Shown here: positions 1 through 64,000 of the stretch, piece by piece
Numbering within the stretch: position 1 is the stretch's first letter
How the letters are laid out: each line of letters begins with the position of its first letter
IMG/VR virus record: IMGVR_UViG_3300031951_000001
Span: 248,001 to 312,000 of that record
Reading direction: 5' to 3' (one strand)
DNA length: 64,000 bases
Program-made: the position numbers and the translations under genes
Notes under the pieces: generated by a model
The model's database searches: none
The model's input: the letters and a program-made list of their open reading frames with translations, nothing else
Told to the model about the DNA's origin: nothing

Positions 1-42
1 GATGGTGATAGTTACTACTATAATATAAAACAAACGGACTAG
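1..42 (+). CDS. 3' end of an upstream gene, truncated by the window edge
   Basis: Frame 1 reads DGDSYYYNIKQTD then TAG at 40-42, just before the next gene's promoter motif. Confidence 0.4.
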   Translation, partial: DGDSYYYNIKQTD

Positions 43-50
43 TATTTATA
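43..50 (+). promoter_or_regulatory. Putative late promoter motif TATTTAT
   Basis: TATTTATA 4 nt before the gp25-like ATG; the motif recurs before most structural operons. Confidence 0.5.
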
Positions 51-54
51 TTAA

Positions 55-513
55 ATGGCTTTAGGTAATACATACGGTATAAATTTTCCTTTTGCGGATT
101 CGCAGACTGGTAAGTATCTGTTTTTAACTCAAACCGCAGATGAGGAAATTAGAACTGATTTAATTCACCTTCTTTTAACAAGAAAAGGTACTAGATATTT
201 TTTACCTGATTTTGGAACAAGATTATATGAATTTATTTTTGAGCCATTAGATGGACCAACTTTTTCTGAAATAGAGGCGGAAATCCGTGAGTCGGTACAA
301 GAATATTTACCTAATCTAACAATCACTCAAATTTCTGTTAAAGCGGCGTCTGAAGGTGAAGAAGGAAAGGGTGAATACGTAAATGATGATGGGCAGAAAG
401 TTTATAGAGTACCGGGTATTGGTCAAATGGAGCATACCGCGGTTGTAAGAATTGACTACACAATTACAGATAGTGTTTTTAATAGTAGTGATTTTGTTAT
501 AATTAATATTTAA
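55..513 (+). CDS. Baseplate wedge protein, T4 gp25/GPW-like
   Basis: GINFPF...EEIRTDLIHLLLTRKGTRYFLPDFGTRLYEFIFEPLD is the typical gp25/W pattern; it lies immediately upstream of a gp6/J-like gene. Confidence 0.88.
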   Translation: MALGNTYGINFPFADSQTGKYLFLTQTADEEIRTDLIHLLLTRKGTRYFLPDFGTRLYEFIFEPLDGPTFSEIEAEIRESVQEYLPNLTITQISVKAASEGEEGKGEYVNDDGQKVYRVPGIGQMEHTAVVRIDYTITDSVFNSSDFVIINI

Positions 514-519
514 TAGTAC

Positions 520-2358
520 ATGGCAAATAAGAAAATATCATATACCACCAGGGATTTTGAAGCAATAAGGACCGAACTTATTAATTTTACAAGAACGTAT
601 TACCCCGACCTCATTGACAATGTTAATGACGCTGCCGTGTTTTCGGTATTGTTGGATTTGAACGCTGCGGTAACCGACAACCTCCACTTCAACATAGATA
701 GAAGTATTCAAGAAACAGTATTACAATACGCTCAACAGAGGTCATCAATATATAATATTGCCAGAACTTACGGTTTAAAGGTACCAGGACAAAGACCATC
801 AGTTGCGTTAGTTGATTTATCAATTACGGTACCGGCATTCGGAGATAAAGAAGATTTGAGATATTGCGGTATATTAAGAAGAGGGTCACAAGTTAATGGC
901 GCCGGACAAGTTTTTGAAACTGTATATGACATTGATTTTTCTTCAGCGGTTAATGCTGAAGGTGCATCAAACAGGTTGGTAATACCAAATTTTGATTCAA
1001 ATAATATCCTTATTAATTATACAATCACTAAAAGAGAGACAGTTGTTAACGGTATTACAAAAGTATTTAAGAAGGTTATTACACCAAATGATGTGAAACC
1101 TTTTTATGAAGTTTTTTTACCTGAAAAAAATGTGTTAGGAGTTACAAGTGTTTTATTAAAAGATGGAACACAGTATGCAAGTGTACCATCTACCCAAGAA
1201 TTTTTAGGTTTAGATAATAGATGGTATGAAGTACAAGCACTTGCTCAAGATAGAGTTTTTGTTGAAGACCCAACTAAAACCGCCGACTCACCTGGTATTA
1301 AAGTAGGAAAATATATCACAACTTCTAATAAGTTTATTACCGAATTTACACCTGAAGGTTATATGAAAATGACCTTTGGAGGAGGAAGTCAATCTGCTGA
1401 TGAACAATTAAGAGAATTTGCGAGAAACGGGATGAAGTTGGATTTGTATAAATATTCAAACAACTTTGCTTTGGGTAGTACGTTAAAGTCAAATACAACA
1501 TTGTTCGTTCAGTATAGAATTGGAGGGGGATTAAGTAGTAATGTCGGTGTTAATGTAATAACACAAATAGGAACGGTTTCTTTTTACGTAAATGGTCCAT
1601 CTTCTTCAGTTAATACGAGTGTTGTTAATTCATTAAAATGTAACAATGTGACGGCGGCCATAGGTGGTGCGAATATACCAACGGTTGAAGAGGTTAGAAA
1701 TTTAGTAGGATTTAATTTTGCTGCTCAAAACAGAGCAGTGACTGTAAATGACTATGATTCAATCATAAGAACAATGCCGTCACAATTCGGGGCACCGGCT
1801 AAAGTGGCGATTACCGAAGAAAATAATAAAATTAAAATTCAAATGTTGGCTTACGATGAGACAGGTAATCTAACCGAGGTCATCTCAAATACTTTGAAAA
1901 ATAATGTTGCTAATTATTTGTCTAATTACAGAATGTTGAATGATTACATATCAGTTATGTCGGCAAATGTGGTTGACCTTTCAATAATAATTGAAGTTGT
2001 ATTAGATAGTAGTCAAAATCAAGGAGCTTTAATATCTCAAGTGATTAATATTGTAACAAACTTCTTTAGTCCATTGAACAGACAGATGGGTGAGAATGTT
2101 TATGTTTCAGAATTGAGAAGACAAATTCAGAATGAAAATGGGGTTATTACATTAGCGAATATTACATTCTATAATTTGGTTGGAGGTCAATATTCCTCAT
2201 CTCAAACTTCACAAAGATACTCTGACCCTGAAACAAGACAAATTGAATTAATTGACGATACTTTATTTGCGGAACCAAACCAAACTTACCAAATTAGATT
2301 TCCCGGTAAGGACATAACAGTTAGAGTAAAGAACTTTAAGTCAGTCAATTTTTCTTGA
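520..2358 (+). CDS. Baseplate wedge subunit, T4 gp6/baseplate J-like
   Basis: N-terminal YTTRDFEAIRTELINF, AQQRSSIYNIARTYG, YRIGGG, and AQNRAVTVNDY; 612 aa, following the gp25-like gene. Confidence 0.88.
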   Translation: MANKKISYTTRDFEAIRTELINFTRTYYPDLIDNVNDAAVFSVLLDLNAAVTDNLHFNIDRSIQETVLQYAQQRSSIYNIARTYGLKVPGQRPSVALVDLSITVPAFGDKEDLRYCGILRRGSQVNGAGQVFETVYDIDFSSAVNAEGASNRLVIPNFDSNNILINYTITKRETVVNGITKVFKKVITPNDVKPFYEVFLPEKNVLGVTSVLLKDGTQYASVPSTQEFLGLDNRWYEVQALAQDRVFVEDPTKTADSPGIKVGKYITTSNKFITEFTPEGYMKMTFGGGSQSADEQLREFARNGMKLDLYKYSNNFALGSTLKSNTTLFVQYRIGGGLSSNVGVNVITQIGTVSFYVNGPSSSVNTSVVNSLKCNNVTAAIGGANIPTVEEVRNLVGFNFAAQNRAVTVNDYDSIIRTMPSQFGAPAKVAITEENNKIKIQMLAYDETGNLTEVISNTLKNNVANYLSNYRMLNDYISVMSANVVDLSIIIEVVLDSSQNQGALISQVINIVTNFFSPLNRQMGENVYVSELRRQIQNENGVITLANITFYNLVGGQYSSSQTSQRYSDPETRQIELIDDTLFAEPNQTYQIRFPGKDITVRVKNFKSVNFS

Positions 2359-2408
2359 TAATTTATTTTATTAGTATCTCCTCTATCTTTTGAAAATAGA
2401 CAATAAAC

Positions 2409-2416
2409 TATTTATT
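2409..2416 (+). promoter_or_regulatory. Putative late promoter motif TATTTAT
   Basis: TATTTATT upstream of 2433. Confidence 0.5.
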
Positions 2417-2432
2417 AAAAAATAGAGTAGTA

Positions 2433-5400
2433 ATGCCAAAATCATATAGGATTAGGACGGAAGTCGGAAAAGACAAATCAATAAAGGTACAGTTAGAACA
2501 AGACTTTGAATCCTTAGAAATATTATCACTCAAGATATTACAAAGTGACATTTATAATCGAGTTTGTGCTGATTATGGTGTTGTTATTGGTAGAATAACC
2601 GCAAATAATGGATTGGGGTTACCTAACTGTAAAGTATCTGTATTTATCCCACTAACCACAGAAGACGAAGAAAATCCTGTAATATCTGAACTATATCCAT
2701 ACAAAACATTGGATGATGTTAATGACGATGGGTATCGATATAATTTATTACCATATACAAAGTCTCACGGAGGTCACACACCAACAGGTACATTCCCATC
2801 AAGAAACGACGTACTTACAAATCCTACTCTTATAGAAGTTTATGATAAGTATTATAAATTCACGGCTAAAACAAATGATAGTGGTGACTTTATGTTGTTT
2901 GGTGTGCCACTTGGAAGTCAGACTATTCACGTTGATATTGATTTATCAGACATTGGAGAATTTTCTTTGTCACCACAAGATTTAATAAGATTGGGGATTG
3001 CGACAGAAAATCAAATATCAGGGGTTAGATTCAATTCATCAAATACTTTAGATACCTTACCACAACTTTTAAGTTTTAATAGAGTAATTGAAGTGTATCC
3101 ATTGTGGGGACAACCTGAAATTTGTGAATTAGGTATTACAAGAACGGATTTTGATTTATCAAAAGAGGCGGGAATTCAGTTGTTACCGGCGGCTATTTTT
3201 ATGGGGTCAATTATATCTAACCAAGATAAAAGAGCGGTCAAAAGAAAATGTAAAGTTAATAGAAAGTTAGGTAATTTGTGTCAATTAATTGCCGGTCCTG
3301 GAATTATTTTGGCAATAAGACAAACAATAGGAGTTGATAGTGATGGTTATCCTGTGCTTGAAGAATATCAGTTAGAAGATGGTGGGCAAGTTATTGATGA
3401 TAATGGAGCATGGTTGATAGATGTGCCGATGAATTTGGATTTTGTATATACAAATGAATTTGGAGAACGAACCTTTTCTAACGACCCTAAAGTGGGGGTT
3501 CCCACAAGAGCAAGGTATAGATTCAAAGTGGACTGGGCTCAACCTGCAACAATAGGAAAGATTAAAAGAGCTTCTTTTTTAGTTCCTAATATTAAGGAAT
3601 GGGGATGGGATGACTATCAGACTGTCGTAACCATAGGAGGACCCACCACTATTACATCAACTCCTGACCCAGACAATGACCCATATGCTTTCTATCCATC
3701 AACAGAAATTAAATGTAACGCACCTAACCCAACAACTGACTACAATGACAATAGATTCAAAATGGTTAAAGCTTCATATGCTTTCAGCGTAAATTGGAGA
3801 GATTATGGTCTTACTGACTCTGCCAATAATCTAACATCAATTGGACAGAGAATGGTTCAAGAAGCGGTTGATTGTATAGATAGATTTTATGAAATGAGGT
3901 ATAATAAAGTTTATACTGTTTCTGAATTAATATCCGAATACAGGTCAAATTCGGGTGTTAAAAAATTTATATCTGTTAGAGATATCTTGGATGAAACTTG
4001 TGAAAGTACGAATAGTCCATTTCCGGCTAATGATGCCCAATTTCAGTTTGATTTGTTGTATCTTTTGATGTCAATATTGGCTCTTATTGCTAAACCTATA
4101 TTAACAATATTAATCTTCATTGCCCATATAGTTGCTTGGGCAATTTGTAAAATAAAGGACTTTATTTGTGGATTAAAACAAATGATTTGTAGTTCAAATG
4201 TACTTAGGGGTTTTGGTAATTGGAGATGTAATAAATGGACGGGTAAATGTAATGAATGGAATGATAAGTGTGAAAACCAAGGTATTAATTTACCCTTATT
4301 GACTTATCCTGATTGTGAATTGTGTGAATGTACTCAAAGTGATGGTCCGAATCAAATATCTAGTAATTTGGCAACTCCATCAACAATACCACCTGGCTCA
4401 ACTAACAGTCTACCACAAACTTTATCAACTAACTATCAACTAGGAACGACTACTACCATACCGGAATTATTTAATATTATAACATTAGATAACCCCACAA
4501 ATTTTGCTTGTTCTGATGGTGATGGGGAGACAGAAAGTACTACAAAACGCACATTTACCCAAAGCATTCCTTATTCAGAAAAAATGAATTTGTTTAACAC
4601 AAAAGCGAAGTTTTTTGATGAGGACCCAACAGACCCGACTATAAATCCTGGAGGTGGTGTAAATAGGATTAAAGTATCTTTTAATGTAAATGCCACGGCT
4701 AATGCTGGTAAATTTCACTTTGATAATGTATTTGCTATGGTTATGCCTCCATTACCTCCTGATGATGGAATAGGGGAGAACCCTCAAGTTGTGGGACAGG
4801 GTGACTTGATAAGGTTTTCTAAAACACAACCTTCTACTGACCCAAATTTAATATACTATTCTAGTCAAACAATATCAGGTTATAATCAATTTGGAAGTAG
4901 AGGGATAACAGGAGTTACCGACCCAAGTTGGGTATCGGGTTCAAATCCTGATGATGCCGCCCAACAAGGGTATAGTTTTAATAAAACTATTACATATGCT
5001 AATCATAAAATTAACCCAACTACAGGACCTGAACAAGCGGCAAAAACAGTTGACTATGAAATTTTTGGCTCCGAAGAAAGTTTAGGGGCTCAAAGATTTG
5101 GGTTTGACGATGAATATTTTCAAGTAATATACACTGGAACTGTTGGGACTTTTTTAATTCAAGCGGCGAGTGAGGGTACGAGCCCTAATAGTTTTGCTCA
5201 CAGATTTTTGAATGGGGGGATGTATTTTGTAACTAACACATATGAAAATAGTCTTTTTTCACCAAACTTATCAACACCTTGCTCTATGCCGCCTTCATCA
5301 CCGCCAGAAATATGTGCGGATGTAAATGTCATTTCTCAGGCCACTGAAATCAAGAGGCCCATGGACGTATTACCCGATTATTCAGATTATAGGGTTGTTT

Positions 5401-7973
5401 TCATGGTTAGAGGGGTTGACCCTCATTCTACTAAAGTTATGTGTAAATACGACCTAAGTGCTCTTTTTGGGGAAACGCTTACTGACGATGGGTTCTTTAA
5501 TTTGACTAGAACTGAACAATTTATGGCGTACCAAAATATACCGATACAACCCACAATGAGAACTGTTAAACATAATTTAACTAATTCATATAATTCTGAC
5601 CCCTATAGCGGTAATGATTTATTTTATGATACGTTTGGATTTACTCCTGACCCTGTGCAATTTACACCCTTCAATAGTCTAAAACCATTATATTATTCTG
5701 CATTAGATTCTACTAATCCGGCTGGTGCTGATTTAGATGCTTATAATGATGTTACTGTTAGTAATTTTAGTGATGCTACGAGTAATCAAGATATAATAAA
5801 GATTGATGATTTAAACAACTATAATAAAGAGTCATGGTTTGATATAACATCTAATTATGGGGATAATAAACCCGATTTTGCAACATATGATACATCAGTT
5901 GCTAGCGGGGACAATGATAATGAGTTTAATACTTTTGTAAACGGAAGAAATAGAGGGTATTTTAAGGGAGAAATTGTTGAGGGAGGTTCTTTATTATATA
6001 TACCGGAATCAACTAACCCAATGACGTTTGACTACTCAAATGCATTCCTTTCTCCACCCCCTGATGATATAGGATGTAGAATGTTACAACATTATTATTA
6101 TGGGGCTAGATTTTCATCTCCGTCATTGGGTGTTTATATTGACTTACAACCTGGAGGTAGTGGTAGAAAATTTGTTATGAGGTCAGACAGATTACCTGTT
6201 TCAGACACACCTGAAGACACTAACCCAAATGGCACAACAAATGCCGGACAACCCGAGGTATCGTTACCTCCGACTAACGCACTACCTACAACAACCCTTT
6301 CTATGATTGGGTTTAACAATCCCCAATTAGACATATCAATCATTCCTTTAGATGGTGAAGTGCCGGCAATTGTCCCACCACCGGTATCGTCTAATCAAGC
6401 AGATAATATTGAAAACCAACAAGATACGGAAAATACCCCAATTTCAAATATCGCTGGAAGTTTTAGTTGTGATGGAGTTGTGCCTCTTGAATGTTACGAT
6501 GTTAATAGTGCTGGTGAAGTTTTTGTCCAGCCTGTTACACACCCATGTTTTACAAATAATTGTTGTAATGGTGATAGTGAATCAAAATGTTATGGGTGTG
6601 ATGGAGATAAAATAATGGCTTATGGATGTTATAAGCTAATAACCGACCCTTGGAAATCAAGAAAGACTGATAAGTATCTTATGAATGAGTGGTTATTAAG
6701 ACTCAGAATTAGTTTTGCCGCTTGTAGAAACGTTTGGGGTCACATGTTTACAAATCAATGGGTGAACGGAACGTTATTTGCGTATCCGTTGCAAGTACAA
6801 ACAAGATATACAAGTCCTGGTGAAGATATACCAACATATGATGCGAATGGAAACATTACAAACGGAACCATAGGACCTAATCAGCCGTACTCTTGCTATT
6901 GTACTCACTTGGCTTACTTTGATTATCAGAATAATAATTTTTATTATCGTGTAACACCTTATAGTGAAACCACTGGATATATCGGTAGAACTAGTGACAA
7001 AACAATTAGAGGCCGAGATTTAGATGGTAATAGAAGAATTTTGGGTAACCCAACAACAATGATGGATTTGGGACCTAGAAATGATTACATGGATGAATTA
7101 TCATATAGTGATGAATTTCAAGGGTATGTTGTGGATAGACTTGACTCTACAACTTTTCAAGATGTCGACGAATTATTAAATTTATTCATAATTCAAAGAT
7201 TAGTATCCGCAAGTATACGAGATATAATAAAAACATCGGCTAAGGCGGGTGCAAATAATGACCCCGTTAAAAAATATTTTAGTAGAGATAATCTTAAAGT
7301 TGATGGTGACTACGCTCAAATGTTGGCAATTAATTCACAATTAGGAGTGATTGCTTTTGACACTGGTTTATACACTGACCCTAATGATATATTCTTTAGT
7401 AGGGCGAATTCTGATAAAGGTGTATTTGGAGTATTTTTCTCGGCGGATAGCCAGGTAAGAGATTGGATTACCCCAAAAAGAACAATCGTCTCACCTGGCG
7501 GTGACCCCATCTTTCCTTGTACTTTTGACGAGAACCCAATCTTTTCACAAGAGATACCAATGTATTTGTGGCATGTAAAACCAAACTCAAGTGGTGATAG
7601 TATTTTTGGTGACCAATTAAATGAGTGGGATACTTTACCAATATCTGCCGGACAATTTAATCACGTAAAATATCAAAGTATAGACAGACTAAGTACTTCA
7701 ACACCTTTCGGCTCAAGAACAATGACCCCTAACCAACAAGACAATGAATCTTATTTCAAAGGGTTTATATCTAATACTTATAATGACTTAACAGATGCTG
7801 CATACCCTTCAGTAGGTAGTGAAACTTATTTTAGTCCTAGAGATATAGGAAATGTTGGTAAAGTTAATAATACTGCACCATTTTATTTCTATTTTGGTTT
7901 AGTAAAAGGTTCATCGGCGTTTGATAGATTTACAACTAAATGGATTGATGGTAGAAAGAAAAATGTATATTAA
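2433..7973 (+). CDS. Very large putative baseplate/tail structural protein (1846 aa)
   Basis: Long ORF within the baseplate operon; TATTTAT motif upstream; internal hydrophobic segment and Cys-rich patches. Function inferred from gene context only. Confidence 0.6.
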   Translation: MPKSYRIRTEVGKDKSIKVQLEQDFESLEILSLKILQSDIYNRVCADYGVVIGRITANNGLGLPNCKVSVFIPLTTEDEENPVISELYPYKTLDDVNDDGYRYNLLPYTKSHGGHTPTGTFPSRNDVLTNPTLIEVYDKYYKFTAKTNDSGDFMLFGVPLGSQTIHVDIDLSDIGEFSLSPQDLIRLGIATENQISGVRFNSSNTLDTLPQLLSFNRVIEVYPLWGQPEICELGITRTDFDLSKEAGIQLLPAAIFMGSIISNQDKRAVKRKCKVNRKLGNLCQLIAGPGIILAIRQTIGVDSDGYPVLEEYQLEDGGQVIDDNGAWLIDVPMNLDFVYTNEFGERTFSNDPKVGVPTRARYRFKVDWAQPATIGKIKRASFLVPNIKEWGWDDYQTVVTIGGPTTITSTPDPDNDPYAFYPSTEIKCNAPNPTTDYNDNRFKMVKASYAFSVNWRDYGLTDSANNLTSIGQRMVQEAVDCIDRFYEMRYNKVYTVSELISEYRSNSGVKKFISVRDILDETCESTNSPFPANDAQFQFDLLYLLMSILALIAKPILTILIFIAHIVAWAICKIKDFICGLKQMICSSNVLRGFGNWRCNKWTGKCNEWNDKCENQGINLPLLTYPDCELCECTQSDGPNQISSNLATPSTIPPGSTNSLPQTLSTNYQLGTTTTIPELFNIITLDNPTNFACSDGDGETESTTKRTFTQSIPYSEKMNLFNTKAKFFDEDPTDPTINPGGGVNRIKVSFNVNATANAGKFHFDNVFAMVMPPLPPDDGIGENPQVVGQGDLIRFSKTQPSTDPNLIYYSSQTISGYNQFGSRGITGVTDPSWVSGSNPDDAAQQGYSFNKTITYANHKINPTTGPEQAAKTVDYEIFGSEESLGAQRFGFDDEYFQVIYTGTVGTFLIQAASEGTSPNSFAHRFLNGGMYFVTNTYENSLFSPNLSTPCSMPPSSPPEICADVNVISQATEIKRPMDVLPDYSDYRVVFMVRGVDPHSTKVMCKYDLSALFGETLTDDGFFNLTRTEQFMAYQNIPIQPTMRTVKHNLTNSYNSDPYSGNDLFYDTFGFTPDPVQFTPFNSLKPLYYSALDSTNPAGADLDAYNDVTVSNFSDATSNQDIIKIDDLNNYNKESWFDITSNYGDNKPDFATYDTSVASGDNDNEFNTFVNGRNRGYFKGEIVEGGSLLYIPESTNPMTFDYSNAFLSPPPDDIGCRMLQHYYYGARFSSPSLGVYIDLQPGGSGRKFVMRSDRLPVSDTPEDTNPNGTTNAGQPEVSLPPTNALPTTTLSMIGFNNPQLDISIIPLDGEVPAIVPPPVSSNQADNIENQQDTENTPISNIAGSFSCDGVVPLECYDVNSAGEVFVQPVTHPCFTNNCCNGDSESKCYGCDGDKIMAYGCYKLITDPWKSRKTDKYLMNEWLLRLRISFAACRNVWGHMFTNQWVNGTLFAYPLQVQTRYTSPGEDIPTYDANGNITNGTIGPNQPYSCYCTHLAYFDYQNNNFYYRVTPYSETTGYIGRTSDKTIRGRDLDGNRRILGNPTTMMDLGPRNDYMDELSYSDEFQGYVVDRLDSTTFQDVDELLNLFIIQRLVSASIRDIIKTSAKAGANNDPVKKYFSRDNLKVDGDYAQMLAINSQLGVIAFDTGLYTDPNDIFFSRANSDKGVFGVFFSADSQVRDWITPKRTIVSPGGDPIFPCTFDENPIFSQEIPMYLWHVKPNSSGDSIFGDQLNEWDTLPISAGQFNHVKYQSIDRLSTSTPFGSRTMTPNQQDNESYFKGFISNTYNDLTDAAYPSVGSETYFSPRDIGNVGKVNNTAPFYFYFGLVKGSSAFDRFTTKWIDGRKKNVY

Positions 7974-7975
7974 AG

Positions 7976-9745
7976 ATGGGAAATATTAATGACACACGTA
8001 TAATATTAGGTTCTTTAAGATATAAATCGGCACCGGATACCGACACAGGATTGAAAGTGCCATTGGTTCAAAATAATAAGTTATTAATTGAATTTGATAG
8101 AAGTGCGAACATAAGTCTTGAACAAGTTTTTAATGACGAAAGACAGAAGTCAACATTTTTTAGACCTGTTGCTAAATACAGTGTTATATTTCAAAACGCA
8201 TATTCAGGATACTCATATTATAAACCATTCATTAACAATTTATATTATTTGAATTCTGAACAAGCTGCCAAAGACGCTTGTGCGGGACTTGCGGTAACAT
8301 GGATTGGATTACCACAATATAATGAGTTTGATTTTATTCGAAATGATTTTAATCAACCATATTACACCCAACCACCAGACCAACATCTTATCTTTAGACC
8401 AAAGGATGTTGCGAGATATAATTGGAGTTTTTGTATGACTTATCCTCATGAAAATGATACAACACAACCAATGTCGGCAATTTTTTTAATTCCTGGATTA
8501 TCAGGTAAACAAAGTGTGAGTTGGATTGCTTCGGACGGGATACCATTTGTAATTAAATTGACTACTACAAATGGATTGAAAACAATACAGTTATGGTGTC
8601 CCATAAAACATAATGTATCACAAGGAGAATTTATTAAATTCAAATCACCATTCAATTTAGGAGGAATTGATTTATTTCAAGTGTATTCGATAGGTAACGG
8701 TACAGTCGGTAGTGATGAATACGTCATTAATCTTCAAGACCCTGGATTTACTTCAATATCCAGCGGATTAAAATCAACATTCAAAAGAGTTGTTTTGAGA
8801 GATAATCAAAATGAAACTACTTCTGAATATTATGTAAGAAGACATAAAGTTCTTACCCCACCCAAGGCGTCGGCTTTAGTTAATTGCGGATATGAACAAA
8901 ACATATTTAAAACTAGTGCTAAATTAGAAAGAGAACCATATACCCCTAATCAATACGAGAGAATATCAACCAAGGAAGGTTCCCAAACTTATACGTTGTC
9001 ATTTAATAGTGATGTTGATTTAAATAATTTGGTAGATAATCAAGGAAGACCAGTTACTAAATTATATTACACGACCGTATGGAGAGGTTATTTTGGTTAC
9101 ACTAAAAGTTTAAAACAGGGTTGGGAATTTAATTTACAACCTGACCCAATATTAAAAACTCCTACAACATGGTGGACTGATAGTAATGGATTTTCAGATA
9201 TTGATATTGCAACCAGTTCGTATACTGTTCCACCACCTTTGGGAACAAGTCCATTGGGGTCACCATTTACCTTTACCTATACAAACACCCCAAATGTTGG
9301 AGATACATTAGACGGAGATTTTTGTGAATGGAATGATTATGAACAAAAGGAATATGAGATTGCTACTTACTACCATAAAATAAGATTTAACAGTGATACT
9401 TTTAATACATCATATGGACCACCAAATAATCCATTTGGGTATTATTATCAACCTCACTTTGGTGTAACACTACGAGACTACTCTGATTATTTGGAGGAGG
9501 GTGATGTGAAAAATACCGTTGGAGTACCTGATTACGCATATTTTTCAGAGAATAGGAATGTATTTGTTTGGAGAGATTTATACGAATATGGATACATAGA
9601 TAGCACTGGTATAGGAACAAATTGGCCTTTCATGAATGGAAGACACCATATATATCGAAATATAACTTTTAGAATTATACCTGAAGGTACTAATTATAAG
9701 GAGTATAATATAACTCAATTAATGGTAATAGATGGGTGCGAATAA
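7976..9745 (+). CDS. Putative virion structural protein
   Basis: 589-aa ORF starting 2 nt after the upstream stop; aromatic- and beta-rich; context only. Confidence 0.55.
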   Translation: MGNINDTRIILGSLRYKSAPDTDTGLKVPLVQNNKLLIEFDRSANISLEQVFNDERQKSTFFRPVAKYSVIFQNAYSGYSYYKPFINNLYYLNSEQAAKDACAGLAVTWIGLPQYNEFDFIRNDFNQPYYTQPPDQHLIFRPKDVARYNWSFCMTYPHENDTTQPMSAIFLIPGLSGKQSVSWIASDGIPFVIKLTTTNGLKTIQLWCPIKHNVSQGEFIKFKSPFNLGGIDLFQVYSIGNGTVGSDEYVINLQDPGFTSISSGLKSTFKRVVLRDNQNETTSEYYVRRHKVLTPPKASALVNCGYEQNIFKTSAKLEREPYTPNQYERISTKEGSQTYTLSFNSDVDLNNLVDNQGRPVTKLYYTTVWRGYFGYTKSLKQGWEFNLQPDPILKTPTTWWTDSNGFSDIDIATSSYTVPPPLGTSPLGSPFTFTYTNTPNVGDTLDGDFCEWNDYEQKEYEIATYYHKIRFNSDTFNTSYGPPNNPFGYYYQPHFGVTLRDYSDYLEEGDVKNTVGVPDYAYFSENRNVFVWRDLYEYGYIDSTGIGTNWPFMNGRHHIYRNITFRIIPEGTNYKEYNITQLMVIDGCE

Positions 9746-10514
9746 CAAATATCTTTTTACAATACCAATCGGAACAAAGTCAATCCAACTTCCTGTTGAA
9801 TTGAAATTTGATAGCGTTGGTCAGAGTGATAGTATTGAAATATGGGAAAAAAACGCTATTGCTGAAGTTATTGGACTGGCAAAAGATTTTGATATCCTTA
9901 GATTTGCTCACGAAGAATATGGGTCCGACCAACAAACTAGTGTAAACTACAAATTTTATTTTTTTGACGAATTAAATTCTGATTGGGTAGACGACTATCA
10001 AGCTGAAGGTTTTACCACAGAAGAAAACTACTATATAAGTAATGGATTTGAAAGGTCATTTTTTAAACTTGATTTTTATAATACACCCGATAACGCTAAT
10101 CAAACAATTTATTTTACTGTAATTCTTCCATTACAAACTGGTGAGGAAAATTCTGTGTCAATTAGTCCTTATCTACCACCCGTGTTAGTTGAGAGACCTG
10201 AATTTAAATTAGATTACACTAAAAATAGAGAAGGTTTTTTCTTTTATTGGATGAGAGATAAAAAGTTTCTCAACTTGGACACTTTCTACATGAGTGCCAA
10301 ATTCTTCGATGCTAAATTGGGGGTATTCGTAAGAATGATGACAGTTAAACCAAATACTTTACCCGACCCAACATCATTTGATACTAAAAAATATTTTTAT
10401 AGAAAAGTCGTTTTAGATTACGATAACTACACATATAAAATATATAATTCTAGCGGTGCAAGAATAGGAACAGGGTCACCCATAAATTGGTATGAATATA
10501 TTAACCCATCATAA
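9732..10514 (+). CDS. Putative virion structural protein
   Basis: 260-aa ORF overlapping both neighbours in the structural operon. Confidence 0.55.
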   Translation: MGANNKYLFTIPIGTKSIQLPVELKFDSVGQSDSIEIWEKNAIAEVIGLAKDFDILRFAHEEYGSDQQTSVNYKFYFFDELNSDWVDDYQAEGFTTEENYYISNGFERSFFKLDFYNTPDNANQTIYFTVILPLQTGEENSVSISPYLPPVLVERPEFKLDYTKNREGFFFYWMRDKKFLNLDTFYMSAKFFDAKLGVFVRMMTVKPNTLPDPTSFDTKKYFYRKVVLDYDNYTYKIYNSSGARIGTGSPINWYEYINPS

Positions 10515-11662
10515 TGCAAGATAGGATTTATAATATAAGAATATCACCCGAGGTTATCAGTGATAAAATATTTCCAAAAATATTTTATCAGGATTATGAT
10601 ATCCCTAAAGATAAAAATCCTTGCTGCGATGAACCACCACCACCCCTGACAGGACAAACACCTAATACCGTATACATTTATTCGTCTATGACCGAAATCG
10701 TGTCGGCGGATAATGGAAATTCAATTCTCAATATAACGGTACCGATTTTCTTAACCGAAAACACAGTCGATGTAGGATATTATAGTGTGTTCGACGGTAT
10801 GGTTACCCAACAGGATACCATGATGAACTTTTTGTTTCAATCATCTGTGGCGGCCCCATACGTCTATTCTTTTTACAATACATCAGATAAACAATTCAAG
10901 AGATATCTAAAATTTGCTAATTATCAAATTGATTGGGGTGACGGAACACCGACAGAAACTGTTAATTCAACGGCTCCTACACCATATGTTCACACATACG
11001 CTTCAGATGGTGAGTTTGAGATAAGCATGTCAGGTCTAAGTCCTTGGGGATACAATGTTATAAAGAAGAAAGTTTTTACACCATATACTGATATTATTGC
11101 AGACAACCCAAATGGGGAAGCATTTTTCATACCGGCTGGTGGTAATTGGTCGGCAACACCTATATCATATAATTATATAATTCAATATGATGCGGAATGT
11201 GAAACAGATAATCCGTGTTGTGAATTTACACCAACTCCGTTTTTGATAACAGGGTATACCACATCTTCCTTATCATTAGTTGAACTTTATGGACCAACAA
11301 AATATAGAATTGACCAAAAAATAACAGGGGCATCAGGAACGGTTGCGGTTTTCAAGGGAGTAGCCGCAAACAATTCATTTACCGCATATACCATAAACGA
11401 TATAGAATATAGAGATTACCCAGATGGTAAAACTACATTCAGTGTTTATTCATCAGGATGTACTGACTTTTTAGTTTGTTCTGCAATAACAAAGGATGAA
11501 GCGTTAATGAATGTTGTAAGTGAACCCGAAATACTTTCAAACGTATTTATCGAAAGAGGTAAGAATACCGCACTTGAACAAATACAAAGATTAGGTGAGA
11601 TTGCAACATTTGGTGATTTAAGAAACTATGGGTACAGCTACTTTACTATAAAAACACAATAA
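10514..11662 (+). CDS. Putative structural protein with a PKD-like segment
   Basis: YQIDWGDGTPTETV...HTYASDGEFEI resembles the PKD/Ig WxxGDG...HTY motif. Confidence 0.55.
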   Translation: MQDRIYNIRISPEVISDKIFPKIFYQDYDIPKDKNPCCDEPPPPLTGQTPNTVYIYSSMTEIVSADNGNSILNITVPIFLTENTVDVGYYSVFDGMVTQQDTMMNFLFQSSVAAPYVYSFYNTSDKQFKRYLKFANYQIDWGDGTPTETVNSTAPTPYVHTYASDGEFEISMSGLSPWGYNVIKKKVFTPYTDIIADNPNGEAFFIPAGGNWSATPISYNYIIQYDAECETDNPCCEFTPTPFLITGYTTSSLSLVELYGPTKYRIDQKITGASGTVAVFKGVAANNSFTAYTINDIEYRDYPDGKTTFSVYSSGCTDFLVCSAITKDEALMNVVSEPEILSNVFIERGKNTALEQIQRLGEIATFGDLRNYGYSYFTIKTQ

Positions 11663-11679
11663 TAAAAACCAACTTTTCA

Positions 11680-11687
11680 TATTTATG
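11680..11687 (+). promoter_or_regulatory. Putative late promoter motif TATTTAT
   Basis: TATTTATG upstream of 11713. Confidence 0.5.
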
Positions 11688-11712
11688 TATAAGGGTTAAA
11701 AAATAAAATAAT

Positions 11713-12621
11713 ATGGCAACAGGAACATATGGTACAATAAGACCGGCAGACGTTAGTCCCGAGGATGTTGAGATAATTTTGAATTATACTCCATCTAGAG
11801 ACGAAACTGACAATTTTATATTAACTAAATTAGATTCAGGTGCAATTCTAAAACCATACTTTTGTAATGATGATACTGGTGGTAACGCTGGCATAGAAAT
11901 ATTGGGTGGGTTATATAATCTAACTTTACCTGCCGACACATTTAATAAGTTGGGAATTTATACCATTTTTGTAAGACCCACTCAAATTAGAACAACTATT
12001 TTGGATTGTGGTGTTTTATCCGCATTACCGAACGTGAGAGGGTTAGTTATTGATTTAAATTCTGTACCATCGGAGTATAGAAATAAATTCGTTGACCAAG
12101 GATTGGTCGGTTTTAGAATTGAGTATCTCAATTCAGATGGAACCAAAATACCTAACTTTTTCAGAATTATTACATCGTCATTCTTTTGTGAACCTGTTAT
12201 TCAAAACCTAACAAACACATCACAAAAGGCGATAAGATATCGTTATACAGATACAAATACAAATTTGATTTTTTGCACCCTAACACCATCATCATCACCA
12301 ACAAATAAGCCAAACGCCATTCCTTATATTGGACAACCAAATCAAAATATTATAATAACCAATACATTCTTTAATCCAATAACTTTGGATGTGGAGATTG
12401 CAGAACATGACTTCTCTACTCTTGCAATTGCTCTATTTGGTAATCAGACCAAATCTATTGATGATGGAATTTACACAATGTACGACACATCTAATAACAT
12501 TTACAAACAATACAACCTATATGAAGTACGTGACCAATTCAATGAGTTATTGTTTGAGGTTAGGGAAGACAGAGGAGATAATATTGATTTTAGTAAAAAC
12601 TTCACAAATATAACATCTTAA
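11713..12621 (+). CDS. Putative baseplate/tail structural protein
   Basis: 302-aa ORF with an upstream TATTTAT motif; stop overlaps the start of the gp7-like gene. Confidence 0.55.
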   Translation: MATGTYGTIRPADVSPEDVEIILNYTPSRDETDNFILTKLDSGAILKPYFCNDDTGGNAGIEILGGLYNLTLPADTFNKLGIYTIFVRPTQIRTTILDCGVLSALPNVRGLVIDLNSVPSEYRNKFVDQGLVGFRIEYLNSDGTKIPNFFRIITSSFFCEPVIQNLTNTSQKAIRYRYTDTNTNLIFCTLTPSSSPTNKPNAIPYIGQPNQNIIITNTFFNPITLDVEIAEHDFSTLAIALFGNQTKSIDDGIYTMYDTSNNIYKQYNLYEVRDQFNELLFEVREDRGDNIDFSKNFTNITS

Positions 12622-15600
12622 TGGCGATAAAGAAATTTACTTGTCCCCCTCAGGCTTCAGGCCAGGGTAGTTTTTCTGACAATCTCGTAGGTTTTCAACT
12701 AACCACGGGAGGAGGGTTAACGCAAGCAAATTTCGAGTTCTCAACAGGGGTCGTAGAAAAAGTTAATAGAACATTTAATACCGGTACATTTTCAGACCCA
12801 GTTAGTTTGGACTCACTTGGTATCGGGTCAGTAAATCAATCAAAGTTAATATTTGAGAATAACTTTAAGGTTTATCCTAATTTTGATTTATCTCAAATTA
12901 CAAATTTTGTTCAGTATGGTTCGATGTCTAAAAGGATGTCGGCATCTATAACAACGGTTATTAGTAAGTTCCCCGCGGGTATTGAAGTTAATAAACTTGG
13001 TATGGACTACACCAAGGGTGCGACGGCTTACAATATTGTATATTACCCAATCGATGACCAAAGTAGTATGGAGATATCCGTTGCTAAAATGGCTAACCCA
13101 TTTGGTGTTGATTTTACAGTAAACGCAACACGTAATTTACAGTTAAAGGAAGTTCAGGTATCACCACTCAGGAACATGACGGTTGAATATATTAATTATT
13201 CATTGTATGTTAATGGTGTTGGATACAACATCAAAAGAATTATTCCTACAGATAGTTTATCAACAGGGGTATTAAAAATATATGTTGAGGGAAGACCGTT
13301 CAGTGGGGTTACTGATGTTAGTGATACTCTTATAATAAGACCGAACGACCAACAAGTCTCAAAAGTATTCAACGAAGATTTAGACGAGGTTGAAAATTTT
13401 CTATTAAACAGAAATCTTACTCCGATTTATACTGCTGCATTTAAGATACCACTTGAGGCTGATGATGGAAGATTTTATGTTGCAACACAAAATATAAGTT
13501 GGCCTTTAGATGGAAGATGGAATTTGGATATCAGAACGCCTAATTTTACAAACTATATTGAAAAGATAGGTGAAGCTAGTGAGAATTTTGATGGATACTT
13601 GACCAACTTGGTAAGTAGATTTTTAGTGACAGGGGCATTTAAAGACTTTGATACACAAGGACAAAAAGTTGAAAAAATATTACAAATTTTTGGTAGAAGT
13701 TTCGATGATACTAAAAAGTACATAACCGCTTTAGGGTTTATGAATTCCGTAAATTATAACACCGGAAATGATATACCTTCACAACTTTTAAAGAATTTAG
13801 CTCAAACTTTAGGGTTTAACACTGACATATCACCAATAACTAATTCAGACTTTTTAAGTTCGGTTTTCGGACAAAAAAACAATGATAAATCTAGCTTTGC
13901 GGGAGTCTCAATACAACAAACACCCGATGAGTTAAATTATCAATATTATAGAAATTTATGTCTAAACGCGGCTTTTCTATTCAAATCAAAGGGTACTCGT
14001 AAATCAATTGAGGTATTGATGAGATTGATTGGGGCTCCCGATGCTCTTGTTGATTTTAATGAATATGTTTATGTTGCGGACCAAAAGATTAAATTAAGTC
14101 AATTTGATAAAAAGTTTGCTCTTATATCGGGTGGTACTTATTTGGAACAGGTCGCGGTTTTAGACCCGACAGATGTGTTCTCAATATTCGGGGTTAAATA
14201 TACAGGGTTTACCACCAATTTTATTATTGATGATGTTAATATAGGGATAGGTGCTTATCCGATTGACGAACAAGGATATCCGATTGCTCCTAATGACACA
14301 GAAAATTACTTCTTTCAGATTGGTAGTGGTTGGTTTGAATCGACGCCAAAACATAGGTCTCCGGCTCAACCTAATTTAACAACAAGCGTATTCACAGGGG
14401 CAAATCCTGACTATCAGACGAGCTTAATCCCATATACATATGGACAAATTTATTTAGATAGATATAGAAATTTCCCGTATATGAGCATGGGTTTCAAATT
14501 GACTCAAATACCCGATAACAATAAGAGTTGGACTGATGCTGAAACTGGACTCAGAGAAAATTTAGATGGTAACTTTAACGCTCGTTATTATGTTGATAAT
14601 GAAAAGTTAGTATTAAATGCCAAGAACATAGACCTATTCATGAATCCTGGACAAGGATTGTTATATGATGTGTGGTATATGTCAAGACAATATAATTATC
14701 CTATTGCAAACCAAGGACTTGGGTGGGTACAACCTACAAGGTGTAATCCTGACCCTTATACTATGTATCCGAGTAGAGATGGGGTCGATTGGACGGTAAT
14801 TAATCCACAACCAAGACAGAAAACATTTTTTGAATTTGCTCAAACATTTTGGCAGAACACAATCAATGTTAGAAACAGACAATATTTTGGAGCATACCCG
14901 ACTTTAGAATCAATATATTGGAGATACCTAGAATCACAAAAAAATGTGGGAATTGAAAATAACAACTTCAATTACCAAAGTATGATGGAGTATGTTCAGG
15001 ATATGGGGGATTATTGGATTAGACTAGTTGAACAGATGATACCCGCAACAACTTTATGGAATACAGGTATCAAATATGAAAATTCAATTTTTCACAGACA
15101 AAAATATGTTTGGAGAAGACAGGCTGGTTGCCAGATTGTTGCAATACCCTGCAAACCCTGTACCGTTACGGATAATATATTCACAGATAATTGTCCCGTT
15201 CAAACAGCGACTTGTTCCCTATATCCATGGAATCCGAACTCAAGTCAAATACAAAGTTTTGCCGCTATATTAGGTAACATTGTAAATAAGTATTTAACCA
15301 ATAATGGATTGAGTTTAAATCAATGTGTTTCGGATAGTATAAATTCTATTTGGTATGTTGACATCAGATTACAGGGGATTCAGTTAACGCAGTACCCATT
15401 TTTTAATGGAGTTGGTTATAATTTAGATGGATTGAGTTATCCTTCTAATTCGGATTGGTATAACGGTATAAATGAAGCCCTAATGTCTTTATCTAATTAT
15501 GGTTATAGTTACTATTTAACAGATACTGATGAAGTTGTAGTGATTAATAATATATGTTCATTGAACAGTAGTGGTATTTTGTTAGAAATAAATGTAGGTA

Positions 15601-15626
15601 TAGAATTTACAATAAGTTGTAATTAA
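12621..15626 (+). CDS. Baseplate wedge protein, gp7 / P2 gpI-like
   Basis: LLKNLAQTLGF...FLFKSKGTRKSIEVLMRLIG matches the KGT..S...L motif of gp7/tail protein I families. Confidence 0.6.
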   Translation: MAIKKFTCPPQASGQGSFSDNLVGFQLTTGGGLTQANFEFSTGVVEKVNRTFNTGTFSDPVSLDSLGIGSVNQSKLIFENNFKVYPNFDLSQITNFVQYGSMSKRMSASITTVISKFPAGIEVNKLGMDYTKGATAYNIVYYPIDDQSSMEISVAKMANPFGVDFTVNATRNLQLKEVQVSPLRNMTVEYINYSLYVNGVGYNIKRIIPTDSLSTGVLKIYVEGRPFSGVTDVSDTLIIRPNDQQVSKVFNEDLDEVENFLLNRNLTPIYTAAFKIPLEADDGRFYVATQNISWPLDGRWNLDIRTPNFTNYIEKIGEASENFDGYLTNLVSRFLVTGAFKDFDTQGQKVEKILQIFGRSFDDTKKYITALGFMNSVNYNTGNDIPSQLLKNLAQTLGFNTDISPITNSDFLSSVFGQKNNDKSSFAGVSIQQTPDELNYQYYRNLCLNAAFLFKSKGTRKSIEVLMRLIGAPDALVDFNEYVYVADQKIKLSQFDKKFALISGGTYLEQVAVLDPTDVFSIFGVKYTGFTTNFIIDDVNIGIGAYPIDEQGYPIAPNDTENYFFQIGSGWFESTPKHRSPAQPNLTTSVFTGANPDYQTSLIPYTYGQIYLDRYRNFPYMSMGFKLTQIPDNNKSWTDAETGLRENLDGNFNARYYVDNEKLVLNAKNIDLFMNPGQGLLYDVWYMSRQYNYPIANQGLGWVQPTRCNPDPYTMYPSRDGVDWTVINPQPRQKTFFEFAQTFWQNTINVRNRQYFGAYPTLESIYWRYLESQKNVGIENNNFNYQSMMEYVQDMGDYWIRLVEQMIPATTLWNTGIKYENSIFHRQKYVWRRQAGCQIVAIPCKPCTVTDNIFTDNCPVQTATCSLYPWNPNSSQIQSFAAILGNIVNKYLTNNGLSLNQCVSDSINSIWYVDIRLQGIQLTQYPFFNGVGYNLDGLSYPSNSDWYNGINEALMSLSNYGYSYYLTDTDEVVVINNICSLNSSGILLEINVGIEFTISCN

Positions 15627-18600
15627 TGGCGATATGTAGTTTAACATATAGATTATCAGTGACTGGCGATTGTACTAACCAAGGTCTTGGGGCGTTCAAT
15701 CTTCAGGTACAAGGTAGGGCTCCGTTTTTTTACCAATTTTTTTCACCATTTGACGACCCATTACCAATCCCTTTTGGGGATGGGGTAAGTGAGTTAACTA
15801 TAAGTAATCTAACACCAAACACGTATTCATTACAAATCACAGATAGTTGTGTCCCACCCACTAGACAAATAGTTAACGTAATAATATCTGATGGAGTATG
15901 TGTTTCTTTATTGGACCATGCAAATACAACTTGTGATGCACCAAACGGGTCGATTACCGCAAGAACTGATAATAACTTACAATTAACCCAATATTTTTTA
16001 TATGAAAACACAAGAGGTTATGTTACTTCAGGAGTTTCTTCTTTAGATGATTTTGTTTTCAGAGATTTGTCAGGAGGTACTTATTATGTGGTGGTAAATG
16101 ACGGAGGGGGATGTACAGGTAGGTCTGAAAGTTGTATAATTAAACCCTCAACTCCGTTTGATTACGGTTTTTACATAGTAAACGATTCACCATGTACAAC
16201 TAACACCGGTAAAGTATTCGTAACCGGCCTAACGGGAACCGAACCATACACGTATCAATGGAATACTGGAAGTATTGAACCTTCGATAACAGGTTTATCA
16301 AATGGTAATTATTCTGTCACAGTAGTTGATGCGACAGGATGTAGGAAATCAAAAAATGTTACAGTAGGTATGGTAAGGGCGATAGGGGTTGCTGAATTGA
16401 TTACTATCCCACCGTCTTGTTCGGGTAATGATGGTCAAATAACCATAGTAGTTACAGGAGGAACAACTCCATATTATTATCTTGGTAGTAATGGACAAAG
16501 TTTAATTACTTTTAGCGAAACATTTAGTTTAACTGGAATACCATCTGGTAACTATTCCATTACAATCACTGACGCAGCCTTATGTTCTACTAGTATTTCA
16601 CAAACACTTGTAACCCCAAATGGATTTACTATAGGAAACATTGGAGTTGTTAACTCAACTTGTAACAATTCTTCAGGAGCATTGAGCCCCATAACACTAA
16701 TTGGAGGAAACCCCCCATTTACGTATACTCTTACTTATCCATCGGGTAATTCGATACAGCAAACAGTAAACGGGAACTCAAATCAGTTTCAAGGACTATC
16801 CGCCGGCACATATACACTAACAATTTCAAATGGTCCGTGTACTTTCACAAATACGTATACAATTAATAATATTGAAAAATATACCGTAACGACTTCCTCC
16901 ACAGGAACAACCTGTAATGGTAGTAATGGTAGTATATCTGCAAGAGTATCTTCAGGGTTTACCTTACCTTTAAGTTATCAATTAACAGGGCAACCTACAA
17001 TTAGTAATACATCACAGACCGTAGTCACATTTAACAATTTATTTTCAGGTAGTTACCAATTAACAGTAACTGACGCTTTACTATGTTCACAAGTACAAAA
17101 TGTAACGGTAACCGCAGCTGATAGCATTGATTTTTCTATGGCAGGAACCAATCTAAATTTTGGTAACGATGGAACAATTCAGGTTTATATAACCGAAGGG
17201 CCTGCACCTTATAATATACAATGGAGTGATAATGTTAATGGTCAAACAGGTTTGAATTTAACTAATCTTTCAGCCGGAACATATAGTGTTCTTATTACCG
17301 ATGCTAATGGGTGCCAATTGAGTCATCAATTGACTTTGGTAGGGTATAATAACAGAGGTGGATATGAAACGTATAACTATTGCCAAACAGAGTTTGTATC
17401 AAATGGTTTAACAGTTTTAAAGAGACCCCAAAATATGTTTTTAGAAGGGTTTTACGATTTAACTTCGGGTGAAACGAACTGTATTTTAAATGAGGCTATT
17501 TTTACTGCGGTAATTAGTGTTGATGGGACAGTTGTCGAGCAACCATTTTATACAAGTAACAGTTTAGGTGACTATCCATCAGACCAATTGTGGTTTAATA
17601 CGATAGATTCTATTTTAACATCTTTCGATTCAATTGGTAATGTCACCATAGACCCTGCTCAAAATAGTATAACTCTTCAAAGTAGTTGTACTGATAGTGG
17701 ATTAAGTTTGAACAGTGCTGAAGTAAGCGTTGATTTCAAAATTTCGTATGACATTTCCTGTGTATGTAAAGTTATACCAATACCAGGACCTGTATTTAAC
17801 ACATGTGATATGATATATACCGACGCTTCATCCCAAATATATAATTATGTTTTAAGTTCAGATACGAGCACTTTATTAAGTGTTGATGGATATAATTTTG
17901 ATACCCCAAGTATTGCCTATACCAATACAAAATTGTGGGCGTACACTACATCAGCCGGTTCAACCTCAATTAGAGAATGGGATATTACTCTGAATCCATT
18001 TACCGCTTTATATAATAGAACAATAACTTTAGGATTTGCGATTGGTAATGCAATAGGAGTTAAATCAGGTAATATATTAATTACAACAAATGCGGATGTA
18101 ACACCTAATAGATATATTGAAATAAATGTTTCAGGAATATCTCCTGTTGTTACAAATAAAGTTAATTTAGAAAACTTCGAAGAAGTTGTAGGAAGTATAG
18201 TTAATGGAAATGACGGAAACTTCTATGTGTTAATTCAAAATAATCTGAATGAACCATTTGTCGATTATTACTTAAAAATCGTTAGTACTTTCGATTATTC
18301 GACTACATTCACATTGGAATTAACACCTACTATAGTAGGTGTTCCTTCAGGATTATTCTTTAATCCTGATTTGGTAAATAATTCTATAATTTATTTGGTT
18401 GATGATGCTGCTAATATATATCAAGTCACTTTATCCCAACCAAATAGCGTATTATCATATGGTTCTATCGGAGGAGCGGTAATAACCCCTAGCTTATATC
18501 AAGGTAATAGTTGTTTCACACCAGAATTTGTTTTACCAACATTACCATGTGGACAAAATAGTACATTAGGGTTTATTAACCTGAATAATACAACAGGTGG

Positions 18601-19114
18601 TTATTTTGTAACAAGAGTTAATTTGGGGTCTGCAACAGGAATTGCAGAATTAACAATACAGGGAAGTACTAATTCTAGACACCAAATAATTTGGAATGGA
18701 AACATAGTTGCTGACTCATTATTCTTGACTGGTGTAAATGATAATGCGGGTTTGAATATTAGTATTAATGAAATTATACAATACACCCAATTAAATAAAT
18801 ATAATTATACTCCTGGTACCGGTAATGCTACTCAAGTATTCCCTAATTCAGATTGGACCTCAAATGGAACAATAAATGTTAGCTATACTGCTAATGATGT
18901 TGCTCCATTAACTCCGCAAAGATTGTTTGGTTCGGTTGGAAATCAAATAGGGGTTGTGGAGAATTACCCGACTCCGGCTTCTTTAGCAAGTGATACTGAT
19001 ATAAAACTTCAGTTTACAAAAACTTTACCAAACCCAACTTACGTTGAAATTGTTACTATTTGTGCGGCTTTTGCGGGGGGTAATTACGAATTTAATATGA
19101 GATGTATAACCTAA
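15626..19114 (+). CDS. SprB-repeat surface/structural protein with a C-terminal propeller-like module
   Basis: Several GGTxPYTYxW...GLSxGxYSVTVxDAxGC units (e.g. GTEPYTYQWNTGSIEPSITGLSNGNYSVTVVDATGC); the module near 17800-18530 resembles those of the 3782-aa protein. Confidence 0.7.
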   Translation: MAICSLTYRLSVTGDCTNQGLGAFNLQVQGRAPFFYQFFSPFDDPLPIPFGDGVSELTISNLTPNTYSLQITDSCVPPTRQIVNVIISDGVCVSLLDHANTTCDAPNGSITARTDNNLQLTQYFLYENTRGYVTSGVSSLDDFVFRDLSGGTYYVVVNDGGGCTGRSESCIIKPSTPFDYGFYIVNDSPCTTNTGKVFVTGLTGTEPYTYQWNTGSIEPSITGLSNGNYSVTVVDATGCRKSKNVTVGMVRAIGVAELITIPPSCSGNDGQITIVVTGGTTPYYYLGSNGQSLITFSETFSLTGIPSGNYSITITDAALCSTSISQTLVTPNGFTIGNIGVVNSTCNNSSGALSPITLIGGNPPFTYTLTYPSGNSIQQTVNGNSNQFQGLSAGTYTLTISNGPCTFTNTYTINNIEKYTVTTSSTGTTCNGSNGSISARVSSGFTLPLSYQLTGQPTISNTSQTVVTFNNLFSGSYQLTVTDALLCSQVQNVTVTAADSIDFSMAGTNLNFGNDGTIQVYITEGPAPYNIQWSDNVNGQTGLNLTNLSAGTYSVLITDANGCQLSHQLTLVGYNNRGGYETYNYCQTEFVSNGLTVLKRPQNMFLEGFYDLTSGETNCILNEAIFTAVISVDGTVVEQPFYTSNSLGDYPSDQLWFNTIDSILTSFDSIGNVTIDPAQNSITLQSSCTDSGLSLNSAEVSVDFKISYDISCVCKVIPIPGPVFNTCDMIYTDASSQIYNYVLSSDTSTLLSVDGYNFDTPSIAYTNTKLWAYTTSAGSTSIREWDITLNPFTALYNRTITLGFAIGNAIGVKSGNILITTNADVTPNRYIEINVSGISPVVTNKVNLENFEEVVGSIVNGNDGNFYVLIQNNLNEPFVDYYLKIVSTFDYSTTFTLELTPTIVGVPSGLFFNPDLVNNSIIYLVDDAANIYQVTLSQPNSVLSYGSIGGAVITPSLYQGNSCFTPEFVLPTLPCGQNSTLGFINLNNTTGGYFVTRVNLGSATGIAELTIQGSTNSRHQIIWNGNIVADSLFLTGVNDNAGLNISINEIIQYTQLNKYNYTPGTGNATQVFPNSDWTSNGTINVSYTANDVAPLTPQRLFGSVGNQIGVVENYPTPASLASDTDIKLQFTKTLPNPTYVEIVTICAAFAGGNYEFNMRCIT

Positions 19115-19144
19115 AGAATAAATTAAAAGATTACTTAAAAATAA

Positions 19145-21619
19145 ATGGCTGCTAATTTTTATAATTTTGAATTTTGTTGTAGTAATTTAGGAACAACCAT
19201 ATCGGCAAATGATATTGGTCAACCAAGTTTTGCGTCAAATCAGGTCTATTTTTTAGAATCATTAATTTTGTCAGGATGTGTGAGGGCCATAAGTGTTTCC
19301 TCATCCCCAGCAGGTGAAATCATATTAGATGATGCGAATTATACTCTAACCAGTTATAATAGTTGTTCATTGTGTACAGGGTCAACTGGTGGATGTTTCC
19401 CACCTGTGCCAACCCCAACTCCTACAATCTATTATAGTTCAGATACTAGATGTGGTAATGGAATACTAAAAAGAAATGAATGTGACCCTATAGTTATATT
19501 CCCAATGGGAGTTCAATGTGTTGGTGCAAATCCAACTTTGACGACAATACCTGATGGGTCTTTGTCACTAATAATCACAGGTGGAACACCACCTTATACT
19601 GTTACGTGGAGTACTGGAGGTAATGGATTACTTCTAACTAATTTAGGTGTTGGGAGCTATAGCTCAATTGTTGTGGATTATTATGGTGATTTCACGGCTT
19701 ATACTACTTGTACTTTAACCGCTCCAACTCCAGTGCCTACAGAAACTAGATTAACCAACACACCAACAGTTACACAAACAGTTACGCCGACCCCGGACCC
19801 TAGTTATCCTTCATTCTGCTTAACATTGACTAATATTAGGCCACCACAAACAATTAACATGTATTTTACATATACTGGGGAATTGTTAAACAGTATGCCT
19901 CAGTATTTAAGTAATAATAACTATAATATATATTGGTCCACAGACCAAGTCCCTAATAGTTGGGTATTAGACGGCACACTAACCCAAGGTAATGTTATAA
20001 ACTATACAACAGATATCACACCGTTATCAGGGTGGGTATTTTTGGACCCGCAAAATCAAGGGTCTGTTACAGGTATTTTAGGTGAATGTGCATCTTACGG
20101 AAATTTGTGTTTTACTTATAGACAAATCAAAGGTCCTGGTGACCCATTATATGAAGGTGTAATTGATTTATTTTATACAGGACAGATTAATGGGTATCCT
20201 TCATGGCAATCTTCTGATGGTACGTATATTCTTACTTGGCAAACTACTAATGGAGGTAGATGGGTAATTGATTTTACAACAAATCCTAAGTATACTAATC
20301 CGACTAATTCAAATCCATCGATACCGCCATTAACAGGATGGCAACAACCTGGTACAACACCACCTAGTTTTGCAACAATATATGAAGGTAATTGTACTCC
20401 AAGTACTACAGTCGGAACAGCATCCCTCAATGGAAGTAATAACAACACAAGCGGTGGGGGAAGTGTAATCGGAGGAGGACTTGGAGGTAATACTAGCGGT
20501 TTAGTTTCTGGAAATAATTTAGGAGGGGCTTTAACAACTAATAATCCATCCACGGGAGATATACCATTTAATGATACGGAGGGTAGAGACGGAACTACAA
20601 CCCTTGGTGGATATCAATGCGAGTGTATTGCGGTTAGAACAATAAGTACTTACCCCGGAATCGCATTTTACACAGATTGTGATGGTAATCCCGCACAGAT
20701 ATCTGTACCTGGAGGTATAGGAGTAAATGCGAGAGCTTGTATATGTAGAAGAGTTGGGACAACAGTAACGGGAGGGGTTATTGAAGAGCCATGTCAAACC
20801 GCTCAAAGCGCGGGGGGACAAACTTCAATAACAAATTATTGTTTAGATATTTTGGGAGATTCTTGTAATCAAAATGTTACAGGTGGAGGAACTCGTAGTG
20901 CGGTTACTACCGCAGAAGATACCGGAATAATAAATGACGGTAACATAACTTTTAGGGCTTCAGGAGGATATCCACCCTACCAGTATTCAATAGACGGAGG
21001 ATTAACATATAAATCTTCACCACTGTTCAGTAAATTAGGACCTGGCAGTTATAATACAATTATAAAAGATTCTTCAGGTAATACGTACAGTAATCAGGTT
21101 ACTTTGTTCGGACCTGTAGGACCTACTATTTACCAAGTATCGCTTGAAACAAGCAACGTAATACCTAGAAGTGCTTCTAATGTAACTACAAGACAATTTA
21201 CATCGACTATTAAGGTAACTCCTGATTTACCCGATGGAGTTGTTCTAACTTTTGATTTAATACATACGGATACCTTTAGAAGGTCTCCATCATTAACTGC
21301 AGCTACTTTAGTTACGAGTAGTTTACTGAAAAAGAATTCATTTAATTACACAGCATCTACGGTGGTATCAGATACAGGTACGACTCTAAATACAAATTCA
21401 GGTTGCCAACAGAAAGTAATTTATGTAAATAATTTAACAGAAACTTGGACATCTGTAAAATACTCAAAGACGGACACACTGTCTCTAATTACATCAACTA
21501 GTGTAACAAGAAATTCAATAGACAAGTGTTACATAGGAGAATCTATTGATGATTTTACATTAACAAATTTAACAATAAGTGGATGTAGTAATTGCGGTGT
21601 TTCAAACATTACAGTATAA
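19145..21619 (+). CDS. Modular Cys-rich surface/structural protein with SprB-like units
   Basis: N-terminal CC module, SprB-like units (ITGGTPPYTVTWST; SGGYPPYQYSIDGG), a T/P linker and a Gly-rich stretch. Confidence 0.6.
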   Translation: MAANFYNFEFCCSNLGTTISANDIGQPSFASNQVYFLESLILSGCVRAISVSSSPAGEIILDDANYTLTSYNSCSLCTGSTGGCFPPVPTPTPTIYYSSDTRCGNGILKRNECDPIVIFPMGVQCVGANPTLTTIPDGSLSLIITGGTPPYTVTWSTGGNGLLLTNLGVGSYSSIVVDYYGDFTAYTTCTLTAPTPVPTETRLTNTPTVTQTVTPTPDPSYPSFCLTLTNIRPPQTINMYFTYTGELLNSMPQYLSNNNYNIYWSTDQVPNSWVLDGTLTQGNVINYTTDITPLSGWVFLDPQNQGSVTGILGECASYGNLCFTYRQIKGPGDPLYEGVIDLFYTGQINGYPSWQSSDGTYILTWQTTNGGRWVIDFTTNPKYTNPTNSNPSIPPLTGWQQPGTTPPSFATIYEGNCTPSTTVGTASLNGSNNNTSGGGSVIGGGLGGNTSGLVSGNNLGGALTTNNPSTGDIPFNDTEGRDGTTTLGGYQCECIAVRTISTYPGIAFYTDCDGNPAQISVPGGIGVNARACICRRVGTTVTGGVIEEPCQTAQSAGGQTSITNYCLDILGDSCNQNVTGGGTRSAVTTAEDTGIINDGNITFRASGGYPPYQYSIDGGLTYKSSPLFSKLGPGSYNTIIKDSSGNTYSNQVTLFGPVGPTIYQVSLETSNVIPRSASNVTTRQFTSTIKVTPDLPDGVVLTFDLIHTDTFRRSPSLTAATLVTSSLLKKNSFNYTASTVVSDTGTTLNTNSGCQQKVIYVNNLTETWTSVKYSKTDTLSLITSTSVTRNSIDKCYIGESIDDFTLTNLTISGCSNCGVSNITV

Positions 21620-21633
21620 AAAAAGTTTTTCTA

Positions 21634-21641
21634 TATTTATA
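21634..21641 (+). promoter_or_regulatory. Putative late promoter motif TATTTAT
   Basis: TATTTATA 4 nt before ATG 21646. Confidence 0.5.
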
Positions 21642-21645
21642 GACA

Positions 21646-24051
21646 ATGGGATATATACTCAAAAATACGTCAGGATTAATAAATACAAAACTTACTGACG
21701 CAGGACGAAAAAAATTATCACAAGGTAAATTCAATATTACCTATTTTCAAATAGGTGATAGTGAAGTTTCGTACAATGGACTTGAGGATTTTTACAATCA
21801 ATTTGACACAAATATTCTTGAAGCCGGATTCAACGACCATAATTCTGCCGGAGTACCACAATCAAACAAACAGTACGTAAAATACCCTTATTATGTTGAT
21901 GGTAATGGTGGAAACACCTATGGAATTCCTTACATGGATTCAATAGTAAGTCCTGTGTATAATACGGCAGTAATGAGAGGATTTTTTAATGCTGATACGT
22001 CATTTTTACCAACCTCATGGACTGTTTTAACAAATGGGCAATATGTGGTTAATTCTAACTATGTATCAAATATGTCAACTATCAATGGTACTAACACTAT
22101 TGAGTTAATATATAACGCATGTAACGCTAATACTTTAAGATTACCACAAGCCGGTGATATTGTAACTATTTACTACGATGGTGCCGGATTTAATAATTGT
22201 GGATGTAATCCGATACAATATCCACCTTCAGCAACTCCTCCACCGTCACCATCGGCGTCAGCTGCGGTACCCGAACCATTCCCATGTTTAGTTACGCCAA
22301 CACCTACCCCATCAAACCCACCATGTCCTGAACCAACACCAGTGCCATTATGTCCTCCTGAACCGGTTGCCACTTGTGAGATGACAATGTCAAGTTGTTA
22401 TCATATTTTAACTTATAGAATAGTAGAAGTGTGTGGTGGTAGTATAGTTTTAGATAGACCGGCACCCGATTTTACAGTATTTAATAGTTCATGCTATGCT
22501 AGAATATTAATATATCCACCTAACATGACGGAGATATATGATAGTTACACACCACAAGCCCATTGGAATGATGATGTAATCAATTTTGAATCAATATGTG
22601 GTTATGACCAATTTGATGTTAAAATATGGAATATGAATATTCCTTGGTCTGAAGACCCTGCCGGATTAATACCTTCTTTATACAAAGGGTATTCCTATTT
22701 TAATTCAAGAAGTTATATTGGGTCAAAAGAATTCTTTGGTTATATGTCAACAAGCGGACAAACTGATAGTAGTTCAGTTTATTTTTATAATTCATTTGAT
22801 GATAGGATAACAATTACCCCAGAAGAACAAAAGGCTATTGCAATTGTCCATTACACAAATAAAACCATAGATTTATTTTATGGTGAAAAATTTGCAATGG
22901 AGTCAATTGACCCTGATAATCCGGTAGAAACCACGGGACAAGCAAGAAACTTCAAAGTACATCTCCCATGGATTATGTGGCATAAAAATCCTAATTGTTG
23001 CCAAGGACAAACATTTTATGTTGACCCCGAAGGATTCGACAATCTAAATTTATTCCAAGTTCATTATCTAACGTCTAACAAGAATGAGGATATGAACGAC
23101 CCTGGCATGAGATATTATCATTTATGGGACACTAATGCGAATGATGATGGATACCCAAGCAGAGTCGGTAAAGTATTCCCTGACCATAAGTTGGTTATTT
23201 TTGACGATGATGAGATAATTGCGGCTATGTCCTATAAATCGAATAGAAACTGGACTTTACCGGCACCTAGAATTTCATTAGTTGCACCTAATACTTGTGG
23301 TGATGATAATGCGTCAACAACAGGAATATTATCAGGTAGTAATCAAACAATGTATATTACATACAGATTTACTAACAATGTTAATTTTACAAATTCATTA
23401 CACTGTAATTATTATATTAGACAACAAGGACCTAATTTAGATTGTGGTAACCCAATATCACAAAATGTGAGTGTAAGATTTGGTCCTGAGTTTCCGTGTT
23501 TATCATGTGTAGGGTGCGGCGGCGGATGTGTTATGACATCAGGGTTCTTTGCTGAAAATATTGAAATAATCTGTCAAATAGTTGAAGGAAATCAAAGACC
23601 AATTCCTGACGAATGGAAAATAATTGATTTTACATCTCAAATAAGTAATACAATTGTAGATGGATGTATTTTACAAAGTGGATTAACCGCATCTACATTT
23701 GTAATCACTCAAGAATTATATGACGCCGCTGATTATTATAATCTCAACGATTATATTCCTATGGTTAGTTTAAACCCATCTGGTCAAACCTTAAATTTTG
23801 GTGATGAGTATTATTTCTATGGTAATATAGAAACGGATATTCAAGCAACCATTTATGAGATGAGGTATAAGGTTAATTTGAGTTTCTCTGAATTTTTGGT
23901 ACCGTCTAATCCTACTTACAATGGTGGTAGTAGTTACATTACCGACATTGGTCTTTACGATAATGAAAAAAATCTTATGATTATATCGAAAATGCAGTCA
24001 CCTGTATTAAGACAGGGTATTCAGCAATTTTTGGTAAAATTTGATTTTTAA
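21646..24051 (+). CDS. Putative baseplate / tail-fibre attachment protein
   Basis: N-terminal LTDAGRKKLSQG..ITYFQIGDSE and C-terminal ITDIGLYDNEKNLMIISK..P resemble the two halves of the P2 gpH N-terminal (DUF3751-like) domain around a large insert. Confidence 0.55.
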   Translation: MGYILKNTSGLINTKLTDAGRKKLSQGKFNITYFQIGDSEVSYNGLEDFYNQFDTNILEAGFNDHNSAGVPQSNKQYVKYPYYVDGNGGNTYGIPYMDSIVSPVYNTAVMRGFFNADTSFLPTSWTVLTNGQYVVNSNYVSNMSTINGTNTIELIYNACNANTLRLPQAGDIVTIYYDGAGFNNCGCNPIQYPPSATPPPSPSASAAVPEPFPCLVTPTPTPSNPPCPEPTPVPLCPPEPVATCEMTMSSCYHILTYRIVEVCGGSIVLDRPAPDFTVFNSSCYARILIYPPNMTEIYDSYTPQAHWNDDVINFESICGYDQFDVKIWNMNIPWSEDPAGLIPSLYKGYSYFNSRSYIGSKEFFGYMSTSGQTDSSSVYFYNSFDDRITITPEEQKAIAIVHYTNKTIDLFYGEKFAMESIDPDNPVETTGQARNFKVHLPWIMWHKNPNCCQGQTFYVDPEGFDNLNLFQVHYLTSNKNEDMNDPGMRYYHLWDTNANDDGYPSRVGKVFPDHKLVIFDDDEIIAAMSYKSNRNWTLPAPRISLVAPNTCGDDNASTTGILSGSNQTMYITYRFTNNVNFTNSLHCNYYIRQQGPNLDCGNPISQNVSVRFGPEFPCLSCVGCGGGCVMTSGFFAENIEIICQIVEGNQRPIPDEWKIIDFTSQISNTIVDGCILQSGLTASTFVITQELYDAADYYNLNDYIPMVSLNPSGQTLNFGDEYYFYGNIETDIQATIYEMRYKVNLSFSEFLVPSNPTYNGGSSYITDIGLYDNEKNLMIISKMQSPVLRQGIQQFLVKFDF

Positions 24052-24054
24052 TCT

Positions 24055-24654
24055 ATGAAACAAACATTAAAGGAAAGTCCAAAAGTTCTTGGATTAGATG
24101 TGAGCACGAAAACAATAGGGTGGGCCTTGTTTGATATTCAGACAAAACAATTACTAGAATTAACTCACATATCACCAATTCCTAAACCAAAAGAGGATAA
24201 TAAAATCAAAGAACTCCTTTTGAAAAGTGAAATTTTCAGAACAAAACTAGAAAAGTATGTAGGTCTTGGAATTACAAATGTAATTATAGAAGAACCATTA
24301 TTAAACTCTAATAATGTTTATACCATTCAGACACTTTTAAGATATAACACACTTATAACTAAAGAGATATATGATGTGTTAGGTATTGTACCGGAATTTA
24401 TATCAACATATAATTCACGTAAATCGGCGTTTCCTGAACTAGTTAGACAAAACGACAAAAACAAATACGTCCTATTCGGAGGATATCCTAAAGATTGTGA
24501 TAAGAAACAAATAATTTGGGACTTGGTGGCCAAGAGAGAACCTCAAATTCAATGGCAATACACAAGAAACAATACGCTCAAAAAGGAAAATTTTGACCAA
24601 TCTGATGCGTATTGTTGCGTGTTAGGATATATGAAACAAGAAAGTATTTGGTAA
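24055..24654 (+). CDS. ruvC: RuvC-like Holliday junction resolvase
   Basis: VLGLDVSTKTIGWA, VIIEEP and FDQSDA provide the RNase H-fold acidic tetrad. Confidence 0.75.
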   Translation: MKQTLKESPKVLGLDVSTKTIGWALFDIQTKQLLELTHISPIPKPKEDNKIKELLLKSEIFRTKLEKYVGLGITNVIIEEPLLNSNNVYTIQTLLRYNTLITKEIYDVLGIVPEFISTYNSRKSAFPELVRQNDKNKYVLFGGYPKDCDKKQIIWDLVAKREPQIQWQYTRNNTLKKENFDQSDAYCCVLGYMKQESIW

Positions 24655-25221
24655 TTACCACATTGTAAAAAGAATAGGGATTTCTTCATCCAAGATAATT
24701 GTATCATTATTGGTAACAACATTCTTTGGTTTTACCCAAAAATCTTGGTAATTCTGCACCACTCCATTTCTAGCGTATGCGTTGATAACCGGTTTTCCCG
24801 TGTTGTATGTTCCCAAAACCTTTTTCCAATCCTTATATTTCTTATAATGTAAAGATAAACACCTCATAGACACATATACGTTTAGCTCAATACTATCTTT
24901 AAGCTCCTGACGTTTAACAGGAAATCCGGCAAAATAAGAAGCGTATTGTGGCATAATCTGCATGGCCCCAACCGCACCTGCACTTGAAACTTGTTTATGG
25001 TTATAATCTTTATGATGAGGTCCTCGATATCCGGTCTCAATTCTTGCTACGTTGAAAGCAATATGAATGGGAATGTTAAATGAGTCGGCGTATAAAATAA
25101 TTGCCGAATACATTTTTTCGGCATTGTTCTGTGGTTTTGGTTTAATAGGTTTAGTTACCAAAGAGGCATAAACAATAACAGATAAAAATGTGCCCGCCAA
25201 TAAATAAGTTAGTTTTTTCAT
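24655..25221 (-). CDS. Lytic transglycosylase (SLT domain) with an N-terminal hydrophobic anchor
   Basis: VARIETG (catalytic Glu), GAVGAMQIMP and LGTYNTG motifs; hydrophobic N-terminus. Confidence 0.85.
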   Translation of the reverse strand: MKKLTYLLAGTFLSVIVYASLVTKPIKPKPQNNAEKMYSAIILYADSFNIPIHIAFNVARIETGYRGPHHKDYNHKQVSSAGAVGAMQIMPQYASYFAGFPVKRQELKDSIELNVYVSMRCLSLHYKKYKDWKKVLGTYNTGKPVINAYARNGVVQNYQDFWVKPKNVVTNNDTIILDEEIPILFTMW

Positions 25222-25239
25222 AGTTTTTAGTTTTTAGTG

Positions 25240-26094
25240 TTAAGATAAATATTGTCTAATATCCATAGAAAACACCGTATCGAGGACATCTTGGGGTACT
25301 CTGAACTCCTCGAAATCGGAATTTTCTTTCAGTAACACAATGATACAACCAAAAATTTTAATATCCTCATACTTTGACCCTTTTAACATTTCCTTAAGTA
25401 ACTTTCCATAAAATGGTAGCTGTAAGAAGTAGTGTCCTAACGCATTATCGGGATGTTTTTGAAATGGGGACTTCATTCTTTTGGTAAATTGGTTCTCCTC
25501 AAAATTTTTTGGCTTGTTTGTCTTCCAATCTGTTATGATAATACCAACACTTTTTTTATCCCTACTTTCAATTAACCAAACTTTATCAGGTTGTCCAGTA
25601 TATCCAAGACCCGGGTCACCCAAAACAATCTCCGTATCCAAAAGTTCAGCACCTCGTTCTCTCATAAGTTTGAGGTAATTGGTTCCGGCATTAATCATAC
25701 TATCCCCCTTTAGTGTTTGAGTAAAATCACACTCAAACATAGGTTCCCTAACCTCCTTGTCATGTCCAAACATTTCAAGTATTTTTTTCTCCAAGAAAAA
25801 ATGGACCCTACTACCCATATTGGTTGAGTAATCACCAGCGGCTTTCCACTCGGCAAGTAATCGTTGTTGCTCAATAATATCACCTTTTGCTTTCTTTAGT
25901 GATATCTCCTCTGCGGGAAATTCCTCGTAAAACTTTTTTAATAGTTTAGATACTGAAGGGAAGTCACCTTTAATTTCACCACTCAAATCTTTCATAAAGT
26001 ATTTGTGTTCCTCTTCTATGAAAGTTAAATCAATCTCCTTCCGTCTTTTGTGTAATATTTCCCTTATTTCTTCTGATAATTTCTTTAATTCCAT
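25240..26094 (-). CDS. PD-(D/E)XK (RecB-like) nuclease
   Basis: GQPDKVW...ITDWKT...HYFLQLPFY; start moved to ATG 26094 (MELKKL) behind an A-rich leader. Confidence 0.75.
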   Translation of the reverse strand: MELKKLSEEIREILHKRRKEIDLTFIEEEHKYFMKDLSGEIKGDFPSVSKLLKKFYEEFPAEEISLKKAKGDIIEQQRLLAEWKAAGDYSTNMGSRVHFFLEKKILEMFGHDKEVREPMFECDFTQTLKGDSMINAGTNYLKLMRERGAELLDTEIVLGDPGLGYTGQPDKVWLIESRDKKSVGIIITDWKTNKPKNFEENQFTKRMKSPFQKHPDNALGHYFLQLPFYGKLLKEMLKGSKYEDIKIFGCIIVLLKENSDFEEFRVPQDVLDTVFSMDIRQYLS

Positions 26095-26437
26095 TTTTAA
26101 TTTTTTTTGGCATATACCAAATGCCTTCAATTATTGTCATCAAATCCATTAAGATGTGAGCTAAACTGAAAACAATGGCATAATATGTTATTTTATGTAC
26201 AAGTAGTTTTTCAACGGTTACAATATGGTCATCACCGTAATGTTCCTTCAGTAAATGAACTCTATGGTGACCATCCATAATTTTATTTTTTCTATCTACT
26301 AGTATTCTACCTTTAGTTTCATCAAATTTTTTATTTGATAAATCATCAACCAATTCCGTCTTTGACTCATCAAATTCAGTTTTTTTGGTGAATTTCAAAT
26401 TCCCAACTTTAATCTTACGTTTCCTTGTTAAAAACAT
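26030..26437 (-). CDS. ParB/Srx-like N-terminal domain protein with a hydrophobic C-terminal segment
   Basis: ILVDRKNKIMDGHHR motif. Confidence 0.55.
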   Translation of the reverse strand: MFLTRKRKIKVGNLKFTKKTEFDESKTELVDDLSNKKFDETKGRILVDRKNKIMDGHHRVHLLKEHYGDDHIVTVEKLLVHKITYYAIVFSLAHILMDLMTIIEGIWYMPKKIKNGIKEIIRRNKGNITQKTEGD

Positions 26438-27340
26438 TTAATCTTTAATTTGAACATAATATTCATCTATCTGACCCTTCAAATCACACACGTCTTTATC
26501 TTTAGGTAGATGAACAATTTTTATTTTTCCGTACAATTTACCACCATTAAGCTCACGGTATAATTTAACCGCGTTATCATAGGCGTCACCATCCAAAGCG
26601 ATTATAATATTCTTTTTAACCTTATCATATAGAGTGTTAAACAACAACTCACTCATGTGCTTTCCAAGCATCGGAATACTGTTAGGTAAGAAAAATCCAT
26701 CGAACACGCCCTCAACAAGATAGATATCCTTTTTCCAATCTATTAGGTGTTGATTGAAGATTATCTTATCCTTCTCGGCTTGGGGATTTTTGTATTTGGC
26801 TCTCGACTTTGGGTCCCAACTTCTTGCAATATAATAATTCAACTCACCCTCAATATCATATGAAGGTACGATAACCCTACCGGCATGACTACCGTTATCA
26901 CAGAACCCTATTGAATACCTTTCGATAATCTCGTCAGTTATTCCTCTAGTTTTCAGGTAATTATACGCTTGTTTATATACAGGATAGATTGGGTTAGAAT
27001 CTTTAAACATAACAAAACTTTCAGGCAATCTTAACTTTTGTTTTGGTTTTTCCTTTGGTTTGGTGTCCTCAGGTTGAAAAAGTTTGTAGACCTTCTTATG
27101 TTTCTTGTTTCCGTAGATGTCAATAAGTTTACCGAGTGAGCCGTGGGTACTATTGGTTTCAGCACAACTCCAACATTTATATACGTGTTGTAAGTAATTG
27201 ATTTCGAGGTTACCTTTGTTTCTCTCTTCGTCACATACGGGGCAATTAAAGGAGATTTGTCCTCGGTGTTCGTAGTGATGTCTCTCATCACCAAGGATTT
27301 CTCTCAATAATTCAACCAATATTTCTTTTTCATCTGACAT
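26438..27340 (-). CDS. dnaG: DNA primase (DnaG / T4 gp61-like)
   Basis: Zn motif CPVC...CWSC, YLKTRGI, RVIVP, TOPRIM LVEGVFD and IIALDGD. Confidence 0.9.
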   Translation of the reverse strand: MSDEKEILVELLREILGDERHHYEHRGQISFNCPVCDEERNKGNLEINYLQHVYKCWSCAETNSTHGSLGKLIDIYGNKKHKKVYKLFQPEDTKPKEKPKQKLRLPESFVMFKDSNPIYPVYKQAYNYLKTRGITDEIIERYSIGFCDNGSHAGRVIVPSYDIEGELNYYIARSWDPKSRAKYKNPQAEKDKIIFNQHLIDWKKDIYLVEGVFDGFFLPNSIPMLGKHMSELLFNTLYDKVKKNIIIALDGDAYDNAVKLYRELNGGKLYGKIKIVHLPKDKDVCDLKGQIDEYYVQIKD

Positions 27341-27344
27341 CAGG

Positions 27345-27375
27345 TAAAAATAAGGGATAAATTAGATACAATCAA
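27345..27375 (-). promoter_or_regulatory. Variant -33/-7 promoter for the primase operon
   Basis: On the - strand: TTGA, 19-nt spacer, TATTTTTA, then 4 nt to the ATG. Confidence 0.4.
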
Positions 27376-27401
27376 CCTTCACAAGTTTTATCAACCTATT
27401 A

Positions 27402-27409
27402 TATTTATG
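27402..27409 (+). promoter_or_regulatory. Putative late promoter motif TATTTAT
   Basis: TATTTATG upstream of 27427. Confidence 0.5.
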
Positions 27410-27426
27410 AATATAAAAAATTCATA

Positions 27427-27642
27427 ATGCCAACTGAAGTTATTATCAACGAATTATCAGGTCAAAGTCCATTTAATATTTATTTATGTGATAACCCAAC
27501 AACATCTTGTGTGTTTATCGATACAATCACCTCGGCACCTTATAGTTTCGCAATTCCTGATATATTCAATGGTCAAGTTTCTTTTAACTTAAAAATAACA
27601 ACAAATGGTGGTTGTGAAACGTTTCAAACATTGAATTTATAA
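27427..27642 (+). CDS. Small 3-Cys beta protein; stand-alone copy of the N-terminal domain of 29981..34426
   Basis: SGQSPFNIYLCD....CV....KITT.GGCE aligns with [13 protein letters not shown]....CV....KIITADGCE. Confidence 0.75.
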   Translation: MPTEVIINELSGQSPFNIYLCDNPTTSCVFIDTITSAPYSFAIPDIFNGQVSFNLKITTNGGCETFQTLNL

Positions 27643-27643
27643 C

Positions 27644-29917
27644 ATGGCAGCACCAACAACACCTTGTGCATATACAACCCTATGCGTCTATGATACAGGA
27701 TTTCCACAATGGGACGACACCTATACTAGGTCAGGAAGTTATAATGGTAACTACTATTATATAGGTAATACAAACGGATATGTAATTTTTTTAAGTGATA
27801 ACGGATGGTGTCTTTCTGATTATATTGATGGACAATGTTTTTTGAGCGGTAAGTCATGTTACAGAACTTGTCCTGATTTTTGTGATGATTATTTTACCAA
27901 CGGAACTTGTCCCCCACCAGAACCCCCACCACCTGTTAACCCTTGTAATATAATTGATTTTGATGCTATATTCAATTGCGATGTACCATCACCCACACCA
28001 CCACCTACACCTCAATGTGGTGATAAAATAACAATTTCTGCGACTTCACCAACTTCAACAATTGAATTTGAACCTGATACTGATATTGTTTATACTAATC
28101 AAGGTACAATATTCCATAGCCCTTTTAATTTTAATGGTACTAGTCCCGGTAATATATATTTGGCGGTTTCTACAACTCAACCGGTGTGGAAAAGAATTGA
28201 TTCTACTGATGGGCCATTAAATAGAACTGGATTGTGGACCAATCAACCTAATGATAGACCTTACGACACTTGGTTAGGATTTACTGTTTGTATAAATGTT
28301 TCTGAAACTAAAACTTATTGGGTTGGATTAGCGGGGGACAATAATTTTAGAATCTCTATTGATGGTCAAACTATTGTAAATACAATAAGCGGACCTTATG
28401 ATGGTGATACATTTGCCTTTATTTTTTGGCATGTATATCCAATAACATTAACTGCAGGAGACCATGTTGTTGAATTATTTGGATTAAATAATGGGGCTTC
28501 CGGTGCGTTTGGTTGCGAAATTTATAACAACACTATTGATGAATTGACCGGAGCAACCCAAGTTTCTGATTTGGATATAATATTCACATCCGCTGGCCAA
28601 ACAGAGGCGACTATAGTGCAGAATTTATCAGGTCAATATCTGGCCAGTGGATATACATGTCCTGTAGGATATACTTTTGACCCCTGTACCATTTCATGTT
28701 TTACAATTATACCTCCATGTTCCCCAACACCAACTCAAACTCCCACCGCAACAGTATTCTGCCCATTATCGGTTAATGCCTCAATTTCGTCTTACACTCC
28801 AACACAAACACCAACACCGACCCAAACTCCTACATTACCTGAAACGATTACCCGAGGATGTGGATTTTTGGGTGACGTTACCTTTAATACTATAAATTCT
28901 GTTATAGACTGTCCGGTAAGTTTAGAATTTCAAGATTGTTACAATGGATTAACATATTACACAACTAATTCACTCTCAAGGCCTGAAGGTGGCACTTTAG
29001 AAAAGTTTATGATTTATCAGGCGAATATTGACGGAATAAGAAAGTGTGTTTCTTTCGTCGGTATAAACCAAAACATTATAGGAAGTAGTAATGTTACTCT
29101 TATCTCTAATTTGATAGGGTATTCTAATTTAGGTGAATGTACTAATTGTTTAGGAATACTTACCCCGACCCCAACACCAACACCATCAATAACCCCAACA
29201 ATTACATTAACTTCGTCATCTAATAAACCAGCACCACCGGCACCATCACAAAGCCCAACCGTTACCCCTTCTAAACAAGTATTATATTATACGTATGAAA
29301 GATGTGGTACTTACACAAGAGTTTGTCAACCAATGCCGGCAATCTCAAATCAATCAATAGGTACTGTATTCAAAGTAGGTAATGCGGGACAATTCGCGAA
29401 TACTTGTTGGGAGCTAGTTAGTGTAACATCTGTTTGTAATACATCTAACCCTAATTATAATACAATCACATATACTACAAACGCATTTTCGATAATCAAT
29501 AATGTTTTATATACCGACTGTAGTAAGTGCTCATCCAATACACAAACGGCCCCACCCCAACCACCACCACCTAGTTTAACGCCTACAAGAACTCCAACAC
29601 CTACTAAAGCACCACAATCGGCACCAATACAAGCGTGTAAACCCCATACGGTTATAGTATCAACAGGACCATGTAATATATGTTACCATCCGGCTGTTTC
29701 TGCGTTATACCCACTACCTGCCAATACGACTATGTATTCTCCGAGCGACTTTTTAATACCTGGTTCTCAGTTGTACATAAACTCAACCTGTACAACACCC
29801 ATACCTCCTTTCCAATACATCAAAGCCCTTTCATCATCAGGAGGTGCAATAACTCCGACTATGATATCTTTTGGTGGAGGAATAATAAGTAATTACTCAT
29901 GTTCGATATGTTATTAG
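27644..29917 (+). CDS. Modular surface protein with a PA14-like domain and T/P linkers
   Basis: TYWVGLAGDNNFRISIDGQ...ITLTAGDHVVELFGLN resembles PA14; Cys-rich modules and TP repeats. Confidence 0.65.
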   Translation: MAAPTTPCAYTTLCVYDTGFPQWDDTYTRSGSYNGNYYYIGNTNGYVIFLSDNGWCLSDYIDGQCFLSGKSCYRTCPDFCDDYFTNGTCPPPEPPPPVNPCNIIDFDAIFNCDVPSPTPPPTPQCGDKITISATSPTSTIEFEPDTDIVYTNQGTIFHSPFNFNGTSPGNIYLAVSTTQPVWKRIDSTDGPLNRTGLWTNQPNDRPYDTWLGFTVCINVSETKTYWVGLAGDNNFRISIDGQTIVNTISGPYDGDTFAFIFWHVYPITLTAGDHVVELFGLNNGASGAFGCEIYNNTIDELTGATQVSDLDIIFTSAGQTEATIVQNLSGQYLASGYTCPVGYTFDPCTISCFTIIPPCSPTPTQTPTATVFCPLSVNASISSYTPTQTPTPTQTPTLPETITRGCGFLGDVTFNTINSVIDCPVSLEFQDCYNGLTYYTTNSLSRPEGGTLEKFMIYQANIDGIRKCVSFVGINQNIIGSSNVTLISNLIGYSNLGECTNCLGILTPTPTPTPSITPTITLTSSSNKPAPPAPSQSPTVTPSKQVLYYTYERCGTYTRVCQPMPAISNQSIGTVFKVGNAGQFANTCWELVSVTSVCNTSNPNYNTITYTTNAFSIINNVLYTDCSKCSSNTQTAPPQPPPPSLTPTRTPTPTKAPQSAPIQACKPHTVIVSTGPCNICYHPAVSALYPLPANTTMYSPSDFLIPGSQLYINSTCTTPIPPFQYIKALSSSGGAITPTMISFGGGIISNYSCSICY

Positions 29918-29950
29918 AACAAATAAACCAACATAAAACGATTAATTAAT

Positions 29951-29958
29951 TATTTATA
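29951..29958 (+). promoter_or_regulatory. Putative late promoter motif TATTTAT
   Basis: TATTTATA upstream of 29981. Confidence 0.5.
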
Positions 29959-29980
29959 AGAAAACGTTTGGTAGTTAAAG

Positions 29981-32900
29981 ATGGATACTATAAGTTTATT
30001 TAACATATCGGGTGTTAATCCTCCATTCATAATATACATATGTGATATTTACGGCGATAATTGTGTCGAAGTTGCTATAGTAAATAACTTTGTTCCCCCG
30101 ATTATTACACTTAATGTCCCTATAGTTTTCCAAGACTCGGCGGCGGTTGGTGTTAAAATAATAACCGCGGACGGATGTGAAAGATTAGAAACTGTTTTAT
30201 GTAGTATTATAACCACCCCAACCCCTACAATATCGATAACACCAACGATTACCCCTACAATCACCCCAACTATTACTGAAACACCTACAATCACCCCAAC
30301 TATTAGTATTACCCCAACTATTACCCCGACGGTTACTGAAACACTCACACAAACTCCAACCAATACACAAACTCCAACAATAACTAATACGGAGACACCA
30401 ACTAATACGGTAACACCAACCTTAACCCCAACACCTACGAATAATGGTTGTTTTTGTTACTTTGTTGATATTACCCAGTTAGATATCAATAGAGCTAGCG
30501 GTAATACTGAAACAACTGCAAATGGTGTTGTTAATTTAGTGTATTATGATTGTTCCGAGGGTATTATAACCTCTGCAATTACTGGAAGTGGAATTTATTA
30601 TATCTGTAACAATCCATCGGAAACTATAGATGGGTTTAGTATTCCGGTACTATTGAATTACAGTCAAAATAATTTTAGTTATAGTAATGTATTCACACCA
30701 TTATCATTCTCTAGTACGTTTTTTACAGATTATTCAACTTGTTCACAAAGCGGGGATTGTGTTTTGCCAAGTAGCACCCCAACACCAACTCCAACCCCTA
30801 CAGTAACTAATAATGGTTGTTTTTGTTATTTTGTTAATATTTCGGCAATTGATTTAGCAAATGCTATAAACAATACCAATCCCTCATTTGATGGTGTTGT
30901 AAATATTCTATACATAGATTGTAAAGGGGTACTACAAAGACTTACTATATCTTCTCCTGGTATAACTGTTATATGTAACAATGTTCAATCTTCTATTAAC
31001 TCATTCGGAATAGATGTTTATATAACATATTCTAATAACGATGAGTCTTATAATAATAGAAATGATATAATCCAAAGTTTTTATACCACTGATAATACCA
31101 ATTGTACTGAGGCTTCTTCATGTGTTCCACCAACCCCTACTTCTACTAAAACACCAACCGCCACCCCAACAGGTACTGCGACGATAACCCCTACAAATAC
31201 ATTAACTCAAACACAAACACCCACTACAACATCAACATCAACGCAAACACCGACCGCAACACCAAGTCCATTCCCATCAAGAACTCCAAGTAATAGCCCA
31301 ACACCCACAGTAACACCAACTGTAACACCATCACTAACTGTTTCAGGTTTCCCAACAGAAACGCCAACCTCGACCCAAACACCTACCGTTACTCCAACAG
31401 TGACCCAAACACCCACTAATACTTTAACATCAACACCAACAGTTACTGAAACCCCGACCAATACTGTCACACAGACTCTGAGTCCAACTAGTACCGTAAC
31501 ATCAACATCAACTCAAACACAAACTCAAACTCCTACAGAAACAGTTACTAATACCCCTACAGTGACTCAAACACAAACTCAAACTGTTACAATCACAGAA
31601 AGCCCAACGAATACCCCCACAATAACTGAAAGCCCAACAAATACCCCAACAATCACATCAACTCCTACTGAAACATCTACTCCGACATCTACCAATACTA
31701 ATACTCCGACCAGTACGAGTACATTAACAGTGACCCCAACAACAACTCAAACTGTCGCATCTACTAATACACCAACACAGACACCTACCGCAACTGTTAC
31801 TGAAACTCAAACACCAACGCCAACTAATACTAACACATCAACACCTACTAATACTAACACATCAACACCTACTAATACTGTAACCGTAACTGAAACTAAA
31901 ACACCAACGCCAACCAAAACACCAATTAATTGTAATTGTATTGAGTTTTTCGCCGCTGCGGGTGGAGCTGTTATATCTTATAATAAATGTGATGGAACTT
32001 CAGTTACTAATTTATTCGTACCTGGAGGGTCTACGGTTAAGGATTGTATTATAAATGAAGAATATACAATAACATCTGGTGTAATAGTAACTAATTTTGG
32101 TTCATGTATCGACAATTCATGTCCTACTCCGACACCAACACCTACCACCACCGAGACCCCAACAAATACGGTAACACCAACTCCGACCACTACTGAAACT
32201 CCGACTAGTACAGAGACCCCAACAAATACCGTTACCCCAACTCCGACTATAACAGTCACTCCAACTAAAACTGAATTTAAACCTCTAAACTTATGGTTTA
32301 GTGGTTGTTGTCAACCAGGACAAATCATTCAATTATATGAAGTTCCTGGTGAAATAGGTCAAACCATAATTGAAGGAGATGTTTATTATATTGAATCACC
32401 ACAGTTCAAGGGATGCGCGACTAATATAGCTCAAACTCTAACGGATTTACAATACTTGTATTTGAATATTACTAATCAATTCACTTGCCAAGATTGTATA
32501 GATTCAAATCCTTGTCCAACATCTACACCTACTCCGACACCAACCGAAACTCCAACTCAAACACCAACTCAAACACCAACTACAACTCAAACGCCAACCG
32601 AAACAAATACCCCAACAGTAACTCAAACACAAACAAGTACAATCACTAGTACTCCAACAAACACGGTTACTAATACTCAAACTCAAACAGTTACACAGAC
32701 AGTGACTGTTACTGAAACGATAACAAGTACTCCTACTCAAACAAATACAACAACTAATACTCCAACTCAAACCAGTACAGTTACCAACACATCGACCCCA
32801 ACATCAACAGAGACATCTACGCCTACGCCAACCAACACTACAACATCTACACCTACAACAACAGAAACACCCACACCTACCCCAACACCAACGACAACAC

Positions 32901-34426
32901 AAACACCAACCATAACCTCAACTTCAACACAAACACCAACAGTCACACCAACTAATACTATTACCGTTACGCCTTCAACAATATTCTGTGTTGACTGTGT
33001 TGAATCAGGTTACACATATGTATTCAGTTGTGCTCCAACACCTTCTATCACTAAAACGCCAAGTGTTACCCCAACGATAACCTACACACCGACAGTCACC
33101 CCAACCAATACAAGTACCCCAACAAAAACACCTACCCCAACTCAAACTAATACTGTAACTGTAACAATAACTAAAACTTCGACACCTACAAACACAACAA
33201 CTGTTACTAACACTACAACACAGACACCAACACCAACTGAAACACCGACCGCAACGGTGACTAGTACACAAACACCAACTGTAACAGTTACTAGTACTTC
33301 TACACAAACACCAACGAATACTCAAACACCTACTACTACACAAACACCAACCCCATCAATTACTGAATATAAGCCATCATTCAGACACTTTAGTGCATGT
33401 TGTTCTCCACATATAGTATTCAGAGTTTATGAGATACCTGGATTGACAGCCACAACCATTGTTGAAGGTAATATTTACTATATTGAGACAGGTGTGTTCA
33501 GTGGTTGTGCAACAAGTATTGCCGAAGTATTTACACCAAATAATTATTTGTTTGTTGGTGTGACGGCCCAAACTGATTGTGATGAATGTACGTTCTCAAA
33601 TCCATGTCCGACACCAACCCCTACGCAAACCCCTACACAAACAGAAACTCCAACACAAACCCCAACACCGACACAAACTCAAACATCTAGCCCTACTAAC
33701 ACCCCAACTTTAACACCTACCCCAACTAAAACTCCGGCGCCAACTTGTGATTTGATTGTTACTTTGGTGAATACCGAATCAATTAGTTCAAATACTGAAA
33801 TTAATATTTGGTATGATGATTCAGGCTCTATGGGGTCTACACGAGCTCCTTTGGAGCAAATGATTGCACCTGGTGGAATACTTGAAACTTGTTTGATAGG
33901 TGTTTATAACAATGATATTACGTTATATAATGAGAGAGTTCAATTCTTCACAATGCAAACTGGCCCATTAGGTAATGTAAATGAAAGATTTGTTGCGTGT
34001 TTAGCAACTTCGAGAAATGCTGGAAGAGCAGTTGATACTAGCGTTGATTTAGTAATCAATTTGGTTTTCCAAGACGAGAGTGGTGGAGCGTATGTTACAG
34101 GTGGAACTTTTACGCCTACAACTGTATTAGACCCGGATTATGGGACTGACGTTACAACTTTGAGAAACCTCTTATCTTCAATTGATTATGGATTAAGAGG
34201 TGTTGTATTTGCGGTAATAAATGAGGGACAACCTACCTTCCAAGACTTGGTACAAACAACTTTTGTAAATGCGGGAATATATTCACCACCTAACAACTTA
34301 AGTGATTATTACTTGACCAATTTAAACTACCAATTAGGTATAAACGATGGAGATACTTCGACTTATTATTATAATTTGATAATCTCCACACTTAATTCTT
34401 TGGGTATCGTAACACCGGGATGTTGA
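29981..34426 (+). CDS. Mucin-like Thr/Pro-rich modular protein with a C-terminal vWA-like domain (1481 aa)
   Basis: Long TPT linkers, repeated Cys modules, and [11 protein letters not shown] (DxSxS MIDAS) at 33815-33829. Confidence 0.75.
32975..33094 (+). repeat. 120-nt dispersed repeat, copy 1 (copy 2 at 34758-34877)
   Basis: 39/40 aa identical; 18 nt differences. Confidence 0.9.
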
Positions 34427-34439
34427 TATATATAAAGGG

Positions 34440-37400
34440 ATGCCAACAGCACTAATACAATCGGTAAATTATGCGGGACAATATGGGGATATAACATTCA
34501 ATCCCCAAACCGGCGGCACCGTATCTGTAGGTGTGCAACTTTTACCATTTAATTATGTTGCCGATTATGTATATGGGGTTTACGTAGTTTGTTTTTCAGC
34601 CTTTAGTGTTTGCTGTGAATTCAATTTACTTGCACCTACACCGACCCCTACCGCAACAATAACTAAAACGCCTACCATAACTCCAACTGAAACTGTAACT
34701 CCCACAAAAACACCAACTCCGACAATAACCCCCACAATGACCATGACTCCAACCCCATCAACAATATTCTGTGTTGATTGTGTTGAGTCAGGTTATACGT
34801 ATGTCTTCAGTTGTGCCCCAACTCCATCTATAACAAGAACGCCAAGTGTTACACCAACAATTACTTATACACCTACTCAAACATCAACTAAAACTCCTAC
34901 TCAAACACCAACGACGACTCAAACACCAACAATTACCAAGACATCAACTCAAACACCAACAATTACCAAGACATCAACCCCAACTAGAACGCTTACTCCA
35001 ACAGGAACTAATCCTCCATCTGTTCCCGAATGTGCGGTAATATTTAATTCATTACAAAATGTATTTTTCTATGATGTTGACACGGACACTACTACACAAC
35101 TTATAGTTCCTGACACAGTTGGTTCCGCGACAAATGATATTGCCCATACTTCAAGTAAGTTGTGGATGGCTAGTGCCAGTGAGATATACGAATGGGATAT
35201 TACTTTGAGTCCGTTTACCGCGGTATTTAATCGTGTAATTACATTACCATCAGGCATAGGTCCTGGGTTGGGGGCAATTAATAACACAACCTTGATTGCG
35301 GTCCAAAGCGGGGGTAATCCAAAACAGGTTGTTTCGGTAAATATTACTACAAATACTGCGGTATTTACAACTCTATTCCCGATGTTGATAAACAGAGGTG
35401 TTGCGGGAGATATTATTTTAACAACAACAAATAAGGTTATTATTACGACTAACGCGACCGCGGCACCATTCGGACAATTCATAACACAATATAATTTCTT
35501 AAATGGTGACCCTGAAGTCGATATTCAATTGAATCCAACCATCACCCAGCCTTGGGGCATTTTTCAAGATAATGGTGAAATTTATATCATGGATGGTAAC
35601 GAAACTAATAATGTATTCCATATTGATAAAAATTATCCGTACACAATTACATTAACAGGTGATACAGGATATTCGGTGTATGGGGCTTCTCAATTACCAA
35701 ATTGTTTAGATGTAAACTTCATACCTCAAATAACACCAACACCAACCCAAACACCAACCCAAACTCCTACAACGACCCAAACACCAACAGTAACTGTAAC
35801 TGAAACAATTACTAATACCCCAACTAATACCCCAACCCCAACTAAGACACCCGTGTCCTGTGACTGTTTTGAAATAACCGCGGTTGGGAATAATGCGGTT
35901 ATTGACTATTTTAAATGTGGTAGTGAAGGGGTTTCGGTAAGAAAATTAATAGAACCTGCAAGACCATTTAAAGTTTGTTTAGAAAATAGTGGAGTTACTA
36001 CTCTTTCAGGGGTAACTCAAATTAGTAATTTTGGTCCTTGTATTGACGGAGAATGTGCTAGCCCAACCCCAACTCCTACAGTCACCCAAACACCAACAAA
36101 TACATTAACACCTACAATTACCCCAACAAATACATTAACACCTACAATTACCCCAACTGAAACCCAAACTCCCACAATTACCTCAACTAGTACTCAAACC
36201 CCAACTAGTACTCAAACTATAACTCCTACACTTACCCAAAGTCCAACACCAACAGTAACTCTTACTAATACCGTGACACCAACAATTACTGAAACACCAA
36301 CAAGTACGGCAACACAAACACCAACAACTACCACAACCCAAACCCCAACAAGTACAGAAACACCAACCACAACCCAAACTCCAACAAGTACACAAACACC
36401 TACCACAACCCAAACTCCAACCACAACCCAAACTCCAACAAATACAATGACTGTAACTCCGACTCCGGTTTGTATAGACGGATGTTCAGTTTTATATGTC
36501 GATAGTGAATCATTAATTTATTCTTATGACTATAATACAGAAACGTCTACAGTAATTTTTGACCCCAAGGCAACAGTAAGAGATATTGCTAACACTAGCT
36601 CAAGGTTATTCATTACTATCGTAAATAGAATTCAAAGATACAGTTTTTCAACTTGCCCTGTGAGTGTTACATTAATTGATGAAATAACTAGACTTTTCTT
36701 GGGTGATGGTTTATTTGCAATAAATGATACCACATTAATTATAACTAGTACACAAGCAATTGGTCAAGAAAACGTACAAGAATTAAACTATATAACAAAT
36801 ACAGTAACCCCTAAATTCTCACTACCAACCGGTTATTCGGTAAGAGGTGATTTTATTCTAACAACCGGCGGAAAATTCATAGTTTCAATGTTCCAAGGAT
36901 TGAGTAACTATATTTTACAATATGACTATTCAACTGGTGAACAAGAAGTTTTATTCCAAGTTTCTCAAATTATTGCCGGATTCTTTGAATTTGGTGGAAA
37001 TATCTATGCTGTGGATACTTCAGGTATTGTTTATCAAGCAATTTTAGATTCTCCATGGGGGTTAGTTTCTACAACTTTAGACCCATTAACTTTTACAGGG
37101 GTTATTAAAGGTACATCCCAAGAGTTATCGTGTTTACCTACAAATTTTAACATAGTAACCCCAACCCCAACTCCTACCCAAACCCCAACTCCTACTGTCA
37201 CCGTTACCGAAACACCTACTATGACGGTAACTGAAACTCCGACTCAAACGGAAACTCCGACTCAAACCCCAACCAATACTGAAACACCTACACAAACTTC
37301 TACCCCAACACCAACACCTACTTTAGATTGTTTTTGTTACACATTTGTAAACACCAGTTTATTAGACAAACAAAATGTAAGTGGTAAAGATTGTAATAAT

Positions 37401-40400
37401 ATAAATTTTGAGTACTCATTACAAATTTCAGGTTCTGAAGGTGACACCGTAAGTTTATGTGCGTCATCAAGTTTAGTTTTAGACCCATTTATTGCGGTAT
37501 TCAATAACGGAGTTTGCGAAGGATTTTGTGGCACCTCAACACCAACACCAACACCGACAGAGACTCCCACACCAACCATTACTGACACTCCTACACAAAC
37601 CCCAACAATTACCGAAACAAACACACAAACCCCAACTCAAACTCCAACAAACACTGTTACAGAAACATCCACATCAACACCGACCCCAACTCAAACTGAA
37701 ACACCGACAAATACTGTAACCTCTACTCCAACAAATACAGTAACCTCTACCCCAACGATAACATCTACATCAACTCAAACTCCAACGGTTACATCAACTC
37801 CAACTCCATCAATTACCGAGTACAAGCCAGCTATAAGAACATTTAGTGGATGTTGTTTCCCATTTGAAATTTTTAAACTTTATGAAATACCTGGATTAAC
37901 CGCTAACACAATAACTGAAGGTACAGTTTACTACATTGAATCCGGTGTATTTAGCGGTTGTGCTACAAACATTGCCGAAACATTCACACAAAATAATTAT
38001 CTATTTGTTAATATTAGTGCCCAAACTAGTTGTAGCGGTTGTTCGGCATCCTACCCATGCCCGAGCTCAACCCCGACACCTACTGTAACATCAACACCAA
38101 CAGTTACTCCAACGATTACCTCGACTCCAACGATTACCTCGACCCCAACTCAAACTGAAACCCCAACTCAAACTGAAACCCCAACTCAGACACAAACTTC
38201 AACAGTAACATCAACACCTACAGAAAGCCCAACTTCGACACAAACTCAAACTCAGACACAAACTCAAACTGTAACACCAACAAAAACGTCAACCCCAACA
38301 AGAACACCTATTGAGTGTGTTTGTTATTCTATAACCAATATAGGTGAATTTTTTGGTAGTTATAACGGAATTTTATGTAATGGTGGACCTTCAGGAGGAA
38401 TACCAATAGGTCCTGGTGTAACATTTACCGCATGTTATGCTAAAGGGTCACTTCAAACTGTGGGAGGTACTTTAACATTTCTTGAGAATGGGTCTTGTGA
38501 GAACTCAATACTTTGTCCTACTAGAACTCCGACTCCTACAAGAACTGGTACCCCGACCCCGACTCCTACAACTACTGAAACACCTACAAATACCGTAACG
38601 CCAACTACGACAACTACTGAAACACCGACTAGTACATCAACACAAACACCAAGTGTAACCAACACTATAACATCAACACCTACTCAAACATTGTGTTGTA
38701 CCTCATGGACACTATATGGAGGTTTAGGTCAATTACTCGATAATGGATTTGTTATTAAACCTCCTTTGAGGGTAGGGGATGATTTTGCATTGATACCTAC
38801 AAATGTAGGCTCACCTGGTACTTTAGTTGGTCAAGTTTTGGAACTAATCAGTGTTAGCCCTCCACTATCGCCCCAATATTTTACAATTTTAACTGCTACG
38901 TTTAACCCTATAAATTCGGCCTACTTATTAACATTTACCCCTACTTTAACAATTAATTTGGGTAGTACCTTCCAGAGTATAATTTATAACATTTATCAGT
39001 CAGGAGGTACACAATTCAATGTTTACAATTGTGGAGGGTCTCTTACGACTTTGAATTTGAATAACAATGAAATATTGGTCATTCCTTGTTCCTATGATGT
39101 TCAGGTTATATCAGGATTCGGGTATGCTGAGTCTGACCCATCATGTGTATGTGTCACTCAAACTCCAACACCAACATTGACACCTACTGTGACATCAACA
39201 ATAACTCAAACCCCAACAAATACAGTAACCGTTACTCAATATACTTGTAATTGTTATTTTATAAATGTGCCAGACATTAGAGATGGAGTAAATTTAGTAT
39301 TTTTAGATTGTTTGGGTAGTTTGATTTCAATAGCACCAAATAATTTTGGAAATTATTGTGTTAGAGAAATAATTGATTATGGTTCAGGTACCGCCGAACT
39401 TGTAGGACTATGTATAGATGGAAATTGTCCAACACCAACGCCAACTCCAACTCAAACCGAAACCCCAACCCCAACTGAAACTCCAACCCAAACAATTACC
39501 CAAACTCCAACTGTTACTCAGACCTCGACACCAACTGTTACTCAGACCTCGACACCAACTGTTACTATCACGGAATCGGCTACACAAACTCAAACACCAA
39601 CACCGACTGAAACTCCAACTAATACTTTAACACCGACTGTGACAATTACTGAATCTGTTACGCCAACAAGGACATTAACACCAACCAAAACTCAGGCACC
39701 ATGTTTATCTAGCTGTGATGTGTTGTTATTAGACAATGTCGGTAGAGTTTATATATACAATTCAGTCACTAACTCTCCACTGTACTTAGGTATTGATGGT
39801 CCTGATGGTTCCTTCGATATTGCACATACAAATAACAAAATATGGTTAAATAGAGGAACTTCATTATATGAATATGATATAATATTATGTCCGTTCTCGG
39901 CGACATTCAGCAGAGAAATTTCAGGTTCAACGGCATTTAGTGCTGGATTATTTGCAATAAATGACACTACTTTAATTGCTAATAATGGAGCGACCCCTTC
40001 TTCAATTTTAGAGATTGATGTTTCGACTAATCCTTACACAGTTACAACAAAATTCTCTTTATTACCAGGAAGAAGAGTTTCAGGTGATTATGTTCTAACA
40101 AATTCAGGTAAGTTAATTGTTAGTAATTTTTCGGGAACAAACCCAAATGCACCCACTGGTGTTTACATAACACAATATAACTATATAACTTCGGCAACAC
40201 CCCCTGTAGATAACAATGTTGATATATTAATATCCCCAACAATTGTATTCCCATATGGGTTATATCAATATGGAGGTGGTTTCTATATTCTGAGTGCGAA
40301 TGGTACACAATATACTTTAGACCTAAATCCTCCGTACACACTTACCGCGGCACCTACAGTTCCTTTACCTCCAAATACAATCAACGCCGCATATTTTGGT

Positions 40401-43400
40401 GCATCCCAATCCAACGGATGTTTCGACAATAACATAGTACCTGTGTCACCAACACCAACCTCAACTCCAACCCCGACCCCTACCCCAACTGCAACAATAA
40501 CACAAACCCCAACTATAACACAGACTTCAACACCTACACCAACAATAACTTCTACAGTAACACAGACTCCAACCCAAACTCAAACACCAACTTCAACAAT
40601 TACTGTTACACCAACTCAAACAAGTACGGTTACATCAACCCCAACTGTTACATCAACCCCGACACCAACCATAACTGAATACAAGCCGGCAATTAGAACG
40701 TTTAGTGGATGTTGTTTCCCATTTGAAACCTTTAAGATTTTCGAAATACCTGGATTAACCGCAAATTCAATAACTGAAGGCACGGTTTATTACATTGAGT
40801 CCGTAGGATTTAGTGGATGTGCGACAAACATTGCAGAGACATTCACTCAAAACAATTACCTATTTGTTAACTTGAGTGCTCAAACAAGTTGTAGTGGTTG
40901 CTCGACAAATTACCCATGTCCAAGCTCAACACCAACACCTACAGTTACATCGACTCCTACATTAACGCCAACGCAAACCCAAACACCAACGCAAACCCAA
41001 ACACCAACTGAGACATCCACTCAAACACCAACTGAGACATCCACTCAAACACCAACCCAAACTCAAACTTCAACACAAACACCGACTAATACACAAACAT
41101 CAACCAACACCCCTACCACAACAGTAACACCAACTTTGACACGTACTCCTGATACTTGTAATTGCTACACATTCTTTAACATATCAACTTCACAAAGTTT
41201 GACTGTAGATTTTATTGATTGTACAGGCTTACAAAACCAAATTACAATAAATTACGGAAATAGTGCTCAAGTTTGTGTTAAAAATAATATTTTCTCGGGT
41301 ACCCCATCAGGGGCTTTAGTATCATTCTTAAATGGTGATTGTACAAATGGATGTCCGACAACTACCATACAAGCTTGTAACCCATTTGTAGTGAATGGAA
41401 CAAATAGAATTATTTATACTTATGACCCAATAACTAACACACAAATTCCATTACCTATTAATACCGAATCTGTTTCTATATACGATATTGCAACAAATGA
41501 TAACTATTTATGGATATATGGTAATTTCGCAACATTAGGAAATGGTATAAAAGAATATTTTATAACAACATCCCCATTTACATCAAGTTTAAATAGATTT
41601 ATATCGGGTTCTACACTATATCAATCCACAAGAAATGGTTTAGCGGTTTTAAATAACACCACATTAATAACGGCTTCAGGTACGGCTGGTAATGTGATAG
41701 TGAGTTTAAATATTTCATCAAATACTTGGGTTGCAACTCCGTTATTTACTTTACCAACAAATAGAGTCCTAAGGGGTGATTTAACTTATACAAACACAGG
41801 TAATATTATTGCGTTAACTTATAATAATGTTGCGGGTACCGGGTCTTTTTTAACACAGTTTGATTTATTTGGTAATCAGGAATTAGAATTCCAAATAGGT
41901 AATTCTGTTGAAGGATTTGGTTTGTTCATGTATAATTCACAAATATTTACGGTTGCCTCTTCATCGGCGTCTCCCGCTGTAGTTAGAAGAGATTTGAACT
42001 TCCCCTATACATCTTTAACAGTAAACAATATGACAATAACAAATGTTGGGTTTGCCCAACCGTTAAGTTGTTTAAATGTTAATTTCATAGGAGTTACCCG
42101 AACACCAACACAAACCCCAACACCTACCCCAACACCTACTACCACTAAAACTAATACGCCTACATCAACGCAAACCCAAACCCAAACTCCAACTAGAACC
42201 TCAACCCCAACAAACACCCAAACTCCTACTATTACAAGTACCTCCACAATTACTCCTACCGTTACAAGAACCGCCACAATTACTCCTACCGTTACAAGAA
42301 CATCAACGATTACTCCTACCGTTACAAGAACATCAACAATTACTCCAACAATAACACAAACGGCAACCCAAACGAATACCCCAACAGTAACACAAACGGC
42401 AACTGTTACACAAACTGCAACTCAAACTCCTACACCTACCGAAACTTCTAATCTGTTTGCTTGTACTTGTTATAATTTCTTCAACACATCAAATAACCAA
42501 CCCGGAACAGTTACTTATTATAATTGTGATGGGGTATTTAGTTCTGTAACGGTTAGTGCCACTTCATATGTTCAATTATGTGTTTCAGGTAATTCAACAA
42601 ATCCATTATACACCGCAACGACCCAAATTACTGCTATAGATGAGTTAGGTGATTGTACAGTAAGTTGCCCAACAATTAATTTGGATAGTTGTATTTCCTT
42701 TTTAGCTGGGGGGCCGGGTAACATCATTCAATCATATGATTTTCAAACTAATACCACAACTTTTTTACCCATACCAAATAGACCATGGTCAATGCTTGGA
42801 ATTGCAAATACTTCAAATAAACTTTGGGTTCACGGTACTTATCTTGGTTTCACCAGTGGAGGTATAAGAGAATGGGATATAACATTTTCACCGTTTAGTG
42901 CAACATATAATGGCAGAACTATAAACATACAAAGTAATACTATATTACCTAATAGTAATGCATGTGGTTTAGTTGCAATCGATAATTTTAATTTATTAAG
43001 TGTGTCAGGTGCTACTGCAGGGTCCCAAAGTGTGGTTAATGTTGATATTTCAGATACCATAACCAATAACGCGGTATTTACGAAACTTTTTGATTTACCA
43101 AGTAATAGAAGAATATTAACTGATTTAGTTTTTACTCAAACTGGTAAGATTATAATAATGACCCAAACAACTACCCCTGTCAAAATATTTATTACTCAAT
43201 ATGATATACTTGGAAACATTGAGGTTGATGTTCCATTATTCACATCAGGAATAGATGCAAATAGTGGATGGTCTATTTTGATTAATTCTAATAATTTGTA
43301 TATTGTAAGAGCTACTACTCCTGGAGAAATTTATCAGGTAAACTTAACTTCACCATATTCGGCAACCTTACTTTCTGAAAGTTTACCAGTTACTGTGACG

Positions 43401-45788
43401 GACCAATCCCAATCACCAGAGTGTATCACAGTTGAGTTTATACCTGTTACAAAAACACCGACTCCAACACCTACTAAAACTCCAACACCTACCGTGACTA
43501 TGACGATAACGCCAACTTCAGGTGCAACAGAAACACGGACTCCGACGCCGACTACCACTCAAACTTCAACACCAACAATAACATCTACGATTACTCCGAC
43601 AATAACGGCAACACCAACAAGAACGGCGACTCAAACACCAACAATAACAAGAACGGCGACTCAAACACCAACAATAACAAGAACGGCGACTCAAACACCG
43701 ACAATAACAAGAACGGCGACTCAAACACCGACAAGAACTGCGACACCAACAAGAACACCAACTAGAACGGCAACAAATACTCCATCGATTACCCCAACCA
43801 TAAGTATAACTCCAACAATAACCTCAAATTTACCATGTAAATGTTTTAATTTTTACAATACAAGTGATACGGTAAATGGTACTCTTATATACACTGCTTG
43901 TAATTTAACAGTTAGTTCTACAACGGTATCGGCTAATTCATTTGTACAATTGTGTGTAAATTTAAGCGGATATAGTGGGTCATCACAAATAACATTTGTT
44001 AACCAAGTTGGTTCATGTGTAAATGGTTTTTGTCCTAACATATCTATAAATTCTTGTGATTTGTTATCGGTTAAAAAAGAACCTTCTGGTCCGACTAATG
44101 GTCTTTGGCAGATTATGAGTATTAGAAACGAAAGTCTTTTGTATTTGCCGGTTTCTGGTAGAACTGTAGGAACCAACGCTTTAGCGAGAACGTCTAATAA
44201 AGTTTGGGTACTAGGATTTTTTACGGCATTAGGTGGTTCTAGAATAAGGGAATACTCAATTACCCAAAATCCTTGGTCTGCGGTGGTGACTAATAACTAT
44301 ACATTACCGACAAATTTGCCGTCTGTTATCGACAATGGTATGGCGGCAATCGATGATGAGAATTTTATTGTTGGGTCCGGAACTGCATTGAATGTTATTG
44401 CAAAATTAAATGTTTCAGGTGGAATTTTATCATCTACTAAAATTATAGATTTAATATCACCATTTACGGTTTTTGGTGACATGATTTATACTACAACCAA
44501 TAAAGTCATAGTTGCGGTTAAAAATACAATTAATACTAACATATGGCAAATTCACCAATATGATGTTAATGGGACTTTTGAACTGGCGGTAGACGTTTCA
44601 TCTATATCTTTATTTAATTCCGGAATAAATTTCGCGGTAGTTAATAACCAATTATATTTATTACCACATAATCAAACATATAATAATTATTATTTAATTA
44701 ATTTAAATAATCCTTACAATACCACAATTCAGTCGGCTCTTGGAGGTAGTGCCCCAAATGACGTTGCTCAAAATCCTGAATGTATTAATATTCAGTTTAT
44801 CCCTTCTACACAGACACCAACACCAACAAGAACAAAAACTCCGACACCAACAAGAACTCCAACAAGAAGTGCAACACCAACAAGAACTCCAACAAGAAGT
44901 GCAACACCAACAAGAACTCCAACAAGAAGTGCAACACCAACAAGAACTCCAACAAGAAGTGCAACACCAACAAGAACACCAACAATAACCATGAGTCCGT
45001 CGATTACACCAAGTCGAACAGTAACAATGACACCTTCATCTATTGGTATCTATACTCAACCATTGATGGTAAGTTTTTCTGGAACATCTACTGTAATATC
45101 AAGATACGATGTAACAACAAATACTATTACAACTTTAGATGTACAAAGTTCCGGTATTTTACCAAATCAAGATATTGCATGTACTCAAAATAAATTTTGG
45201 TTATCAAATCAGGGGTCTGGTAACATAATAAAAGAATATACTTATACCGCGTCACCTTTCAATTATGTGTTGAATAGAACTTTGAATATACCAGTTACAT
45301 TGACTGATGGATTAACTGTAAGGACTGTGGGAGGTATTGAATATTTGATTGGATGTACAGGTAATACAACTATTGTTGAAATGGATATATCATCAACAAC
45401 GGCCATAGTTACCGATAAATTTGATTTACCTCTTAACAGAACCATAGGTGCTGATATGATGTATACTAATACTGGAAAATTAATAGTTGCCAACTATTCA
45501 GGTGGTAATACAACAGTCGGATTTATGACGCAGTATAACTATGAAACAAATACTTTAGAGATTGATAGGGCATTACCAACTACTTATGCTGCTGGCGGTC
45601 AAAAAGTTTATTTTGTATCTAATAATAATATCTATAGTACTAGTATCTCTGCTAGTCTTTCGGTTGTTTATCAATGGAATACAGATAGTAATATTAACAA
45701 TCCACTTCCATTACAATCCTTCGAGTTACCACTACTTCGTGGAAGCGCTCAACCACAAGAATTCATAAACATTAATTTCACCTCATAA
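34440..45788 (+). CDS. Giant mucin-like modular surface/fibre protein (3782 aa)
   Basis: Uninterrupted ORF; seven ~235-aa repeated modules, multiple 6-Cys and CC modules, T/P linkers. Confidence 0.8.
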   Translation: MPTALIQSVNYAGQYGDITFNPQTGGTVSVGVQLLPFNYVADYVYGVYVVCFSAFSVCCEFNLLAPTPTPTATITKTPTITPTETVTPTKTPTPTITPTMTMTPTPSTIFCVDCVESGYTYVFSCAPTPSITRTPSVTPTITYTPTQTSTKTPTQTPTTTQTPTITKTSTQTPTITKTSTPTRTLTPTGTNPPSVPECAVIFNSLQNVFFYDVDTDTTTQLIVPDTVGSATNDIAHTSSKLWMASASEIYEWDITLSPFTAVFNRVITLPSGIGPGLGAINNTTLIAVQSGGNPKQVVSVNITTNTAVFTTLFPMLINRGVAGDIILTTTNKVIITTNATAAPFGQFITQYNFLNGDPEVDIQLNPTITQPWGIFQDNGEIYIMDGNETNNVFHIDKNYPYTITLTGDTGYSVYGASQLPNCLDVNFIPQITPTPTQTPTQTPTTTQTPTVTVTETITNTPTNTPTPTKTPVSCDCFEITAVGNNAVIDYFKCGSEGVSVRKLIEPARPFKVCLENSGVTTLSGVTQISNFGPCIDGECASPTPTPTVTQTPTNTLTPTITPTNTLTPTITPTETQTPTITSTSTQTPTSTQTITPTLTQSPTPTVTLTNTVTPTITETPTSTATQTPTTTTTQTPTSTETPTTTQTPTSTQTPTTTQTPTTTQTPTNTMTVTPTPVCIDGCSVLYVDSESLIYSYDYNTETSTVIFDPKATVRDIANTSSRLFITIVNRIQRYSFSTCPVSVTLIDEITRLFLGDGLFAINDTTLIITSTQAIGQENVQELNYITNTVTPKFSLPTGYSVRGDFILTTGGKFIVSMFQGLSNYILQYDYSTGEQEVLFQVSQIIAGFFEFGGNIYAVDTSGIVYQAILDSPWGLVSTTLDPLTFTGVIKGTSQELSCLPTNFNIVTPTPTPTQTPTPTVTVTETPTMTVTETPTQTETPTQTPTNTETPTQTSTPTPTPTLDCFCYTFVNTSLLDKQNVSGKDCNNINFEYSLQISGSEGDTVSLCASSSLVLDPFIAVFNNGVCEGFCGTSTPTPTPTETPTPTITDTPTQTPTITETNTQTPTQTPTNTVTETSTSTPTPTQTETPTNTVTSTPTNTVTSTPTITSTSTQTPTVTSTPTPSITEYKPAIRTFSGCCFPFEIFKLYEIPGLTANTITEGTVYYIESGVFSGCATNIAETFTQNNYLFVNISAQTSCSGCSASYPCPSSTPTPTVTSTPTVTPTITSTPTITSTPTQTETPTQTETPTQTQTSTVTSTPTESPTSTQTQTQTQTQTVTPTKTSTPTRTPIECVCYSITNIGEFFGSYNGILCNGGPSGGIPIGPGVTFTACYAKGSLQTVGGTLTFLENGSCENSILCPTRTPTPTRTGTPTPTPTTTETPTNTVTPTTTTTETPTSTSTQTPSVTNTITSTPTQTLCCTSWTLYGGLGQLLDNGFVIKPPLRVGDDFALIPTNVGSPGTLVGQVLELISVSPPLSPQYFTILTATFNPINSAYLLTFTPTLTINLGSTFQSIIYNIYQSGGTQFNVYNCGGSLTTLNLNNNEILVIPCSYDVQVISGFGYAESDPSCVCVTQTPTPTLTPTVTSTITQTPTNTVTVTQYTCNCYFINVPDIRDGVNLVFLDCLGSLISIAPNNFGNYCVREIIDYGSGTAELVGLCIDGNCPTPTPTPTQTETPTPTETPTQTITQTPTVTQTSTPTVTQTSTPTVTITESATQTQTPTPTETPTNTLTPTVTITESVTPTRTLTPTKTQAPCLSSCDVLLLDNVGRVYIYNSVTNSPLYLGIDGPDGSFDIAHTNNKIWLNRGTSLYEYDIILCPFSATFSREISGSTAFSAGLFAINDTTLIANNGATPSSILEIDVSTNPYTVTTKFSLLPGRRVSGDYVLTNSGKLIVSNFSGTNPNAPTGVYITQYNYITSATPPVDNNVDILISPTIVFPYGLYQYGGGFYILSANGTQYTLDLNPPYTLTAAPTVPLPPNTINAAYFGASQSNGCFDNNIVPVSPTPTSTPTPTPTPTATITQTPTITQTSTPTPTITSTVTQTPTQTQTPTSTITVTPTQTSTVTSTPTVTSTPTPTITEYKPAIRTFSGCCFPFETFKIFEIPGLTANSITEGTVYYIESVGFSGCATNIAETFTQNNYLFVNLSAQTSCSGCSTNYPCPSSTPTPTVTSTPTLTPTQTQTPTQTQTPTETSTQTPTETSTQTPTQTQTSTQTPTNTQTSTNTPTTTVTPTLTRTPDTCNCYTFFNISTSQSLTVDFIDCTGLQNQITINYGNSAQVCVKNNIFSGTPSGALVSFLNGDCTNGCPTTTIQACNPFVVNGTNRIIYTYDPITNTQIPLPINTESVSIYDIATNDNYLWIYGNFATLGNGIKEYFITTSPFTSSLNRFISGSTLYQSTRNGLAVLNNTTLITASGTAGNVIVSLNISSNTWVATPLFTLPTNRVLRGDLTYTNTGNIIALTYNNVAGTGSFLTQFDLFGNQELEFQIGNSVEGFGLFMYNSQIFTVASSSASPAVVRRDLNFPYTSLTVNNMTITNVGFAQPLSCLNVNFIGVTRTPTQTPTPTPTPTTTKTNTPTSTQTQTQTPTRTSTPTNTQTPTITSTSTITPTVTRTATITPTVTRTSTITPTVTRTSTITPTITQTATQTNTPTVTQTATVTQTATQTPTPTETSNLFACTCYNFFNTSNNQPGTVTYYNCDGVFSSVTVSATSYVQLCVSGNSTNPLYTATTQITAIDELGDCTVSCPTINLDSCISFLAGGPGNIIQSYDFQTNTTTFLPIPNRPWSMLGIANTSNKLWVHGTYLGFTSGGIREWDITFSPFSATYNGRTINIQSNTILPNSNACGLVAIDNFNLLSVSGATAGSQSVVNVDISDTITNNAVFTKLFDLPSNRRILTDLVFTQTGKIIIMTQTTTPVKIFITQYDILGNIEVDVPLFTSGIDANSGWSILINSNNLYIVRATTPGEIYQVNLTSPYSATLLSESLPVTVTDQSQSPECITVEFIPVTKTPTPTPTKTPTPTVTMTITPTSGATETRTPTPTTTQTSTPTITSTITPTITATPTRTATQTPTITRTATQTPTITRTATQTPTITRTATQTPTRTATPTRTPTRTATNTPSITPTISITPTITSNLPCKCFNFYNTSDTVNGTLIYTACNLTVSSTTVSANSFVQLCVNLSGYSGSSQITFVNQVGSCVNGFCPNISINSCDLLSVKKEPSGPTNGLWQIMSIRNESLLYLPVSGRTVGTNALARTSNKVWVLGFFTALGGSRIREYSITQNPWSAVVTNNYTLPTNLPSVIDNGMAAIDDENFIVGSGTALNVIAKLNVSGGILSSTKIIDLISPFTVFGDMIYTTTNKVIVAVKNTINTNIWQIHQYDVNGTFELAVDVSSISLFNSGINFAVVNNQLYLLPHNQTYNNYYLINLNNPYNTTIQSALGGSAPNDVAQNPECINIQFIPSTQTPTPTRTKTPTPTRTPTRSATPTRTPTRSATPTRTPTRSATPTRTPTRSATPTRTPTITMSPSITPSRTVTMTPSSIGIYTQPLMVSFSGTSTVISRYDVTTNTITTLDVQSSGILPNQDIACTQNKFWLSNQGSGNIIKEYTYTASPFNYVLNRTLNIPVTLTDGLTVRTVGGIEYLIGCTGNTTIVEMDISSTTAIVTDKFDLPLNRTIGADMMYTNTGKLIVANYSGGNTTVGFMTQYNYETNTLEIDRALPTTYAAGGQKVYFVSNNNIYSTSISASLSVVYQWNTDSNINNPLPLQSFELPLLRGSAQPQEFININFTS
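34758..34877 (+). repeat. 120-nt dispersed repeat, copy 2
   Basis: [26 protein letters not shown](K/R)[13 protein letters not shown]. Confidence 0.9.
37810..38070 (+). repeat. ~260-nt dispersed repeat (CC module), paired with ~40670-40930
   Basis: Both encode EYKPAIRTFSGCCFPFE...CPSSTP, with mostly third-position differences. Confidence 0.85.
42241..42346 (+). repeat. 30-nt tandem repeat x~3.5 (coding)
   Basis: Core ATTACTCCTACCGTTACAAGAA is identical in three units. Confidence 0.85.
43621..43733 (+). repeat. 30-nt tandem repeat x~3.8 (coding)
   Basis: GAACGGCGACTCAAACACC(A/G)ACAATAACAA. Confidence 0.9.
44851..44977 (+). repeat. Exact 30-nt tandem repeat x4 (coding)
   Basis: CAAGAACTCCAACAAGAAGTGCAACACCAA x4 plus a partial copy; encodes a 10-aa TRTPTRSATP unit. 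Confidence 0.95.
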
Positions 45789-45802
45789 ACCAAACCTAAA
45801 AC

Positions 45803-45810
45803 TATTTATA
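45803..45810 (+). promoter_or_regulatory. Putative late promoter motif TATTTAT
   Basis: TATTTATA upstream of 45827. Confidence 0.5.
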
Positions 45811-45826
45811 AATAAAATAAATCACA

Positions 45827-46156
45827 ATGTCATTTTCAGCATTAACATGTATGACTGTAACCGGAGCTTCTTTATCTCCGAACGCAACTATTCAGATTTT
45901 TTCTGATTATGATAATTTTTCAGTACCGTTTGATTCGGTTCCTCTGTCAGCAATAACAGGAAACCAATGTCCTTTTACTCTTACAGGAATACCGGATTTT
46001 ACGACAGTGATTTTATTAAGAGACCCGGCAACTGCTTGTTGTTTATACGTAACAATTATTTGTTGTGACTATAAACAATTCCAGCATGGACTATGTTTTG
46101 AATTTCAAGATTATCAACCATACTATTTCCAAGACCAATTCCAAGGTGGAGGATAA
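45827..46156 (+). CDS. Small Cys-containing putative virion protein
   Basis: 109-aa ORF with an upstream TATTTAT motif; aromatic/Gln tail KQFQHGLCFEFQDYQPYYFQ. Confidence 0.6.
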   Translation: MSFSALTCMTVTGASLSPNATIQIFSDYDNFSVPFDSVPLSAITGNQCPFTLTGIPDFTTVILLRDPATACCLYVTIICCDYKQFQHGLCFEFQDYQPYYFQDQFQGGG

Positions 46157-46174
46157 AATTATAATGTAAATAAC

Positions 46175-47227
46175 ATGTTTTTAACTGACAGACAACAAGC
46201 GGTAAGTGTTCTACCAACTGACTTAATACATATTGTAAAAACAGGTGATACCTCACAAGGAAACCCTGCTGGTTCATCATATAAAGCCGAAATTAATCAA
46301 ATATTTGAGCTTACCGCAGGATGTTGTTTAAGCTCCGCAACTTTTAATCAAGGAACAATTACTTTTAATAACGCTTCAGGAGGTACCGCATTTACCGTAA
46401 CAGGATTGTCATTTACTGGAGGTTCAGGTAATTGTATTAATAATTTGTATGTTAATAATATATGGCCATGTTCTGTTAATATTAATGTGCAACCGCAGAG
46501 CCAAGGAAAAGTTTTCTTTGGGGCTTTAAGTGGGGCCAGCGGATTCACAGTTGATTTAGTTACCGATACCACACCGGCTACAAGGTTAGGATTAAATACA
46601 AATACCCCTGAATATACATTAGACTTTTATAGTTTTGATAGACGAAGTAGATTATTTTATGATGATAGTAATGCGACAACTCCATCTTTACATAGTTTGA
46701 CATATTCAGGAGATTCATCATTATCAATCCAATATGGGGCATTCTCACAAGGAAGTTGGGGTATTGCTCTTACCGCAAGAGGTTTTAATAATCCAGACTA
46801 TGACTTTATAGGGGCTCAAGGAGAAACCGCATTGTTTTCATCAACCTATGCTAATGGAATAAACATTATAAGTCAAGTAACCCCTGATGAAACAGTAAGA
46901 GCCACAGAAGATTATATAAGATTTTATGCCGGTATCAGCCCTGTGGATGCAAATTACCAACCACACGTACATATTCAAGGAAGTGGGGCGACTAGAGGAT
47001 ATATGGGTATAGGTCAAGGGAATACGAGTCCAACTTCATTGGTCGACATAAGCGGAACGACCGGTTATGACCAATTAAGATTAAGAACGACCTACATACC
47101 AACAAGCGCTTCTGACCCTAATGGTAATGTTGGTGATATTTGTTGGGGTCTTGATGGTGCGACACCTTACATTTATTTGAAAACCAATACTGGTTGGGTA
47201 AGAGGATTTTTAGGTTCATTCTTCTAA
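46175..47227 (+). CDS. Putative fibre protein (paralogue A)
   Basis: Shares N- and C-terminal blocks with 47240..48361; C-terminal LRLRTTYIP...GDICW...YIYLKT..GWVR is typical of phage fibre ends. Confidence 0.6.
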   Translation: MFLTDRQQAVSVLPTDLIHIVKTGDTSQGNPAGSSYKAEINQIFELTAGCCLSSATFNQGTITFNNASGGTAFTVTGLSFTGGSGNCINNLYVNNIWPCSVNINVQPQSQGKVFFGALSGASGFTVDLVTDTTPATRLGLNTNTPEYTLDFYSFDRRSRLFYDDSNATTPSLHSLTYSGDSSLSIQYGAFSQGSWGIALTARGFNNPDYDFIGAQGETALFSSTYANGINIISQVTPDETVRATEDYIRFYAGISPVDANYQPHVHIQGSGATRGYMGIGQGNTSPTSLVDISGTTGYDQLRLRTTYIPTSASDPNGNVGDICWGLDGATPYIYLKTNTGWVRGFLGSFF

Positions 47228-47239
47228 TTTAATAAAATT

Positions 47240-48361
47240 ATGGCAATACTAACAGAACAAATAAAGGCTAATACGGTTGAGTTAAATGATATAGTTCATA
47301 TCGCAAGAGATGACCAATTCCAAAGTGAAAACGGCTCATCTTATAAAGTAACTATTGCTCAACTTATAGATGCAGAGGCATGTTGTTTGACTGGCGGAGA
47401 ATATGTTCCATCGGCCAATACTATAAATTTATTTGGTCAGTCAGGTTCACTGTCATTACAAATACAAAACGTAAGTATTTTTAGCGGAGGGTCTAATAGT
47501 TGCATAACTAATTTATATCTTAATAACGTACATCCATGTGTCGAAAATATCAATATACAACCGATTGCAATAAACAATGCACGAACTTATTTTGGTAGAC
47601 TTTCCGGAATTTCGGGATTTACTGTATTCCACACAACCCAAGCTAACAACAACGAAAACGGAGGTATTTTATTTAACTGTACAAAACTAATTCTAAATAC
47701 TAATACAATTGACACCCCGGTTAGTTTTAGTTTTTTGAGCAAAAATAGAAGGTCTGGTTGGTATTTTTATGATAATTTCTCACAAGGTACTTTTAAAGAT
47801 GTTCAGGAGCCATTAATGAATAGCCCCAACAATAGTAACTCAACTGCAATGGCCGTAATAACACCTGGTTTGGATAGTAGTAATAAAGTTGGTGCGGTCA
47901 TGGGAATTGTAGGTCAGTTTGACAATACTTTGGGATATTATGGAGAGGCCTCAGATTCTTTTTTATCGACAACAACACACTCTAATGGTTTGAATATAAT
48001 ATCAACAGCGTTAGATGGTACAGGATTTATAAGATTTTATTTGGGATGTGATTATAATTCCTGTGCCGGACCCCAAGAAGATTACCCAACTCCGCATATT
48101 CATATAGATGGTAATCCGGGTACTAAAGGTTTTATAGGTTTTGGGCTTAAAAATTTATCACCAACTTCATTAGTTGACATTAACGGTGTAAATGCTAATA
48201 GACAAACTTCTGGATTTCGTAACTTACGATTGAGAACATCTTATACCCCACCAACTTTTGAAATTAATATACCTGTTGGAACTGTGTGTTGGGATAGTGA
48301 AGGAATTTATATAAAAATTAGTCTTGCGGTTTGGAGAAGATTCGCAATGGCTCCTTGGTAA
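47240..48361 (+). CDS. Putative fibre protein (paralogue B)
   Basis: GSSYK, CCL, SGGSNSCITNLYLNN.HPC..NINIQP, SPTSLVDING and LRLRTSYTP are shared with the upstream gene. Confidence 0.6.
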   Translation: MAILTEQIKANTVELNDIVHIARDDQFQSENGSSYKVTIAQLIDAEACCLTGGEYVPSANTINLFGQSGSLSLQIQNVSIFSGGSNSCITNLYLNNVHPCVENINIQPIAINNARTYFGRLSGISGFTVFHTTQANNNENGGILFNCTKLILNTNTIDTPVSFSFLSKNRRSGWYFYDNFSQGTFKDVQEPLMNSPNNSNSTAMAVITPGLDSSNKVGAVMGIVGQFDNTLGYYGEASDSFLSTTTHSNGLNIISTALDGTGFIRFYLGCDYNSCAGPQEDYPTPHIHIDGNPGTKGFIGFGLKNLSPTSLVDINGVNANRQTSGFRNLRLRTSYTPPTFEINIPVGTVCWDSEGIYIKISLAVWRRFAMAPW

Positions 48362-48363
48362 TA

Positions 48364-48396
48364 TTTGATTATGAAGTTTTTTTCACCTAACTTTTG
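48364..48396 (+). promoter_or_regulatory. Near-consensus Bacteroidota-type promoter for the gp47/gp46 operon
   Basis: TTTG (48364-67), 20-nt spacer, TAACTTTTG (one mismatch). Confidence 0.5.
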
Positions 48397-48407
48397 AAAA
48401 AAAAGTT

Positions 48408-48623
48408 ATGGAAGATTTATCACCAAAAATTGATTTGAAAGGACAACCCACCGAAGTTTGTGAAAGCTGTAGTAATGAATATTTTAAGGAAGTGGTTCTA
48501 ATCAAAAGAGTATCAAAACTATACACAGGTAGTTCTGAAGACACTCTTGTTCCTTTTCCCACCTATATGTGTGGTAAATGTGGTCACGTAAATAAAGACT
48601 TCGCATTGTTTGAAAAAGATTAA
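48408..48623 (+). CDS. Small zinc-ribbon protein
   Basis: CESC and CGKC pairs in 71 aa. Confidence 0.65.
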   Translation: MEDLSPKIDLKGQPTEVCESCSNEYFKEVVLIKRVSKLYTGSSEDTLVPFPTYMCGKCGHVNKDFALFEKD

Positions 48624-48624
48624 C

Positions 48625-49404
48625 ATGATTAAAAAACTAATTCACTTCAGTGACCTACACGTTAGGTTATTCAAAGACCACGACCTGTATCGTAAGATAA
48701 TGGTTGATGCGTTTGAGCAATGGGAACAAATCGCTCCTGACCGAATTGTTTTCACTGGTGACCTTGTACATTCTAAAAATCAAATGACACCAGAGCTCGT
48801 TGAGTTTGTTGCTTGGGTGCTGACAGAGTGTTCAAAGATTGCTAAAACAATATTGATACCCGGCAACCACGATTTCCTTGAAAACAATATGGAAAGATTG
48901 GATGCTTTGACACCTGTGGTTGATTCACTTCGTAATGATAATATTATTTATTACAAGAACAGAGGTGTTTATAAAGATGAAAATATTGATTGGTGTGTTT
49001 ACTCACTTATGGACCACAACATACCACCAGACATTGAAAAATCGGATAGGGTAAAGATTGGTTTGTTTCATGGACCGGTACAAGGACTTACTACCAATTT
49101 GGGATTTAAGTTTGAGGACGGGTTTGAGGCATCTAAATTTGAGGGTTGTGACCTTGTTTTGTGTGGAGACATACATAAGCGTCAGATATTCGATATACCT
49201 GGTAATAAGAAGGCGTACATGATTGGCTCAACCATTTGTCAGAACTATGGTGAAACAATTACTAAACACGGGTATGGTATTTATGACGTTGAAAAAGATG
49301 AATATCTCACCGTAGATTTGGTTAATCCAAGACCATTTTTATCATTTAGAATTAACTCATTTGAAGAATTAGAACATGGAACAGAAAAGCTCGTTAATTA
49401 TTGA
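48625..49404 (+). CDS. sbcD: gp47/SbcD/Mre11-like metallophosphoesterase nuclease
   Basis: HFSDLH, FTGDLVH, IPGNHD, LFHG and LCGDIHK motifs; start set to ATG 48625. Confidence 0.88.
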   Translation: MIKKLIHFSDLHVRLFKDHDLYRKIMVDAFEQWEQIAPDRIVFTGDLVHSKNQMTPELVEFVAWVLTECSKIAKTILIPGNHDFLENNMERLDALTPVVDSLRNDNIIYYKNRGVYKDENIDWCVYSLMDHNIPPDIEKSDRVKIGLFHGPVQGLTTNLGFKFEDGFEASKFEGCDLVLCGDIHKRQIFDIPGNKKAYMIGSTICQNYGETITKHGYGIYDVEKDEYLTVDLVNPRPFLSFRINSFEELEHGTEKLVNY

Positions 49405-49828
49405 GTTAAGTAATCAAGACCATAATGATTTGATGTCATTCTGTAAATTGAATGACATTGAAATGGTCGATGATTTTGCTAAACTTTGTTTTCGTAAAGG
49501 TTATTATATAGAGAAGTACGGGTTATTGAATCAAGGACAACTACCTGATATTATCGAGAGAGAACTTGAGAAGAAGGTTATTGTTGAGGATAGTTCTAAA
49601 ATTGAAGAACTACAGAATGAGATTTACGTGCTCAAGGGAAAACTTGAAAATCAAAAAGAAGTTGAATGTGGGAAACTTCAACAATCACTCATGGAATTGA
49701 ATCGACAAATTGGTGACAAAAACAAAGAAATAGAAAATTTAAACAAAAAGATAGACGAGCTTGAGAATCTCACAAAAACTTCTTATGCTTTTTATCTAAA
49801 AAATTCAAATATAAAAGAAAGATTATGA
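49376..49828 (+). CDS. Hypothetical coiled-coil protein
   Basis: 150-aa ORF overlapping both neighbours, with a heptad-rich C-terminal half. Confidence 0.6.
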   Translation: MEQKSSLIIELSNQDHNDLMSFCKLNDIEMVDDFAKLCFRKGYYIEKYGLLNQGQLPDIIERELEKKVIVEDSSKIEELQNEIYVLKGKLENQKEVECGKLQQSLMELNRQIGDKNKEIENLNKKIDELENLTKTSYAFYLKNSNIKERL

Positions 49829-50175
49829 TGACTTATTTAATTGCATGGTTTGTGTTGGCGTACGGATTCACCAACATTATGGTTTATGGTAGTATATTTG
49901 CCGGAATGAGAAAAAGAATTGAGTTAATTGGAAACTCTCATATTCCCGGTATAGCACCAATTTTTTCATTCATATCTGGCATATTGTCATGTATGATGTG
50001 TTGTTCTACTTGGGTAGGTTTCTTTTTGGGATTGTTCATATTTTCTCCCTCATACTATTTTTTGGGAGCATCGCCTTTCGTATCTTGGTTCTTTGATGGA
50101 TTGATGGCGTCAGGTGCGGTGTGGGCAATCAACAGTGTTATAGAATGGTTTGAAGAAAACCGACCAGCAAAGTAA
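49825..50175 (+). CDS. Small membrane protein, DUF1360-like
   Basis: Three hydrophobic segments and GILSCMMCCSTWVG (LSCxxC...W pattern). Confidence 0.55.
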   Translation: MMTYLIAWFVLAYGFTNIMVYGSIFAGMRKRIELIGNSHIPGIAPIFSFISGILSCMMCCSTWVGFFLGLFIFSPSYYFLGASPFVSWFFDGLMASGAVWAINSVIEWFEENRPAK

Positions 50176-50194
50176 TTTTTAAAATTTATATATT

Positions 50195-50383
50195 ATGCCA
50201 AAGTCAAGAAACAGAAAGAACCACAAACAGAAGGTTCAAAATCGTAACAACATGATTAAAGGAATTCGTCGTAAAATGGAAACCGAATACACCGAAATGC
50301 TTTCCAAGAAATTTGCGGAAATGCAAAGTGAAATGTCGGCAATGACCGAAGTAGAAGAGGCGACTGTTGTGACACAACAATAA
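50195..50383 (+). CDS. Small protein with a basic N-terminus
   Basis: 62-aa ORF filling the gap: MPKSRNRKNHKQKV. Confidence 0.6.
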   Translation: MPKSRNRKNHKQKVQNRNNMIKGIRRKMETEYTEMLSKKFAEMQSEMSAMTEVEEATVVTQQ

Positions 50384-50384
50384 A

Positions 50385-52757
50385 ATGGATTTGTTTAATC
50401 CCCCACCAAATTTCAACTATAAAAAAATGATTCATAAGTTAGATACTAATTCGCTTGATAATCCATACATACAGGTCGTATGGGAGGATTATGCTGAAAA
50501 TATCACGCAAGAAAAGATAAAAAGCGTAAGACATTATTTTCAAAAGAAGTATCTATCAACAAATGTTAATGTCATAACCAAGACAAAGACATCTGATGAG
50601 ACCGTTCAGACAGTTGATATTTCATTCAATGTATTGGATAAGAATTATCAACTTGAATTAATGAAGTCTTTTTTAACTAATAAGGGTAATGATAACCTTT
50701 ATGATGAAATTTATAAGTTGGATGGTATTGTTGATAGTAAGTTGGCGATGGATGACTCTGAAGTAACACCATTCAAACGGTGGTATATCAAAAAAATAGA
50801 GTTCTCTAACTTTCTATCATATGGGGAAAATCAAGTTGTTGATTTCACAAAGTGTGATGGTATCACGGTGATTGAGTCTAACCCACCAAACTTTGGAGGT
50901 AAGACCGTATTGTCGGTTGACTTGTTATTGTTCCTATTCTTCAATGAGACTACCAAGACATCAAAGGCTGAAGAGGTATTCAATCGTTTCACGGATAAGA
51001 ACAAGGTATCTGTCAAAGGTGAAATCATTATTGATGGTGATGAATACATTATTGTTCGTAACATTGAACGTAAGAAGTCTAAAGCTGGTGATTGGAATGT
51101 TAAGACCGAGCTAGACTTCTTTAAGAAACTATCTGATGGTAGTCTTATGAATTTCACTGGTGAGCAAAGACGTGAGACTGAAACGTTTATCAAGAATTCT
51201 ATTGGGTCAAAGGAAGATTTTCTTATGACTATCCTTACAACGGCAACTAATCTTGAGGATTTGATTGACTCTAAACCAACAGCTCGTGGTCAAGTGTTAT
51301 CACGATTTATGGGTCTTGAGTTTCTAAAACGTAAGGAAGACGCTGCGAAGGAAGTGTTCAGTGAGTTTTCAAAATCAATGATTTCAAATGTTCATAATAG
51401 TGAGCAATTGAAAACTGAAATTGAGAATTGTAAAAACGGTATTCAAGAACATAAGAATACCATTGGTGAGAGACAGAGTGAATTAATTGATGTTCAGAAC
51501 AGAATTATCAAAGGTCAAGAATATCGTGATGGGTTGTTAAAGAACAAACACACCGATATTGATAAAGAGATTAGTATGGTACAACCGGCTCAAGTTAAGT
51601 CCGAGATTGCCGACCTAAACTTCAAGAAAGATGTTGTGGTTAAACAATTATCTGAAGTCAAAGTTGTTGAACCATCCAAGTATTATCACGAAGACAAACA
51701 CGATAAAGTTAAAGATGAATACAACAAATCATTTAAACAAATGGTTGAGGTTGAAAGTAAGATTAAATCAATTGAAGAATTAAAGAGTTCTGTTGAAGGT
51801 GGAATAAAATGTGAACACTGTGGAATTGACTTAATGATGGCCTCAATTACACAATCTAAAATTGCCGAACTTGATGGTTATATCCAGCAAAAAGACCAAA
51901 TTTATACCACAATGCAGGTTTTAACCAGCACAGAACAAACATTTGTTAGACTTAAAAAAGAATTTGATGAATACGAAAAGAATAAACTAGTCAAAGAAAA
52001 ACTCGACTTGAGCATTGAAAGTTTTGATATGAAAATTGAGAAACTCCATGACAAATTGAAAAAGTACGAAGAGGCCCAAGACAAAATTCAAGAAAATACC
52101 AAAATTGAAGAACAACTCCTCAAAGCCAATATGAGACTTGACGATTTGGAAAATCAAAAAACGTCAGTTAATAATGAGTTAACTCGTCTCAACTTTGACA
52201 TTGAAAAACTTAATGATAAGATTGATAATAACAATAAGATTATTGAGAAGATAAAGCAAGAAGCGGAGAGAGAAAAAATCTATAAAGTTTATTTGGAGAT
52301 TTATGGTAAGAACGGAATTTCAAAGATTATCATGAAAACCATGATGCCACTTATCAACTCTGAACTTCAAAGACTTTTAGAAAACAGTTGTCATTTCAGA
52401 TTGGAAATTCAAATTAATGAAAAGAATGAGGTTGAATTCATCATGGTTGATAACAATACCCAAGTTGAAAAACTTATGTCATCAGGGTCAGGGTATGAAC
52501 GTACAATAGCATCGCTGGCGTTAAGAGCGGTATTAAGTAAGATATGTTCATTACCAAAACCAAATATCATAGTTTTTGATGAAGTTTTTGGTAAAATATC
52601 TAATGATAATCTTGAAATGGTTTCAGAATTTTTCACAAAAATCAAAGATTATTTTGAAAAAATTTTCTTAATAACTCACAATCCATTAGTTACCAACTGG
52701 TCGGATAATGTTATCAGGATTAGAAAGGAAGAAAATATTAGCTACGTGTCACAATAA
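50385..52757 (+). CDS. sbcC: gp46/SbcC/Rad50-like SMC ATPase with an N-terminal extension
   Basis: KIEFSNFLSYG, variant Walker A NFGGKT, coiled coils, CEHC hook, signature-like SGSGYE, Walker B IVFDEVFG, and LITH. Confidence 0.88.
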   Translation: MDLFNPPPNFNYKKMIHKLDTNSLDNPYIQVVWEDYAENITQEKIKSVRHYFQKKYLSTNVNVITKTKTSDETVQTVDISFNVLDKNYQLELMKSFLTNKGNDNLYDEIYKLDGIVDSKLAMDDSEVTPFKRWYIKKIEFSNFLSYGENQVVDFTKCDGITVIESNPPNFGGKTVLSVDLLLFLFFNETTKTSKAEEVFNRFTDKNKVSVKGEIIIDGDEYIIVRNIERKKSKAGDWNVKTELDFFKKLSDGSLMNFTGEQRRETETFIKNSIGSKEDFLMTILTTATNLEDLIDSKPTARGQVLSRFMGLEFLKRKEDAAKEVFSEFSKSMISNVHNSEQLKTEIENCKNGIQEHKNTIGERQSELIDVQNRIIKGQEYRDGLLKNKHTDIDKEISMVQPAQVKSEIADLNFKKDVVVKQLSEVKVVEPSKYYHEDKHDKVKDEYNKSFKQMVEVESKIKSIEELKSSVEGGIKCEHCGIDLMMASITQSKIAELDGYIQQKDQIYTTMQVLTSTEQTFVRLKKEFDEYEKNKLVKEKLDLSIESFDMKIEKLHDKLKKYEEAQDKIQENTKIEEQLLKANMRLDDLENQKTSVNNELTRLNFDIEKLNDKIDNNNKIIEKIKQEAEREKIYKVYLEIYGKNGISKIIMKTMMPLINSELQRLLENSCHFRLEIQINEKNEVEFIMVDNNTQVEKLMSSGSGYERTIASLALRAVLSKICSLPKPNIIVFDEVFGKISNDNLEMVSEFFTKIKDYFEKIFLITHNPLVTNWSDNVIRIRKEENISYVSQ

Positions 52758-52788
52758 TTTGTGTAATTGAAAAGTTTGAGTATCTTTG
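52758..52788 (+). promoter_or_regulatory. Bacteroidota housekeeping-type promoter (-33/-7)
   Basis: TTTG (52758-61), 19-nt spacer, TATCTTTG (52781-88); an exact consensus match. Confidence 0.75.
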
Positions 52789-52803
52789 TCAAAAATTAAT
52801 CAT

Positions 52804-53301
52804 ATGAACTACTTATTAATTGTATTCGGAAAAAATATGAACGAAGTGTCGGCAATCGATATTTGCGAAAAAATTACAGGAGAAGAAAAAATTCATGAGG
52901 TACAATACCATGTAACCGATGACTCCATAACAATACTGTTCAAGAGTATTCTGGCCCAAAAGAAACTACATCAAATTTTCTCACCAATTTTTGGAGAAAA
53001 GAACACAATCTATGTTCTATTAGAAAATGTCAGCGACATAAACTCCGCTAACATGGCTAAAGGAATTTACCAAATGTTCTTCAATAATGAAGAGGTGAAT
53101 GAAAATGAAGAAGTGATAGAATTTGAAGAGGAGGAAGAATTTGATATCGATGTTAGTAAATTAAGAGACTTATTGAATAAGAAAGTTGAAGAAAAAGAAT
53201 TAACTTTGGACGAAATCTTGGATAAGATTAATACCCAAGGGATATATTCACTAACAGATAAAGAAAAAAAACAATTAGATAATTACGCAAACAATATATG
53301 A
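52804..53301 (+). CDS. Hypothetical protein with a C-terminal DUF6576-like motif
   Basis: LDEILDKINTQGIYSLTDKEKKQL; start set to ATG 52804, downstream of the promoter. Confidence 0.6.
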   Translation: MNYLLIVFGKNMNEVSAIDICEKITGEEKIHEVQYHVTDDSITILFKSILAQKKLHQIFSPIFGEKNTIYVLLENVSDINSANMAKGIYQMFFNNEEVNENEEVIEFEEEEEFDIDVSKLRDLLNKKVEEKELTLDEILDKINTQGIYSLTDKEKKQLDNYANNI

Positions 53302-54098
53302 AAGACAAAAACACAGGTATTCCTATTAACCAAGAAGAAATTCAATATTACCTCAAAGACATTCGCAAAATAAAGGTAATGTCTCCCGAACGTGAGCGTG
53401 AGCTCGCCTCAAGAATGTTGTCTGAAAACATTACAGATAAGGAACGTAAAGAAATTGAAAAAGAATTGTTGATTGGTAACTTACGTTTTGTAATTACCGT
53501 GGCCAAACAATATCAGAATCAAGGATTAGATTTCCCTGACCTCATTGCCGAAGGTAACTTGGGTCTTATGAAAGCTATCCATAACTTTGATTGGAGTAAA
53601 AATCTTCGTTTCATATCATACGCAGTGTGGTGGGTTAAACAATCAATCCTTCAATCTCTTAACGACAATGCTCGTACAATCCGACTACCAGTAAATGTTG
53701 TACAGGACCTACAACGAGCAAAGAAAGAGGTTGAGTCAAAGGGTGGTAAGTTGGATGAGAAGTTTGAGATGTTACCTTCGATTATTGACCTTGATATGAA
53801 TATCAATGAGGAAGGTGATACACTTGTCGATATTATTAAAAATGAAGACGCTGACATGCCTGACGCGGTATTCAACAACAAAGATGTACTGAAGTCGGAG
53901 TTAATCAATCTTCTAAACGTTTTGGACGAACGTGAAAAAGTAATCGTACTTGACTACTTTGGTCTAACTGGTACTCCACGAACATTGGAAGATATCGGAA
54001 CAGATTTTGGTCTTACCAAAGAACGTGTAAGACAAATCAAAGAGAAAGCGTTGAGGAAATTACGAAACGAAAGTTCAGTACTTTTCGACTACATGTAA
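53298..54098 (+). CDS. rpoD: RNA polymerase sigma70 factor, Bacteroidota primary-sigma-like
   Basis: Region 1.2 YYLKDIRK; region 2 NLRFVITVAKQYQNQGL...EGNLGL...FISYAVWW; region 4 TLEDIG...LTKERVRQI; no region 1.1. Confidence 0.88.
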   Translation: MKDKNTGIPINQEEIQYYLKDIRKIKVMSPERERELASRMLSENITDKERKEIEKELLIGNLRFVITVAKQYQNQGLDFPDLIAEGNLGLMKAIHNFDWSKNLRFISYAVWWVKQSILQSLNDNARTIRLPVNVVQDLQRAKKEVESKGGKLDEKFEMLPSIIDLDMNINEEGDTLVDIIKNEDADMPDAVFNNKDVLKSELINLLNVLDEREKVIVLDYFGLTGTPRTLEDIGTDFGLTKERVRQIKEKALRKLRNESSVLFDYM

Positions 54099-54108
54099 AA
54101 AATAAAAG

Positions 54109-54139
54109 ACCTTCTATTTATTATAATAGAAGGTTTTTT
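54109..54139 (+). terminator. Intrinsic terminator after the sigma gene
   Basis: 10-bp stem ACCTTCTATT/AATAGAAGGT, 6-nt loop, followed by a T run; A run upstream. Confidence 0.7.
54115..54122 (+). promoter_or_regulatory. Putative late promoter motif inside a terminator hairpin
   Basis: TATTTATT spans the 5' arm and loop, upstream of 54160. Confidence 0.45.
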
Positions 54140-54159
54140 ACTTTTATAATAAAACTATC

Positions 54160-54456
54160 ATGAAAAAAGTATTAGAATTTTTAGACGCATGGGGTGTTAG
54201 AATTTCAAGTATTCTCATCCTTATTATCTTTTTCAAAACCTGTAGTACTAACACACGTATAGAAAAGGTTAAAGATGTATCCTTAAAAAATAATGAGAGA
54301 ATTGACTCTTTGGCTATCGAATTGAGAAAAGAAATCAAAATCGAAGGTTTGGAGGCGGAGAGAAGAATGATTCAATCAACCGATAGAGAGTTGATGGATG
54401 TTACAAGACAAGAAAGGATTGGTAATATCATCGACAGTTTAAAAACTCGTAAATGA
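54160..54456 (+). CDS. Small membrane-anchored coiled-coil protein (putative lysis cassette)
   Basis: Hydrophobic stretch ending FFKTC, then a helical domain. Confidence 0.6.
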   Translation: MKKVLEFLDAWGVRISSILILIIFFKTCSTNTRIEKVKDVSLKNNERIDSLAIELRKEIKIEGLEAERRMIQSTDRELMDVTRQERIGNIIDSLKTRK

Positions 54457-55301
54457 GAAAAATATTTAACTGGGTTGTAGAACACCCCAACAGAACTATG
54501 TTCTTGATACCAATTATATTGGTAGCTATTATCTCAATATCCCACGTCGTTTCTTGGTATGACATAGCCAATCCATTTAATTGGGCCATCTACTTATCAA
54601 TTGCAATTGAGATTGGTGCAATGACGGCTCTTGTTGCTGCAACCAACAAAATTAAAGGAGGGGTTTGGTTTATGTTTGGGTTGATTACCTTCATTCAAAT
54701 GATTGGTAATATCTACTTCTCGTTTAAAGAAATTGAGGTTAATGGGGAATTATTCAGGTCTTGGGTTGAATTAACATCACCTGTATGGGAAGCTCTTGGC
54801 TCTGATATGTCTGATATGACATCGGCAAGAAGATGGTTGGCGTTTCTTGAAGGAGGTTTGTTACCTATTATATCATTGACATCGCTTCACTTCTTTACAA
54901 AATACGATGTTGGGAAAAAAGAAAACAAAATTGGAATTGAAAAGATTGTTGTTGAAAAAACGGTAGAAGTACCGGTTGAAAAGATTGTCGAGGTGGAGAA
55001 AATTGTTGAAGTACCTGTTGATAAGATTGTGGAAGTTGAAAAGATAGTTGAGGTAGAAAGAATAGTCGAGGTACCCGTTGAAAAGATAGTTGAAGTACCA
55101 GTTAGAGACGAGCAATCATACGCACAACTATTATCAAGGATTGCTGAATTAGAAAAAATGCAACCTCCTGTTGTTGAGAAAATAGTTGAAGTCCCCGTCG
55201 AAAAAATAGTTGAGGTGGAGAAGATAGTCGAAGTACCGGTCTATATTGAAAAAGGTAACGATGATGATGAAAACTCAAGAAGATTGACCTACTCAAAGTA
55301 A
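54453..55301 (+). CDS. Multi-TM membrane protein with EKIVEVPV repeats
   Basis: About four hydrophobic segments, then many VEKIVEV(P) units. Confidence 0.7.
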   Translation: MRKIFNWVVEHPNRTMFLIPIILVAIISISHVVSWYDIANPFNWAIYLSIAIEIGAMTALVAATNKIKGGVWFMFGLITFIQMIGNIYFSFKEIEVNGELFRSWVELTSPVWEALGSDMSDMTSARRWLAFLEGGLLPIISLTSLHFFTKYDVGKKENKIGIEKIVVEKTVEVPVEKIVEVEKIVEVPVDKIVEVEKIVEVERIVEVPVEKIVEVPVRDEQSYAQLLSRIAELEKMQPPVVEKIVEVPVEKIVEVEKIVEVPVYIEKGNDDDENSRRLTYSK

Positions 55302-55309
55302 AATGACCT

Positions 55310-55912
55310 ATGTTCGAATTAATAAAATACGGAGAGTTTGAAGTAGGGGACCACAACAACAAAATTCAGATAATATTACTTAATACTTTAAGAGACAAAG
55401 AAACGTTTTTGAACTCCGCGAAGTATAGATTTAACGGGAAAAATCAAAAAATACCTAACTACTTAATCACTAGGGAAGGTAAGATTATTCAACTATTAGA
55501 AAACACTGAAAGTCCTAAATTCTTTTTGGATAAAAAAATAAATCAGAATTCTATTATAGTCTGTTTAGAAAATTTAGGTTGGTTACAAAAAGAACCTTTA
55601 AACGAGAATTACATTAACTGGATTGGAGATATTTATAAAGGTAATGTGTTCGAAAAAAAGTGGAGGGATTATTTCTTTTGGGAACCTTATAGTGAAATAC
55701 AAATCGAAGCGACAGCTTTTATATGTAAAAAATTGTTCGAAGAAATATCCATAAAGAAGCAAGTGGTAGGACACAATACCAAAATTAATGGAGCCGAGAG
55801 AACAGAGGGAGTTTTATGTAGAAGTAATTTCAGTCAAGATTTTACTGACGTAAATCCTTCTTTCGATTTTGAACTTTTTTTAAAATATATAGAAGATGAA
55901 CAATTCACATGA
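55310..55912 (+). CDS. Amidase_2-like (N-acetylmuramoyl-L-alanine amidase fold) protein, possibly degenerate
   Basis: YLITREGKIIQLL, NSIIVCLEN, YSEIQIEA and VVGH match the amidase_2 pattern; the first Zn-ligand His is absent. Confidence 0.65.
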   Translation: MFELIKYGEFEVGDHNNKIQIILLNTLRDKETFLNSAKYRFNGKNQKIPNYLITREGKIIQLLENTESPKFFLDKKINQNSIIVCLENLGWLQKEPLNENYINWIGDIYKGNVFEKKWRDYFFWEPYSEIQIEATAFICKKLFEEISIKKQVVGHNTKINGAERTEGVLCRSNFSQDFTDVNPSFDFELFLKYIEDEQFT

Positions 55913-56513
55913 TGAAATTAAAAAATTACTTCGAGCATCTCGTGAGATGTTGTCTAGTACTGAAGTAATTGACGAAACAAATAGAATTAAAAACCAATAC
56001 GGTATTCTAACTGAACAAGGAGTTAGCTTGGTTGGGGGCGGTAATGTCACTAAAAAACTTAATGTTGCTAAATCTGTTGAAGATGAAATTGAGGATGACG
56101 AACAAGAAATGGACCCATCCAAAGAGGATAAGAAACAGGCTTACAGAATATCAGGAGGTATTTTAGTATTACACGGAAAGGACAAGACAGATTTAGAATT
56201 GACTACCGACGAGAAAATCGCGTTCCAAGAAACTATGGACGAATTCGTGTCAGAAGTTTCCGATTTAGTAGATTTCAACAAATTAAATGTATATACAAAC
56301 AATGTTGAATGGTCAGGTAAAATTATTGATTTTGATATAGAATTTTTCTACTCGATAGGTGAAGAAAATGGAATCTATCTAAATGGAGAAATGATTAAAA
56401 CTGACGAGAAATTTTTGGATTTGATAACAAAACTAAAAACTTATTATGAAAAATTCAAATCTAAATGGGCTAAAATTTTGGCTTCTCGTAAAAAAACAAA
56501 ACCTGAAGAATGA
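55896..56513 (+). CDS. Hypothetical protein (late cluster)
   Basis: 205-aa acidic ORF overlapping both neighbours. Confidence 0.6.
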   Translation: MNNSHDEIKKLLRASREMLSSTEVIDETNRIKNQYGILTEQGVSLVGGGNVTKKLNVAKSVEDEIEDDEQEMDPSKEDKKQAYRISGGILVLHGKDKTDLELTTDEKIAFQETMDEFVSEVSDLVDFNKLNVYTNNVEWSGKIIDFDIEFFYSIGEENGIYLNGEMIKTDEKFLDLITKLKTYYEKFKSKWAKILASRKKTKPEE

Positions 56514-56869
56514 TGAACTTGAAAGATATTATAAGTAATTTACTAATCATCGCAGTTGGTGCTTTGGTTGTGTATTCATTAATGCTTACTACAGATTTAA
56601 GTGTTGATGTTAAATCTTACTATGACAGAGTTGATGGGTTACAGACCAAAATTGATTCTGCTATGGCGGTCAATCAAAGAATTGACAATAAAATTGCTAA
56701 ACTCGACTCGGCTATTTTGGTTATTAATAACGAAATACACCTTGTTGATGAAAACATAAACATAATTAAAACTAGAACAAATGCCAAAGTTTCTGCTGTT
56801 GATAATTTTAACTATTCTGAACTTCAAAAGTTTTTCTCAAAAAGATACAACCCAAATAACCCTAAGTAA
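56510..56869 (+). CDS. N-anchored coiled-coil membrane protein (spanin-like candidate)
   Basis: N-terminal TM followed by a long heptad helix. Confidence 0.5.
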   Translation: MMNLKDIISNLLIIAVGALVVYSLMLTTDLSVDVKSYYDRVDGLQTKIDSAMAVNQRIDNKIAKLDSAILVINNEIHLVDENINIIKTRTNAKVSAVDNFNYSELQKFFSKRYNPNNPK

Positions 56870-57188
56870 CCAAACTGCCAAGTTAGTTATAAAGGATATT
56901 TTAGCCGGTGACGGGTGTAAAGAAGAGCTCGAGCAAACTTACCTAAAGATTGCTAAAATGGAGGAAAGAGATATCCAAAAGGATAGTGTTATTTATTTCC
57001 TTAAAGAAAAGGATTTAAATAATCAAAACATTATAGGTTATAAAGATGGTCAAATAGGACAATTAAGAGAATTGTCTAAAAATTTAGAAGACGCAATAGA
57101 AGACCAAAATGATAAAATAAAATGGTGGAGACGAGGAGCTATTGCTGGAGGAGTTACCACATTACTATTATTAATAATTGCTTTTTAA
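56781..57188 (+). CDS. Signal-peptide coiled-coil protein with a C-terminal TM (spanin-like candidate)
   Basis: MPKFLLLIILTILNFKSFSQ signal-like start; KWWRRGAIAGGVTTLLLLIIAF tail; 89-nt overlap with the upstream gene. Confidence 0.5.
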   Translation: MPKFLLLIILTILNFKSFSQKDTTQITLSNQTAKLVIKDILAGDGCKEELEQTYLKIAKMEERDIQKDSVIYFLKEKDLNNQNIIGYKDGQIGQLRELSKNLEDAIEDQNDKIKWWRRGAIAGGVTTLLLLIIAF

Positions 57189-57189
57189 C

Positions 57190-57435
57190 ATGGCACTTTC
57201 AGACACCGATAAAAAACAAATTGAAGTCATGATACGTAAAGAAATCAAAGACTTCATTGGTAGTAATACCATGAGACAATATGAAGACAAACTTATTGAC
57301 ACTATTTCTCGAGAAATCAAAAGAGGAAAGATTGAGGGAGATGTTAAAGAGGTAGTCATAAAAGTATTCAGAGAGTTTTACAATTTTATGTGGACTCAAA
57401 GAGGATATTGGGAACCAAGATTGAAAAATGCTTAA
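57190..57435 (+). CDS. Hypothetical protein
   Basis: MALSDTDKKQIE...; start moved to ATG 57190, 1 nt after the upstream stop. Confidence 0.6.
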   Translation: MALSDTDKKQIEVMIRKEIKDFIGSNTMRQYEDKLIDTISREIKRGKIEGDVKEVVIKVFREFYNFMWTQRGYWEPRLKNA

Positions 57436-57673
57436 AGAAGAAGAAAGTTTTACCAATAGGCTTAAAAGTGAAATTAATACCCAAGCCGGTAGAAGTGGTG
57501 TCGTACATAAGTATGGTAGTGACGCGGTAATGTCAATTAATAAACTTACACAATCTTTAGGTGAGGATGAAATGGAAGAGGACTGGTCTGAAAAGTATAA
57601 AAAAAGTATTGACTGTAATAACCCAAAGGATTTAGTCAAAGAGCTCATTGTCAAGGGAGGAAAAAGAAAATGA
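57428..57673 (+). CDS. Hypothetical protein; 0-frame half of an apparent frameshifted gene
   Basis: Reads ...DWSEKYKKSIDCNNPK in frame 0; the motif continues in the -1 frame. Confidence 0.55.
   Translation: MLKEEESFTNRLKSEINTQAGRSGVVHKYGSDAVMSINKLTQSLGEDEMEEDWSEKYKKSIDCNNPKDLVKELIVKGGKRK
57622..57628 (+). other. Candidate -1 slippery heptamer C CCA AAG (or site of a 1-nt deletion)
   Basis: X XXY YYZ in the correct phase; the -1 frame is open from 57622 into ORF 57670..58395 and closed by TAA at 57619-21. Confidence 0.5.
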
Positions 57674-58395
57674 AAGAAAATATAACCGAAGCCGAAAGAA
57701 CATTAATGGCAAGATTGAAAGACTTGGCAAGAAAACACGTCAAGGGTGACTCAAAAGATGCTAACCGAAAGGAAAAAATACAAAAAATGTTTGACATGTT
57801 AGTAAAACAACTTCACAAAGGTACAAAGGTGGAGATGGAACACGACATGGGTAAAGAGGAGGCTCAAAAAATAGCTTTAGACCATTTGGAGGAATTTCCT
57901 GATTATTATACACGTTTAAAAAAGGCGGAGGCGGCTGAAGCCACAGGCTCGGGCTCGGCTGGTGGGTTTGAGGTCCCCTTATTTTCTGAACCAAAAAAAC
58001 TTGATAGTATGTTCAAATCAGAACAACCTAAAAAGAAAGTTAAAGGAGGTTTTGTTAATGACGAAACCCCCAAGAAGGTCGAGGCTACCGAAGCTACCAG
58101 CTCTTCTTCTGTTGGTGCCTATGACGCACCAGGTTTTGAAGATGTTAAAATGAAAGGTAATAATGAACGTGGTTCAGGTAGGTCATATAAGAATACACAA
58201 ATACCTGGTGGAAAATTTGTTAAAGTTAAGGAAAAATGTAAAAAATTTCCTTATTGTAATCAGGGAGATATTAAAGCTTTGAAAATTTGGGAGAATAAGA
58301 CACTCCAAAAAGTCATAACAGACATAAGTAAAAAACAGAATATTAGTGAGAGTGTAATCAAAAATATTATTGCTTACGAACTAGGATTAATTTAA
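57670..58395 (+). CDS. Hypothetical putative head-associated protein; -1 frame half
   Basis: 241-aa K/E-rich ORF; KCKKFPYCNQG motif. Confidence 0.6.
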   Translation: MKENITEAERTLMARLKDLARKHVKGDSKDANRKEKIQKMFDMLVKQLHKGTKVEMEHDMGKEEAQKIALDHLEEFPDYYTRLKKAEAAEATGSGSAGGFEVPLFSEPKKLDSMFKSEQPKKKVKGGFVNDETPKKVEATEATSSSSVGAYDAPGFEDVKMKGNNERGSGRSYKNTQIPGGKFVKVKEKCKKFPYCNQGDIKALKIWENKTLQKVITDISKKQNISESVIKNIIAYELGLI

Positions 58396-58404
58396 TTAAA
58401 TTGA

Positions 58405-58412
58405 TATTTATA
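58405..58412 (+). promoter_or_regulatory. Putative late promoter motif TATTTAT
   Basis: TATTTATA upstream of 58427. Confidence 0.5.
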
Positions 58413-58426
58413 TAAAAAAATTAAAG

Positions 58427-59839
58427 ATGAGACAAAAACTTAACGAAACCTATATTAATAGTTTGGTTGAAAAAATTATCAACGAAACTATCCATGAAAA
58501 GGCTGAACAAATCGAAAATATGTTGATGGGTAAGGAGACTGAAGAAGGTAATGCCTTTACAGCAGCTCTCGCTAAAACTAAAAAAGGAGAAAAATTTAAG
58601 GTAGGTGATAATACATTTACCGATACTTCGGATTATAATGAAGGTGAATTGGGTGAGGGTGAAAGTGTTTGTGAACAATGTGGTGCTAAAGGTCCTATCA
58701 TGGAAGGAAACATGTGTGAACAGTGTTCAATGAAAGAAGGTGTTTACGAGGAAGAAGATATGGATGTAATGGATATGGAAGATGATGAGGATGAACAAAA
58801 CAAAGAGTTTTGTCAATATCAAAAAAGTAAAATCGATAGTGAAGACGATGAAGATGTTAGAAATGATATGGTTCAGAGATATGAAGAAAAATGCTCTAGC
58901 ATGGAAAAGAGCATGAAAGACTTAGCTCGCAGACCAATTAACATGAATGAAAAATTAGTAGGAGGACAAAAAAGGTTAGATAAAAACAATAATGGAAGAC
59001 TTGACTCTGAAGATTTTAAAATGTTGAGAAAAAGTAAAAAAAGTGGTGGCGAAACTAAGGAAATTTGGGGAGCTTTGGCAGGTGCTGCTGAAGCGGCTTT
59101 ACCTTATGTGGCTCCGGCGGCAACTGATTGGGCTTTAGACAAAATGTTTGGTGAAAATGTCGAGAAAAAAAATACAATAACAATGACCGAAGGAGAACTA
59201 ATTAACTTCATTGAAAAAATTATCAAAGAAGAAAAATTGAAAGCAACTACTAAACATAAAGGATTAGCGACTTATGAAAAAGCTCACAAAGGTTCAGGTA
59301 AAGAGAACGAAGATTATCTAAAGAGTGTCACTAAAAAAATGAAAGACTATTTAAAAGATGGTTCTAAAGGGGATTATGAAACTGAACCTGACTTTTTCCC
59401 AAAAGGAAATGGTGAATTGGGTGATATGAAAAAGAAGGCTTATATACCTTCAGACGCGGTTCAAGACTATGTAGATAATCTTACTGCCGCTGGTCAAGAA
59501 AACCTTGATTATGATGAAATACATCCTAATGAAGATTGGGTAAGTGATAACATTGAGGGGTCATCAAGAACAGGTAATAATCCTGAATGGGCAAATACTG
59601 GTAAATCTGATGTTAATAAAAAGAGAAACGAGATACGTGAGAAGAATATGTTGGCAAAGATTAAGAGAAAGGCTTACAATAAAGCACCACAACCTGTTGT
59701 TACCGATGAGACTGGCGATACAGGTACTGGTAAGTTAATGATGAAGCTAGAATCTGAAAACGAGAAGACAACTCAAAAATTGAATGAAGAATTTGATAGA
59801 ATGAAACAACTTCTCGGTTACAGTCAAAAAACACAATAA
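58427..59839 (+). CDS. Acidic putative head-internal/scaffold-like protein with CxxC pairs and a Ca-binding-like loop
   Basis: TATTTAT upstream; CEQC x2; LDKNNNGRLDSEDF; repeated LVEKIINE / FIEKIIKEE / LNEEFDRMKQLL motifs. Confidence 0.55.
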   Translation: MRQKLNETYINSLVEKIINETIHEKAEQIENMLMGKETEEGNAFTAALAKTKKGEKFKVGDNTFTDTSDYNEGELGEGESVCEQCGAKGPIMEGNMCEQCSMKEGVYEEEDMDVMDMEDDEDEQNKEFCQYQKSKIDSEDDEDVRNDMVQRYEEKCSSMEKSMKDLARRPINMNEKLVGGQKRLDKNNNGRLDSEDFKMLRKSKKSGGETKEIWGALAGAAEAALPYVAPAATDWALDKMFGENVEKKNTITMTEGELINFIEKIIKEEKLKATTKHKGLATYEKAHKGSGKENEDYLKSVTKKMKDYLKDGSKGDYETEPDFFPKGNGELGDMKKKAYIPSDAVQDYVDNLTAAGQENLDYDEIHPNEDWVSDNIEGSSRTGNNPEWANTGKSDVNKKRNEIREKNMLAKIKRKAYNKAPQPVVTDETGDTGTGKLMMKLESENEKTTQKLNEEFDRMKQLLGYSQKTQ

Positions 59840-59867
59840 TATACAATTAAATATTATTTCTTATTAT

Positions 59868-59900
59868 TTCTCCATAAGGTTTCTTATGGAGAATTTTTTT
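59868..59900 (+). terminator. Intrinsic terminator overlapping the next start codon
   Basis: 11-bp stem TTCTCCATAAG/CTTATGGAGAA, GTTT loop, T7 tail. Confidence 0.7.
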
Positions 59901-60353
59901 AATTATGTGACCAAACCGATAAGTCCTGAGGATGTTGATGTATGGTTCAGAAGTAATAATATGATTGTAGAAAAAATTGAATTGTATCACGATTTTACTC
60001 GTTCTTTATATGATTTGATGATGGACACCTATTTTGGTCATGACAGTAAAAGTAATGAAACCAAAATAACCATGTCAGATGAGGACAATGAGAAACATTT
60101 TAACTGGTGTTGGAGTAAAGTGATTAATAACTTCGAAAAAGAGAGTATTGTATTTGAAGAAACTGGAGAACACTATGACTACTTCAAGTCATTTTTCGAT
60201 GAGATATTTTATGAACAAAAAGAAAGTATAATTAGAGAGTCTGTTGGGGATTTTTTCACAGAATTATTTGACATCAACAAAGGGTTTACAAAGTCAGATT
60301 TAGACATGGTTACATCAATATATAGGGCGTTAGAAAAAAATATTAAAATATAA
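59886..60353 (+). CDS. Hypothetical protein
   Basis: 155-aa ORF, MENFFNYVTKP. Confidence 0.65.
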   Translation: MENFFNYVTKPISPEDVDVWFRSNNMIVEKIELYHDFTRSLYDLMMDTYFGHDSKSNETKITMSDEDNEKHFNWCWSKVINNFEKESIVFEETGEHYDYFKSFFDEIFYEQKESIIRESVGDFFTELFDINKGFTKSDLDMVTSIYRALEKNIKI

Positions 60354-60428
60354 AAAATCCTTTTTTTATTTACATCTAGCACAAAAAAATTAATTTTACT
60401 CTATAATAAATCATTAAAAATTGTAACG

Positions 60429-60611
60429 ATGGATACACTAGAACAAATCAAGTCCCTCACAGAAGAATTGTCTGTTGATGCGACTAAATTTTTCAAGGGT
60501 AATAAGAGTGCCGGTACTAGAGCTAGAAAGTCAGCTCAAGAATTGAAAGCTCTTTTACAAACTTTGAGAAACGAAATTTTGGACGAAAGAAAAAAAACTG
60601 AGGATGCTTAA
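60429..60611 (+). CDS. Histone H1-like (Hc1 family) small DNA-binding protein
   Basis: KGNKSAGTRARKSAQELK matches the Hc1 / Bacteroidota histone-H1-like core KGNKAAGxRARK. Confidence 0.75.
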   Translation: MDTLEQIKSLTEELSVDATKFFKGNKSAGTRARKSAQELKALLQTLRNEILDERKKTEDA

Positions 60612-60792
60612 TTTTGAATCTTTATTTTTATTTTGTTTTATATTTTCAGTTTTAAATGTTCTACGAACATGTTTTAGGTTAATAAGTGCCCTGCTACAGG
60701 CAAACCCACAACAGTTTGTTCTCGGTAGTAGGGAGCTTATTATCCTCGGTATCAGTATTTCATATGCCTTAACATACATAATAAAGGGTTAA
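60604..60792 (+). CDS. Small two-TM membrane protein
   Basis: 62 aa with two hydrophobic segments; overlaps the upstream stop. Confidence 0.55.
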   Translation: MLNFESLFLFCFIFSVLNVLRTCFRLISALLQANPQQFVLGSRELIILGISISYALTYIIKG

Positions 60793-60794
60793 TC

Positions 60795-61226
60795 ATGAGT
60801 TTATATAAAGAATTTTCAACATTATTTCCATATCTTCAGTCAGTTAGAAAACTACAAAACTTTTTAAGTTTTGATGTGATGTTTTCTACAACATGGAAAT
60901 TACCAAAAAAATATGTGGACGAAGAAAAAGTCATGGAACAAGAGTCCAAGACTGCTAATATGAGATTGTTTTCTTTTGTTTCAGAAATTGACGAACAATC
61001 AATTGAAAAAGTATCAACAAACATTCAGAGTATAATAAATTATAATTTAGAGAGAGAAGAGAAAGACCAACTTTTTCAAGAAAAAGTAAATGAGCTTAAA
61101 ACATTATTTGAAAAACAATCTCTAAAGAATTTAAAGCAACTCAAATTTGAGTTCAAACAAACTAAAATAGAATTGGAGGATAATGTAGATGAAATCCGAG
61201 AAAGCGCTAAATTGGTTTCAGAGTGA
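60795..61226 (+). CDS. Hypothetical protein
   Basis: 143-aa ORF in the operon. Confidence 0.6.
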   Translation: MSLYKEFSTLFPYLQSVRKLQNFLSFDVMFSTTWKLPKKYVDEEKVMEQESKTANMRLFSFVSEIDEQSIEKVSTNIQSIINYNLEREEKDQLFQEKVNELKTLFEKQSLKNLKQLKFEFKQTKIELEDNVDEIRESAKLVSE

Positions 61227-61371
61227 AGTTGAAAAAGATAAAGTTGATTTAGAAAGAGAAAAATTAAACTTTATCAATTCAATTAAAACAAAAAATAAAG
61301 AAGAAATTATACCACAACCACCCAAAAAACTTAATCTATGGCAGAGAATAATGAAGGTGTTAATAGGATGA
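61189..61371 (+). CDS. Small hypothetical protein
   Basis: 60-aa ORF bridging its neighbours. Confidence 0.5.
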   Translation: MKSEKALNWFQSEVEKDKVDLEREKLNFINSIKTKNKEEIIPQPPKKLNLWQRIMKVLIG

Positions 61372-61589
61372 TGGAGAAGTTCGCTTTACTTGCGGACGCC
61401 ATGGAAAATATATATCCCCAAGGTAGAGGAGTTGTGGTGTTTGAGTTGAATGAAGATGATTTCAATCTAACTCAAAAAGAAATGCTAATACCTACGAATG
61501 TAAGTTCCCAATTCAAAGTTGATATTTCAGGGACTGAATTCATTTTTTTGAAACGTGAGTTGTTGAATGACGAAACAGATACGATTTAG
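61338..61589 (+). CDS. Small hypothetical protein (true start may be 61368)
   Basis: 83-aa ORF; MMEKF at 61368 overlaps the upstream stop. Confidence 0.5.
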   Translation: MAENNEGVNRMMEKFALLADAMENIYPQGRGVVVFELNEDDFNLTQKEMLIPTNVSSQFKVDISGTEFIFLKRELLNDETDTI

Positions 61590-62196
61590 GGAAACCTTTT
61601 TCTTCTAATATCTTATATAGATATTTTCTTTGTATAGTTGAATGGTCTTTGACAAAAATAGTATCGTTTCTTTTTTCTAATAGAAAGTGATTGTAAAGAG
61701 AGTCTATAAACCTAGATGAATCTTCAATAGTCTTTAGAGTAAATAACTTATAATCGTCATCATTTTGTATCACAATTTTATTATTTATTGATGACACCAT
61801 AGACATACGGTTCTTTGGTAAATAAGTTGAGATAAGTTGTTCTAACGATATCTTCTCACCTGTGGAGTAATCTAAAACTTTATCAGGTATTTTGTAGTTA
61901 TCTATTTTGATAATCTCGTATTTGTCATCTTCAAGAGTGACTTTACTCTGTCTCCCAAATTCGTCTTTTGTGTATAATGGAATTTGTTTATTATCATTTA
62001 GTTTTATTATTGCCAGTTCGTAATTACATGGCGACCCATTCTCAAAAGATTTCTCAAAAATAACCTTATTACTTTCTTTAATCATAGTTTCAAACACAGA
62101 AACAGTTTTTTTGTGGGTCTGAAACTTGTTGATTATTTTCTTTTTTACTTTATTTTTGAAAAGAACAATCTGATAATTAAAATTGGTTTTTTCCAT
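61540..62196 (-). CDS. Hypothetical protein
   Basis: 218-aa ORF with TATTTTTG 2 nt upstream of the ATG on the - strand. Confidence 0.65.
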   Translation of the reverse strand: MEKTNFNYQIVLFKNKVKKKIINKFQTHKKTVSVFETMIKESNKVIFEKSFENGSPCNYELAIIKLNDNKQIPLYTKDEFGRQSKVTLEDDKYEIIKIDNYKIPDKVLDYSTGEKISLEQLISTYLPKNRMSMVSSINNKIVIQNDDDYKLFTLKTIEDSSRFIDSLYNHFLLEKRNDTIFVKDHSTIQRKYLYKILEEKGFPKSYLFRHSTTHVSKK

Positions 62197-62221
62197 AACA
62201 AAAATATAATAGAATAAAAAA

Positions 62222-63145
62222 ATGAGTGTAGAAAGTTTTTACGATATTTTGGGTGTAACTGAAACCGCAACACAAGATGAGATTAAAAAGGCTTATAAGA
62301 AGAAAGCAGTTGAGCATCATCCTGATAAAGGTGGGAATGAAGACGTGTTCAAAAAAGTTTCCGAGGCGTATGATACATTAGGAGATGAAGGGAAACGTAG
62401 AAACTACGATAGTCAAAAGAATAATCCATTTGGTCAAACAGGATTTAATCCGTTTGATGACTTCTTTAATGGCGCTTTTGGACAACAGTTTAATCAAAGA
62501 CGAGCTGTCCCCGATAAGATTATAGACGTTACAATCGGGGCAATAGAATCTTTTCTTTCAAGGGATAAGTCAATTACATATTCTAGACGTACAGAATGTC
62601 CTACTTGTCATGGACAAGGTGGTGATAGAATTAACTGTAATCAATGTGCTGGACAAGGATTTACAACCACAAGGGTTGGTAATGGAATGTTTATTCAAAT
62701 GGTTAGACAAACTTGTGGTAGTTGCCAAGGACAAGGATTCACATATAGGACCAGATGTGGAGGATGTAATGGTGAATGTACAATAGCTTCATTAGAAACA
62801 ATCAATGTAAAACTACCTCACGGGGTCGATGACGGACAGTTCTTCAAATTACAAGGAAGTGGTGATTATATCAATGGTATGTATGGAAATCTTGTAATGA
62901 GAGTTAGAATTGTTGCTGAAAATAACTTTGAAAAGGCTGGTAATGATTTGGTGTATAATGCGTTTTTTAATTTAGAAGAATTACAAAAAGATTCATTCAA
63001 CATACCTCACCCTGATGGTAATATAGAAATAAAGGTTCCTACAGAATTTGATACGTCAAAACCCCTTCGAGTTAAATCGAAAGGGTTTAATACTAACGGA
63101 GTTGGGGATTTGTTTATTAAACTTTTTGTTAAGTTTAAAAAATAG
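62222..63145 (+). CDS. dnaJ: DnaJ co-chaperone
   Basis: J domain with HPD, short G/F region, four CxxCxGx repeats, and C-terminal domain (GDLFIKLFV). Confidence 0.92.
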   Translation: MSVESFYDILGVTETATQDEIKKAYKKKAVEHHPDKGGNEDVFKKVSEAYDTLGDEGKRRNYDSQKNNPFGQTGFNPFDDFFNGAFGQQFNQRRAVPDKIIDVTIGAIESFLSRDKSITYSRRTECPTCHGQGGDRINCNQCAGQGFTTTRVGNGMFIQMVRQTCGSCQGQGFTYRTRCGGCNGECTIASLETINVKLPHGVDDGQFFKLQGSGDYINGMYGNLVMRVRIVAENNFEKAGNDLVYNAFFNLEELQKDSFNIPHPDGNIEIKVPTEFDTSKPLRVKSKGFNTNGVGDLFIKLFVKFKK

Positions 63146-63299
63146 AGATAATGTCCTTCACTAATGATACCATTCCGTAGAATGCGAAGAATATTATTGA
63201 CACGGCAATAATTGCCCCAACTTTTTCCTTTTTTGAAAACTCAAATTCTGGAAATTTTTTCTTACCACAACTTGAACAACCTTTTTTCTTTTCTTCCAT
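63135..63299 (-). CDS. 54-aa membrane peptide with CxxC (not in the ORF track)
   Basis: My translation: MEEKKKGCSSCGKKKFPEFEFSKKEKVGAIIAVSIIFFAFYGMVSLVKDIISIF*; TATTTATT 17 nt upstream on the - strand. Confidence 0.65.
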   Translation of the reverse strand: MEEKKKGCSSCGKKKFPEFEFSKKEKVGAIIAVSIIFFAFYGMVSLVKDIISIF

Positions 63300-63349
63300 A
63301 TTATTTTTTTAGTAATAATAAATAAAGGAATAAATTTTTCAATTCAAAA

Positions 63350-63381
63350 TTTGCTTTTTTAAGGTTTATTGATTATGTTTG
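63350..63381 (+). promoter_or_regulatory. Bacteroidota housekeeping-type promoter (-33/-7)
   Basis: TTTG (63350-53), 20-nt spacer, TATGTTTG (63374-81). Confidence 0.7.
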
Positions 63382-63385
63382 TACC

Positions 63386-64000
63386 ATGTTAAGCTATATA
63401 GGAGGTAAATCAAAGATAGGTAAATGGATAGTTCCATATTACCCAAAGGACATGGAAACATATGTTGAAACATTCGGAGGAATGTTTTGGTGTTTCTTTA
63501 ATATGGATTTGAAACAATACCCAAATCTCAAACGGGTTGTTTACAATGACTTCAATCCACTAAATTACAATTTGTTCATGTGTCTTCAACAACCTGAATT
63601 ATTATTGTCTGCGGTAAATTCAATACCGTGCCAGCAACAAGGAGTTGAAGTTACACCGGCAATATATAAAGAACAGTTTAACGAGTTTCAACAAGAAATA
63701 TTTGGGGATGGTTTTACAATCAACTATCCTGACTATGATGTCGCGGCAAAATACTCATACGTTCTTACACAAGTGTTCAGTGGTTCTAAACCTGAAACAA
63801 GTTCGTTTATTGATTTAAAGGGTAAGTACAAATCAAAGTATCTTACGTTCAGAGACAAGTTATCTAAACCTGATTGGGTAGAACATTTTAACAGGATAAG
63901 TCATTTTAGATTGGGTGACTTTGAGAATGTTATTAAGGAGTTTGATAGCTCTACAACTTATTTTTATCTTGACCCACCGTATTGGAAAACCGAAAATTAC
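63386..64000 (+). CDS. dam: D12-class N6-adenine DNA methyltransferase (Dam-like), truncated by the window edge
   Basis: MLSYIGGKSK, YVETFGG, VYNDFN and YLDPPY read in one frame from ATG 63386 to the window end. Confidence 0.88.
   Translation, partial: MLSYIGGKSKIGKWIVPYYPKDMETYVETFGGMFWCFFNMDLKQYPNLKRVVYNDFNPLNYNLFMCLQQPELLLSAVNSIPCQQQGVEVTPAIYKEQFNEFQQEIFGDGFTINYPDYDVAAKYSYVLTQVFSGSKPETSSFIDLKGKYKSKYLTFRDKLSKPDWVEHFNRISHFRLGDFENVIKEFDSSTTYFYLDPPYWKTENY

What the first reader, a model, noticed from the sequence alone, without database searches (positions are those of the whole stretch)
27427..46156. Combinatorial array of giant mucin-like, Cys-rich surface proteins
Seen in the sequence: about 19 kb of adjacent genes (71, 757, 1481, 3782 and 109 aa) are built from a small shared kit. 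The kit has a ~70-aa N-terminal domain, 6-Cys mini-domains, CC modules, ~235-aa propeller-like modules and terminal ligand-binding-like domains (PA14, vWA), strung on hundreds of Thr/Pro residues. The same modules recur in 15626..19114 and 19145..21619. TATTTAT motifs precede 27427, 29981 and 45827, as for the baseplate genes. Inference: long flexible beads-on-a-string virion appendages (head or tail fibres) for multivalent binding to Bacteroidota surface glycans or biofilm matrix, diversified by module shuffling. I cannot match this architecture to a characterised phage fibre type.
Basis: partly seen in the sequence, partly recalled or inferred. Interest (0 to 1): 0.78.

Follow-up and report, generated by a model that had tools for sequence, protein, structure and literature searches.

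The report
Giant mucin-like modular phage fibre genes
An uncultured 322-kb freshwater phage carries a hypervariable block of genes for very long beads-on-a-string proteins (five-bladed propellers and small cysteine-rich domains joined by Thr/Pro spacers), and its genome also encodes a mucin-type protein glycosyltransferase, so these are probably sugar-coated adhesive virion fibres of a kind not yet described for phages.

Summary
Window 27427-46156 encodes intact ORFs of 71, 757, 1481, 3782 and 109 aa. They are built from a shared kit: a ~70-aa N-terminal domain, 6-Cys mini-domains, 'CC' modules and seven ~240-aa modules. Thr/Pro spacers join the modules and make up 47% of the 1481-aa protein and 29% of the 3782-aa protein.

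In 79 of 80 related contigs the locus opens with the same two genes and is then hypervariable. A promoter-like TATTTATA motif is shared with head and baseplate operons, and tail-fibre-type paralogues flank the block.

New here: the genome holds two more such clusters and a glycosylation island. The island includes a GT60 polypeptide GlcNAc-transferase (Pfam E 1e-70), present in 5 of 5 relatives tested.

Best reading (about 0.55): long, flexible, probably O-glycosylated virion adhesin fibres. Virion location, glycosylation, host, and the PA14 and vWA labels remain unproven.

The parts
27402..27408 (+). TATTTAT promoter-like motif 25 nt upstream of g71
   Evidence: genome-wide strand-specific enrichment upstream of starts
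27427..27642 (+). g71: stand-alone A domain (~70 aa, 3 Cys). It is the first gene of the locus in 79 of 80 related contigs.
   Evidence: the Atlas places it in viral clusters with an fn3/Ig-like predicted fold (lead only)
27644..29917 (+). g757: conserved N-terminal H domain (aa 1-121), PA14-like F (122-361), and 6-Cys domains I (398-508), J (547-637) and K (654-757), joined by short T/P spacers. H-I is conserved in relatives; the other modules are swapped.
   Evidence: PA14 leads
29951..29958 (+). TATTTATA motif 30 nt upstream of g1481
29981..34426 (+). g1481. Module order: A (aa 1-74), CFCY x2 (154-262, 277-383), CxC (648-716), CC (763-847), 3-Cys mini (~1002-1017), CC (1127-1211), and a C-terminal vWA-like domain (1253-1481) with a DDSGS motif. 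47% of the protein is T/P spacer.
34440..45788 (+). g3782: 19 globular modules on 17 T/P spacers (1106 residues). The modules are a divergent A-like N-terminus, one 3-Cys mini, seven CxC, two CC, one 163-aa CC-type module, and seven D propellers.
35019..35726 (+). D propeller 1 of g3782. The others lie at 36468-37151, 39699-40439, 41364-42089, 42675-43445, 44040-44804 and 45042-45782.
   Evidence: HMM E 1e-77 to 5e-93; alignment A1
41145..42092 (+). CxC module plus D propeller 4: the unit that was modelled. It forms a small six-strand beta domain followed by a five-bladed beta-propeller.
   Evidence: AlphaFold2 pLDDT 94.4, pTM 0.92; fold searches
44844..44985 (+). Near-perfect 30-nt x 4.7 tandem array in a T/P spacer. 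A 60-nt in-frame length difference occurs here in a 99.9%-identical contig from another sample.
45803..45810 (+). TATTTATA motif 24 nt upstream of g109
45827..46156 (+). g109: 7-Cys small protein. Its first ~70 aa match the N-terminus of 726-749-aa proteins in relatives.
46175..47227 (+). g350: member of a family whose relatives are often fused to the tail-fibre intramolecular chaperone domain (Peptidase_S74).
47240..48361 (+). g373: paralogue of g350 (34% identity)
15626..19114 (+). g1162 in the baseplate-side gene row: SprB repeats plus one D propeller (aa 722-969, window 17789-18532)
   Evidence: syntenic homologue P0024

Best explanation
Window 27427-48361 is a fibre/adhesin gene block of an uncultured T4-type jumbo phage of lakes.

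Proposed mechanism.
- Each long protein starts with a small conserved N-terminal domain: A in g71 and g1481, H-I in g757. This domain is inferred to dock the protein to the particle or to a hub protein.
- A single chain then carries many small disulfide-type beta domains and five-bladed beta-propellers.
- Extended Thr/Pro spacers separate these modules.
- The spacers are inferred to be O-glycosylated in the cytoplasm. The inferred enzymes are the phage's own GT60 polypeptide GlcNAc-transferase and the neighbouring transferase and methyltransferase genes. This would give stiff bottle-brush, mucin-like stalks.
- At about 0.3 nm per residue, the 3782-aa protein would reach roughly 300-400 nm.
- The propellers, and perhaps the PA14-like and vWA-like end domains, are inferred to be the binding units. 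They would give multivalent, reversible attachment to surface polysaccharide of the host or of particles.
- Module swapping and spacer-length changes retune specificity and reach.

Shown: the gene structure, the module kit, the propeller fold (predicted), the hypervariability of the locus, the promoter-like motif shared with structural operons, and the presence and conservation of the GT60 gene.

Inferred: virion incorporation, glycosylation of the spacers, glycan binding, and the position on the particle. I rate tail/baseplate slightly more likely than head.
For: 1. Phage context. The record is a 322,372-bp virus, CheckV 100% complete, with a T4 gp23-type capsid protein, a gp6-type baseplate wedge and a large terminase.

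2. The genes are real. The ORFs are intact, and contigs from other samples are 99.9-100% identical over the globular parts.

3. The D module is a real family. It has 838 clusters at E<=1e-3 and 226 at E<=1e-30. The hits carry the same A/B/C/D kit in many orders.

4. D is predicted as a five-bladed propeller: pLDDT 94.4, 20 strands.
- The phi11 propeller is the proposed GlcNAc-binding platform (PMC4901313).
- Cellular structural neighbours are propellers in surface proteins.

5. Conserved anchor plus variable payload. 79 of 80 primase-anchored relatives start the locus with the small A protein and an H/I protein. There are then 16 architectures among 57 distinct proteins, and the downstream genes vary. 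A is always N-terminal.

6. Shared promoter-like motif. TATTTATA precedes the giant genes, the terminase gene, the capsid-module genes and the baseplate-region genes. It does not precede the primase or SbcCD genes.

7. Neighbours are fibre-like.
- g1162 and g824 carry SprB repeats.
- The g350/g373 family includes members fused to the Peptidase_S74 tail-fibre chaperone, to collagen repeats or to a beta-helix.

8. No signal peptides or membrane segments are visible at the N-termini (read directly). The proteins therefore leave the cell only by lysis, as virion proteins do.

9. Glycosylation machinery.
- PF11397 (GT60) scores 239 bits, has a DSH motif and has no signal peptide.
- It sits with a 1067-aa protein with weak GT25/GT2 matches and a TylF methyltransferase-HtrL protein, directly upstream of a 3705-aa sister giant gene.
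- PF11397 is present in 5 of 5 related virus records and in 0 of 14 control cellular genomes.
- In a distant relative, a D-D protein is immediately followed by PF11397, a methyltransferase and HtrL.
- GT60 enzymes make GlcNAc-alpha-O-Thr on Thr-rich mucin-like proteins of Trypanosoma cruzi (PMC9472816).

10. Spacer arrays change length in frame between near-identical strains.

11. Precedent. Jumbo phages of Bacteroidota (PTm1, PTm5) bear 50-100-nm flexible head fibres, and 'hairy' myoviruses exist.
Against: - There is no proteomic, imaging or expression evidence. No RNA run was listed as holding the sequence.
- No coiled-coil or trimerisation element typical of phage fibres was seen.
- The docking test (H domain with g71) gave no answer.
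- The GT60 gene lies ~90 kb from this cluster, and its substrate is unknown. Its homologues in Xanthomonas and Stenotrophomonas jumbo phages sit in genomes where the one neighbouring giant ORF examined has only short T/P stretches.
- Many cysteines in proteins made in a reducing cytoplasm need an explanation. No Erv1-type oxidase was found, though that search was uninformative.
- The PA14-like domain was not modelled with confidence, and the vWA-like domain was not modelled at all.
Confidence: 0.55

Rival explanations
1. The proteins are virion-borne, but the main role of the Thr/Pro stalks is a glycan coat rather than adhesion. The coat would give colloidal stability, shielding from grazers, enzymes or non-productive adsorption, or a larger hydrodynamic size. 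The globular modules would be mainly structural beads.
For: Spacers make up 29-47% of the two largest proteins. A dedicated glycosylation island is conserved in relatives. Mycobacteriophage virion glycosylation is reported to affect immune recognition rather than adsorption (Freeman et al. 2023, cited in PMC10877033).
Against: A passive coat does not explain seven diverged but conserved propellers, a family of 838 clusters, or module swapping at a hypervariable locus. These point to selection on binding specificity.
Confidence: 0.15
2. The proteins are not part of the particle. They are released at lysis, or act inside the cell. Once released they could bind host debris, capsule or biofilm matrix, for example as decoy blockers that keep progeny from sticking to lysed cells, or as matrix modifiers.
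For: There is no direct virion evidence and no recognisable fibre trimerisation motif. The block is separated from the baseplate genes by replication and repair genes on the other strand. The docking prediction gave no answer.
Against: The promoter-like motif is shared with capsid, terminase and baseplate operons. An N-terminal domain is conserved across relatives in the manner of fibre anchors. One D propeller sits in a SprB-repeat protein within the baseplate-side gene row. The flanking genes are tail-fibre-type paralogues.
Confidence: 0.15
3. They are classical trimeric tail fibres or branched receptor-binding complexes at the baseplate. The T/P stretches would be plain unglycosylated linkers, as in bacterial cellulases. 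The GT60 island would serve another substrate, such as another virion protein or a host target.
For: The g350 family is linked to Peptidase_S74-bearing fibres. The propeller resembles a baseplate receptor-binding protein. The GT60 gene is not adjacent to this cluster.
Against: No helices or coiled coils are predicted in the modelled parts. Spacers of up to ~240 residues are far longer than ordinary inter-domain linkers. GT60 sits directly beside the sister giant genes, and beside a D-D gene in a distant relative.
Confidence: 0.12
4. The finding is an artefact: low-complexity DNA that happens to stay open, or misassembled repeats.
For: Short-read unitigs break at the T/P arrays. Strong compositional skew is expected from ACN/CCN codons.
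Against: The 11.3-kb frame is open. The globular modules are conserved at 25-89% identity within the genome and across 838 database clusters. The module folds with pLDDT 94. Long contigs from independent samples agree.
Confidence: 0.01

Closest known systems
Receptor-binding proteins of Staphylococcus phages phi11 (Gp45, PDB 5efv) and 80alpha (6v8i)
   Different: Sequence identity is 6-7% and no sequence-level relation was found. The phi11 protein is a trimer with a coiled-coil stem, one propeller per chain and a tower domain. Here up to seven propellers sit on one chain, separated by Thr/Pro spacers and 6-Cys domains. Kelch and YWTD propellers score almost as well.
Head-fibre-like appendages of Tenacibaculum jumbo phages PTm1/PTm5 and 'hairy' myoviruses (Erwinia phage Y3)
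   Same: These are large myoviruses, some of Bacteroidota, that carry flexible 50-100-nm filaments on the head or tail. This is the morphology predicted here.
   Different: The genes for those appendages are not known to me. tblastn of g757, g1481 and the D module found nothing in any of 50,697 GenBank phage records.
T4 Hoc and other Ig-like decoration proteins (mucus-adherence model)
   Same: Both are monomeric strings of small beta domains projecting from a T4-type particle and proposed to bind glycans weakly and multivalently.
   Different: Hoc has four domains, no spacers and a C-terminal capsid anchor. Here the conserved domain is N-terminal, the proteins are 10-30 times longer, the binding module is a propeller, and the spacers are mucin-like. 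The only 'Hoc-like' PHROG hit is to an Ig-type repeat of g1162.
Mucins and mucin-like glycoproteins (e.g. T. cruzi mucins made by GT60 GlcNAc-transferases)
   Same: Both have long Thr/Pro-rich tandem arrays flanked by Cys-rich domains. A GT60-family transferase is encoded in the same genome.
   Different: There is no signal peptide or secretory pathway, and synthesis would be cytoplasmic in a bacterium. Glycosylation has not been shown.
Glycosylated mycobacteriophage virions (Freeman et al. 2023)
   Same: Phage-encoded glycosyltransferases modify virion proteins.
   Different: There the capsid and tail-tube subunits are modified, according to the citing review. The transferase family differs from GT60 as far as I know, and no giant modular fibres are involved.

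Membership tests
phi11/80alpha-type phage receptor-binding protein | Five-bladed beta-propeller platform domain | tested here: met
phi11/80alpha-type phage receptor-binding protein | N-terminal triple coiled-coil stem, homotrimer and C-terminal tower | tested here: not met
   No helices are predicted in the modelled unit or in the confident parts of g757. The propellers are flanked by Thr/Pro spacers and 6-Cys domains.
phi11/80alpha-type phage receptor-binding protein | Detectable sequence homology | tested here: not met
   The D-module profile against PDB sequences gave no hit better than E 0.65. Identity in the structural alignment is 6-7%.
Kelch / YWTD six-bladed propellers | Pfam repeat match above threshold; six blades | tested here: not met
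   Kelch_6 scores E 0.26 and 11.8 bits against a cut-off of 25.3. The module has about 240 aa and 20 strands, which gives five blades.
PA14 domain (PF07691), g757 aa 122-361 | Pfam model above the gathering score | tested here: not met
   The score is 13.7 bits against a cut-off of 24, E 0.056. Two of 7 homologues reach E<=0.01, best 8e-4. Database homologues carry no PA14 annotation.
PA14 domain (PF07691), g757 aa 122-361 | PA14 beta-barrel fold | tested here: inconclusive
   This stretch was modelled at pLDDT ~30. The top Atlas feature cluster has PA14 in 13% of members at score 0.87, which is a lead only.
von Willebrand A domain, g1481 aa 1253-1481 | Pfam or PDB profile match | tested here: not met
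   There is no Pfam hit at E<=10, no PDB hit with a single sequence or with the 8-sequence profile, and homologues carry no Pfam annotation.
von Willebrand A domain, g1481 aa 1253-1481 | MIDAS DxSxS motif after the first strand | tested here: met
   DDSGS in the window protein. D[DN]SGS is kept in all six aligned sequences that cover the region.
von Willebrand A domain, g1481 aa 1253-1481 | Alpha/beta Rossmann-type fold | not tested
Language-model neighbours are all vWA-type families at 0.83-0.89, which is a lead only.
Mucin-like glycoprotein | Long Pro/Thr/Ser-rich tandem-repeat regions | tested here: met
   There are 700 and 1106 spacer residues in g1481 and g3782. TRF reports 52 rows, with periods that are multiples of 6 nt.
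Mucin-like glycoprotein | Dense O-glycosylation of the repeats | not testable with these tools
   Only genomic association is available: a GT60 gene and further transferase and methyltransferase genes in the genome and in relatives.
Mucin-like glycoprotein | Secretory signal peptide | tested here: not met
   The N-termini read have no hydrophobic signal-like segment (by eye, no predictor run).
GT60 polypeptide GlcNAc-transferase (Pfam PF11397), genome 181.1-182.4 kb, outside the window | Pfam model above the cut-off, plus a metal-binding DxH/DxD motif | tested here: met
   The score is 239 bits against a cut-off of 21, E 1e-70. A 'QIDSH' motif is present. The PF11397 to GT60 equivalence is from my knowledge of CAZy and Pfam.
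GT60 polypeptide GlcNAc-transferase (Pfam PF11397), genome 181.1-182.4 kb, outside the window | Transfers GlcNAc to Thr (or Hyp) of the Thr/Pro spacers | not testable with these tools
No prolyl hydroxylase (PF13640) was found in the genome.
T4 Hoc-type head decoration | Tandem Ig-like domains with a C-terminal capsid-binding domain | tested here: not met
   g71 to g109 have no Ig-family Pfam hit. The conserved domain is N-terminal. The only Hoc-like PHROG hit is in g1162.
Phage tail fibre with Peptidase_S74 intramolecular chaperone (g350/g373) | C-terminal PF13884 domain | tested here: not met
   g350 and g373 have no Pfam hit. Several homologues at E 1e-36 to 1e-38 carry PF13884, so they are related to the fibre body but not members by this feature.

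The most novel reading that the evidence does not exclude
This phage lineage makes true 'phage mucins'. A virus-encoded cytoplasmic mucin-type O-glycosylation pathway would decorate hundreds of Thr residues in giant modular proteins. The pathway would comprise a GT60 initiating transferase plus extension and O-methylation enzymes. The result would be bottle-brush virion filaments several hundred nanometres long, each carrying arrays of a previously unnamed five-bladed lectin-like propeller. This would be a new class of phage adhesion organelle, and the first bacterial-virus counterpart of the self-glycosylated fibrils of giant eukaryotic viruses.
Probability: 0.35. Interest if true: 0.85.

Novelty: new variant of a known kind. 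Interest (0 to 1): 0.7.

Why it matters
- **Adsorption reach.** If these are virion fibres, they would extend the reach of a phage particle several-fold beyond its tail. That bears on how large phages find hosts in dilute lake water.
- **Host-range locus.** The locus is a natural hypervariable cassette in a widespread freshwater phage family. At least 143-183 related contigs were found, and the phage itself recurs in lake metagenomes from 2017 to 2024.
- **A new binding-domain family.** The D propeller has 838 clusters, no Pfam model and no named member. It is a sizeable unexplored family of candidate glycan-binding domains.
- **A testable glycosylation hypothesis.** A conserved GT60 polypeptide GlcNAc-transferase co-occurs with Thr/Pro-rich giant proteins. 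This makes virus-directed mucin-type glycosylation inside a bacterium directly testable. Such glycosylation would be unusual for bacterial viruses.

Tried and rejected
**Searches that found nothing**
- Pfam on whole proteins and on ten cut-out modules gave nothing above threshold.
- PDB sequence searches with the D profile, the vWA-like domain (single sequence and profile), the PA14-like profile and the GT60 protein gave nothing significant.
- megablast of the window's first 12 kb, and tblastn of the D module, g757, g1481 and g350, found no match in GenBank phages.
- Sigma-70 promoter and intrinsic terminator scans across the block were at chance level.

**Jobs that failed or gave no usable answer**
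- Complex prediction of the g757 H domain with g71, testing a docking-hub idea, returned 'no answer' with score 0.02. This is not evidence either way.

**Negative or uninformative checks**
- No prolyl hydroxylase (PF13640) was found. The Erv1 oxidase search rang nowhere, including the controls, so it is uninformative.
- No RNA run was listed as holding the sequence.
- Read laying on four DNA runs confirmed identity of the globular parts. The unitigs break at the repeats, so they gave no independent indel evidence.

**Ideas rejected**
- Signal-peptide-dependent surface display: there are no signal peptides.
- Artefact or low-complexity ORF: the modules are conserved and fold confidently.


Full report
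**1. What is there**

- 27427-27642 (71 aa)
- 27644-29917 (757 aa)
- 29981-34426 (1481 aa)
- 34440-45788 (3782 aa)
- 45827-46156 (109 aa)

Thr and Pro make up 39% of the 1481-aa protein and 32% of the 3782-aa protein. I defined a spacer by a simple rule: a run of at least 12 residues that lacks C, F, W, Y, H, L, M, D and G and is at least half T, P or S. By that rule spacers take 700 residues (47%) of g1481, 1106 (29%) of g3782 and 114 (15%) of g757. The DNA of the spacers consists of many short arrays with periods that are multiples of 6 nt (52 TRF rows). This explains the strong negative GC skew of the region.

**2. The module kit**

All-against-all BLASTP and profile HMMs built from the pieces confirm a shared kit.

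| Module | Description | Where it occurs |
|---|---|---|
| A | ~70-aa N-terminal domain | all of g71; start of g1481; only a divergent form (29% identity) at the start of g3782 |
| B | ~70 aa, six Cys, begins CxC | g1481 once, g3782 seven times |
| b | ~105 aa, begins CFCY | g1481 twice |
| C | 85 aa, with CC, six Cys | twice in each of g1481 and g3782; 46-89% identical |
| D | ~240 aa | g3782 seven times; 25-38% identical |
| 3-Cys mini | with flanks | identical in g1481 and g3782 |

- g757 has its own set of modules: H, F, I, J and K.
- One D module also sits in g1162 (15626-19114, aa 722-969, E 4e-74).
- The neighbouring 19145-21619 gene does not carry kit modules. What it shares with g1162 are SprB repeats (PF13573, above cut-off in both).

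**3. Genome context**

- The window is bases 248001-312000 of a single 322,372-bp virus record that CheckV rates complete.
- It is a distant T4-type myovirus. It has a gp23-type capsid protein (PF07068), a gp6-type baseplate wedge at window 520-2358, and a large terminase.
- The nearest named terminase relatives are an uncultured huge phage (28.6%) and Flavobacterium phage immuto (27%).
- The same phage, near-identical, is in at least 20 lake or freshwater sequencing runs from 2017-2024.
- At least 143 IMG/VR contigs share the neighbouring 1001-aa protein, and 183 share the primase.
- The host is unknown. The SprB repeats and the Flavobacterium-phage terminase are only hints of Bacteroidota.

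**4. The D module**

- A profile of 12 copies found 838 representative clusters at E<=1e-3 among 1.84 billion proteins, 226 of them at E<=1e-30.
- Those looked up are unnamed or 'hypothetical', and the nine scanned have no Pfam domain in the D region.
- In the best 150 hits the same A, B, C and D modules and Thr/Pro spacers recur in many different orders.
- No cultured phage in GenBank has the module at tblastn sensitivity.

With a 120-sequence alignment, AlphaFold2 modelled one CxC+D unit (window 41145-42092) at pLDDT 94.4 and pTM 0.92. The model shows a small six-strand beta domain followed by 20 strands in five four-stranded sheets, that is, a five-bladed propeller.

- Foldseek finds propellers in general: kelch and YWTD at E about 1e-7.
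- Zymomonas glutaminyl cyclase and olfactomedin, both five-bladed, also rank high. Six-bladed kelch domains are only ~0.4 Z behind.
- In phi11 this propeller is the proposed GlcNAc-binding platform (PMC4901313).
- Among cellular models the nearest are DUF4394-, DUF6923- and DUF7927-type propellers in surface proteins.
- Among viral models the nearest are two uncharacterised proteins of Virus NIOZ-UU157.

The fold is therefore established as far as a prediction can establish it. A binding role is an inference.

**5. The end domains**

*PA14-like (g757 aa 122-361).*
- The Pfam PA14 match is below threshold (E 0.056).
- Two of seven homologues reach E<=0.01.
- The top language-model cluster has some PA14 members.
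- The stretch was not modelled with confidence (pLDDT ~30).

*vWA-like (g1481 aa 1253-1481).*
- There is no Pfam or PDB match, even with a family profile.
- A DxSxS motif (DDSGS) is conserved in the family.
- All the best language-model neighbours are vWA families at 0.83-0.89.

Both labels remain plausible leads.

**6. Comparison of the locus across relatives**

- I examined 80 contigs anchored on the divergently transcribed primase (65-100% identity). In 79 of them the locus opens with a small A-only protein like g71, followed by a protein with the H and I domains of g757.
- After that the content varies. There are 16 architectures among 57 distinct H/I proteins, with D, F, B, J and K added at either end.
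- The downstream genes range from none to Thr/Pro-rich giants with up to 86% spacer.
- 26 of 80 contigs have such an ORF within 10 kb.
- A is always N-terminal wherever it occurs.
- Contigs of the same phage from other samples are 99.9-100% identical. They differ by in-frame 60-nt steps inside spacer arrays, one of them at the near-perfect 30-nt array at 44844-44985. One contig lacks 79 nt in the first domain of g3782.

A conserved N-terminal part with a variable distal part is the design of phage fibres and receptor-binding proteins.

**7. Regulation**

- TATTTAT is not over-represented in the window (29 copies against 39 expected).
- Genome-wide, however, 49 of 98 TATTTATA copies lie 8-60 nt upstream of a same-strand start. 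For the reverse complement the figure is 13 of 98.
- The motif precedes g71 (7-mer only), g1481, g109 and the sister giant genes. It also precedes the terminase gene, several genes of the capsid module and baseplate-region genes. It does not precede the primase, exonuclease or SbcCD genes.
- This fits a structural or late promoter class, but timing has not been measured. No RNA run was listed as holding the sequence.

**8.

- *(a)* g350 and g373 (46175-48361) are paralogues. A third copy at genome 167.8 kb also follows a Thr/Pro-rich gene. Their family has more than 177 relatives. Several are fused to the Peptidase_S74 tail-fibre chaperone, one to collagen repeats and one to a beta-helix.
- *(b)* The genome has two more clusters of the same kind, at about 162-178 kb and 189-208 kb. 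They include proteins of 3705, 1413, 958, 1169 and 758 aa with B, D and F modules and spacers.
- *(c)* Directly upstream of the 3705-aa gene lies a glycosylation island:
  - three Gly_rich_2 proteins;
  - a 415-aa PF11397 protein (239 bits, E 1e-70, a DSH motif, no signal peptide);
  - a 1067-aa protein with weak GT25 and GT2 matches;
  - a TylF O-methyltransferase fused to HtrL_YibB.
- PF11397 is present in 5 of 5 related virus records tested and in none of 14 control cellular genomes.
- In a more distant relative, a D-D protein is immediately followed by PF11397, a methyltransferase and HtrL.
- PF11397 corresponds, to my knowledge, to CAZy family GT60. Its characterised members add GlcNAc to Thr of Thr-rich mucin-like proteins in Trypanosoma cruzi (PMC9472816), or to hydroxyproline of Skp1 in the cytoplasm.
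- Only four GenBank phages have a homologue, all jumbo phages of Xanthomonas or Stenotrophomonas.

**9. Interpretation**

The best-supported reading is that the block encodes very long, flexible, modular virion adhesins:
- an N-terminal docking domain;
- beads of disulfide-type domains and propellers;
- Thr/Pro stalks that are probably O-glycosylated by the phage's own enzymes.

I put this at about 0.55. Its components differ in strength:
- fibre or adhesin nature: fairly likely;
- glycosylation: about even;
- place on the particle: open.

The rivals are listed in the Rival explanations section:
- a mainly protective glycan coat;
- non-virion proteins released at lysis;
- ordinary unglycosylated tail fibres;
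- an artefact.

Morphological precedents exist in the hair-like appendages of PTm1/PTm5 and other 'hairy' myoviruses. Those phages share no detectable sequence with this kit.

**10. Novelty**

Phage fibres and decoration proteins are a known kind. This architecture is not described in anything I could find:
- a single chain with up to 19 globular modules on mucin-like spacers;
- an unnamed propeller family;
- a conserved GT60 system in the same genomes.

I rate it a new variant of a known kind.

Noticed in passing
genome 178.4-189.3 kb (locus L194; outside the window): Glycosylation island directly upstream of a 3705-aa sister giant gene. It holds three Gly_rich_2 (PF21722) paralogues, a GT60-type PF11397 GlcNAc-transferase, a 1067-aa protein with weak GT25/GT2 matches, and a TylF methyltransferase-HtrL_YibB fusion. 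PF11397 is conserved in 5 of 5 related virus records.
   Followed up: yes
genome 161972-177834 and 189388-207729 (loci L195, L001): Two further clusters of Thr/Pro-spacer, Cys-module proteins (1169, 758, 310, 2276, 3705, 1413 and 958 aa), several with B, D, F or A modules. Together with the window's block, these genes take roughly an eighth of the genome.
   Followed up: partly
window 46175-48361: g350 and g373 are paralogues, with a third copy at genome 167810-169090 that also follows a Thr/Pro-rich gene. Their family includes members fused to the Peptidase_S74 tail-fibre chaperone, to collagen repeats or to a beta-helix.
   Followed up: partly
window 34522-34600 versus L102 (IMGVR_UViG_3300008114_000012): A 99.9%-identical contig from another sample lacks 79 nt inside the first domain of g3782. 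This would shift the frame, and the ORF there restarts downstream. It could be real strain variation or an assembly error.
   Followed up: no
window 42389-42698, run X13: A minor-depth contig (4.1 against 19.1) carries 28 substitutions over 310 nt across one CxC module. This suggests a co-existing variant or recombinant of this module in one lake sample.
   Followed up: no
whole genome; in the window at 43, 2409, 11680, 21634, 29951, 45803, 58405: TATTTATA is the reverse complement of the T4 late-promoter octamer TATAAATA. It is strongly and strand-specifically placed 8-60 nt upstream of gene starts (49 of 98 against 13 of 98), mostly before structural genes. It is a candidate late promoter of this phage family.
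   Followed up: partly
window 15626-21619: g1162 and g824, next to the baseplate genes, carry SprB repeats (PF13573). To my knowledge this repeat is typical of Bacteroidota gliding adhesins, so it is a weak hint about the host.
   Followed up: partly
L197 (Xanthomonas phage XacN1, AP018399.1 203370-223508): A 48%-identical GT60 homologue sits in a cluster with a carbamoyltransferase and a GT9 gene, next to a 3313-aa ORF. The C-terminus of that ORF has short TPTPTP linkers between small Cys-containing repeats. This may be a simpler parallel in a cultured jumbo phage.
   Followed up: partly
window 24655-25221 (- strand): A 188-aa protein with transglycosylase, endolysin and 'lytic tail protein' PHROG hits lies among replication and repair genes (RuvC-like, exonuclease, primase). 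These genes separate the baseplate row from the fibre block.
   Followed up: no
genome 124249-127321: Two genes just downstream of the gp23-type capsid gene (769 and 227 aa) also contain short Thr/Pro spacers. They are possible head-associated members of the same design.
   Followed up: no

Follow-up and report, generated by a model that had tools for sequence, protein, structure and literature searches.

Seven diverged five-bladed beta-propellers on proline/threonine-rich linkers in one giant protein of a freshwater jumbo phage

The 322-kb genome of a freshwater jumbo phage encodes a 3,782-aa protein in which seven diverged beta-propellers are carried on proline/threonine-rich linkers, and an eighth propeller lies in a second gene of the window, the whole 64,000-nt stretch of DNA that was analyzed (Table 1). 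We favor, with moderate confidence, the interpretation that the giant gene product is a very long, flexible surface fiber of this T4-type phage, bearing several different binding heads. The five-bladed fold and the membership of the copies in one family are well supported. The virion location, attachment site, binding activity, and ligands are what we infer for a phage that is known from metagenomes alone.

Table 1. Genes and protein domains in the window (positions are those of the window)
Feature	Position	Strand	Description or evidence
Second gene (P0002), 1,162 aa	15626..19114	+	SprB/Ig-like repeats, then M8, then ~190-aa C-terminal region
Propeller M8	17768..18550	+	HMM E 2.5e-78
Neighbor gene, 1,481 aa	29981..34426	+	Linker-rich mosaic protein
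Giant gene, 3,782 aa	34440..45788	+	N-terminal domain, linkers, propellers, small domains
N-terminal domain, ~61 aa	34440..34622	+	Resembles N-terminus of linker-rich protein G000 165512-167785, same genome
Propeller M1	35022..35729	+	HMM E 2.8e-94; AF2 pLDDT 91.7
Small six-Cys beta domain c1	35847..36065	+	Alignment and HMM
Propeller M2	36465..37154	+	HMM E 6.3e-78
Small six-Cys domain c2	37317-37538		Alignment and HMM
75-aa Cys-containing domain	37821..38051; second copy 40689-40910	+	DNA repeat D3
Small six-Cys domain c3	38301-38525		Alignment and HMM
164-aa domain, unknown type	38655..39146	+
Small six-Cys domain c4	39231-39431		Alignment and HMM
Propeller M3	39696..40448	+	HMM E 1.3e-85
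Small six-Cys domain c5	41145-41351		Alignment and HMM
Propeller M4, directly fused to c5	41352..42098	+	HMM E 5.7e-89; two-domain AF2 model
Small six-Cys domain c6	42441-42671		Alignment and HMM
Propeller M5, fused to c6	42672..43445	+	HMM E 3.4e-88
Small six-Cys domain c7	43821-44036		Alignment and HMM
Propeller M6, fused to c7	44037..44804	+	HMM E 6.7e-86
Propeller M7	45036..45785	+	HMM E 2.4e-84; Cys columns

The initial annotation had described eight diverged segments of ~235 aa, seven in one protein and one in another. These segments are real: their positions agreed with ours within about 20 to 30 nt, the eight copies aligned end to end (MAFFT) at 20 to 39% pairwise identity, and each scored an independent E value of 6e-78 to 3e-94 against a profile built from all eight. 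The shared motifs reported earlier were recovered in the consensus as DIAxTSNKLW, IxEYDITxSPFSAxxNRxIT, GLxAINxTTLI, KFxLPxNRxVxGDxxxTNTGKxIV, ITQYDY..EVD, and SQxxxC. The count of seven plus one was correct for the window, where a profile search of the six-frame translation found no further copy, but not for the genome, which holds at least 13 module copies in four proteins. Outside the window, four to five more-diverged copies are encoded by an ORF of 3,709 aa and one copy by an ORF of 1,416 aa.

Structure prediction, which had been proposed as a check on a common fold, gave five-bladed beta-propellers for both M1 (AlphaFold2 [AF2] pLDDT, 91.7; pTM, 0.89) and the two-domain c5-M4 segment (pLDDT, 91.7; pTM, 0.90). 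Twenty strands forming five four-stranded blades were present in both models, and no helix of four or more residues was found in either. In M1, blades I to IV comprise residues 39 to 74, 79 to 120, 125 to 169, and 177 to 214, and blade V joins the C-terminal strand (221 to 223) with the N-terminal strands (6 to 27). The propeller would thus be closed by the joining of its terminal strands in the last blade and, M7 excepted, probably by a disulfide between the N-terminal Cys4 and the C-terminal Cys228; in the 24 aligned sequences, both cysteine columns were occupied in 12 rows and both empty in 8, the remainder being ambiguous (1) or truncated at one end (3). The best solved matches in an exhaustive search with VIA-align were also five-bladed propellers, led by the YjiK C-terminal domain (3qqz; Z, 15.6) and SCAN apyrase (2h2n; Z, 14.8), followed by bacterial glutaminyl cyclase (3mbr; Z, 14.5) and residues 144 to 400 of phi11 Gp45 (Z, 14.2). 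Six-bladed Kelch and YWTD propellers, which ranked first with Foldseek against the PDB (TM, about 0.58), gave gappy alignments and were rejected in favor of the five-bladed VIA-align matches with lower rmsd. Thus, of the five or six blades suggested earlier, five was confirmed and six was not. No propeller family stood out among the matches, which were evenly distributed across many of them (Z, 12 to 15.6), and a specific kinship to phi11 Gp45 is therefore not supported.

The rest of the giant protein consists of 32 Pro/Thr-rich segments (about 1,100 aa in total), seven small six-Cys domains, two 75-aa domains, and one 164-aa domain. The six-Cys domains matched their HMM at E values of 2e-17 to 6e-25 per copy, and c5 was modeled together with M4 as a six-stranded, all-beta domain. 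The 75-aa domain occurs twice more in the upstream neighbor gene, whose product has small domain types in common with the giant protein and lacks a propeller. The 85 cysteines and their paired pattern fit an extracellular protein, and a signal-peptide-like hydrophobic stretch was looked for at the N-terminus and was absent, which fits cytoplasmic assembly into virions. The N-terminal domain is a candidate virion anchor. The giant gene follows a small replication island (RuvC-like, exonuclease, and primase genes) and precedes the SbcCD genes. Because this position between replication and repair genes is outside the baseplate block, virion association of the product would be assigned by analogy, with its relatives adjoining both head genes and tail genes. 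In comparison, the second gene is located in a block following the baseplate wedge genes. An orthologue of its product (P0054) is encoded in the syntenic block of a related phage, this conserved block following the gp25-like and gp6/J-like baseplate genes in both.

The propeller copies differ mainly in one class of loops. The mean variability of the D-A and B-C loops was 2.08 bits versus 1.54 bits for the A-B and C-D loops (p 9e-6), with strands at 1.69 bits, and 25 insert columns were located in the former class and 8 in the latter. Loops are commonly more variable than cores; here, the A-B and C-D loops were conserved at least as well as the strands. The same bias was observed in closer pairs. 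M3 and its 86% identical relative P0124 differed at 19.5% of D-A and B-C positions and 3.3% of A-B and C-D positions, and M1 and its nearest relative P0047 (66% identity) differed at 62.5% and 32.4%, respectively. This concentration of changes and indels bears out the earlier statement of divergence at surface-like positions. The D-A and B-C loops are predicted, from the strand order in the model and not from coordinates, to share one face of the propeller and the A-B and C-D loops the other. Because one loop class is conserved and the other is divergent in both sequence and length, we propose that each propeller may bind a different ligand. The "panel of different binding specificities" suggested in the initial annotation is consistent with the loop variation and the phage contexts, the binding being putative; glycan as the ligand is an assumption.

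The copies are old. Tree path lengths between them were 1.5 to 3 substitutions per site, and no DNA-level repeats were found between propeller copies; the DNA repeats inside the giant gene comprised linker repeats and one 300-nt pair (67% identity) and nothing else. In the tree, M5 and M6 were sisters (support, 80). That all seven copies arose by a recent tandem expansion was rejected, as only M4 to M7 clustered, and loosely, with M1, M3, and M4 nearer to other metagenomic proteins. A diversity-generating retroelement as the origin of the diversity was also rejected, because no match to a reverse transcriptase (RVT_1) was found across the 322-kb genome; nor do the DNA repeats, which are linkers and the 67% pair, point to one.

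Next, we examined the distribution of the module. The family profile retrieved 1,211 protein clusters (50% identity), and the contexts examined were all phage structural-gene neighborhoods. The module was the C-terminal, distal domain in 73/173, reported as its usual position. Relatives included two tandem genes immediately 3' of the capsid gene (Gp23) of a T4-like contig, a siphovirus gene between the tape-measure/distal-tail genes and a GH16-like gene, a gene right behind those for the crAss tail proteins Ring_2 and Ring_1, and, in a second T4-like contig, a giant protein with four copies; seven copies was the largest array seen among family members. The module was partnered by SprB repeats, Fib_succ_major, and a DUF5122 propeller and, in the present phage genome, by a reprolysin-like metalloprotease, all of them domains characteristic of surface proteins or adhesins. 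The SprB repeats point weakly to a Bacteroidota host, and the phage capsid protein was about 40 to 45% identical to homologues in a Microcystis phage, Flavobacterium phages, and uncultured huge phages.

Named families did not account for the module. No Pfam family was found on the whole giant protein at E values up to 0.01, and at E values up to 10 the eight copies gave chance-level matches alone, in one copy each (Kelch_6 E, 0.15); the module did not exceed the gathering scores of Kelch, NHL, YWTD/Ldl_recept_b, WD40, SGL, DUF4394, DUF6923, and SdiA-regulated. Searches of PHROGs and PDB sequences gave no informative match to the module or the whole protein, and the lone PHROG match to the giant protein (phrog_15511) was set aside as uninformative since it falls on linker sequence. 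A tblastn search with M1 against 50,697 deposited phage records returned nothing at an E value of 1e-3, megablast of the neighboring genes against deposited phage genomes gave no match, and the first 66 residues of the giant protein found no usable match in a language-model atlas. In the literature searched, no published phage fiber with the module or the Pro/Thr linker design was found.

Under the fiber interpretation, the short N-terminal domain would anchor the protein to the virion, and the linker residues would serve as extended spacers, giving an estimated contour length on the order of 0.3 to 0.4 micrometers along which seven propellers and seven small, presumably disulfide-rich beta domains would be strung. 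Each propeller would bind a different ligand through its variable (D-A, B-C) face, the ligands probably being glycans of the host envelope or surface polymers of another kind. Such a fiber could provide a multivalent, multispecific, and reversible first contact with cells, and M8 may have an equivalent role at the tail as part of a baseplate-associated fiber protein. More tentatively, the single polypeptide might act as a multispecific "fishing line" that contacts several surface polymers by holding seven specificities on a submicrometer tether, with the family as a portable receptor-binding cassette. Such a line might target several host strains or species, or nonhost material where hosts are concentrated. 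The cassette would be common to T4-like, sipho-, crAss-like, and jumbo phages.

The nearest alternative is a virion-bound head decoration, similar to Hoc or the hairs of jumbo phages, that mainly binds nonhost material, for example particles, mucilage, or the sheaths of algae and cyanobacteria. We consider this unlikely, although several findings agree with it: the two single-module relatives lie directly 3' of a T4-like major capsid gene, P0002 has a weak match to a Hoc-like PHROG in its N-terminal part, the giant gene is outside the baseplate block, and head and tail "hairs" of jumbo phages have been proposed to aid attachment (PMC7824862). However, other relatives belong to blocks of tail-tip, crAss tail, or baseplate genes, and the place of attachment cannot be read from gene position alone. 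A decoration of this kind would keep virions where hosts are, rather than recognize a receptor. It is a variant of the fiber explanation and not its opposite.

Many five-bladed propellers are enzymes, and the modules could accordingly be glycoside hydrolases, lyases, phosphatases, or cyclases that make the fiber a multienzyme depolymerase digesting capsule or slime. SCAN apyrase and glutaminyl cyclase are among the best solved matches, and a paralogous protein of the same genome joins the module to a reprolysin-like metalloprotease. In addition, propeller depolymerases such as endosialidases are known in phages (PMC4901313). The residue pattern argues against catalysis. The only invariant columns among the eight copies were A41, P64, T116, and Q224, which include no acidic residue or histidine, and the 24-sequence alignment had no invariant column, so that neither set contained the invariant catalytic or metal-binding residues of propeller enzymes. 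The near-invariant columns of the 24 sequences (Y17, W48, E57, P64, G82, D130, T134, Q156, and Q224) were mostly in blade-repeat motifs. Furthermore, no enzyme family was matched by sequence at E values up to 10, and in the protease fusion catalysis has its own domain, which the propeller follows on the C-terminal side, as a targeting module would. An enzymatic role is thus improbable.

Still less probable is that the propellers have a purely structural role, as inert beads or spacers, and that their divergence reflects only relaxed constraint after old duplications. The age of the duplications and the lack of a known ligand would suit this explanation. However, all seven copies retained the complete fold signature and an open frame (E below 1e-77), the family has been kept in over 1,200 clusters with the module usually at the distal end, and the concentration of variation in one loop class, with the other highly conserved, is unlike uniform relaxation.

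A misassembly chimera across repetitive linker DNA is extremely unlikely: short-read contigs of public runs do end inside linkers (about 41027, 43490-43700, and 44875-44945), but an identical 11,349-nt ORF was present in one independent IMG/VR assembly from another metagenome, a second assembly matched ORF positions 1 to 10474 at 100% up to its contig end, a third was collinear and 99% identical, contigs in three runs bridged the M4-linker-M5 junction, and the frame stays open across the 32 linkers. The giant gene is no assembly artifact. The module-coding stretches were matched without differences by contigs of four sequencing runs, and a search for loci related to M1 found the same phage in three other assemblies and nothing else. 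One other assembly carried a 79-nt deletion in the region of the N-terminal domain.

For uncultured phages, most of the components that bind receptors lack annotation, which restricts how well hosts can be predicted and host range inferred from sequence. The present module adds a confidently folded, unnamed domain family of ~1,200 clusters, encoded among the structural genes of widely differing kinds of phage, and metagenomes could be screened with its profile for candidate adhesin genes. Multivalency in known phages comes mostly from several fiber genes or from trimeric fibers; seven heads per chain and at least 13 per genome would be an unusual route to it. If the heads differ in specificity, they offer a testable model for how a large freshwater phage widens its target range, and the modules, which are small, single-chain, and well predicted, are practical for expression and screening.

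Among known propellers, the nearest ESM Atlas clusters, by shape (TM, 0.76 over 215 aligned residues) as well as by language-model features (score, 0.90), were DUF4394 (PF14339) and DUF6923 (PF21959), bacterial propellers of similar size and unknown function; none of the eight copies matched either family at E values up to 10. The YjiK C-terminal domain, SCAN apyrase, glutaminyl cyclase, and olfactomedin domains are five-bladed (Z, 12.6 to 15.6), but share 8 to 12% identity and no sequence family with the phage copies, which lack a conserved catalytic or metal-binding residue set. The best viral predicted-structure matches were two unannotated proteins of "Virus NIOZ-UU157," A0A7S9SU35 (TM, 0.83 at 25% identity) and A0A7S9STY0 (TM, 0.74), which are probably true family members.

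A five-bladed "platform" has been described for the receptor-binding proteins of the staphylococcal phages P68 and 80alpha, as well as for Gp45 of the S. aureus phage phi11. The Gp45 propeller (5efv), part of a host-recognition protein, is a proposed GlcNAc/teichoic-acid binding platform (PMC4901313). It aligned with the module over 202 residues (Z, 14.2; rmsd, 3.1), but at 11% identity, and 5efv was not matched by the module in sequence. The Gp45 homotrimer combines a coiled-coil stem and a C-terminal tower with one propeller per chain, whereas the giant protein has up to seven propellers per chain, Pro/Thr linkers, and Cys clasps. No stem-platform-tower architecture of the phi11 type was found in it, the models having no helix of four or more residues and the flanks consisting of Pro/Thr linkers and small beta domains. 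In its beads-on-a-string design, the giant protein resembles extracellular cellulases and scaffoldins, whose modules are also linked by Pro/Thr-rich segments. Diverged beta-propeller lectins (UmbA) are displayed on one particle by the Streptomyces umbrella toxins, which has been read as hedging across unpredictable targets (PMC13274773); this likeness is an analogy alone, with no homology claimed. Each UmbA lectin is a protein in its own right, borne on its own spoke of a toxin complex that Actinobacteria secrete. Finally, flexible fibers borne on the head or tail have been described for jumbo phages (PMC7824862).

The ORF of the giant protein was translated without an internal stop into 3,782 residues (Thr and Pro, 31.6%; 85 Cys), and its 32 Pro/Thr-rich linker segments comprised about 1,100 residues. 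The initial annotation had described seven diverged segments of about 235 aa in this protein (M1 to M7) and an eighth in the 1,162-aa protein P0002 (M8). This observation was real and the description was good: the eight copies were alignable end to end at 20 to 39% pairwise identity, the aligned copies carried the quoted motifs, and each matched a profile built from all eight (E values of 6e-78 to 3e-94). A search of the window with this profile found no copies beyond these eight. Because the linker DNA is repetitive and prone to misassembly, other assemblies were compared. M1 was found at 100% identity in three IMG/VR contigs from other metagenomes, of which one contained an identical 11,349-nt ORF, the second matched positions 1-10474 at 100%, up to the contig end, and the third (L027, IMGVR_UViG_3300008114_000012) was collinear at 99% identity. 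In L027, a deletion removed 79 nt from the sequence that encodes the N-terminal domain of the giant protein, so that the frame was shifted and the remaining ORF, which begins at an internal Met, encoded 3,663 aa. Either an assembly error or a true variant without the putative anchor may account for this difference. In the module-coding stretches, contigs from four runs were identical to the window and bridged the M4-M5 junction, and they ended inside several linkers, as is usual for short-read contigs. Over the small domain c6, the main contig of run X3 was identical to the window, and a low-depth second contig differed at 28 of 310 positions, which indicates a putative co-occurring strain variant.

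The fold had been annotated as a propeller with five to six blades; the propeller was retained with five blades, and six were not supported. The AlphaFold2 model from the eight-row alignment (pLDDT, 91.7; pTM, 0.89) contained 20 strands, and helices of at least four residues were absent. A second model, of M4 with the small domain c5 that directly precedes it (pLDDT, 91.7; pTM, 0.90), showed a six-stranded domain followed by a propeller with the same 20-strand pattern. By strand order, blades I to IV are consecutive in sequence, and blade V consists of the last strand and the first three. Five-bladed propellers were at the top of an exhaustive comparison with solved structures, including the YjiK C-terminal domain (Z = 15.6), SCAN apyrase (14.8), bacterial glutaminyl cyclase (14.5), the platform of phage phi11 Gp45 (14.2), and olfactomedin (~12.9). 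Since the Foldseek matches to six-bladed Kelch and YWTD propellers were poorer (TM, ~0.58), five blades were assigned. The modeled fold is closed by joined N- and C-terminal strands. In a 24-sequence alignment, one Cys column lay four residues from the start and another in the terminal QxxxC; three rows were truncated at one end, and among the complete rows both Cys were present in 12 and absent in 8, with one row ambiguous. This covariation suggests that the pair is probably a disulfide clasp across the propeller closure. Both Cys were lost in M7.

The module matched no sequence family in Pfam, PHROG, or PDB, even at lenient thresholds. By a word-based search, 27 short proteins labeled "hypothetical" and four giants were retrieved. 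When the full profile was run against 1.84 billion representatives, 1,211 clusters matched at E ≤ 1e-3, and 277 of these at E ≤ 1e-30. The module is a member of a large unnamed phage domain family. Among 173 fetched members, 138 had one module, 25 had two, six had three, and four had four, so that seven is the largest array seen. Pro/Thr linkers were present in 98 of these members, and the module formed the C-terminal end in 73. Partner domains were SprB repeats, Fib_succ_major, and a DUF5122 propeller. By shape and language-model features, the nearest named families were DUF4394 and DUF6923, which are likewise of unknown function, and the best viral predicted-structure match was from Virus NIOZ-UU157.

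All contexts inspected were phage structural-gene neighborhoods. In locus L009 (JGI 3300043335, a 101-kb T4-like contig), two tandem single-module paralogues of 291 and 287 aa, each with an N-terminal segment of about 55 residues and both without the clasp cysteines, directly followed the Gp23 capsid gene. A siphovirus carried a 239-aa solo module between tape-measure/distal-tail genes and a GH16-like gene, a 3,186-aa relative was encoded directly 3' of the crAss Ring_2 and Ring_1 tail genes, and a four-module giant was found in another T4-like contig. P0054, from a related phage, shared the SprB-plus-module design of P0002, and the block around it matched window positions 2433-19114 in gene order and sizes, thereby identifying P0002 as a conserved member of a baseplate-adjacent block.

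The source record, of which the window covers positions 248001-312000, is a 322,372-bp IMG/VR virus rated complete by CheckV; it encodes a large terminase and a Gp23 capsid protein of the T4 type. Its nearest deposited capsid relatives (~40 to 45% identity) were from a Microcystis phage, Flavobacterium phages, and uncultured huge phages, and lake and freshwater metagenome runs of about 15 studies contained the same DNA. At the start of the window are baseplate wedge genes of the gp25-like and gp6/J-like types. They are followed by a run of large unannotated ORFs, the last of which is P0002, then by a short replication island (RuvC-like, exonuclease, and primase) and three linker-rich ORFs (757, 1,481, and 3,782 aa). 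SbcCD and a sigma factor come next. The linker-rich genes showed a GC skew of -0.25 to -0.36 and a positive AT skew; a replication signal was rejected, because the Thr (ACN) and Pro (CCN) codons, which number in the thousands, account for the skew. SprB repeats (Pfam PF13573) occurred in P0002 and the next ORF, a region that also weakly matched phrog_3945 (Hoc-like Ig). Such repeats are typical of Bacteroidota gliding adhesins and weakly hint at a Bacteroidota host.

Coordinates of the features in the window and in related records
Feature	Window	Other record
Block matching that around P0054	2433-19114	
P0002	15626-19114	
SprB repeats, P0002	15626-17767	
SprB repeats, next ORF	19145-21619	
Linker-rich ORF adjacent to giant gene	29981-34426	
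Skewed composition	30000-44000	
Giant ORF	34440-45788	
Deletion in L027	34522-34600	
Cys-rich mini-motif (adjacent ORF, aa ~995-1010)	34770-34814	
Six-Cys domain, one of seven sites	35847-36065	
Second contig of run X3	42389-42698	
3,709-aa ORF		G000:C1:189376-200502 (L017 1-11127)
~1,413-1,416-aa protein		G000:C1:200570-204817 (L017 11204-15442)
Tandem paralogues		L009 10001-11766

Outside the window, a whole-genome profile search found four to five diverged copies in a 3,709-aa ORF. This protein also had small six-Cys domains, its C-terminal ~310 aa looked like a different beta-repeat domain, and its N-terminal ~100 residues resembled those of the next gene. Another copy formed the C-terminal end of a ~1,413-1,416-aa protein in which Pro/Thr linkers were combined with a zinc metalloprotease domain of the reprolysin-like M12B type (Pfam Reprolysin_5; E = 1e-12; HExxH motif). 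This protein is possibly a virion-borne putative protease aimed by the propeller module.

In antiparallel four-stranded blades, one face carries the A-B and C-D loops, and the opposite face carries the B-C and D-A loops. With faces assigned by strand order under this standard topology, not by coordinates, the mean column entropy among the eight window copies was 2.08 bits in the D-A and B-C loops (25 insert columns), 1.54 bits in the A-B and C-D loops (8), and 1.69 bits in the strands (20), and the two loop classes differed (P = 9e-6, Mann-Whitney test). The bias recurred in closely related pairs: between M3 and its metagenomic relative P0124, 19.5% of D-A/B-C positions differed versus 3.3% of A-B/C-D positions; the values were 62.5% versus 32.4% for M1 and its relative P0047. 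A DGR was rejected as the source of this diversity, since no reverse transcriptase was found in the genome and no repeat pair in the propeller DNA. In a FastTree phylogeny of 223 modules, which left out those covering <190 profile positions, M4 to M7 and the copy of the putative protease formed one loose neighborhood, in which M5 and M6 were sisters (support, 80). M1, M2, M3, and M8 were placed elsewhere, several closer to other metagenomic proteins. These scattered positions indicate that the array is old and partly built by shuffling, and a recent burst was rejected.

The giant protein contained seven copies of the domain with six conserved Cys (~65 aa; CxC ... C ... C ... CxxC), which was also present in at least four other proteins encoded by the genome. 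Three of the seven were fused directly ahead of M4 to M6, and the pTM of 0.90 of the two-domain model suggests that this domain and the propeller may form a fixed unit. A Cys-rich mini-motif of 15 residues, together with the linker flanking it, was identical between the giant gene and the adjacent linker-rich ORF, and a 75-aa domain occurred twice in each of the two genes, which suggests a possible recent exchange between them.

From these features, we infer the function of the giant protein and its modules. The protein is most likely a putative virion-surface fiber with an N-terminal anchor, extended linkers, and several binding heads. The N-terminal domain would anchor the fiber, the long linkers would be extended between the heads, and the heads would differ from each other on one face. 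That the protein is a head decoration is unlikely. Propellers acting as enzymes are quite improbable: the alignment columns contained no invariant acidic or His residue common to the copies, which argues against a shared catalytic site. Still less credence is given to propellers as inert spacers. The phi11 receptor-binding protein is a precedent, as its five-bladed propeller is the proposed platform for sugar binding (PMC4901313), and other jumbo phages have hair-like fibers, which were proposed to aid attachment (PMC7824862). The arrangement of seven propellers on Pro/Thr linkers is an unusual variant of a known phage-adhesin theme. Umbrella toxin particles, on which a set of diverged propeller lectins is displayed (PMC13274773), provide a working analogy for the propeller panel.

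What the first reader, a model, noticed from the sequence alone, without database searches (positions are those of the whole stretch)
57428..58395. Apparent -1 frameshift at a correctly phased C CCA AAG slippery site fusing two ORFs
Seen in the sequence: ORF 57428 reads ...SIDCNNPK across C CCA AAG (57622-28), an X XXY YYZ heptamer in the correct phase. Slipping -1 gives GFSQRAHCQGRKKK, which runs with no stop into the ATG of 57670..58395, making a 322-aa fusion. The -1 frame is closed by TAA immediately before the heptamer, so the switch cannot happen further upstream. From memory (unverified), WSxKYKxSIxCxNPKGFSQxAHCxGRKK occurs as one contiguous motif in proteins of large uncultured phages, so the -1 product looks like the conserved one. 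The alternatives are programmed frameshifting (short plus fused product), a recent 1-nt deletion, or an assembly error in the A run. I see no strong stimulatory hairpin. A GGGAGG 9 nt before ATG 57670 could allow independent initiation.
Basis: partly seen in the sequence, partly recalled or inferred. Interest (0 to 1): 0.72.

Follow-up and report, generated by a model that had tools for sequence, protein, structure and literature searches.

The report
One missing A splits phage gene
The two ORFs are one ordinary, widely conserved phage gene that this single assembled record shows broken by the loss of one A from a run of four, not a programmed ribosomal frameshift.

Summary
ORF 57428..57673 and ORF 57670..58395 are two frames of one gene, C CCA AAG (57622-57628) is in phase, and a -1 shift there gives a 322-aa protein.

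- Every other copy of this phage reads AAC CCA AAA GGA, with four A's. That covers Logan contigs of 4 public runs, 3 IMG/VR contigs and a 322,892-bp JGI contig, all otherwise identical to the window.
- The intact 322-aa protein lies on at least 24 contigs. The frameshifted 81-aa ORF1 lies on exactly one, the window's own source contig (JGI 3300031951, Ga0315904_10000010).
- Of 80 related viral loci, none is split. The Asn-Pro-Lys-Gly codons vary synonymously, so the heptamer is not conserved; it is a by-product of the deletion.
- There is no downstream RNA structure and no upstream Shine-Dalgarno-like element.

The break is therefore a private single-base loss, either an assembly error or a private null allele. 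Raw reads of the source sample would decide which.

The protein carries DUF5661 and belongs to a family of unknown function in aquatic T4-like and jumbo phages. Interest is low.

The parts
57428..58395 (+). One gene for a 322-aa DUF5661-family phage protein, broken in this record by a 1-nt deletion
   Evidence: The intact protein P0124, from sibling contigs with 0 mismatches, is 322 aa. The top database hit P0003 is 322 aa, 98% identical and continuous.
57625..57627 (+). A3 run that is A4 in every other copy of this phage; this is the site of the missing base
   Evidence: read-laying table 4: 'A put in behind 57624' in all 4 runs. All four pattern hits (3 IMG/VR contigs, 1 JGI contig) have the 39-nt (four-A) form; the three IMG/VR hits were read and show AACCCAAAAGG. 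blastn gives 0 mismatches and 1 gap over 2-10 kb and over 12 kb of G001.
57622..57628 (+). C CCA AAG heptamer, created by the deletion (the intact sequence reads C CCA AAA G)
   Evidence: The nearest other strain reads CCG AAA. Relatives use CCA/CCT/CCC/CCG with AAA/AAG.
57428..57673 (+). ORF1, 81 aa: residues 1-67 are authentic; the last 14 (DLVKELIVKGGKRK) are out-of-frame read-through
   Evidence: This exact 81-aa product lies on one contig only, the window's own source record.
57670..58395 (+). ORF2, 241 aa: residues 82-322 of the intact protein. Its ATG codes an internal Met that relatives do not conserve.
   Evidence: Relatives have T, V or L at that position.
57584..57669 (+). Coding region of the invariant W-S-x-K-Y-K-x-S-I-x-C-x-N-P-K-G-F-S-Q-x-A-H-C-x-G-basic motif, cut in two by the deletion
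   Evidence: Invariant columns W53...G77 in A2 and A3. Word depth rises at 57611-57711 because many related phages share this stretch.
57802..57930 (+). DUF5661 (PF18905) core
   Evidence: Pfam E 9.2e-11, 42.4 bits against a cut-off of 27, residues 61-103 of P0002. It is the best-predicted helical part of the model, with pLDDT 74-90.
58201..58281 (+). Conserved C-terminal motif I-P-G-G-K-F-V-x-V-K-x-K-C-K-x-F-P-Y-C-N-Q-G-D-I
   Evidence: Invariant columns in A2 and A3. Second rise in word depth at 58217-58317.
57655..57660 (+). GGGAGG, 9 nt before ATG 57670. In the intact gene it codes Gly-Arg of the conserved QGRKKK. It could drive re-initiation only in the broken allele.

Best explanation
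57428..58395 is one continuous gene for a 322-aa DUF5661-family protein of a roughly 322-kb freshwater T4-like jumbo phage. The window's record has lost one A from an A4 run: AAC CCA AAA GGA has become AAC CCA AAG GAT. That single loss creates three things at once: the frame break, the apparent slippery heptamer, and the ATGA 'overlap' with an internal Met codon.

The loss is private to this one contig, so it is not an evolved recoding signal. It is either an error of that one assembly or a private or minor null allele in that sample. I lean slightly to error (about 55:40), but the tools here cannot separate the two.

Shown: the deletion, its privacy to this record, and the continuity of the gene everywhere else. 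Inferred: which of error or real allele applies.
For: 1. Same strain, other assemblies.
- Logan contigs of four runs from four different studies were laid on 56500-59500. The only indel listed is an A inserted behind 57624. Depth with the insertion over total depth is 37.1/43.6, 80.8/80.8, 119/329.7 and 30.8/30.8.
- Every contig that has 0 other differences and spans the site has exactly that one gap.
- A pattern scan that allowed either form found 3 IMG/VR contigs and one 322,892-bp JGI contig, all with the 39-nt (four-A) form; the three IMG/VR contigs were read and show A4.
- These four contigs are 100% identical to the window over 1,965-10,118 bp apart from that one gap.

2. Gene index.
- The frameshifted 81-aa ORF1 lies on one contig only, Ga0315904_10000010 (322,372 bp), which is the window's own source.
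- The intact 322-aa P0124 lies on at least 24 contigs, listed in 39 index blocks.
- A run search with a 61-nt stretch across the junction listed none. The flanks are held by more than 15 runs, and none of those reaches a share of 1.00.

3. Relatives.
- 4,003 homologues were found, typically 300-320 aa, and they cover the -1 frame query from its first residues.
- P66, K67, G68 and F69, which straddle the break, are invariant.
- Of 80 viral loci, 45 carry the motif in the same ORF as the C-terminal motif, 35 lack the motif altogether, and none is split.
- The codons at N-P-K-G vary synonymously. The nearest other strain reads CCG AAA.

4. No stimulator.
- The 82 nt downstream fold at -3.7 kcal/mol, z = +1.53, and 191 of 200 shuffles fold at least as well.
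- There is no GGAGG-like element in 57600-57621.

5. The record is otherwise clean. It differs from sibling record G001 by only 2 single-base indels in 200 kb.
Against: - No raw reads of the source sample (JGI 3300031951) could be inspected. Logan contigs drop rare variants, so a real A3 allele in that sample is not excluded.
- Short-read assemblers rarely miscount a run of only four A's, which argues for a real allele rather than an error.
- C CCA AAG is intrinsically shift-prone in E. coli (PMC5009743), so some -1 product could be made if the allele exists.
Confidence: 0.93

Rival explanations
1. The A3 allele is a genuine mutant in the source lake sample and is partly rescued. Either a few percent of ribosomes slip -1 on the newly made C CCA AAG and restore the exact wild-type protein (adventitious 'compensatory' frameshifting), or ORF2 is re-initiated at the ATGA overlap behind GGGAGG and gives a protein lacking its N-terminal part.
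For: - C_CCA_AAG is described as highly shift-prone in E. coli, and compensatory frameshifting at indels is a recognised class (PMC5009743).
- The slip would reproduce N-P-K-G exactly.
- 35 of 80 relatives lack the N-terminal motif altogether, so a protein made of the DUF5661 and C-terminal parts alone is viable elsewhere.
- The sibling strains do differ by real indels.
- Miscounting an A4 run is unusual for a short-read assembly (my own knowledge).
Against: - The allele is seen on one contig only.
- It is absent from contigs of 4 runs and from 4 other assemblies of the same strain.
- No junction words were found in any listed run.
- There is no stimulatory structure.
- Nothing shows that the unknown host's ribosomes slip here.
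Confidence: 0.06
2. This is an evolved programmed -1 ribosomal frameshift that makes a short 81-aa product and a 322-aa fusion in a set ratio, as in dnaX or the phage tail chaperone G/GT.
For: A phased heptamer of a shift-prone type; the -1 frame is closed just upstream and open downstream; the fusion equals the conserved protein.
Against: - The heptamer and the split are absent from all other copies of the same phage and from all 80 related loci and the sampled homologues.
- The zero-frame tail of 14 residues has no counterpart in any relative.
- The break cuts an invariant motif in two.
- There is no stimulator.
Confidence: 0.01
3. These are two genuinely separate, translationally coupled genes (ATGA overlap), as in marine cyanophages where the motif is a stand-alone small ORF.
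For: In Synechococcus phages SynMITS9220M01 and S-SM2 the motif ends a small ORF that overlaps the next gene.
Against: - In those phages the motif is intact and the boundary lies after the basic tail.
- Here the break lies inside the motif, between NPK and GFSQ.
- ORF1's tail is out-of-frame sequence, and all other copies of this phage have a single ORF.
Confidence: 0.01

Closest known systems
[quoted passage not shown]
   Same: A phased heptameric sequence of the shift-prone class, with the -1 frame continuing into a longer product.
   Different: The known sites are conserved across relatives and usually have an upstream SD-like or downstream structural stimulator. Here the heptamer exists in one record only, is made by a deletion, and has no stimulator.
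Single-base homopolymer indels in assembled contigs, or private frameshift (pseudogene) alleles
   Same: One base lost from a short A run, private to one contig, breaking an otherwise universally continuous and conserved ORF.
   Different: Nothing differs in kind. The only open point is whether the loss lies in the DNA of that sample or only in its assembly.
'Corrective' or compensatory frameshifting at indels, e.g. the herpesvirus thymidine kinase G-run (reviewed in PMC5009743)
   Same: An indel in a homopolymer leaves a sequence on which a low level of slippage would restore the original protein.
   Different: Here there is no evidence that the allele exists in nature beyond one contig, nor of any product.
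Cyanophage hypothetical proteins that carry the same motif: S-SRM01 QPX48171.1, S-SM2 SSM2_108 (ADO97450.1), SynMITS9220M01_096 (QJT70109.1)
   Same: The W..KYK.SI.C..PKGFSQ.AHC.G-basic module, 70-82% identical over about 35 residues. In S-SRM01 a DUF5661-like stretch follows it, as here.
   Different: The architecture differs: a stand-alone 39-aa ORF, the C-terminus of a 142-aa protein, or the N-terminus of a 609-aa protein. All are annotated hypothetical, and no function is known.

Membership tests
Programmed -1 ribosomal frameshift site | Phased X XXY YYZ heptamer at the point where the frames change | tested here: met
   C CCA AAG at 57622-57628, in phase. Such heptamers are common here: 148 phased ones in 19,386 codons.
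Programmed -1 ribosomal frameshift site | The heptamer and the two-frame gene arrangement are conserved in relatives | tested here: not met
   All other copies of the same phage have A4 and one ORF. None of 80 related loci is split, and the codons vary synonymously.
Programmed -1 ribosomal frameshift site | A stimulatory element: a downstream hairpin or pseudoknot, or an upstream SD-like sequence | tested here: not met
   The downstream 82 nt have MFE -3.7 kcal/mol and z = +1.53. No GGAGG-like sequence lies in the 22 nt upstream.
Programmed -1 ribosomal frameshift site | Both the zero-frame and the shifted product are made | not testable with these tools
   This needs a reporter assay, mass spectrometry or ribosome profiling. 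The metatranscriptome runs hold only 0.06-0.07 of the words.
DUF5661 (Pfam PF18905) | Score above Pfam's gathering threshold | tested here: met
   42.4 bits against a cut-off of 27, E 9.2e-11. The intact relative P0003 gives the same result.
Assembly-private single-base indel or private null allele | The variant is confined to one record, while near-identical genomes carry the intact form | tested here: met
   The ORF1 product lies on 1 contig; the intact product lies on at least 24 contigs. There are 0 mismatches and 1 gap against 4 other assemblies.
Assembly-private single-base indel or private null allele | Raw reads of the source sample disagree with the contig (error) or agree with it (real allele) | not testable with these tools
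None can be tied with certainty to JGI 3300031951.

The most novel reading that the evidence does not exclude
The A3 allele is real in the source lake population and survives because the deletion itself created a highly shift-prone C CCA AAG. Spontaneous -1 slippage on it rebuilds the exact wild-type 322-aa protein at a low level. This would be a natural, newly arisen case of compensatory frameshifting in an uncultured jumbo phage.
Probability: 0.04. Interest if true: 0.45.

Novelty: not a real feature. Interest (0 to 1): 0.07.

Why it matters
The main value is as a caution. A perfectly phased, textbook slippery heptamer that joins two ORFs into a conserved protein can be nothing more than the footprint of a single-base deletion in a homopolymer, because losing one Y from X XXY YYY Z always leaves X XXY YYZ. 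For annotation, the two ORFs should be merged or flagged as one disrupted gene. The gene family is large (more than 4,000 members, with invariant Cys/His motifs) and unstudied in aquatic T4-like and jumbo phages, but that is separate from the finding.

Tried and rejected
Function of the protein. None of these searches gave a lead.
- PHROGs gave only insignificant hits.
- PDB by sequence profile gave only eS1 at E 0.03, taken as spurious lysine-rich matches.
- The AlphaFold model from a 64-sequence alignment was poor: mean pLDDT 59, pTM 0.29, residues 174-268 disordered.
- Foldseek against the PDB gave no match with E <= 0.001.
- The ESM Atlas returned only DUF5661 'hypothetical protein' clusters from viruses.
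- No paper mentions DUF5661.

Readings considered and rejected.
- Transcriptional slippage: I reject it because a run of 3-4 A is far shorter than known slippage tracts (my own knowledge).
- Another genetic code: nothing suggests one, since all large ORFs are open under table 11.
- A chimeric assembly path through a co-occurring relative (L013 type, AAT CCC AAA GGA): I judge it implausible, because the two share only about 12 nt around the site (inference).

Searches that gave little.
- A second run search with a junction-spanning 61-mer listed none. It used only 2 sampled words, so it is weak evidence.

Full report
**What is in the window**

The window is bases 248,001-312,000 of a 322,372-bp IMG/VR virus record that CheckV rates 100% complete. 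GC content is about 34%. The window carries a T4-type baseplate wedge gene, an SbcC/gp46-like gene, an amidase, an Hc1 histone-like ORF and giant ORFs of up to 3,782 aa. More than 15 lake-water or freshwater metagenome runs hold it. It is therefore a freshwater T4-like jumbo phage.

At the finding:
- ORF1 (57428..57673, 81 aa) ends in a TGA that overlaps ATG 57670 of ORF2 (57670..58395, 241 aa), which lies in the -1 frame.
- The -1 frame shows TAA TAA at 57616-57621 and is open from 57622 onward.
- C CCA AAG lies at 57622-57628, in phase.
- GGGAGG lies at 57655-57660.

**The two ORFs are one conserved gene**

Searching with the -1 frame translation (P0002) returned 4,003 homologues. Most are 300-320 aa and cover the query from its first residues. 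The best hit, P0003, is 322 aa and 98% identical. It reads straight through ...SIDCNNPKGFSQRAHC....

In alignments of 20 and of 64 diverse members, W53, Y57, K58, S60, I61, C63, P66, K67, G68, F69, S70, Q71, A73, H74, C75 and G77 are invariant. The break in the window falls between K67 and G68, inside the most conserved block of the protein.

It also occurs, always contiguous, in cultured cyanophages:
- as a stand-alone 39-aa ORF in SynMITS9220M01;
- at the C-terminus of the 142-aa SSM2_108 in S-SM2;
- at residues 3-31 of a 609-aa protein of the freshwater phage S-SRM01, followed by a DUF5661-like stretch.

**The break is a one-base deletion private to this record**

- The nearest other strain (three contigs encoding P0003) reads AAC CCG AAA GGA where the window reads AAC CC- AAA GGA.
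- For the window's own strain, Logan contigs of four runs from four different studies were laid on 56500-59500. The only indel listed is 'A put in behind 57624', and it appears in all four runs.
- In those runs, every contig that is otherwise identical to the window and spans the site has exactly that one gap.
- A pattern scan allowing either A3 or A3+N found three IMG/VR contigs from other samples and a 322,892-bp JGI contig. All four matches have the 39-nt (four-A) form, and the three IMG/VR contigs, read directly, show AACCCAAAAGG.
- blastn shows these four to be 100% identical to the window over 6,444, 5,518, 1,965 and 10,118 bp, apart from that single gap.

In the gene index the two forms are very unequal. 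The frameshifted 81-aa ORF1 product lies on exactly one contig, Ga0315904_10000010 of JGI sample 3300031951 (322,372 bp). That contig is the window's own source. The intact 322-aa protein P0124 equals the conceptual -1 fusion, since the DNA has 0 mismatches. It lies on at least 24 contigs in 39 index blocks, nine of which hold contigs of 0.2-1 Mb.

A run search with a 61-nt junction-spanning stretch listed no run (only 2 sampled words). The best holders of the flanks stop at a share of 0.99, not 1.00. That fits those two junction words being absent everywhere, though this last step is inference.

**The heptamer is a by-product, not a signal**

Losing one A from C CCA AAA G necessarily leaves C CCA AAG. 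A -1 slip on it necessarily rebuilds N-P-K-G.

Among 80 related viral loci:
- 45 carry the motif in the same continuous ORF as the C-terminal PYCNQG motif;
- 35 lack the N-terminal motif entirely;
- none is split.

The four codons vary synonymously: AAC/AAT, CCA/CCT/CCC/CCG, AAA/AAG, GGA/GGT/GGG/GGC.

No stimulator is present. The 82 nt downstream fold at only -3.7 kcal/mol (z = +1.53), and 191 of 200 shuffles fold at least as well. The upstream 22 nt hold no SD-like element. Phased X XXY YYZ heptamers are frequent in this AT-rich genome, at 148 per 19,386 codons.

**Assembly error or real allele?**

Over 200 kb shared with sibling record G001 (IMG/VR 3300008114_000012), the two genomes differ by about 30 substitutions and several larger indels. 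Only two differences are single-base indels: this one, and an A5/A4 difference at G000 237,931 where G001 is the shorter. So the record is not a noisy long-read assembly, and the loss is a singular event.

Evidence for an assembly error:
- The allele is seen nowhere else, including in runs flagged as possible sources of this DNA.
- The site lies in a stretch that many co-occurring phages share. Word depth jumps about 3- to 9-fold at 57611-57711, and Logan contigs break at 57625-57647.

Evidence for a real allele:
- Short-read assemblers seldom miscount four A's.
- These strains show genuine indel diversity.

I put it at roughly 55:40 for error against a real private allele. Only raw reads of sample 3300031951 can decide.

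If the allele is real, it would most simply be a null or hypomorphic allele. ORF2 might re-initiate behind GGGAGG, and relatives that lack the N-terminal motif show that such an architecture can exist. Some spontaneous slippage is also conceivable, because C_CCA_AAG is called highly shift-prone in E. coli (PMC5009743). That would be adventitious, not programmed.

**What the protein is**

It has three conserved blocks separated by low-complexity linkers:
- an N-terminal block with invariant W, C and H-C residues;
- a helical DUF5661 core (PF18905, E 9e-11);
- a C-terminal block, K-C-K-x-F-P-Y-C-N-Q-G-D, followed by helices.

The linkers are predicted to be disordered. The invariant Cys/His pairs suggest metal binding or disulfides, but that is inference only. 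No PDB, PHROG, Atlas or literature lead to a function was found. The function is unknown. The family is confined to viruses in the Atlas clusters and, among cultured phages, to T4-like cyanophages.

**Verdict**

The programmed-frameshift interpretation is rejected. The feature is a private single-base deletion in one assembled record of an otherwise continuous, conserved phage gene. Interest is low. The annotation should treat 57428..58395 as one disrupted gene.

Noticed in passing
window 34522-34600: These 79 nt lie within the first 55 codons of the 3,782-aa ORF 34440..45788. They are absent from sibling record G001 (IMG/VR 3300008114_000012). The length is not a multiple of 3, so in G001 the ATG is out of frame with the giant ORF. 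This may be a second strain or assembly indel, this time in the other record.
   Followed up: partly
window ~44874-44925 and ~51799-51957: Two in-frame length differences against G001: a 60-nt copy-number change in a Pro/Thr-coding repeat of the giant ORF, and 162 nt (54 codons) of the SbcC-like gene 50385..52757 that G001 lacks.
   Followed up: partly
G000 ends (outside the window): G000 321929-322372 and 1-611: Sibling contig G001 runs straight across the two ends of the window's genome record. The 322-kb record is therefore a complete, circularly permuted or terminally redundant genome, although IMG/VR labels it 'linear'.
   Followed up: partly
L098:786-905, L097:486-914, L099:1195-1800 (cultured cyanophages): The W..KYK.SI.C..PKGFSQ.AHC.G-basic module is mobile. 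It is a stand-alone 39-aa ORF in SynMITS9220M01, the C-terminus of a 142-aa protein in S-SM2, and the N-terminus of a 609-aa protein in S-SRM01. In the first two it ends in an overlap with the next gene. It is an unstudied mini-domain with invariant Cys and His-Cys.
   Followed up: partly
window 57918-57924: A phased A AAA AAG, the classic dnaX-type heptamer, lies inside ORF2 at ...RLKKAE.... By reading the sequence, the -1 frame closes after four Gly codons. Relatives read KLEK or KLKK with other codons, so this is probably chance.
   Followed up: partly
window 60429-60611: A 60-aa ORF matches the chlamydial histone H1-like protein Hc1 (PF07432, E 5.5e-20). This is a nucleoid-condensing type of protein encoded by a jumbo phage.
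   Followed up: no
window 58427-59839: The next gene (470 aa) has no Pfam or PHROG hit. It differs in length from the nearest strain (420 aa in L001), and the window-L001 alignment breaks, skipping window 59033-59165; in L002 identity falls to 83% beyond that point. It is a fast-evolving neighbour.
   Followed up: no
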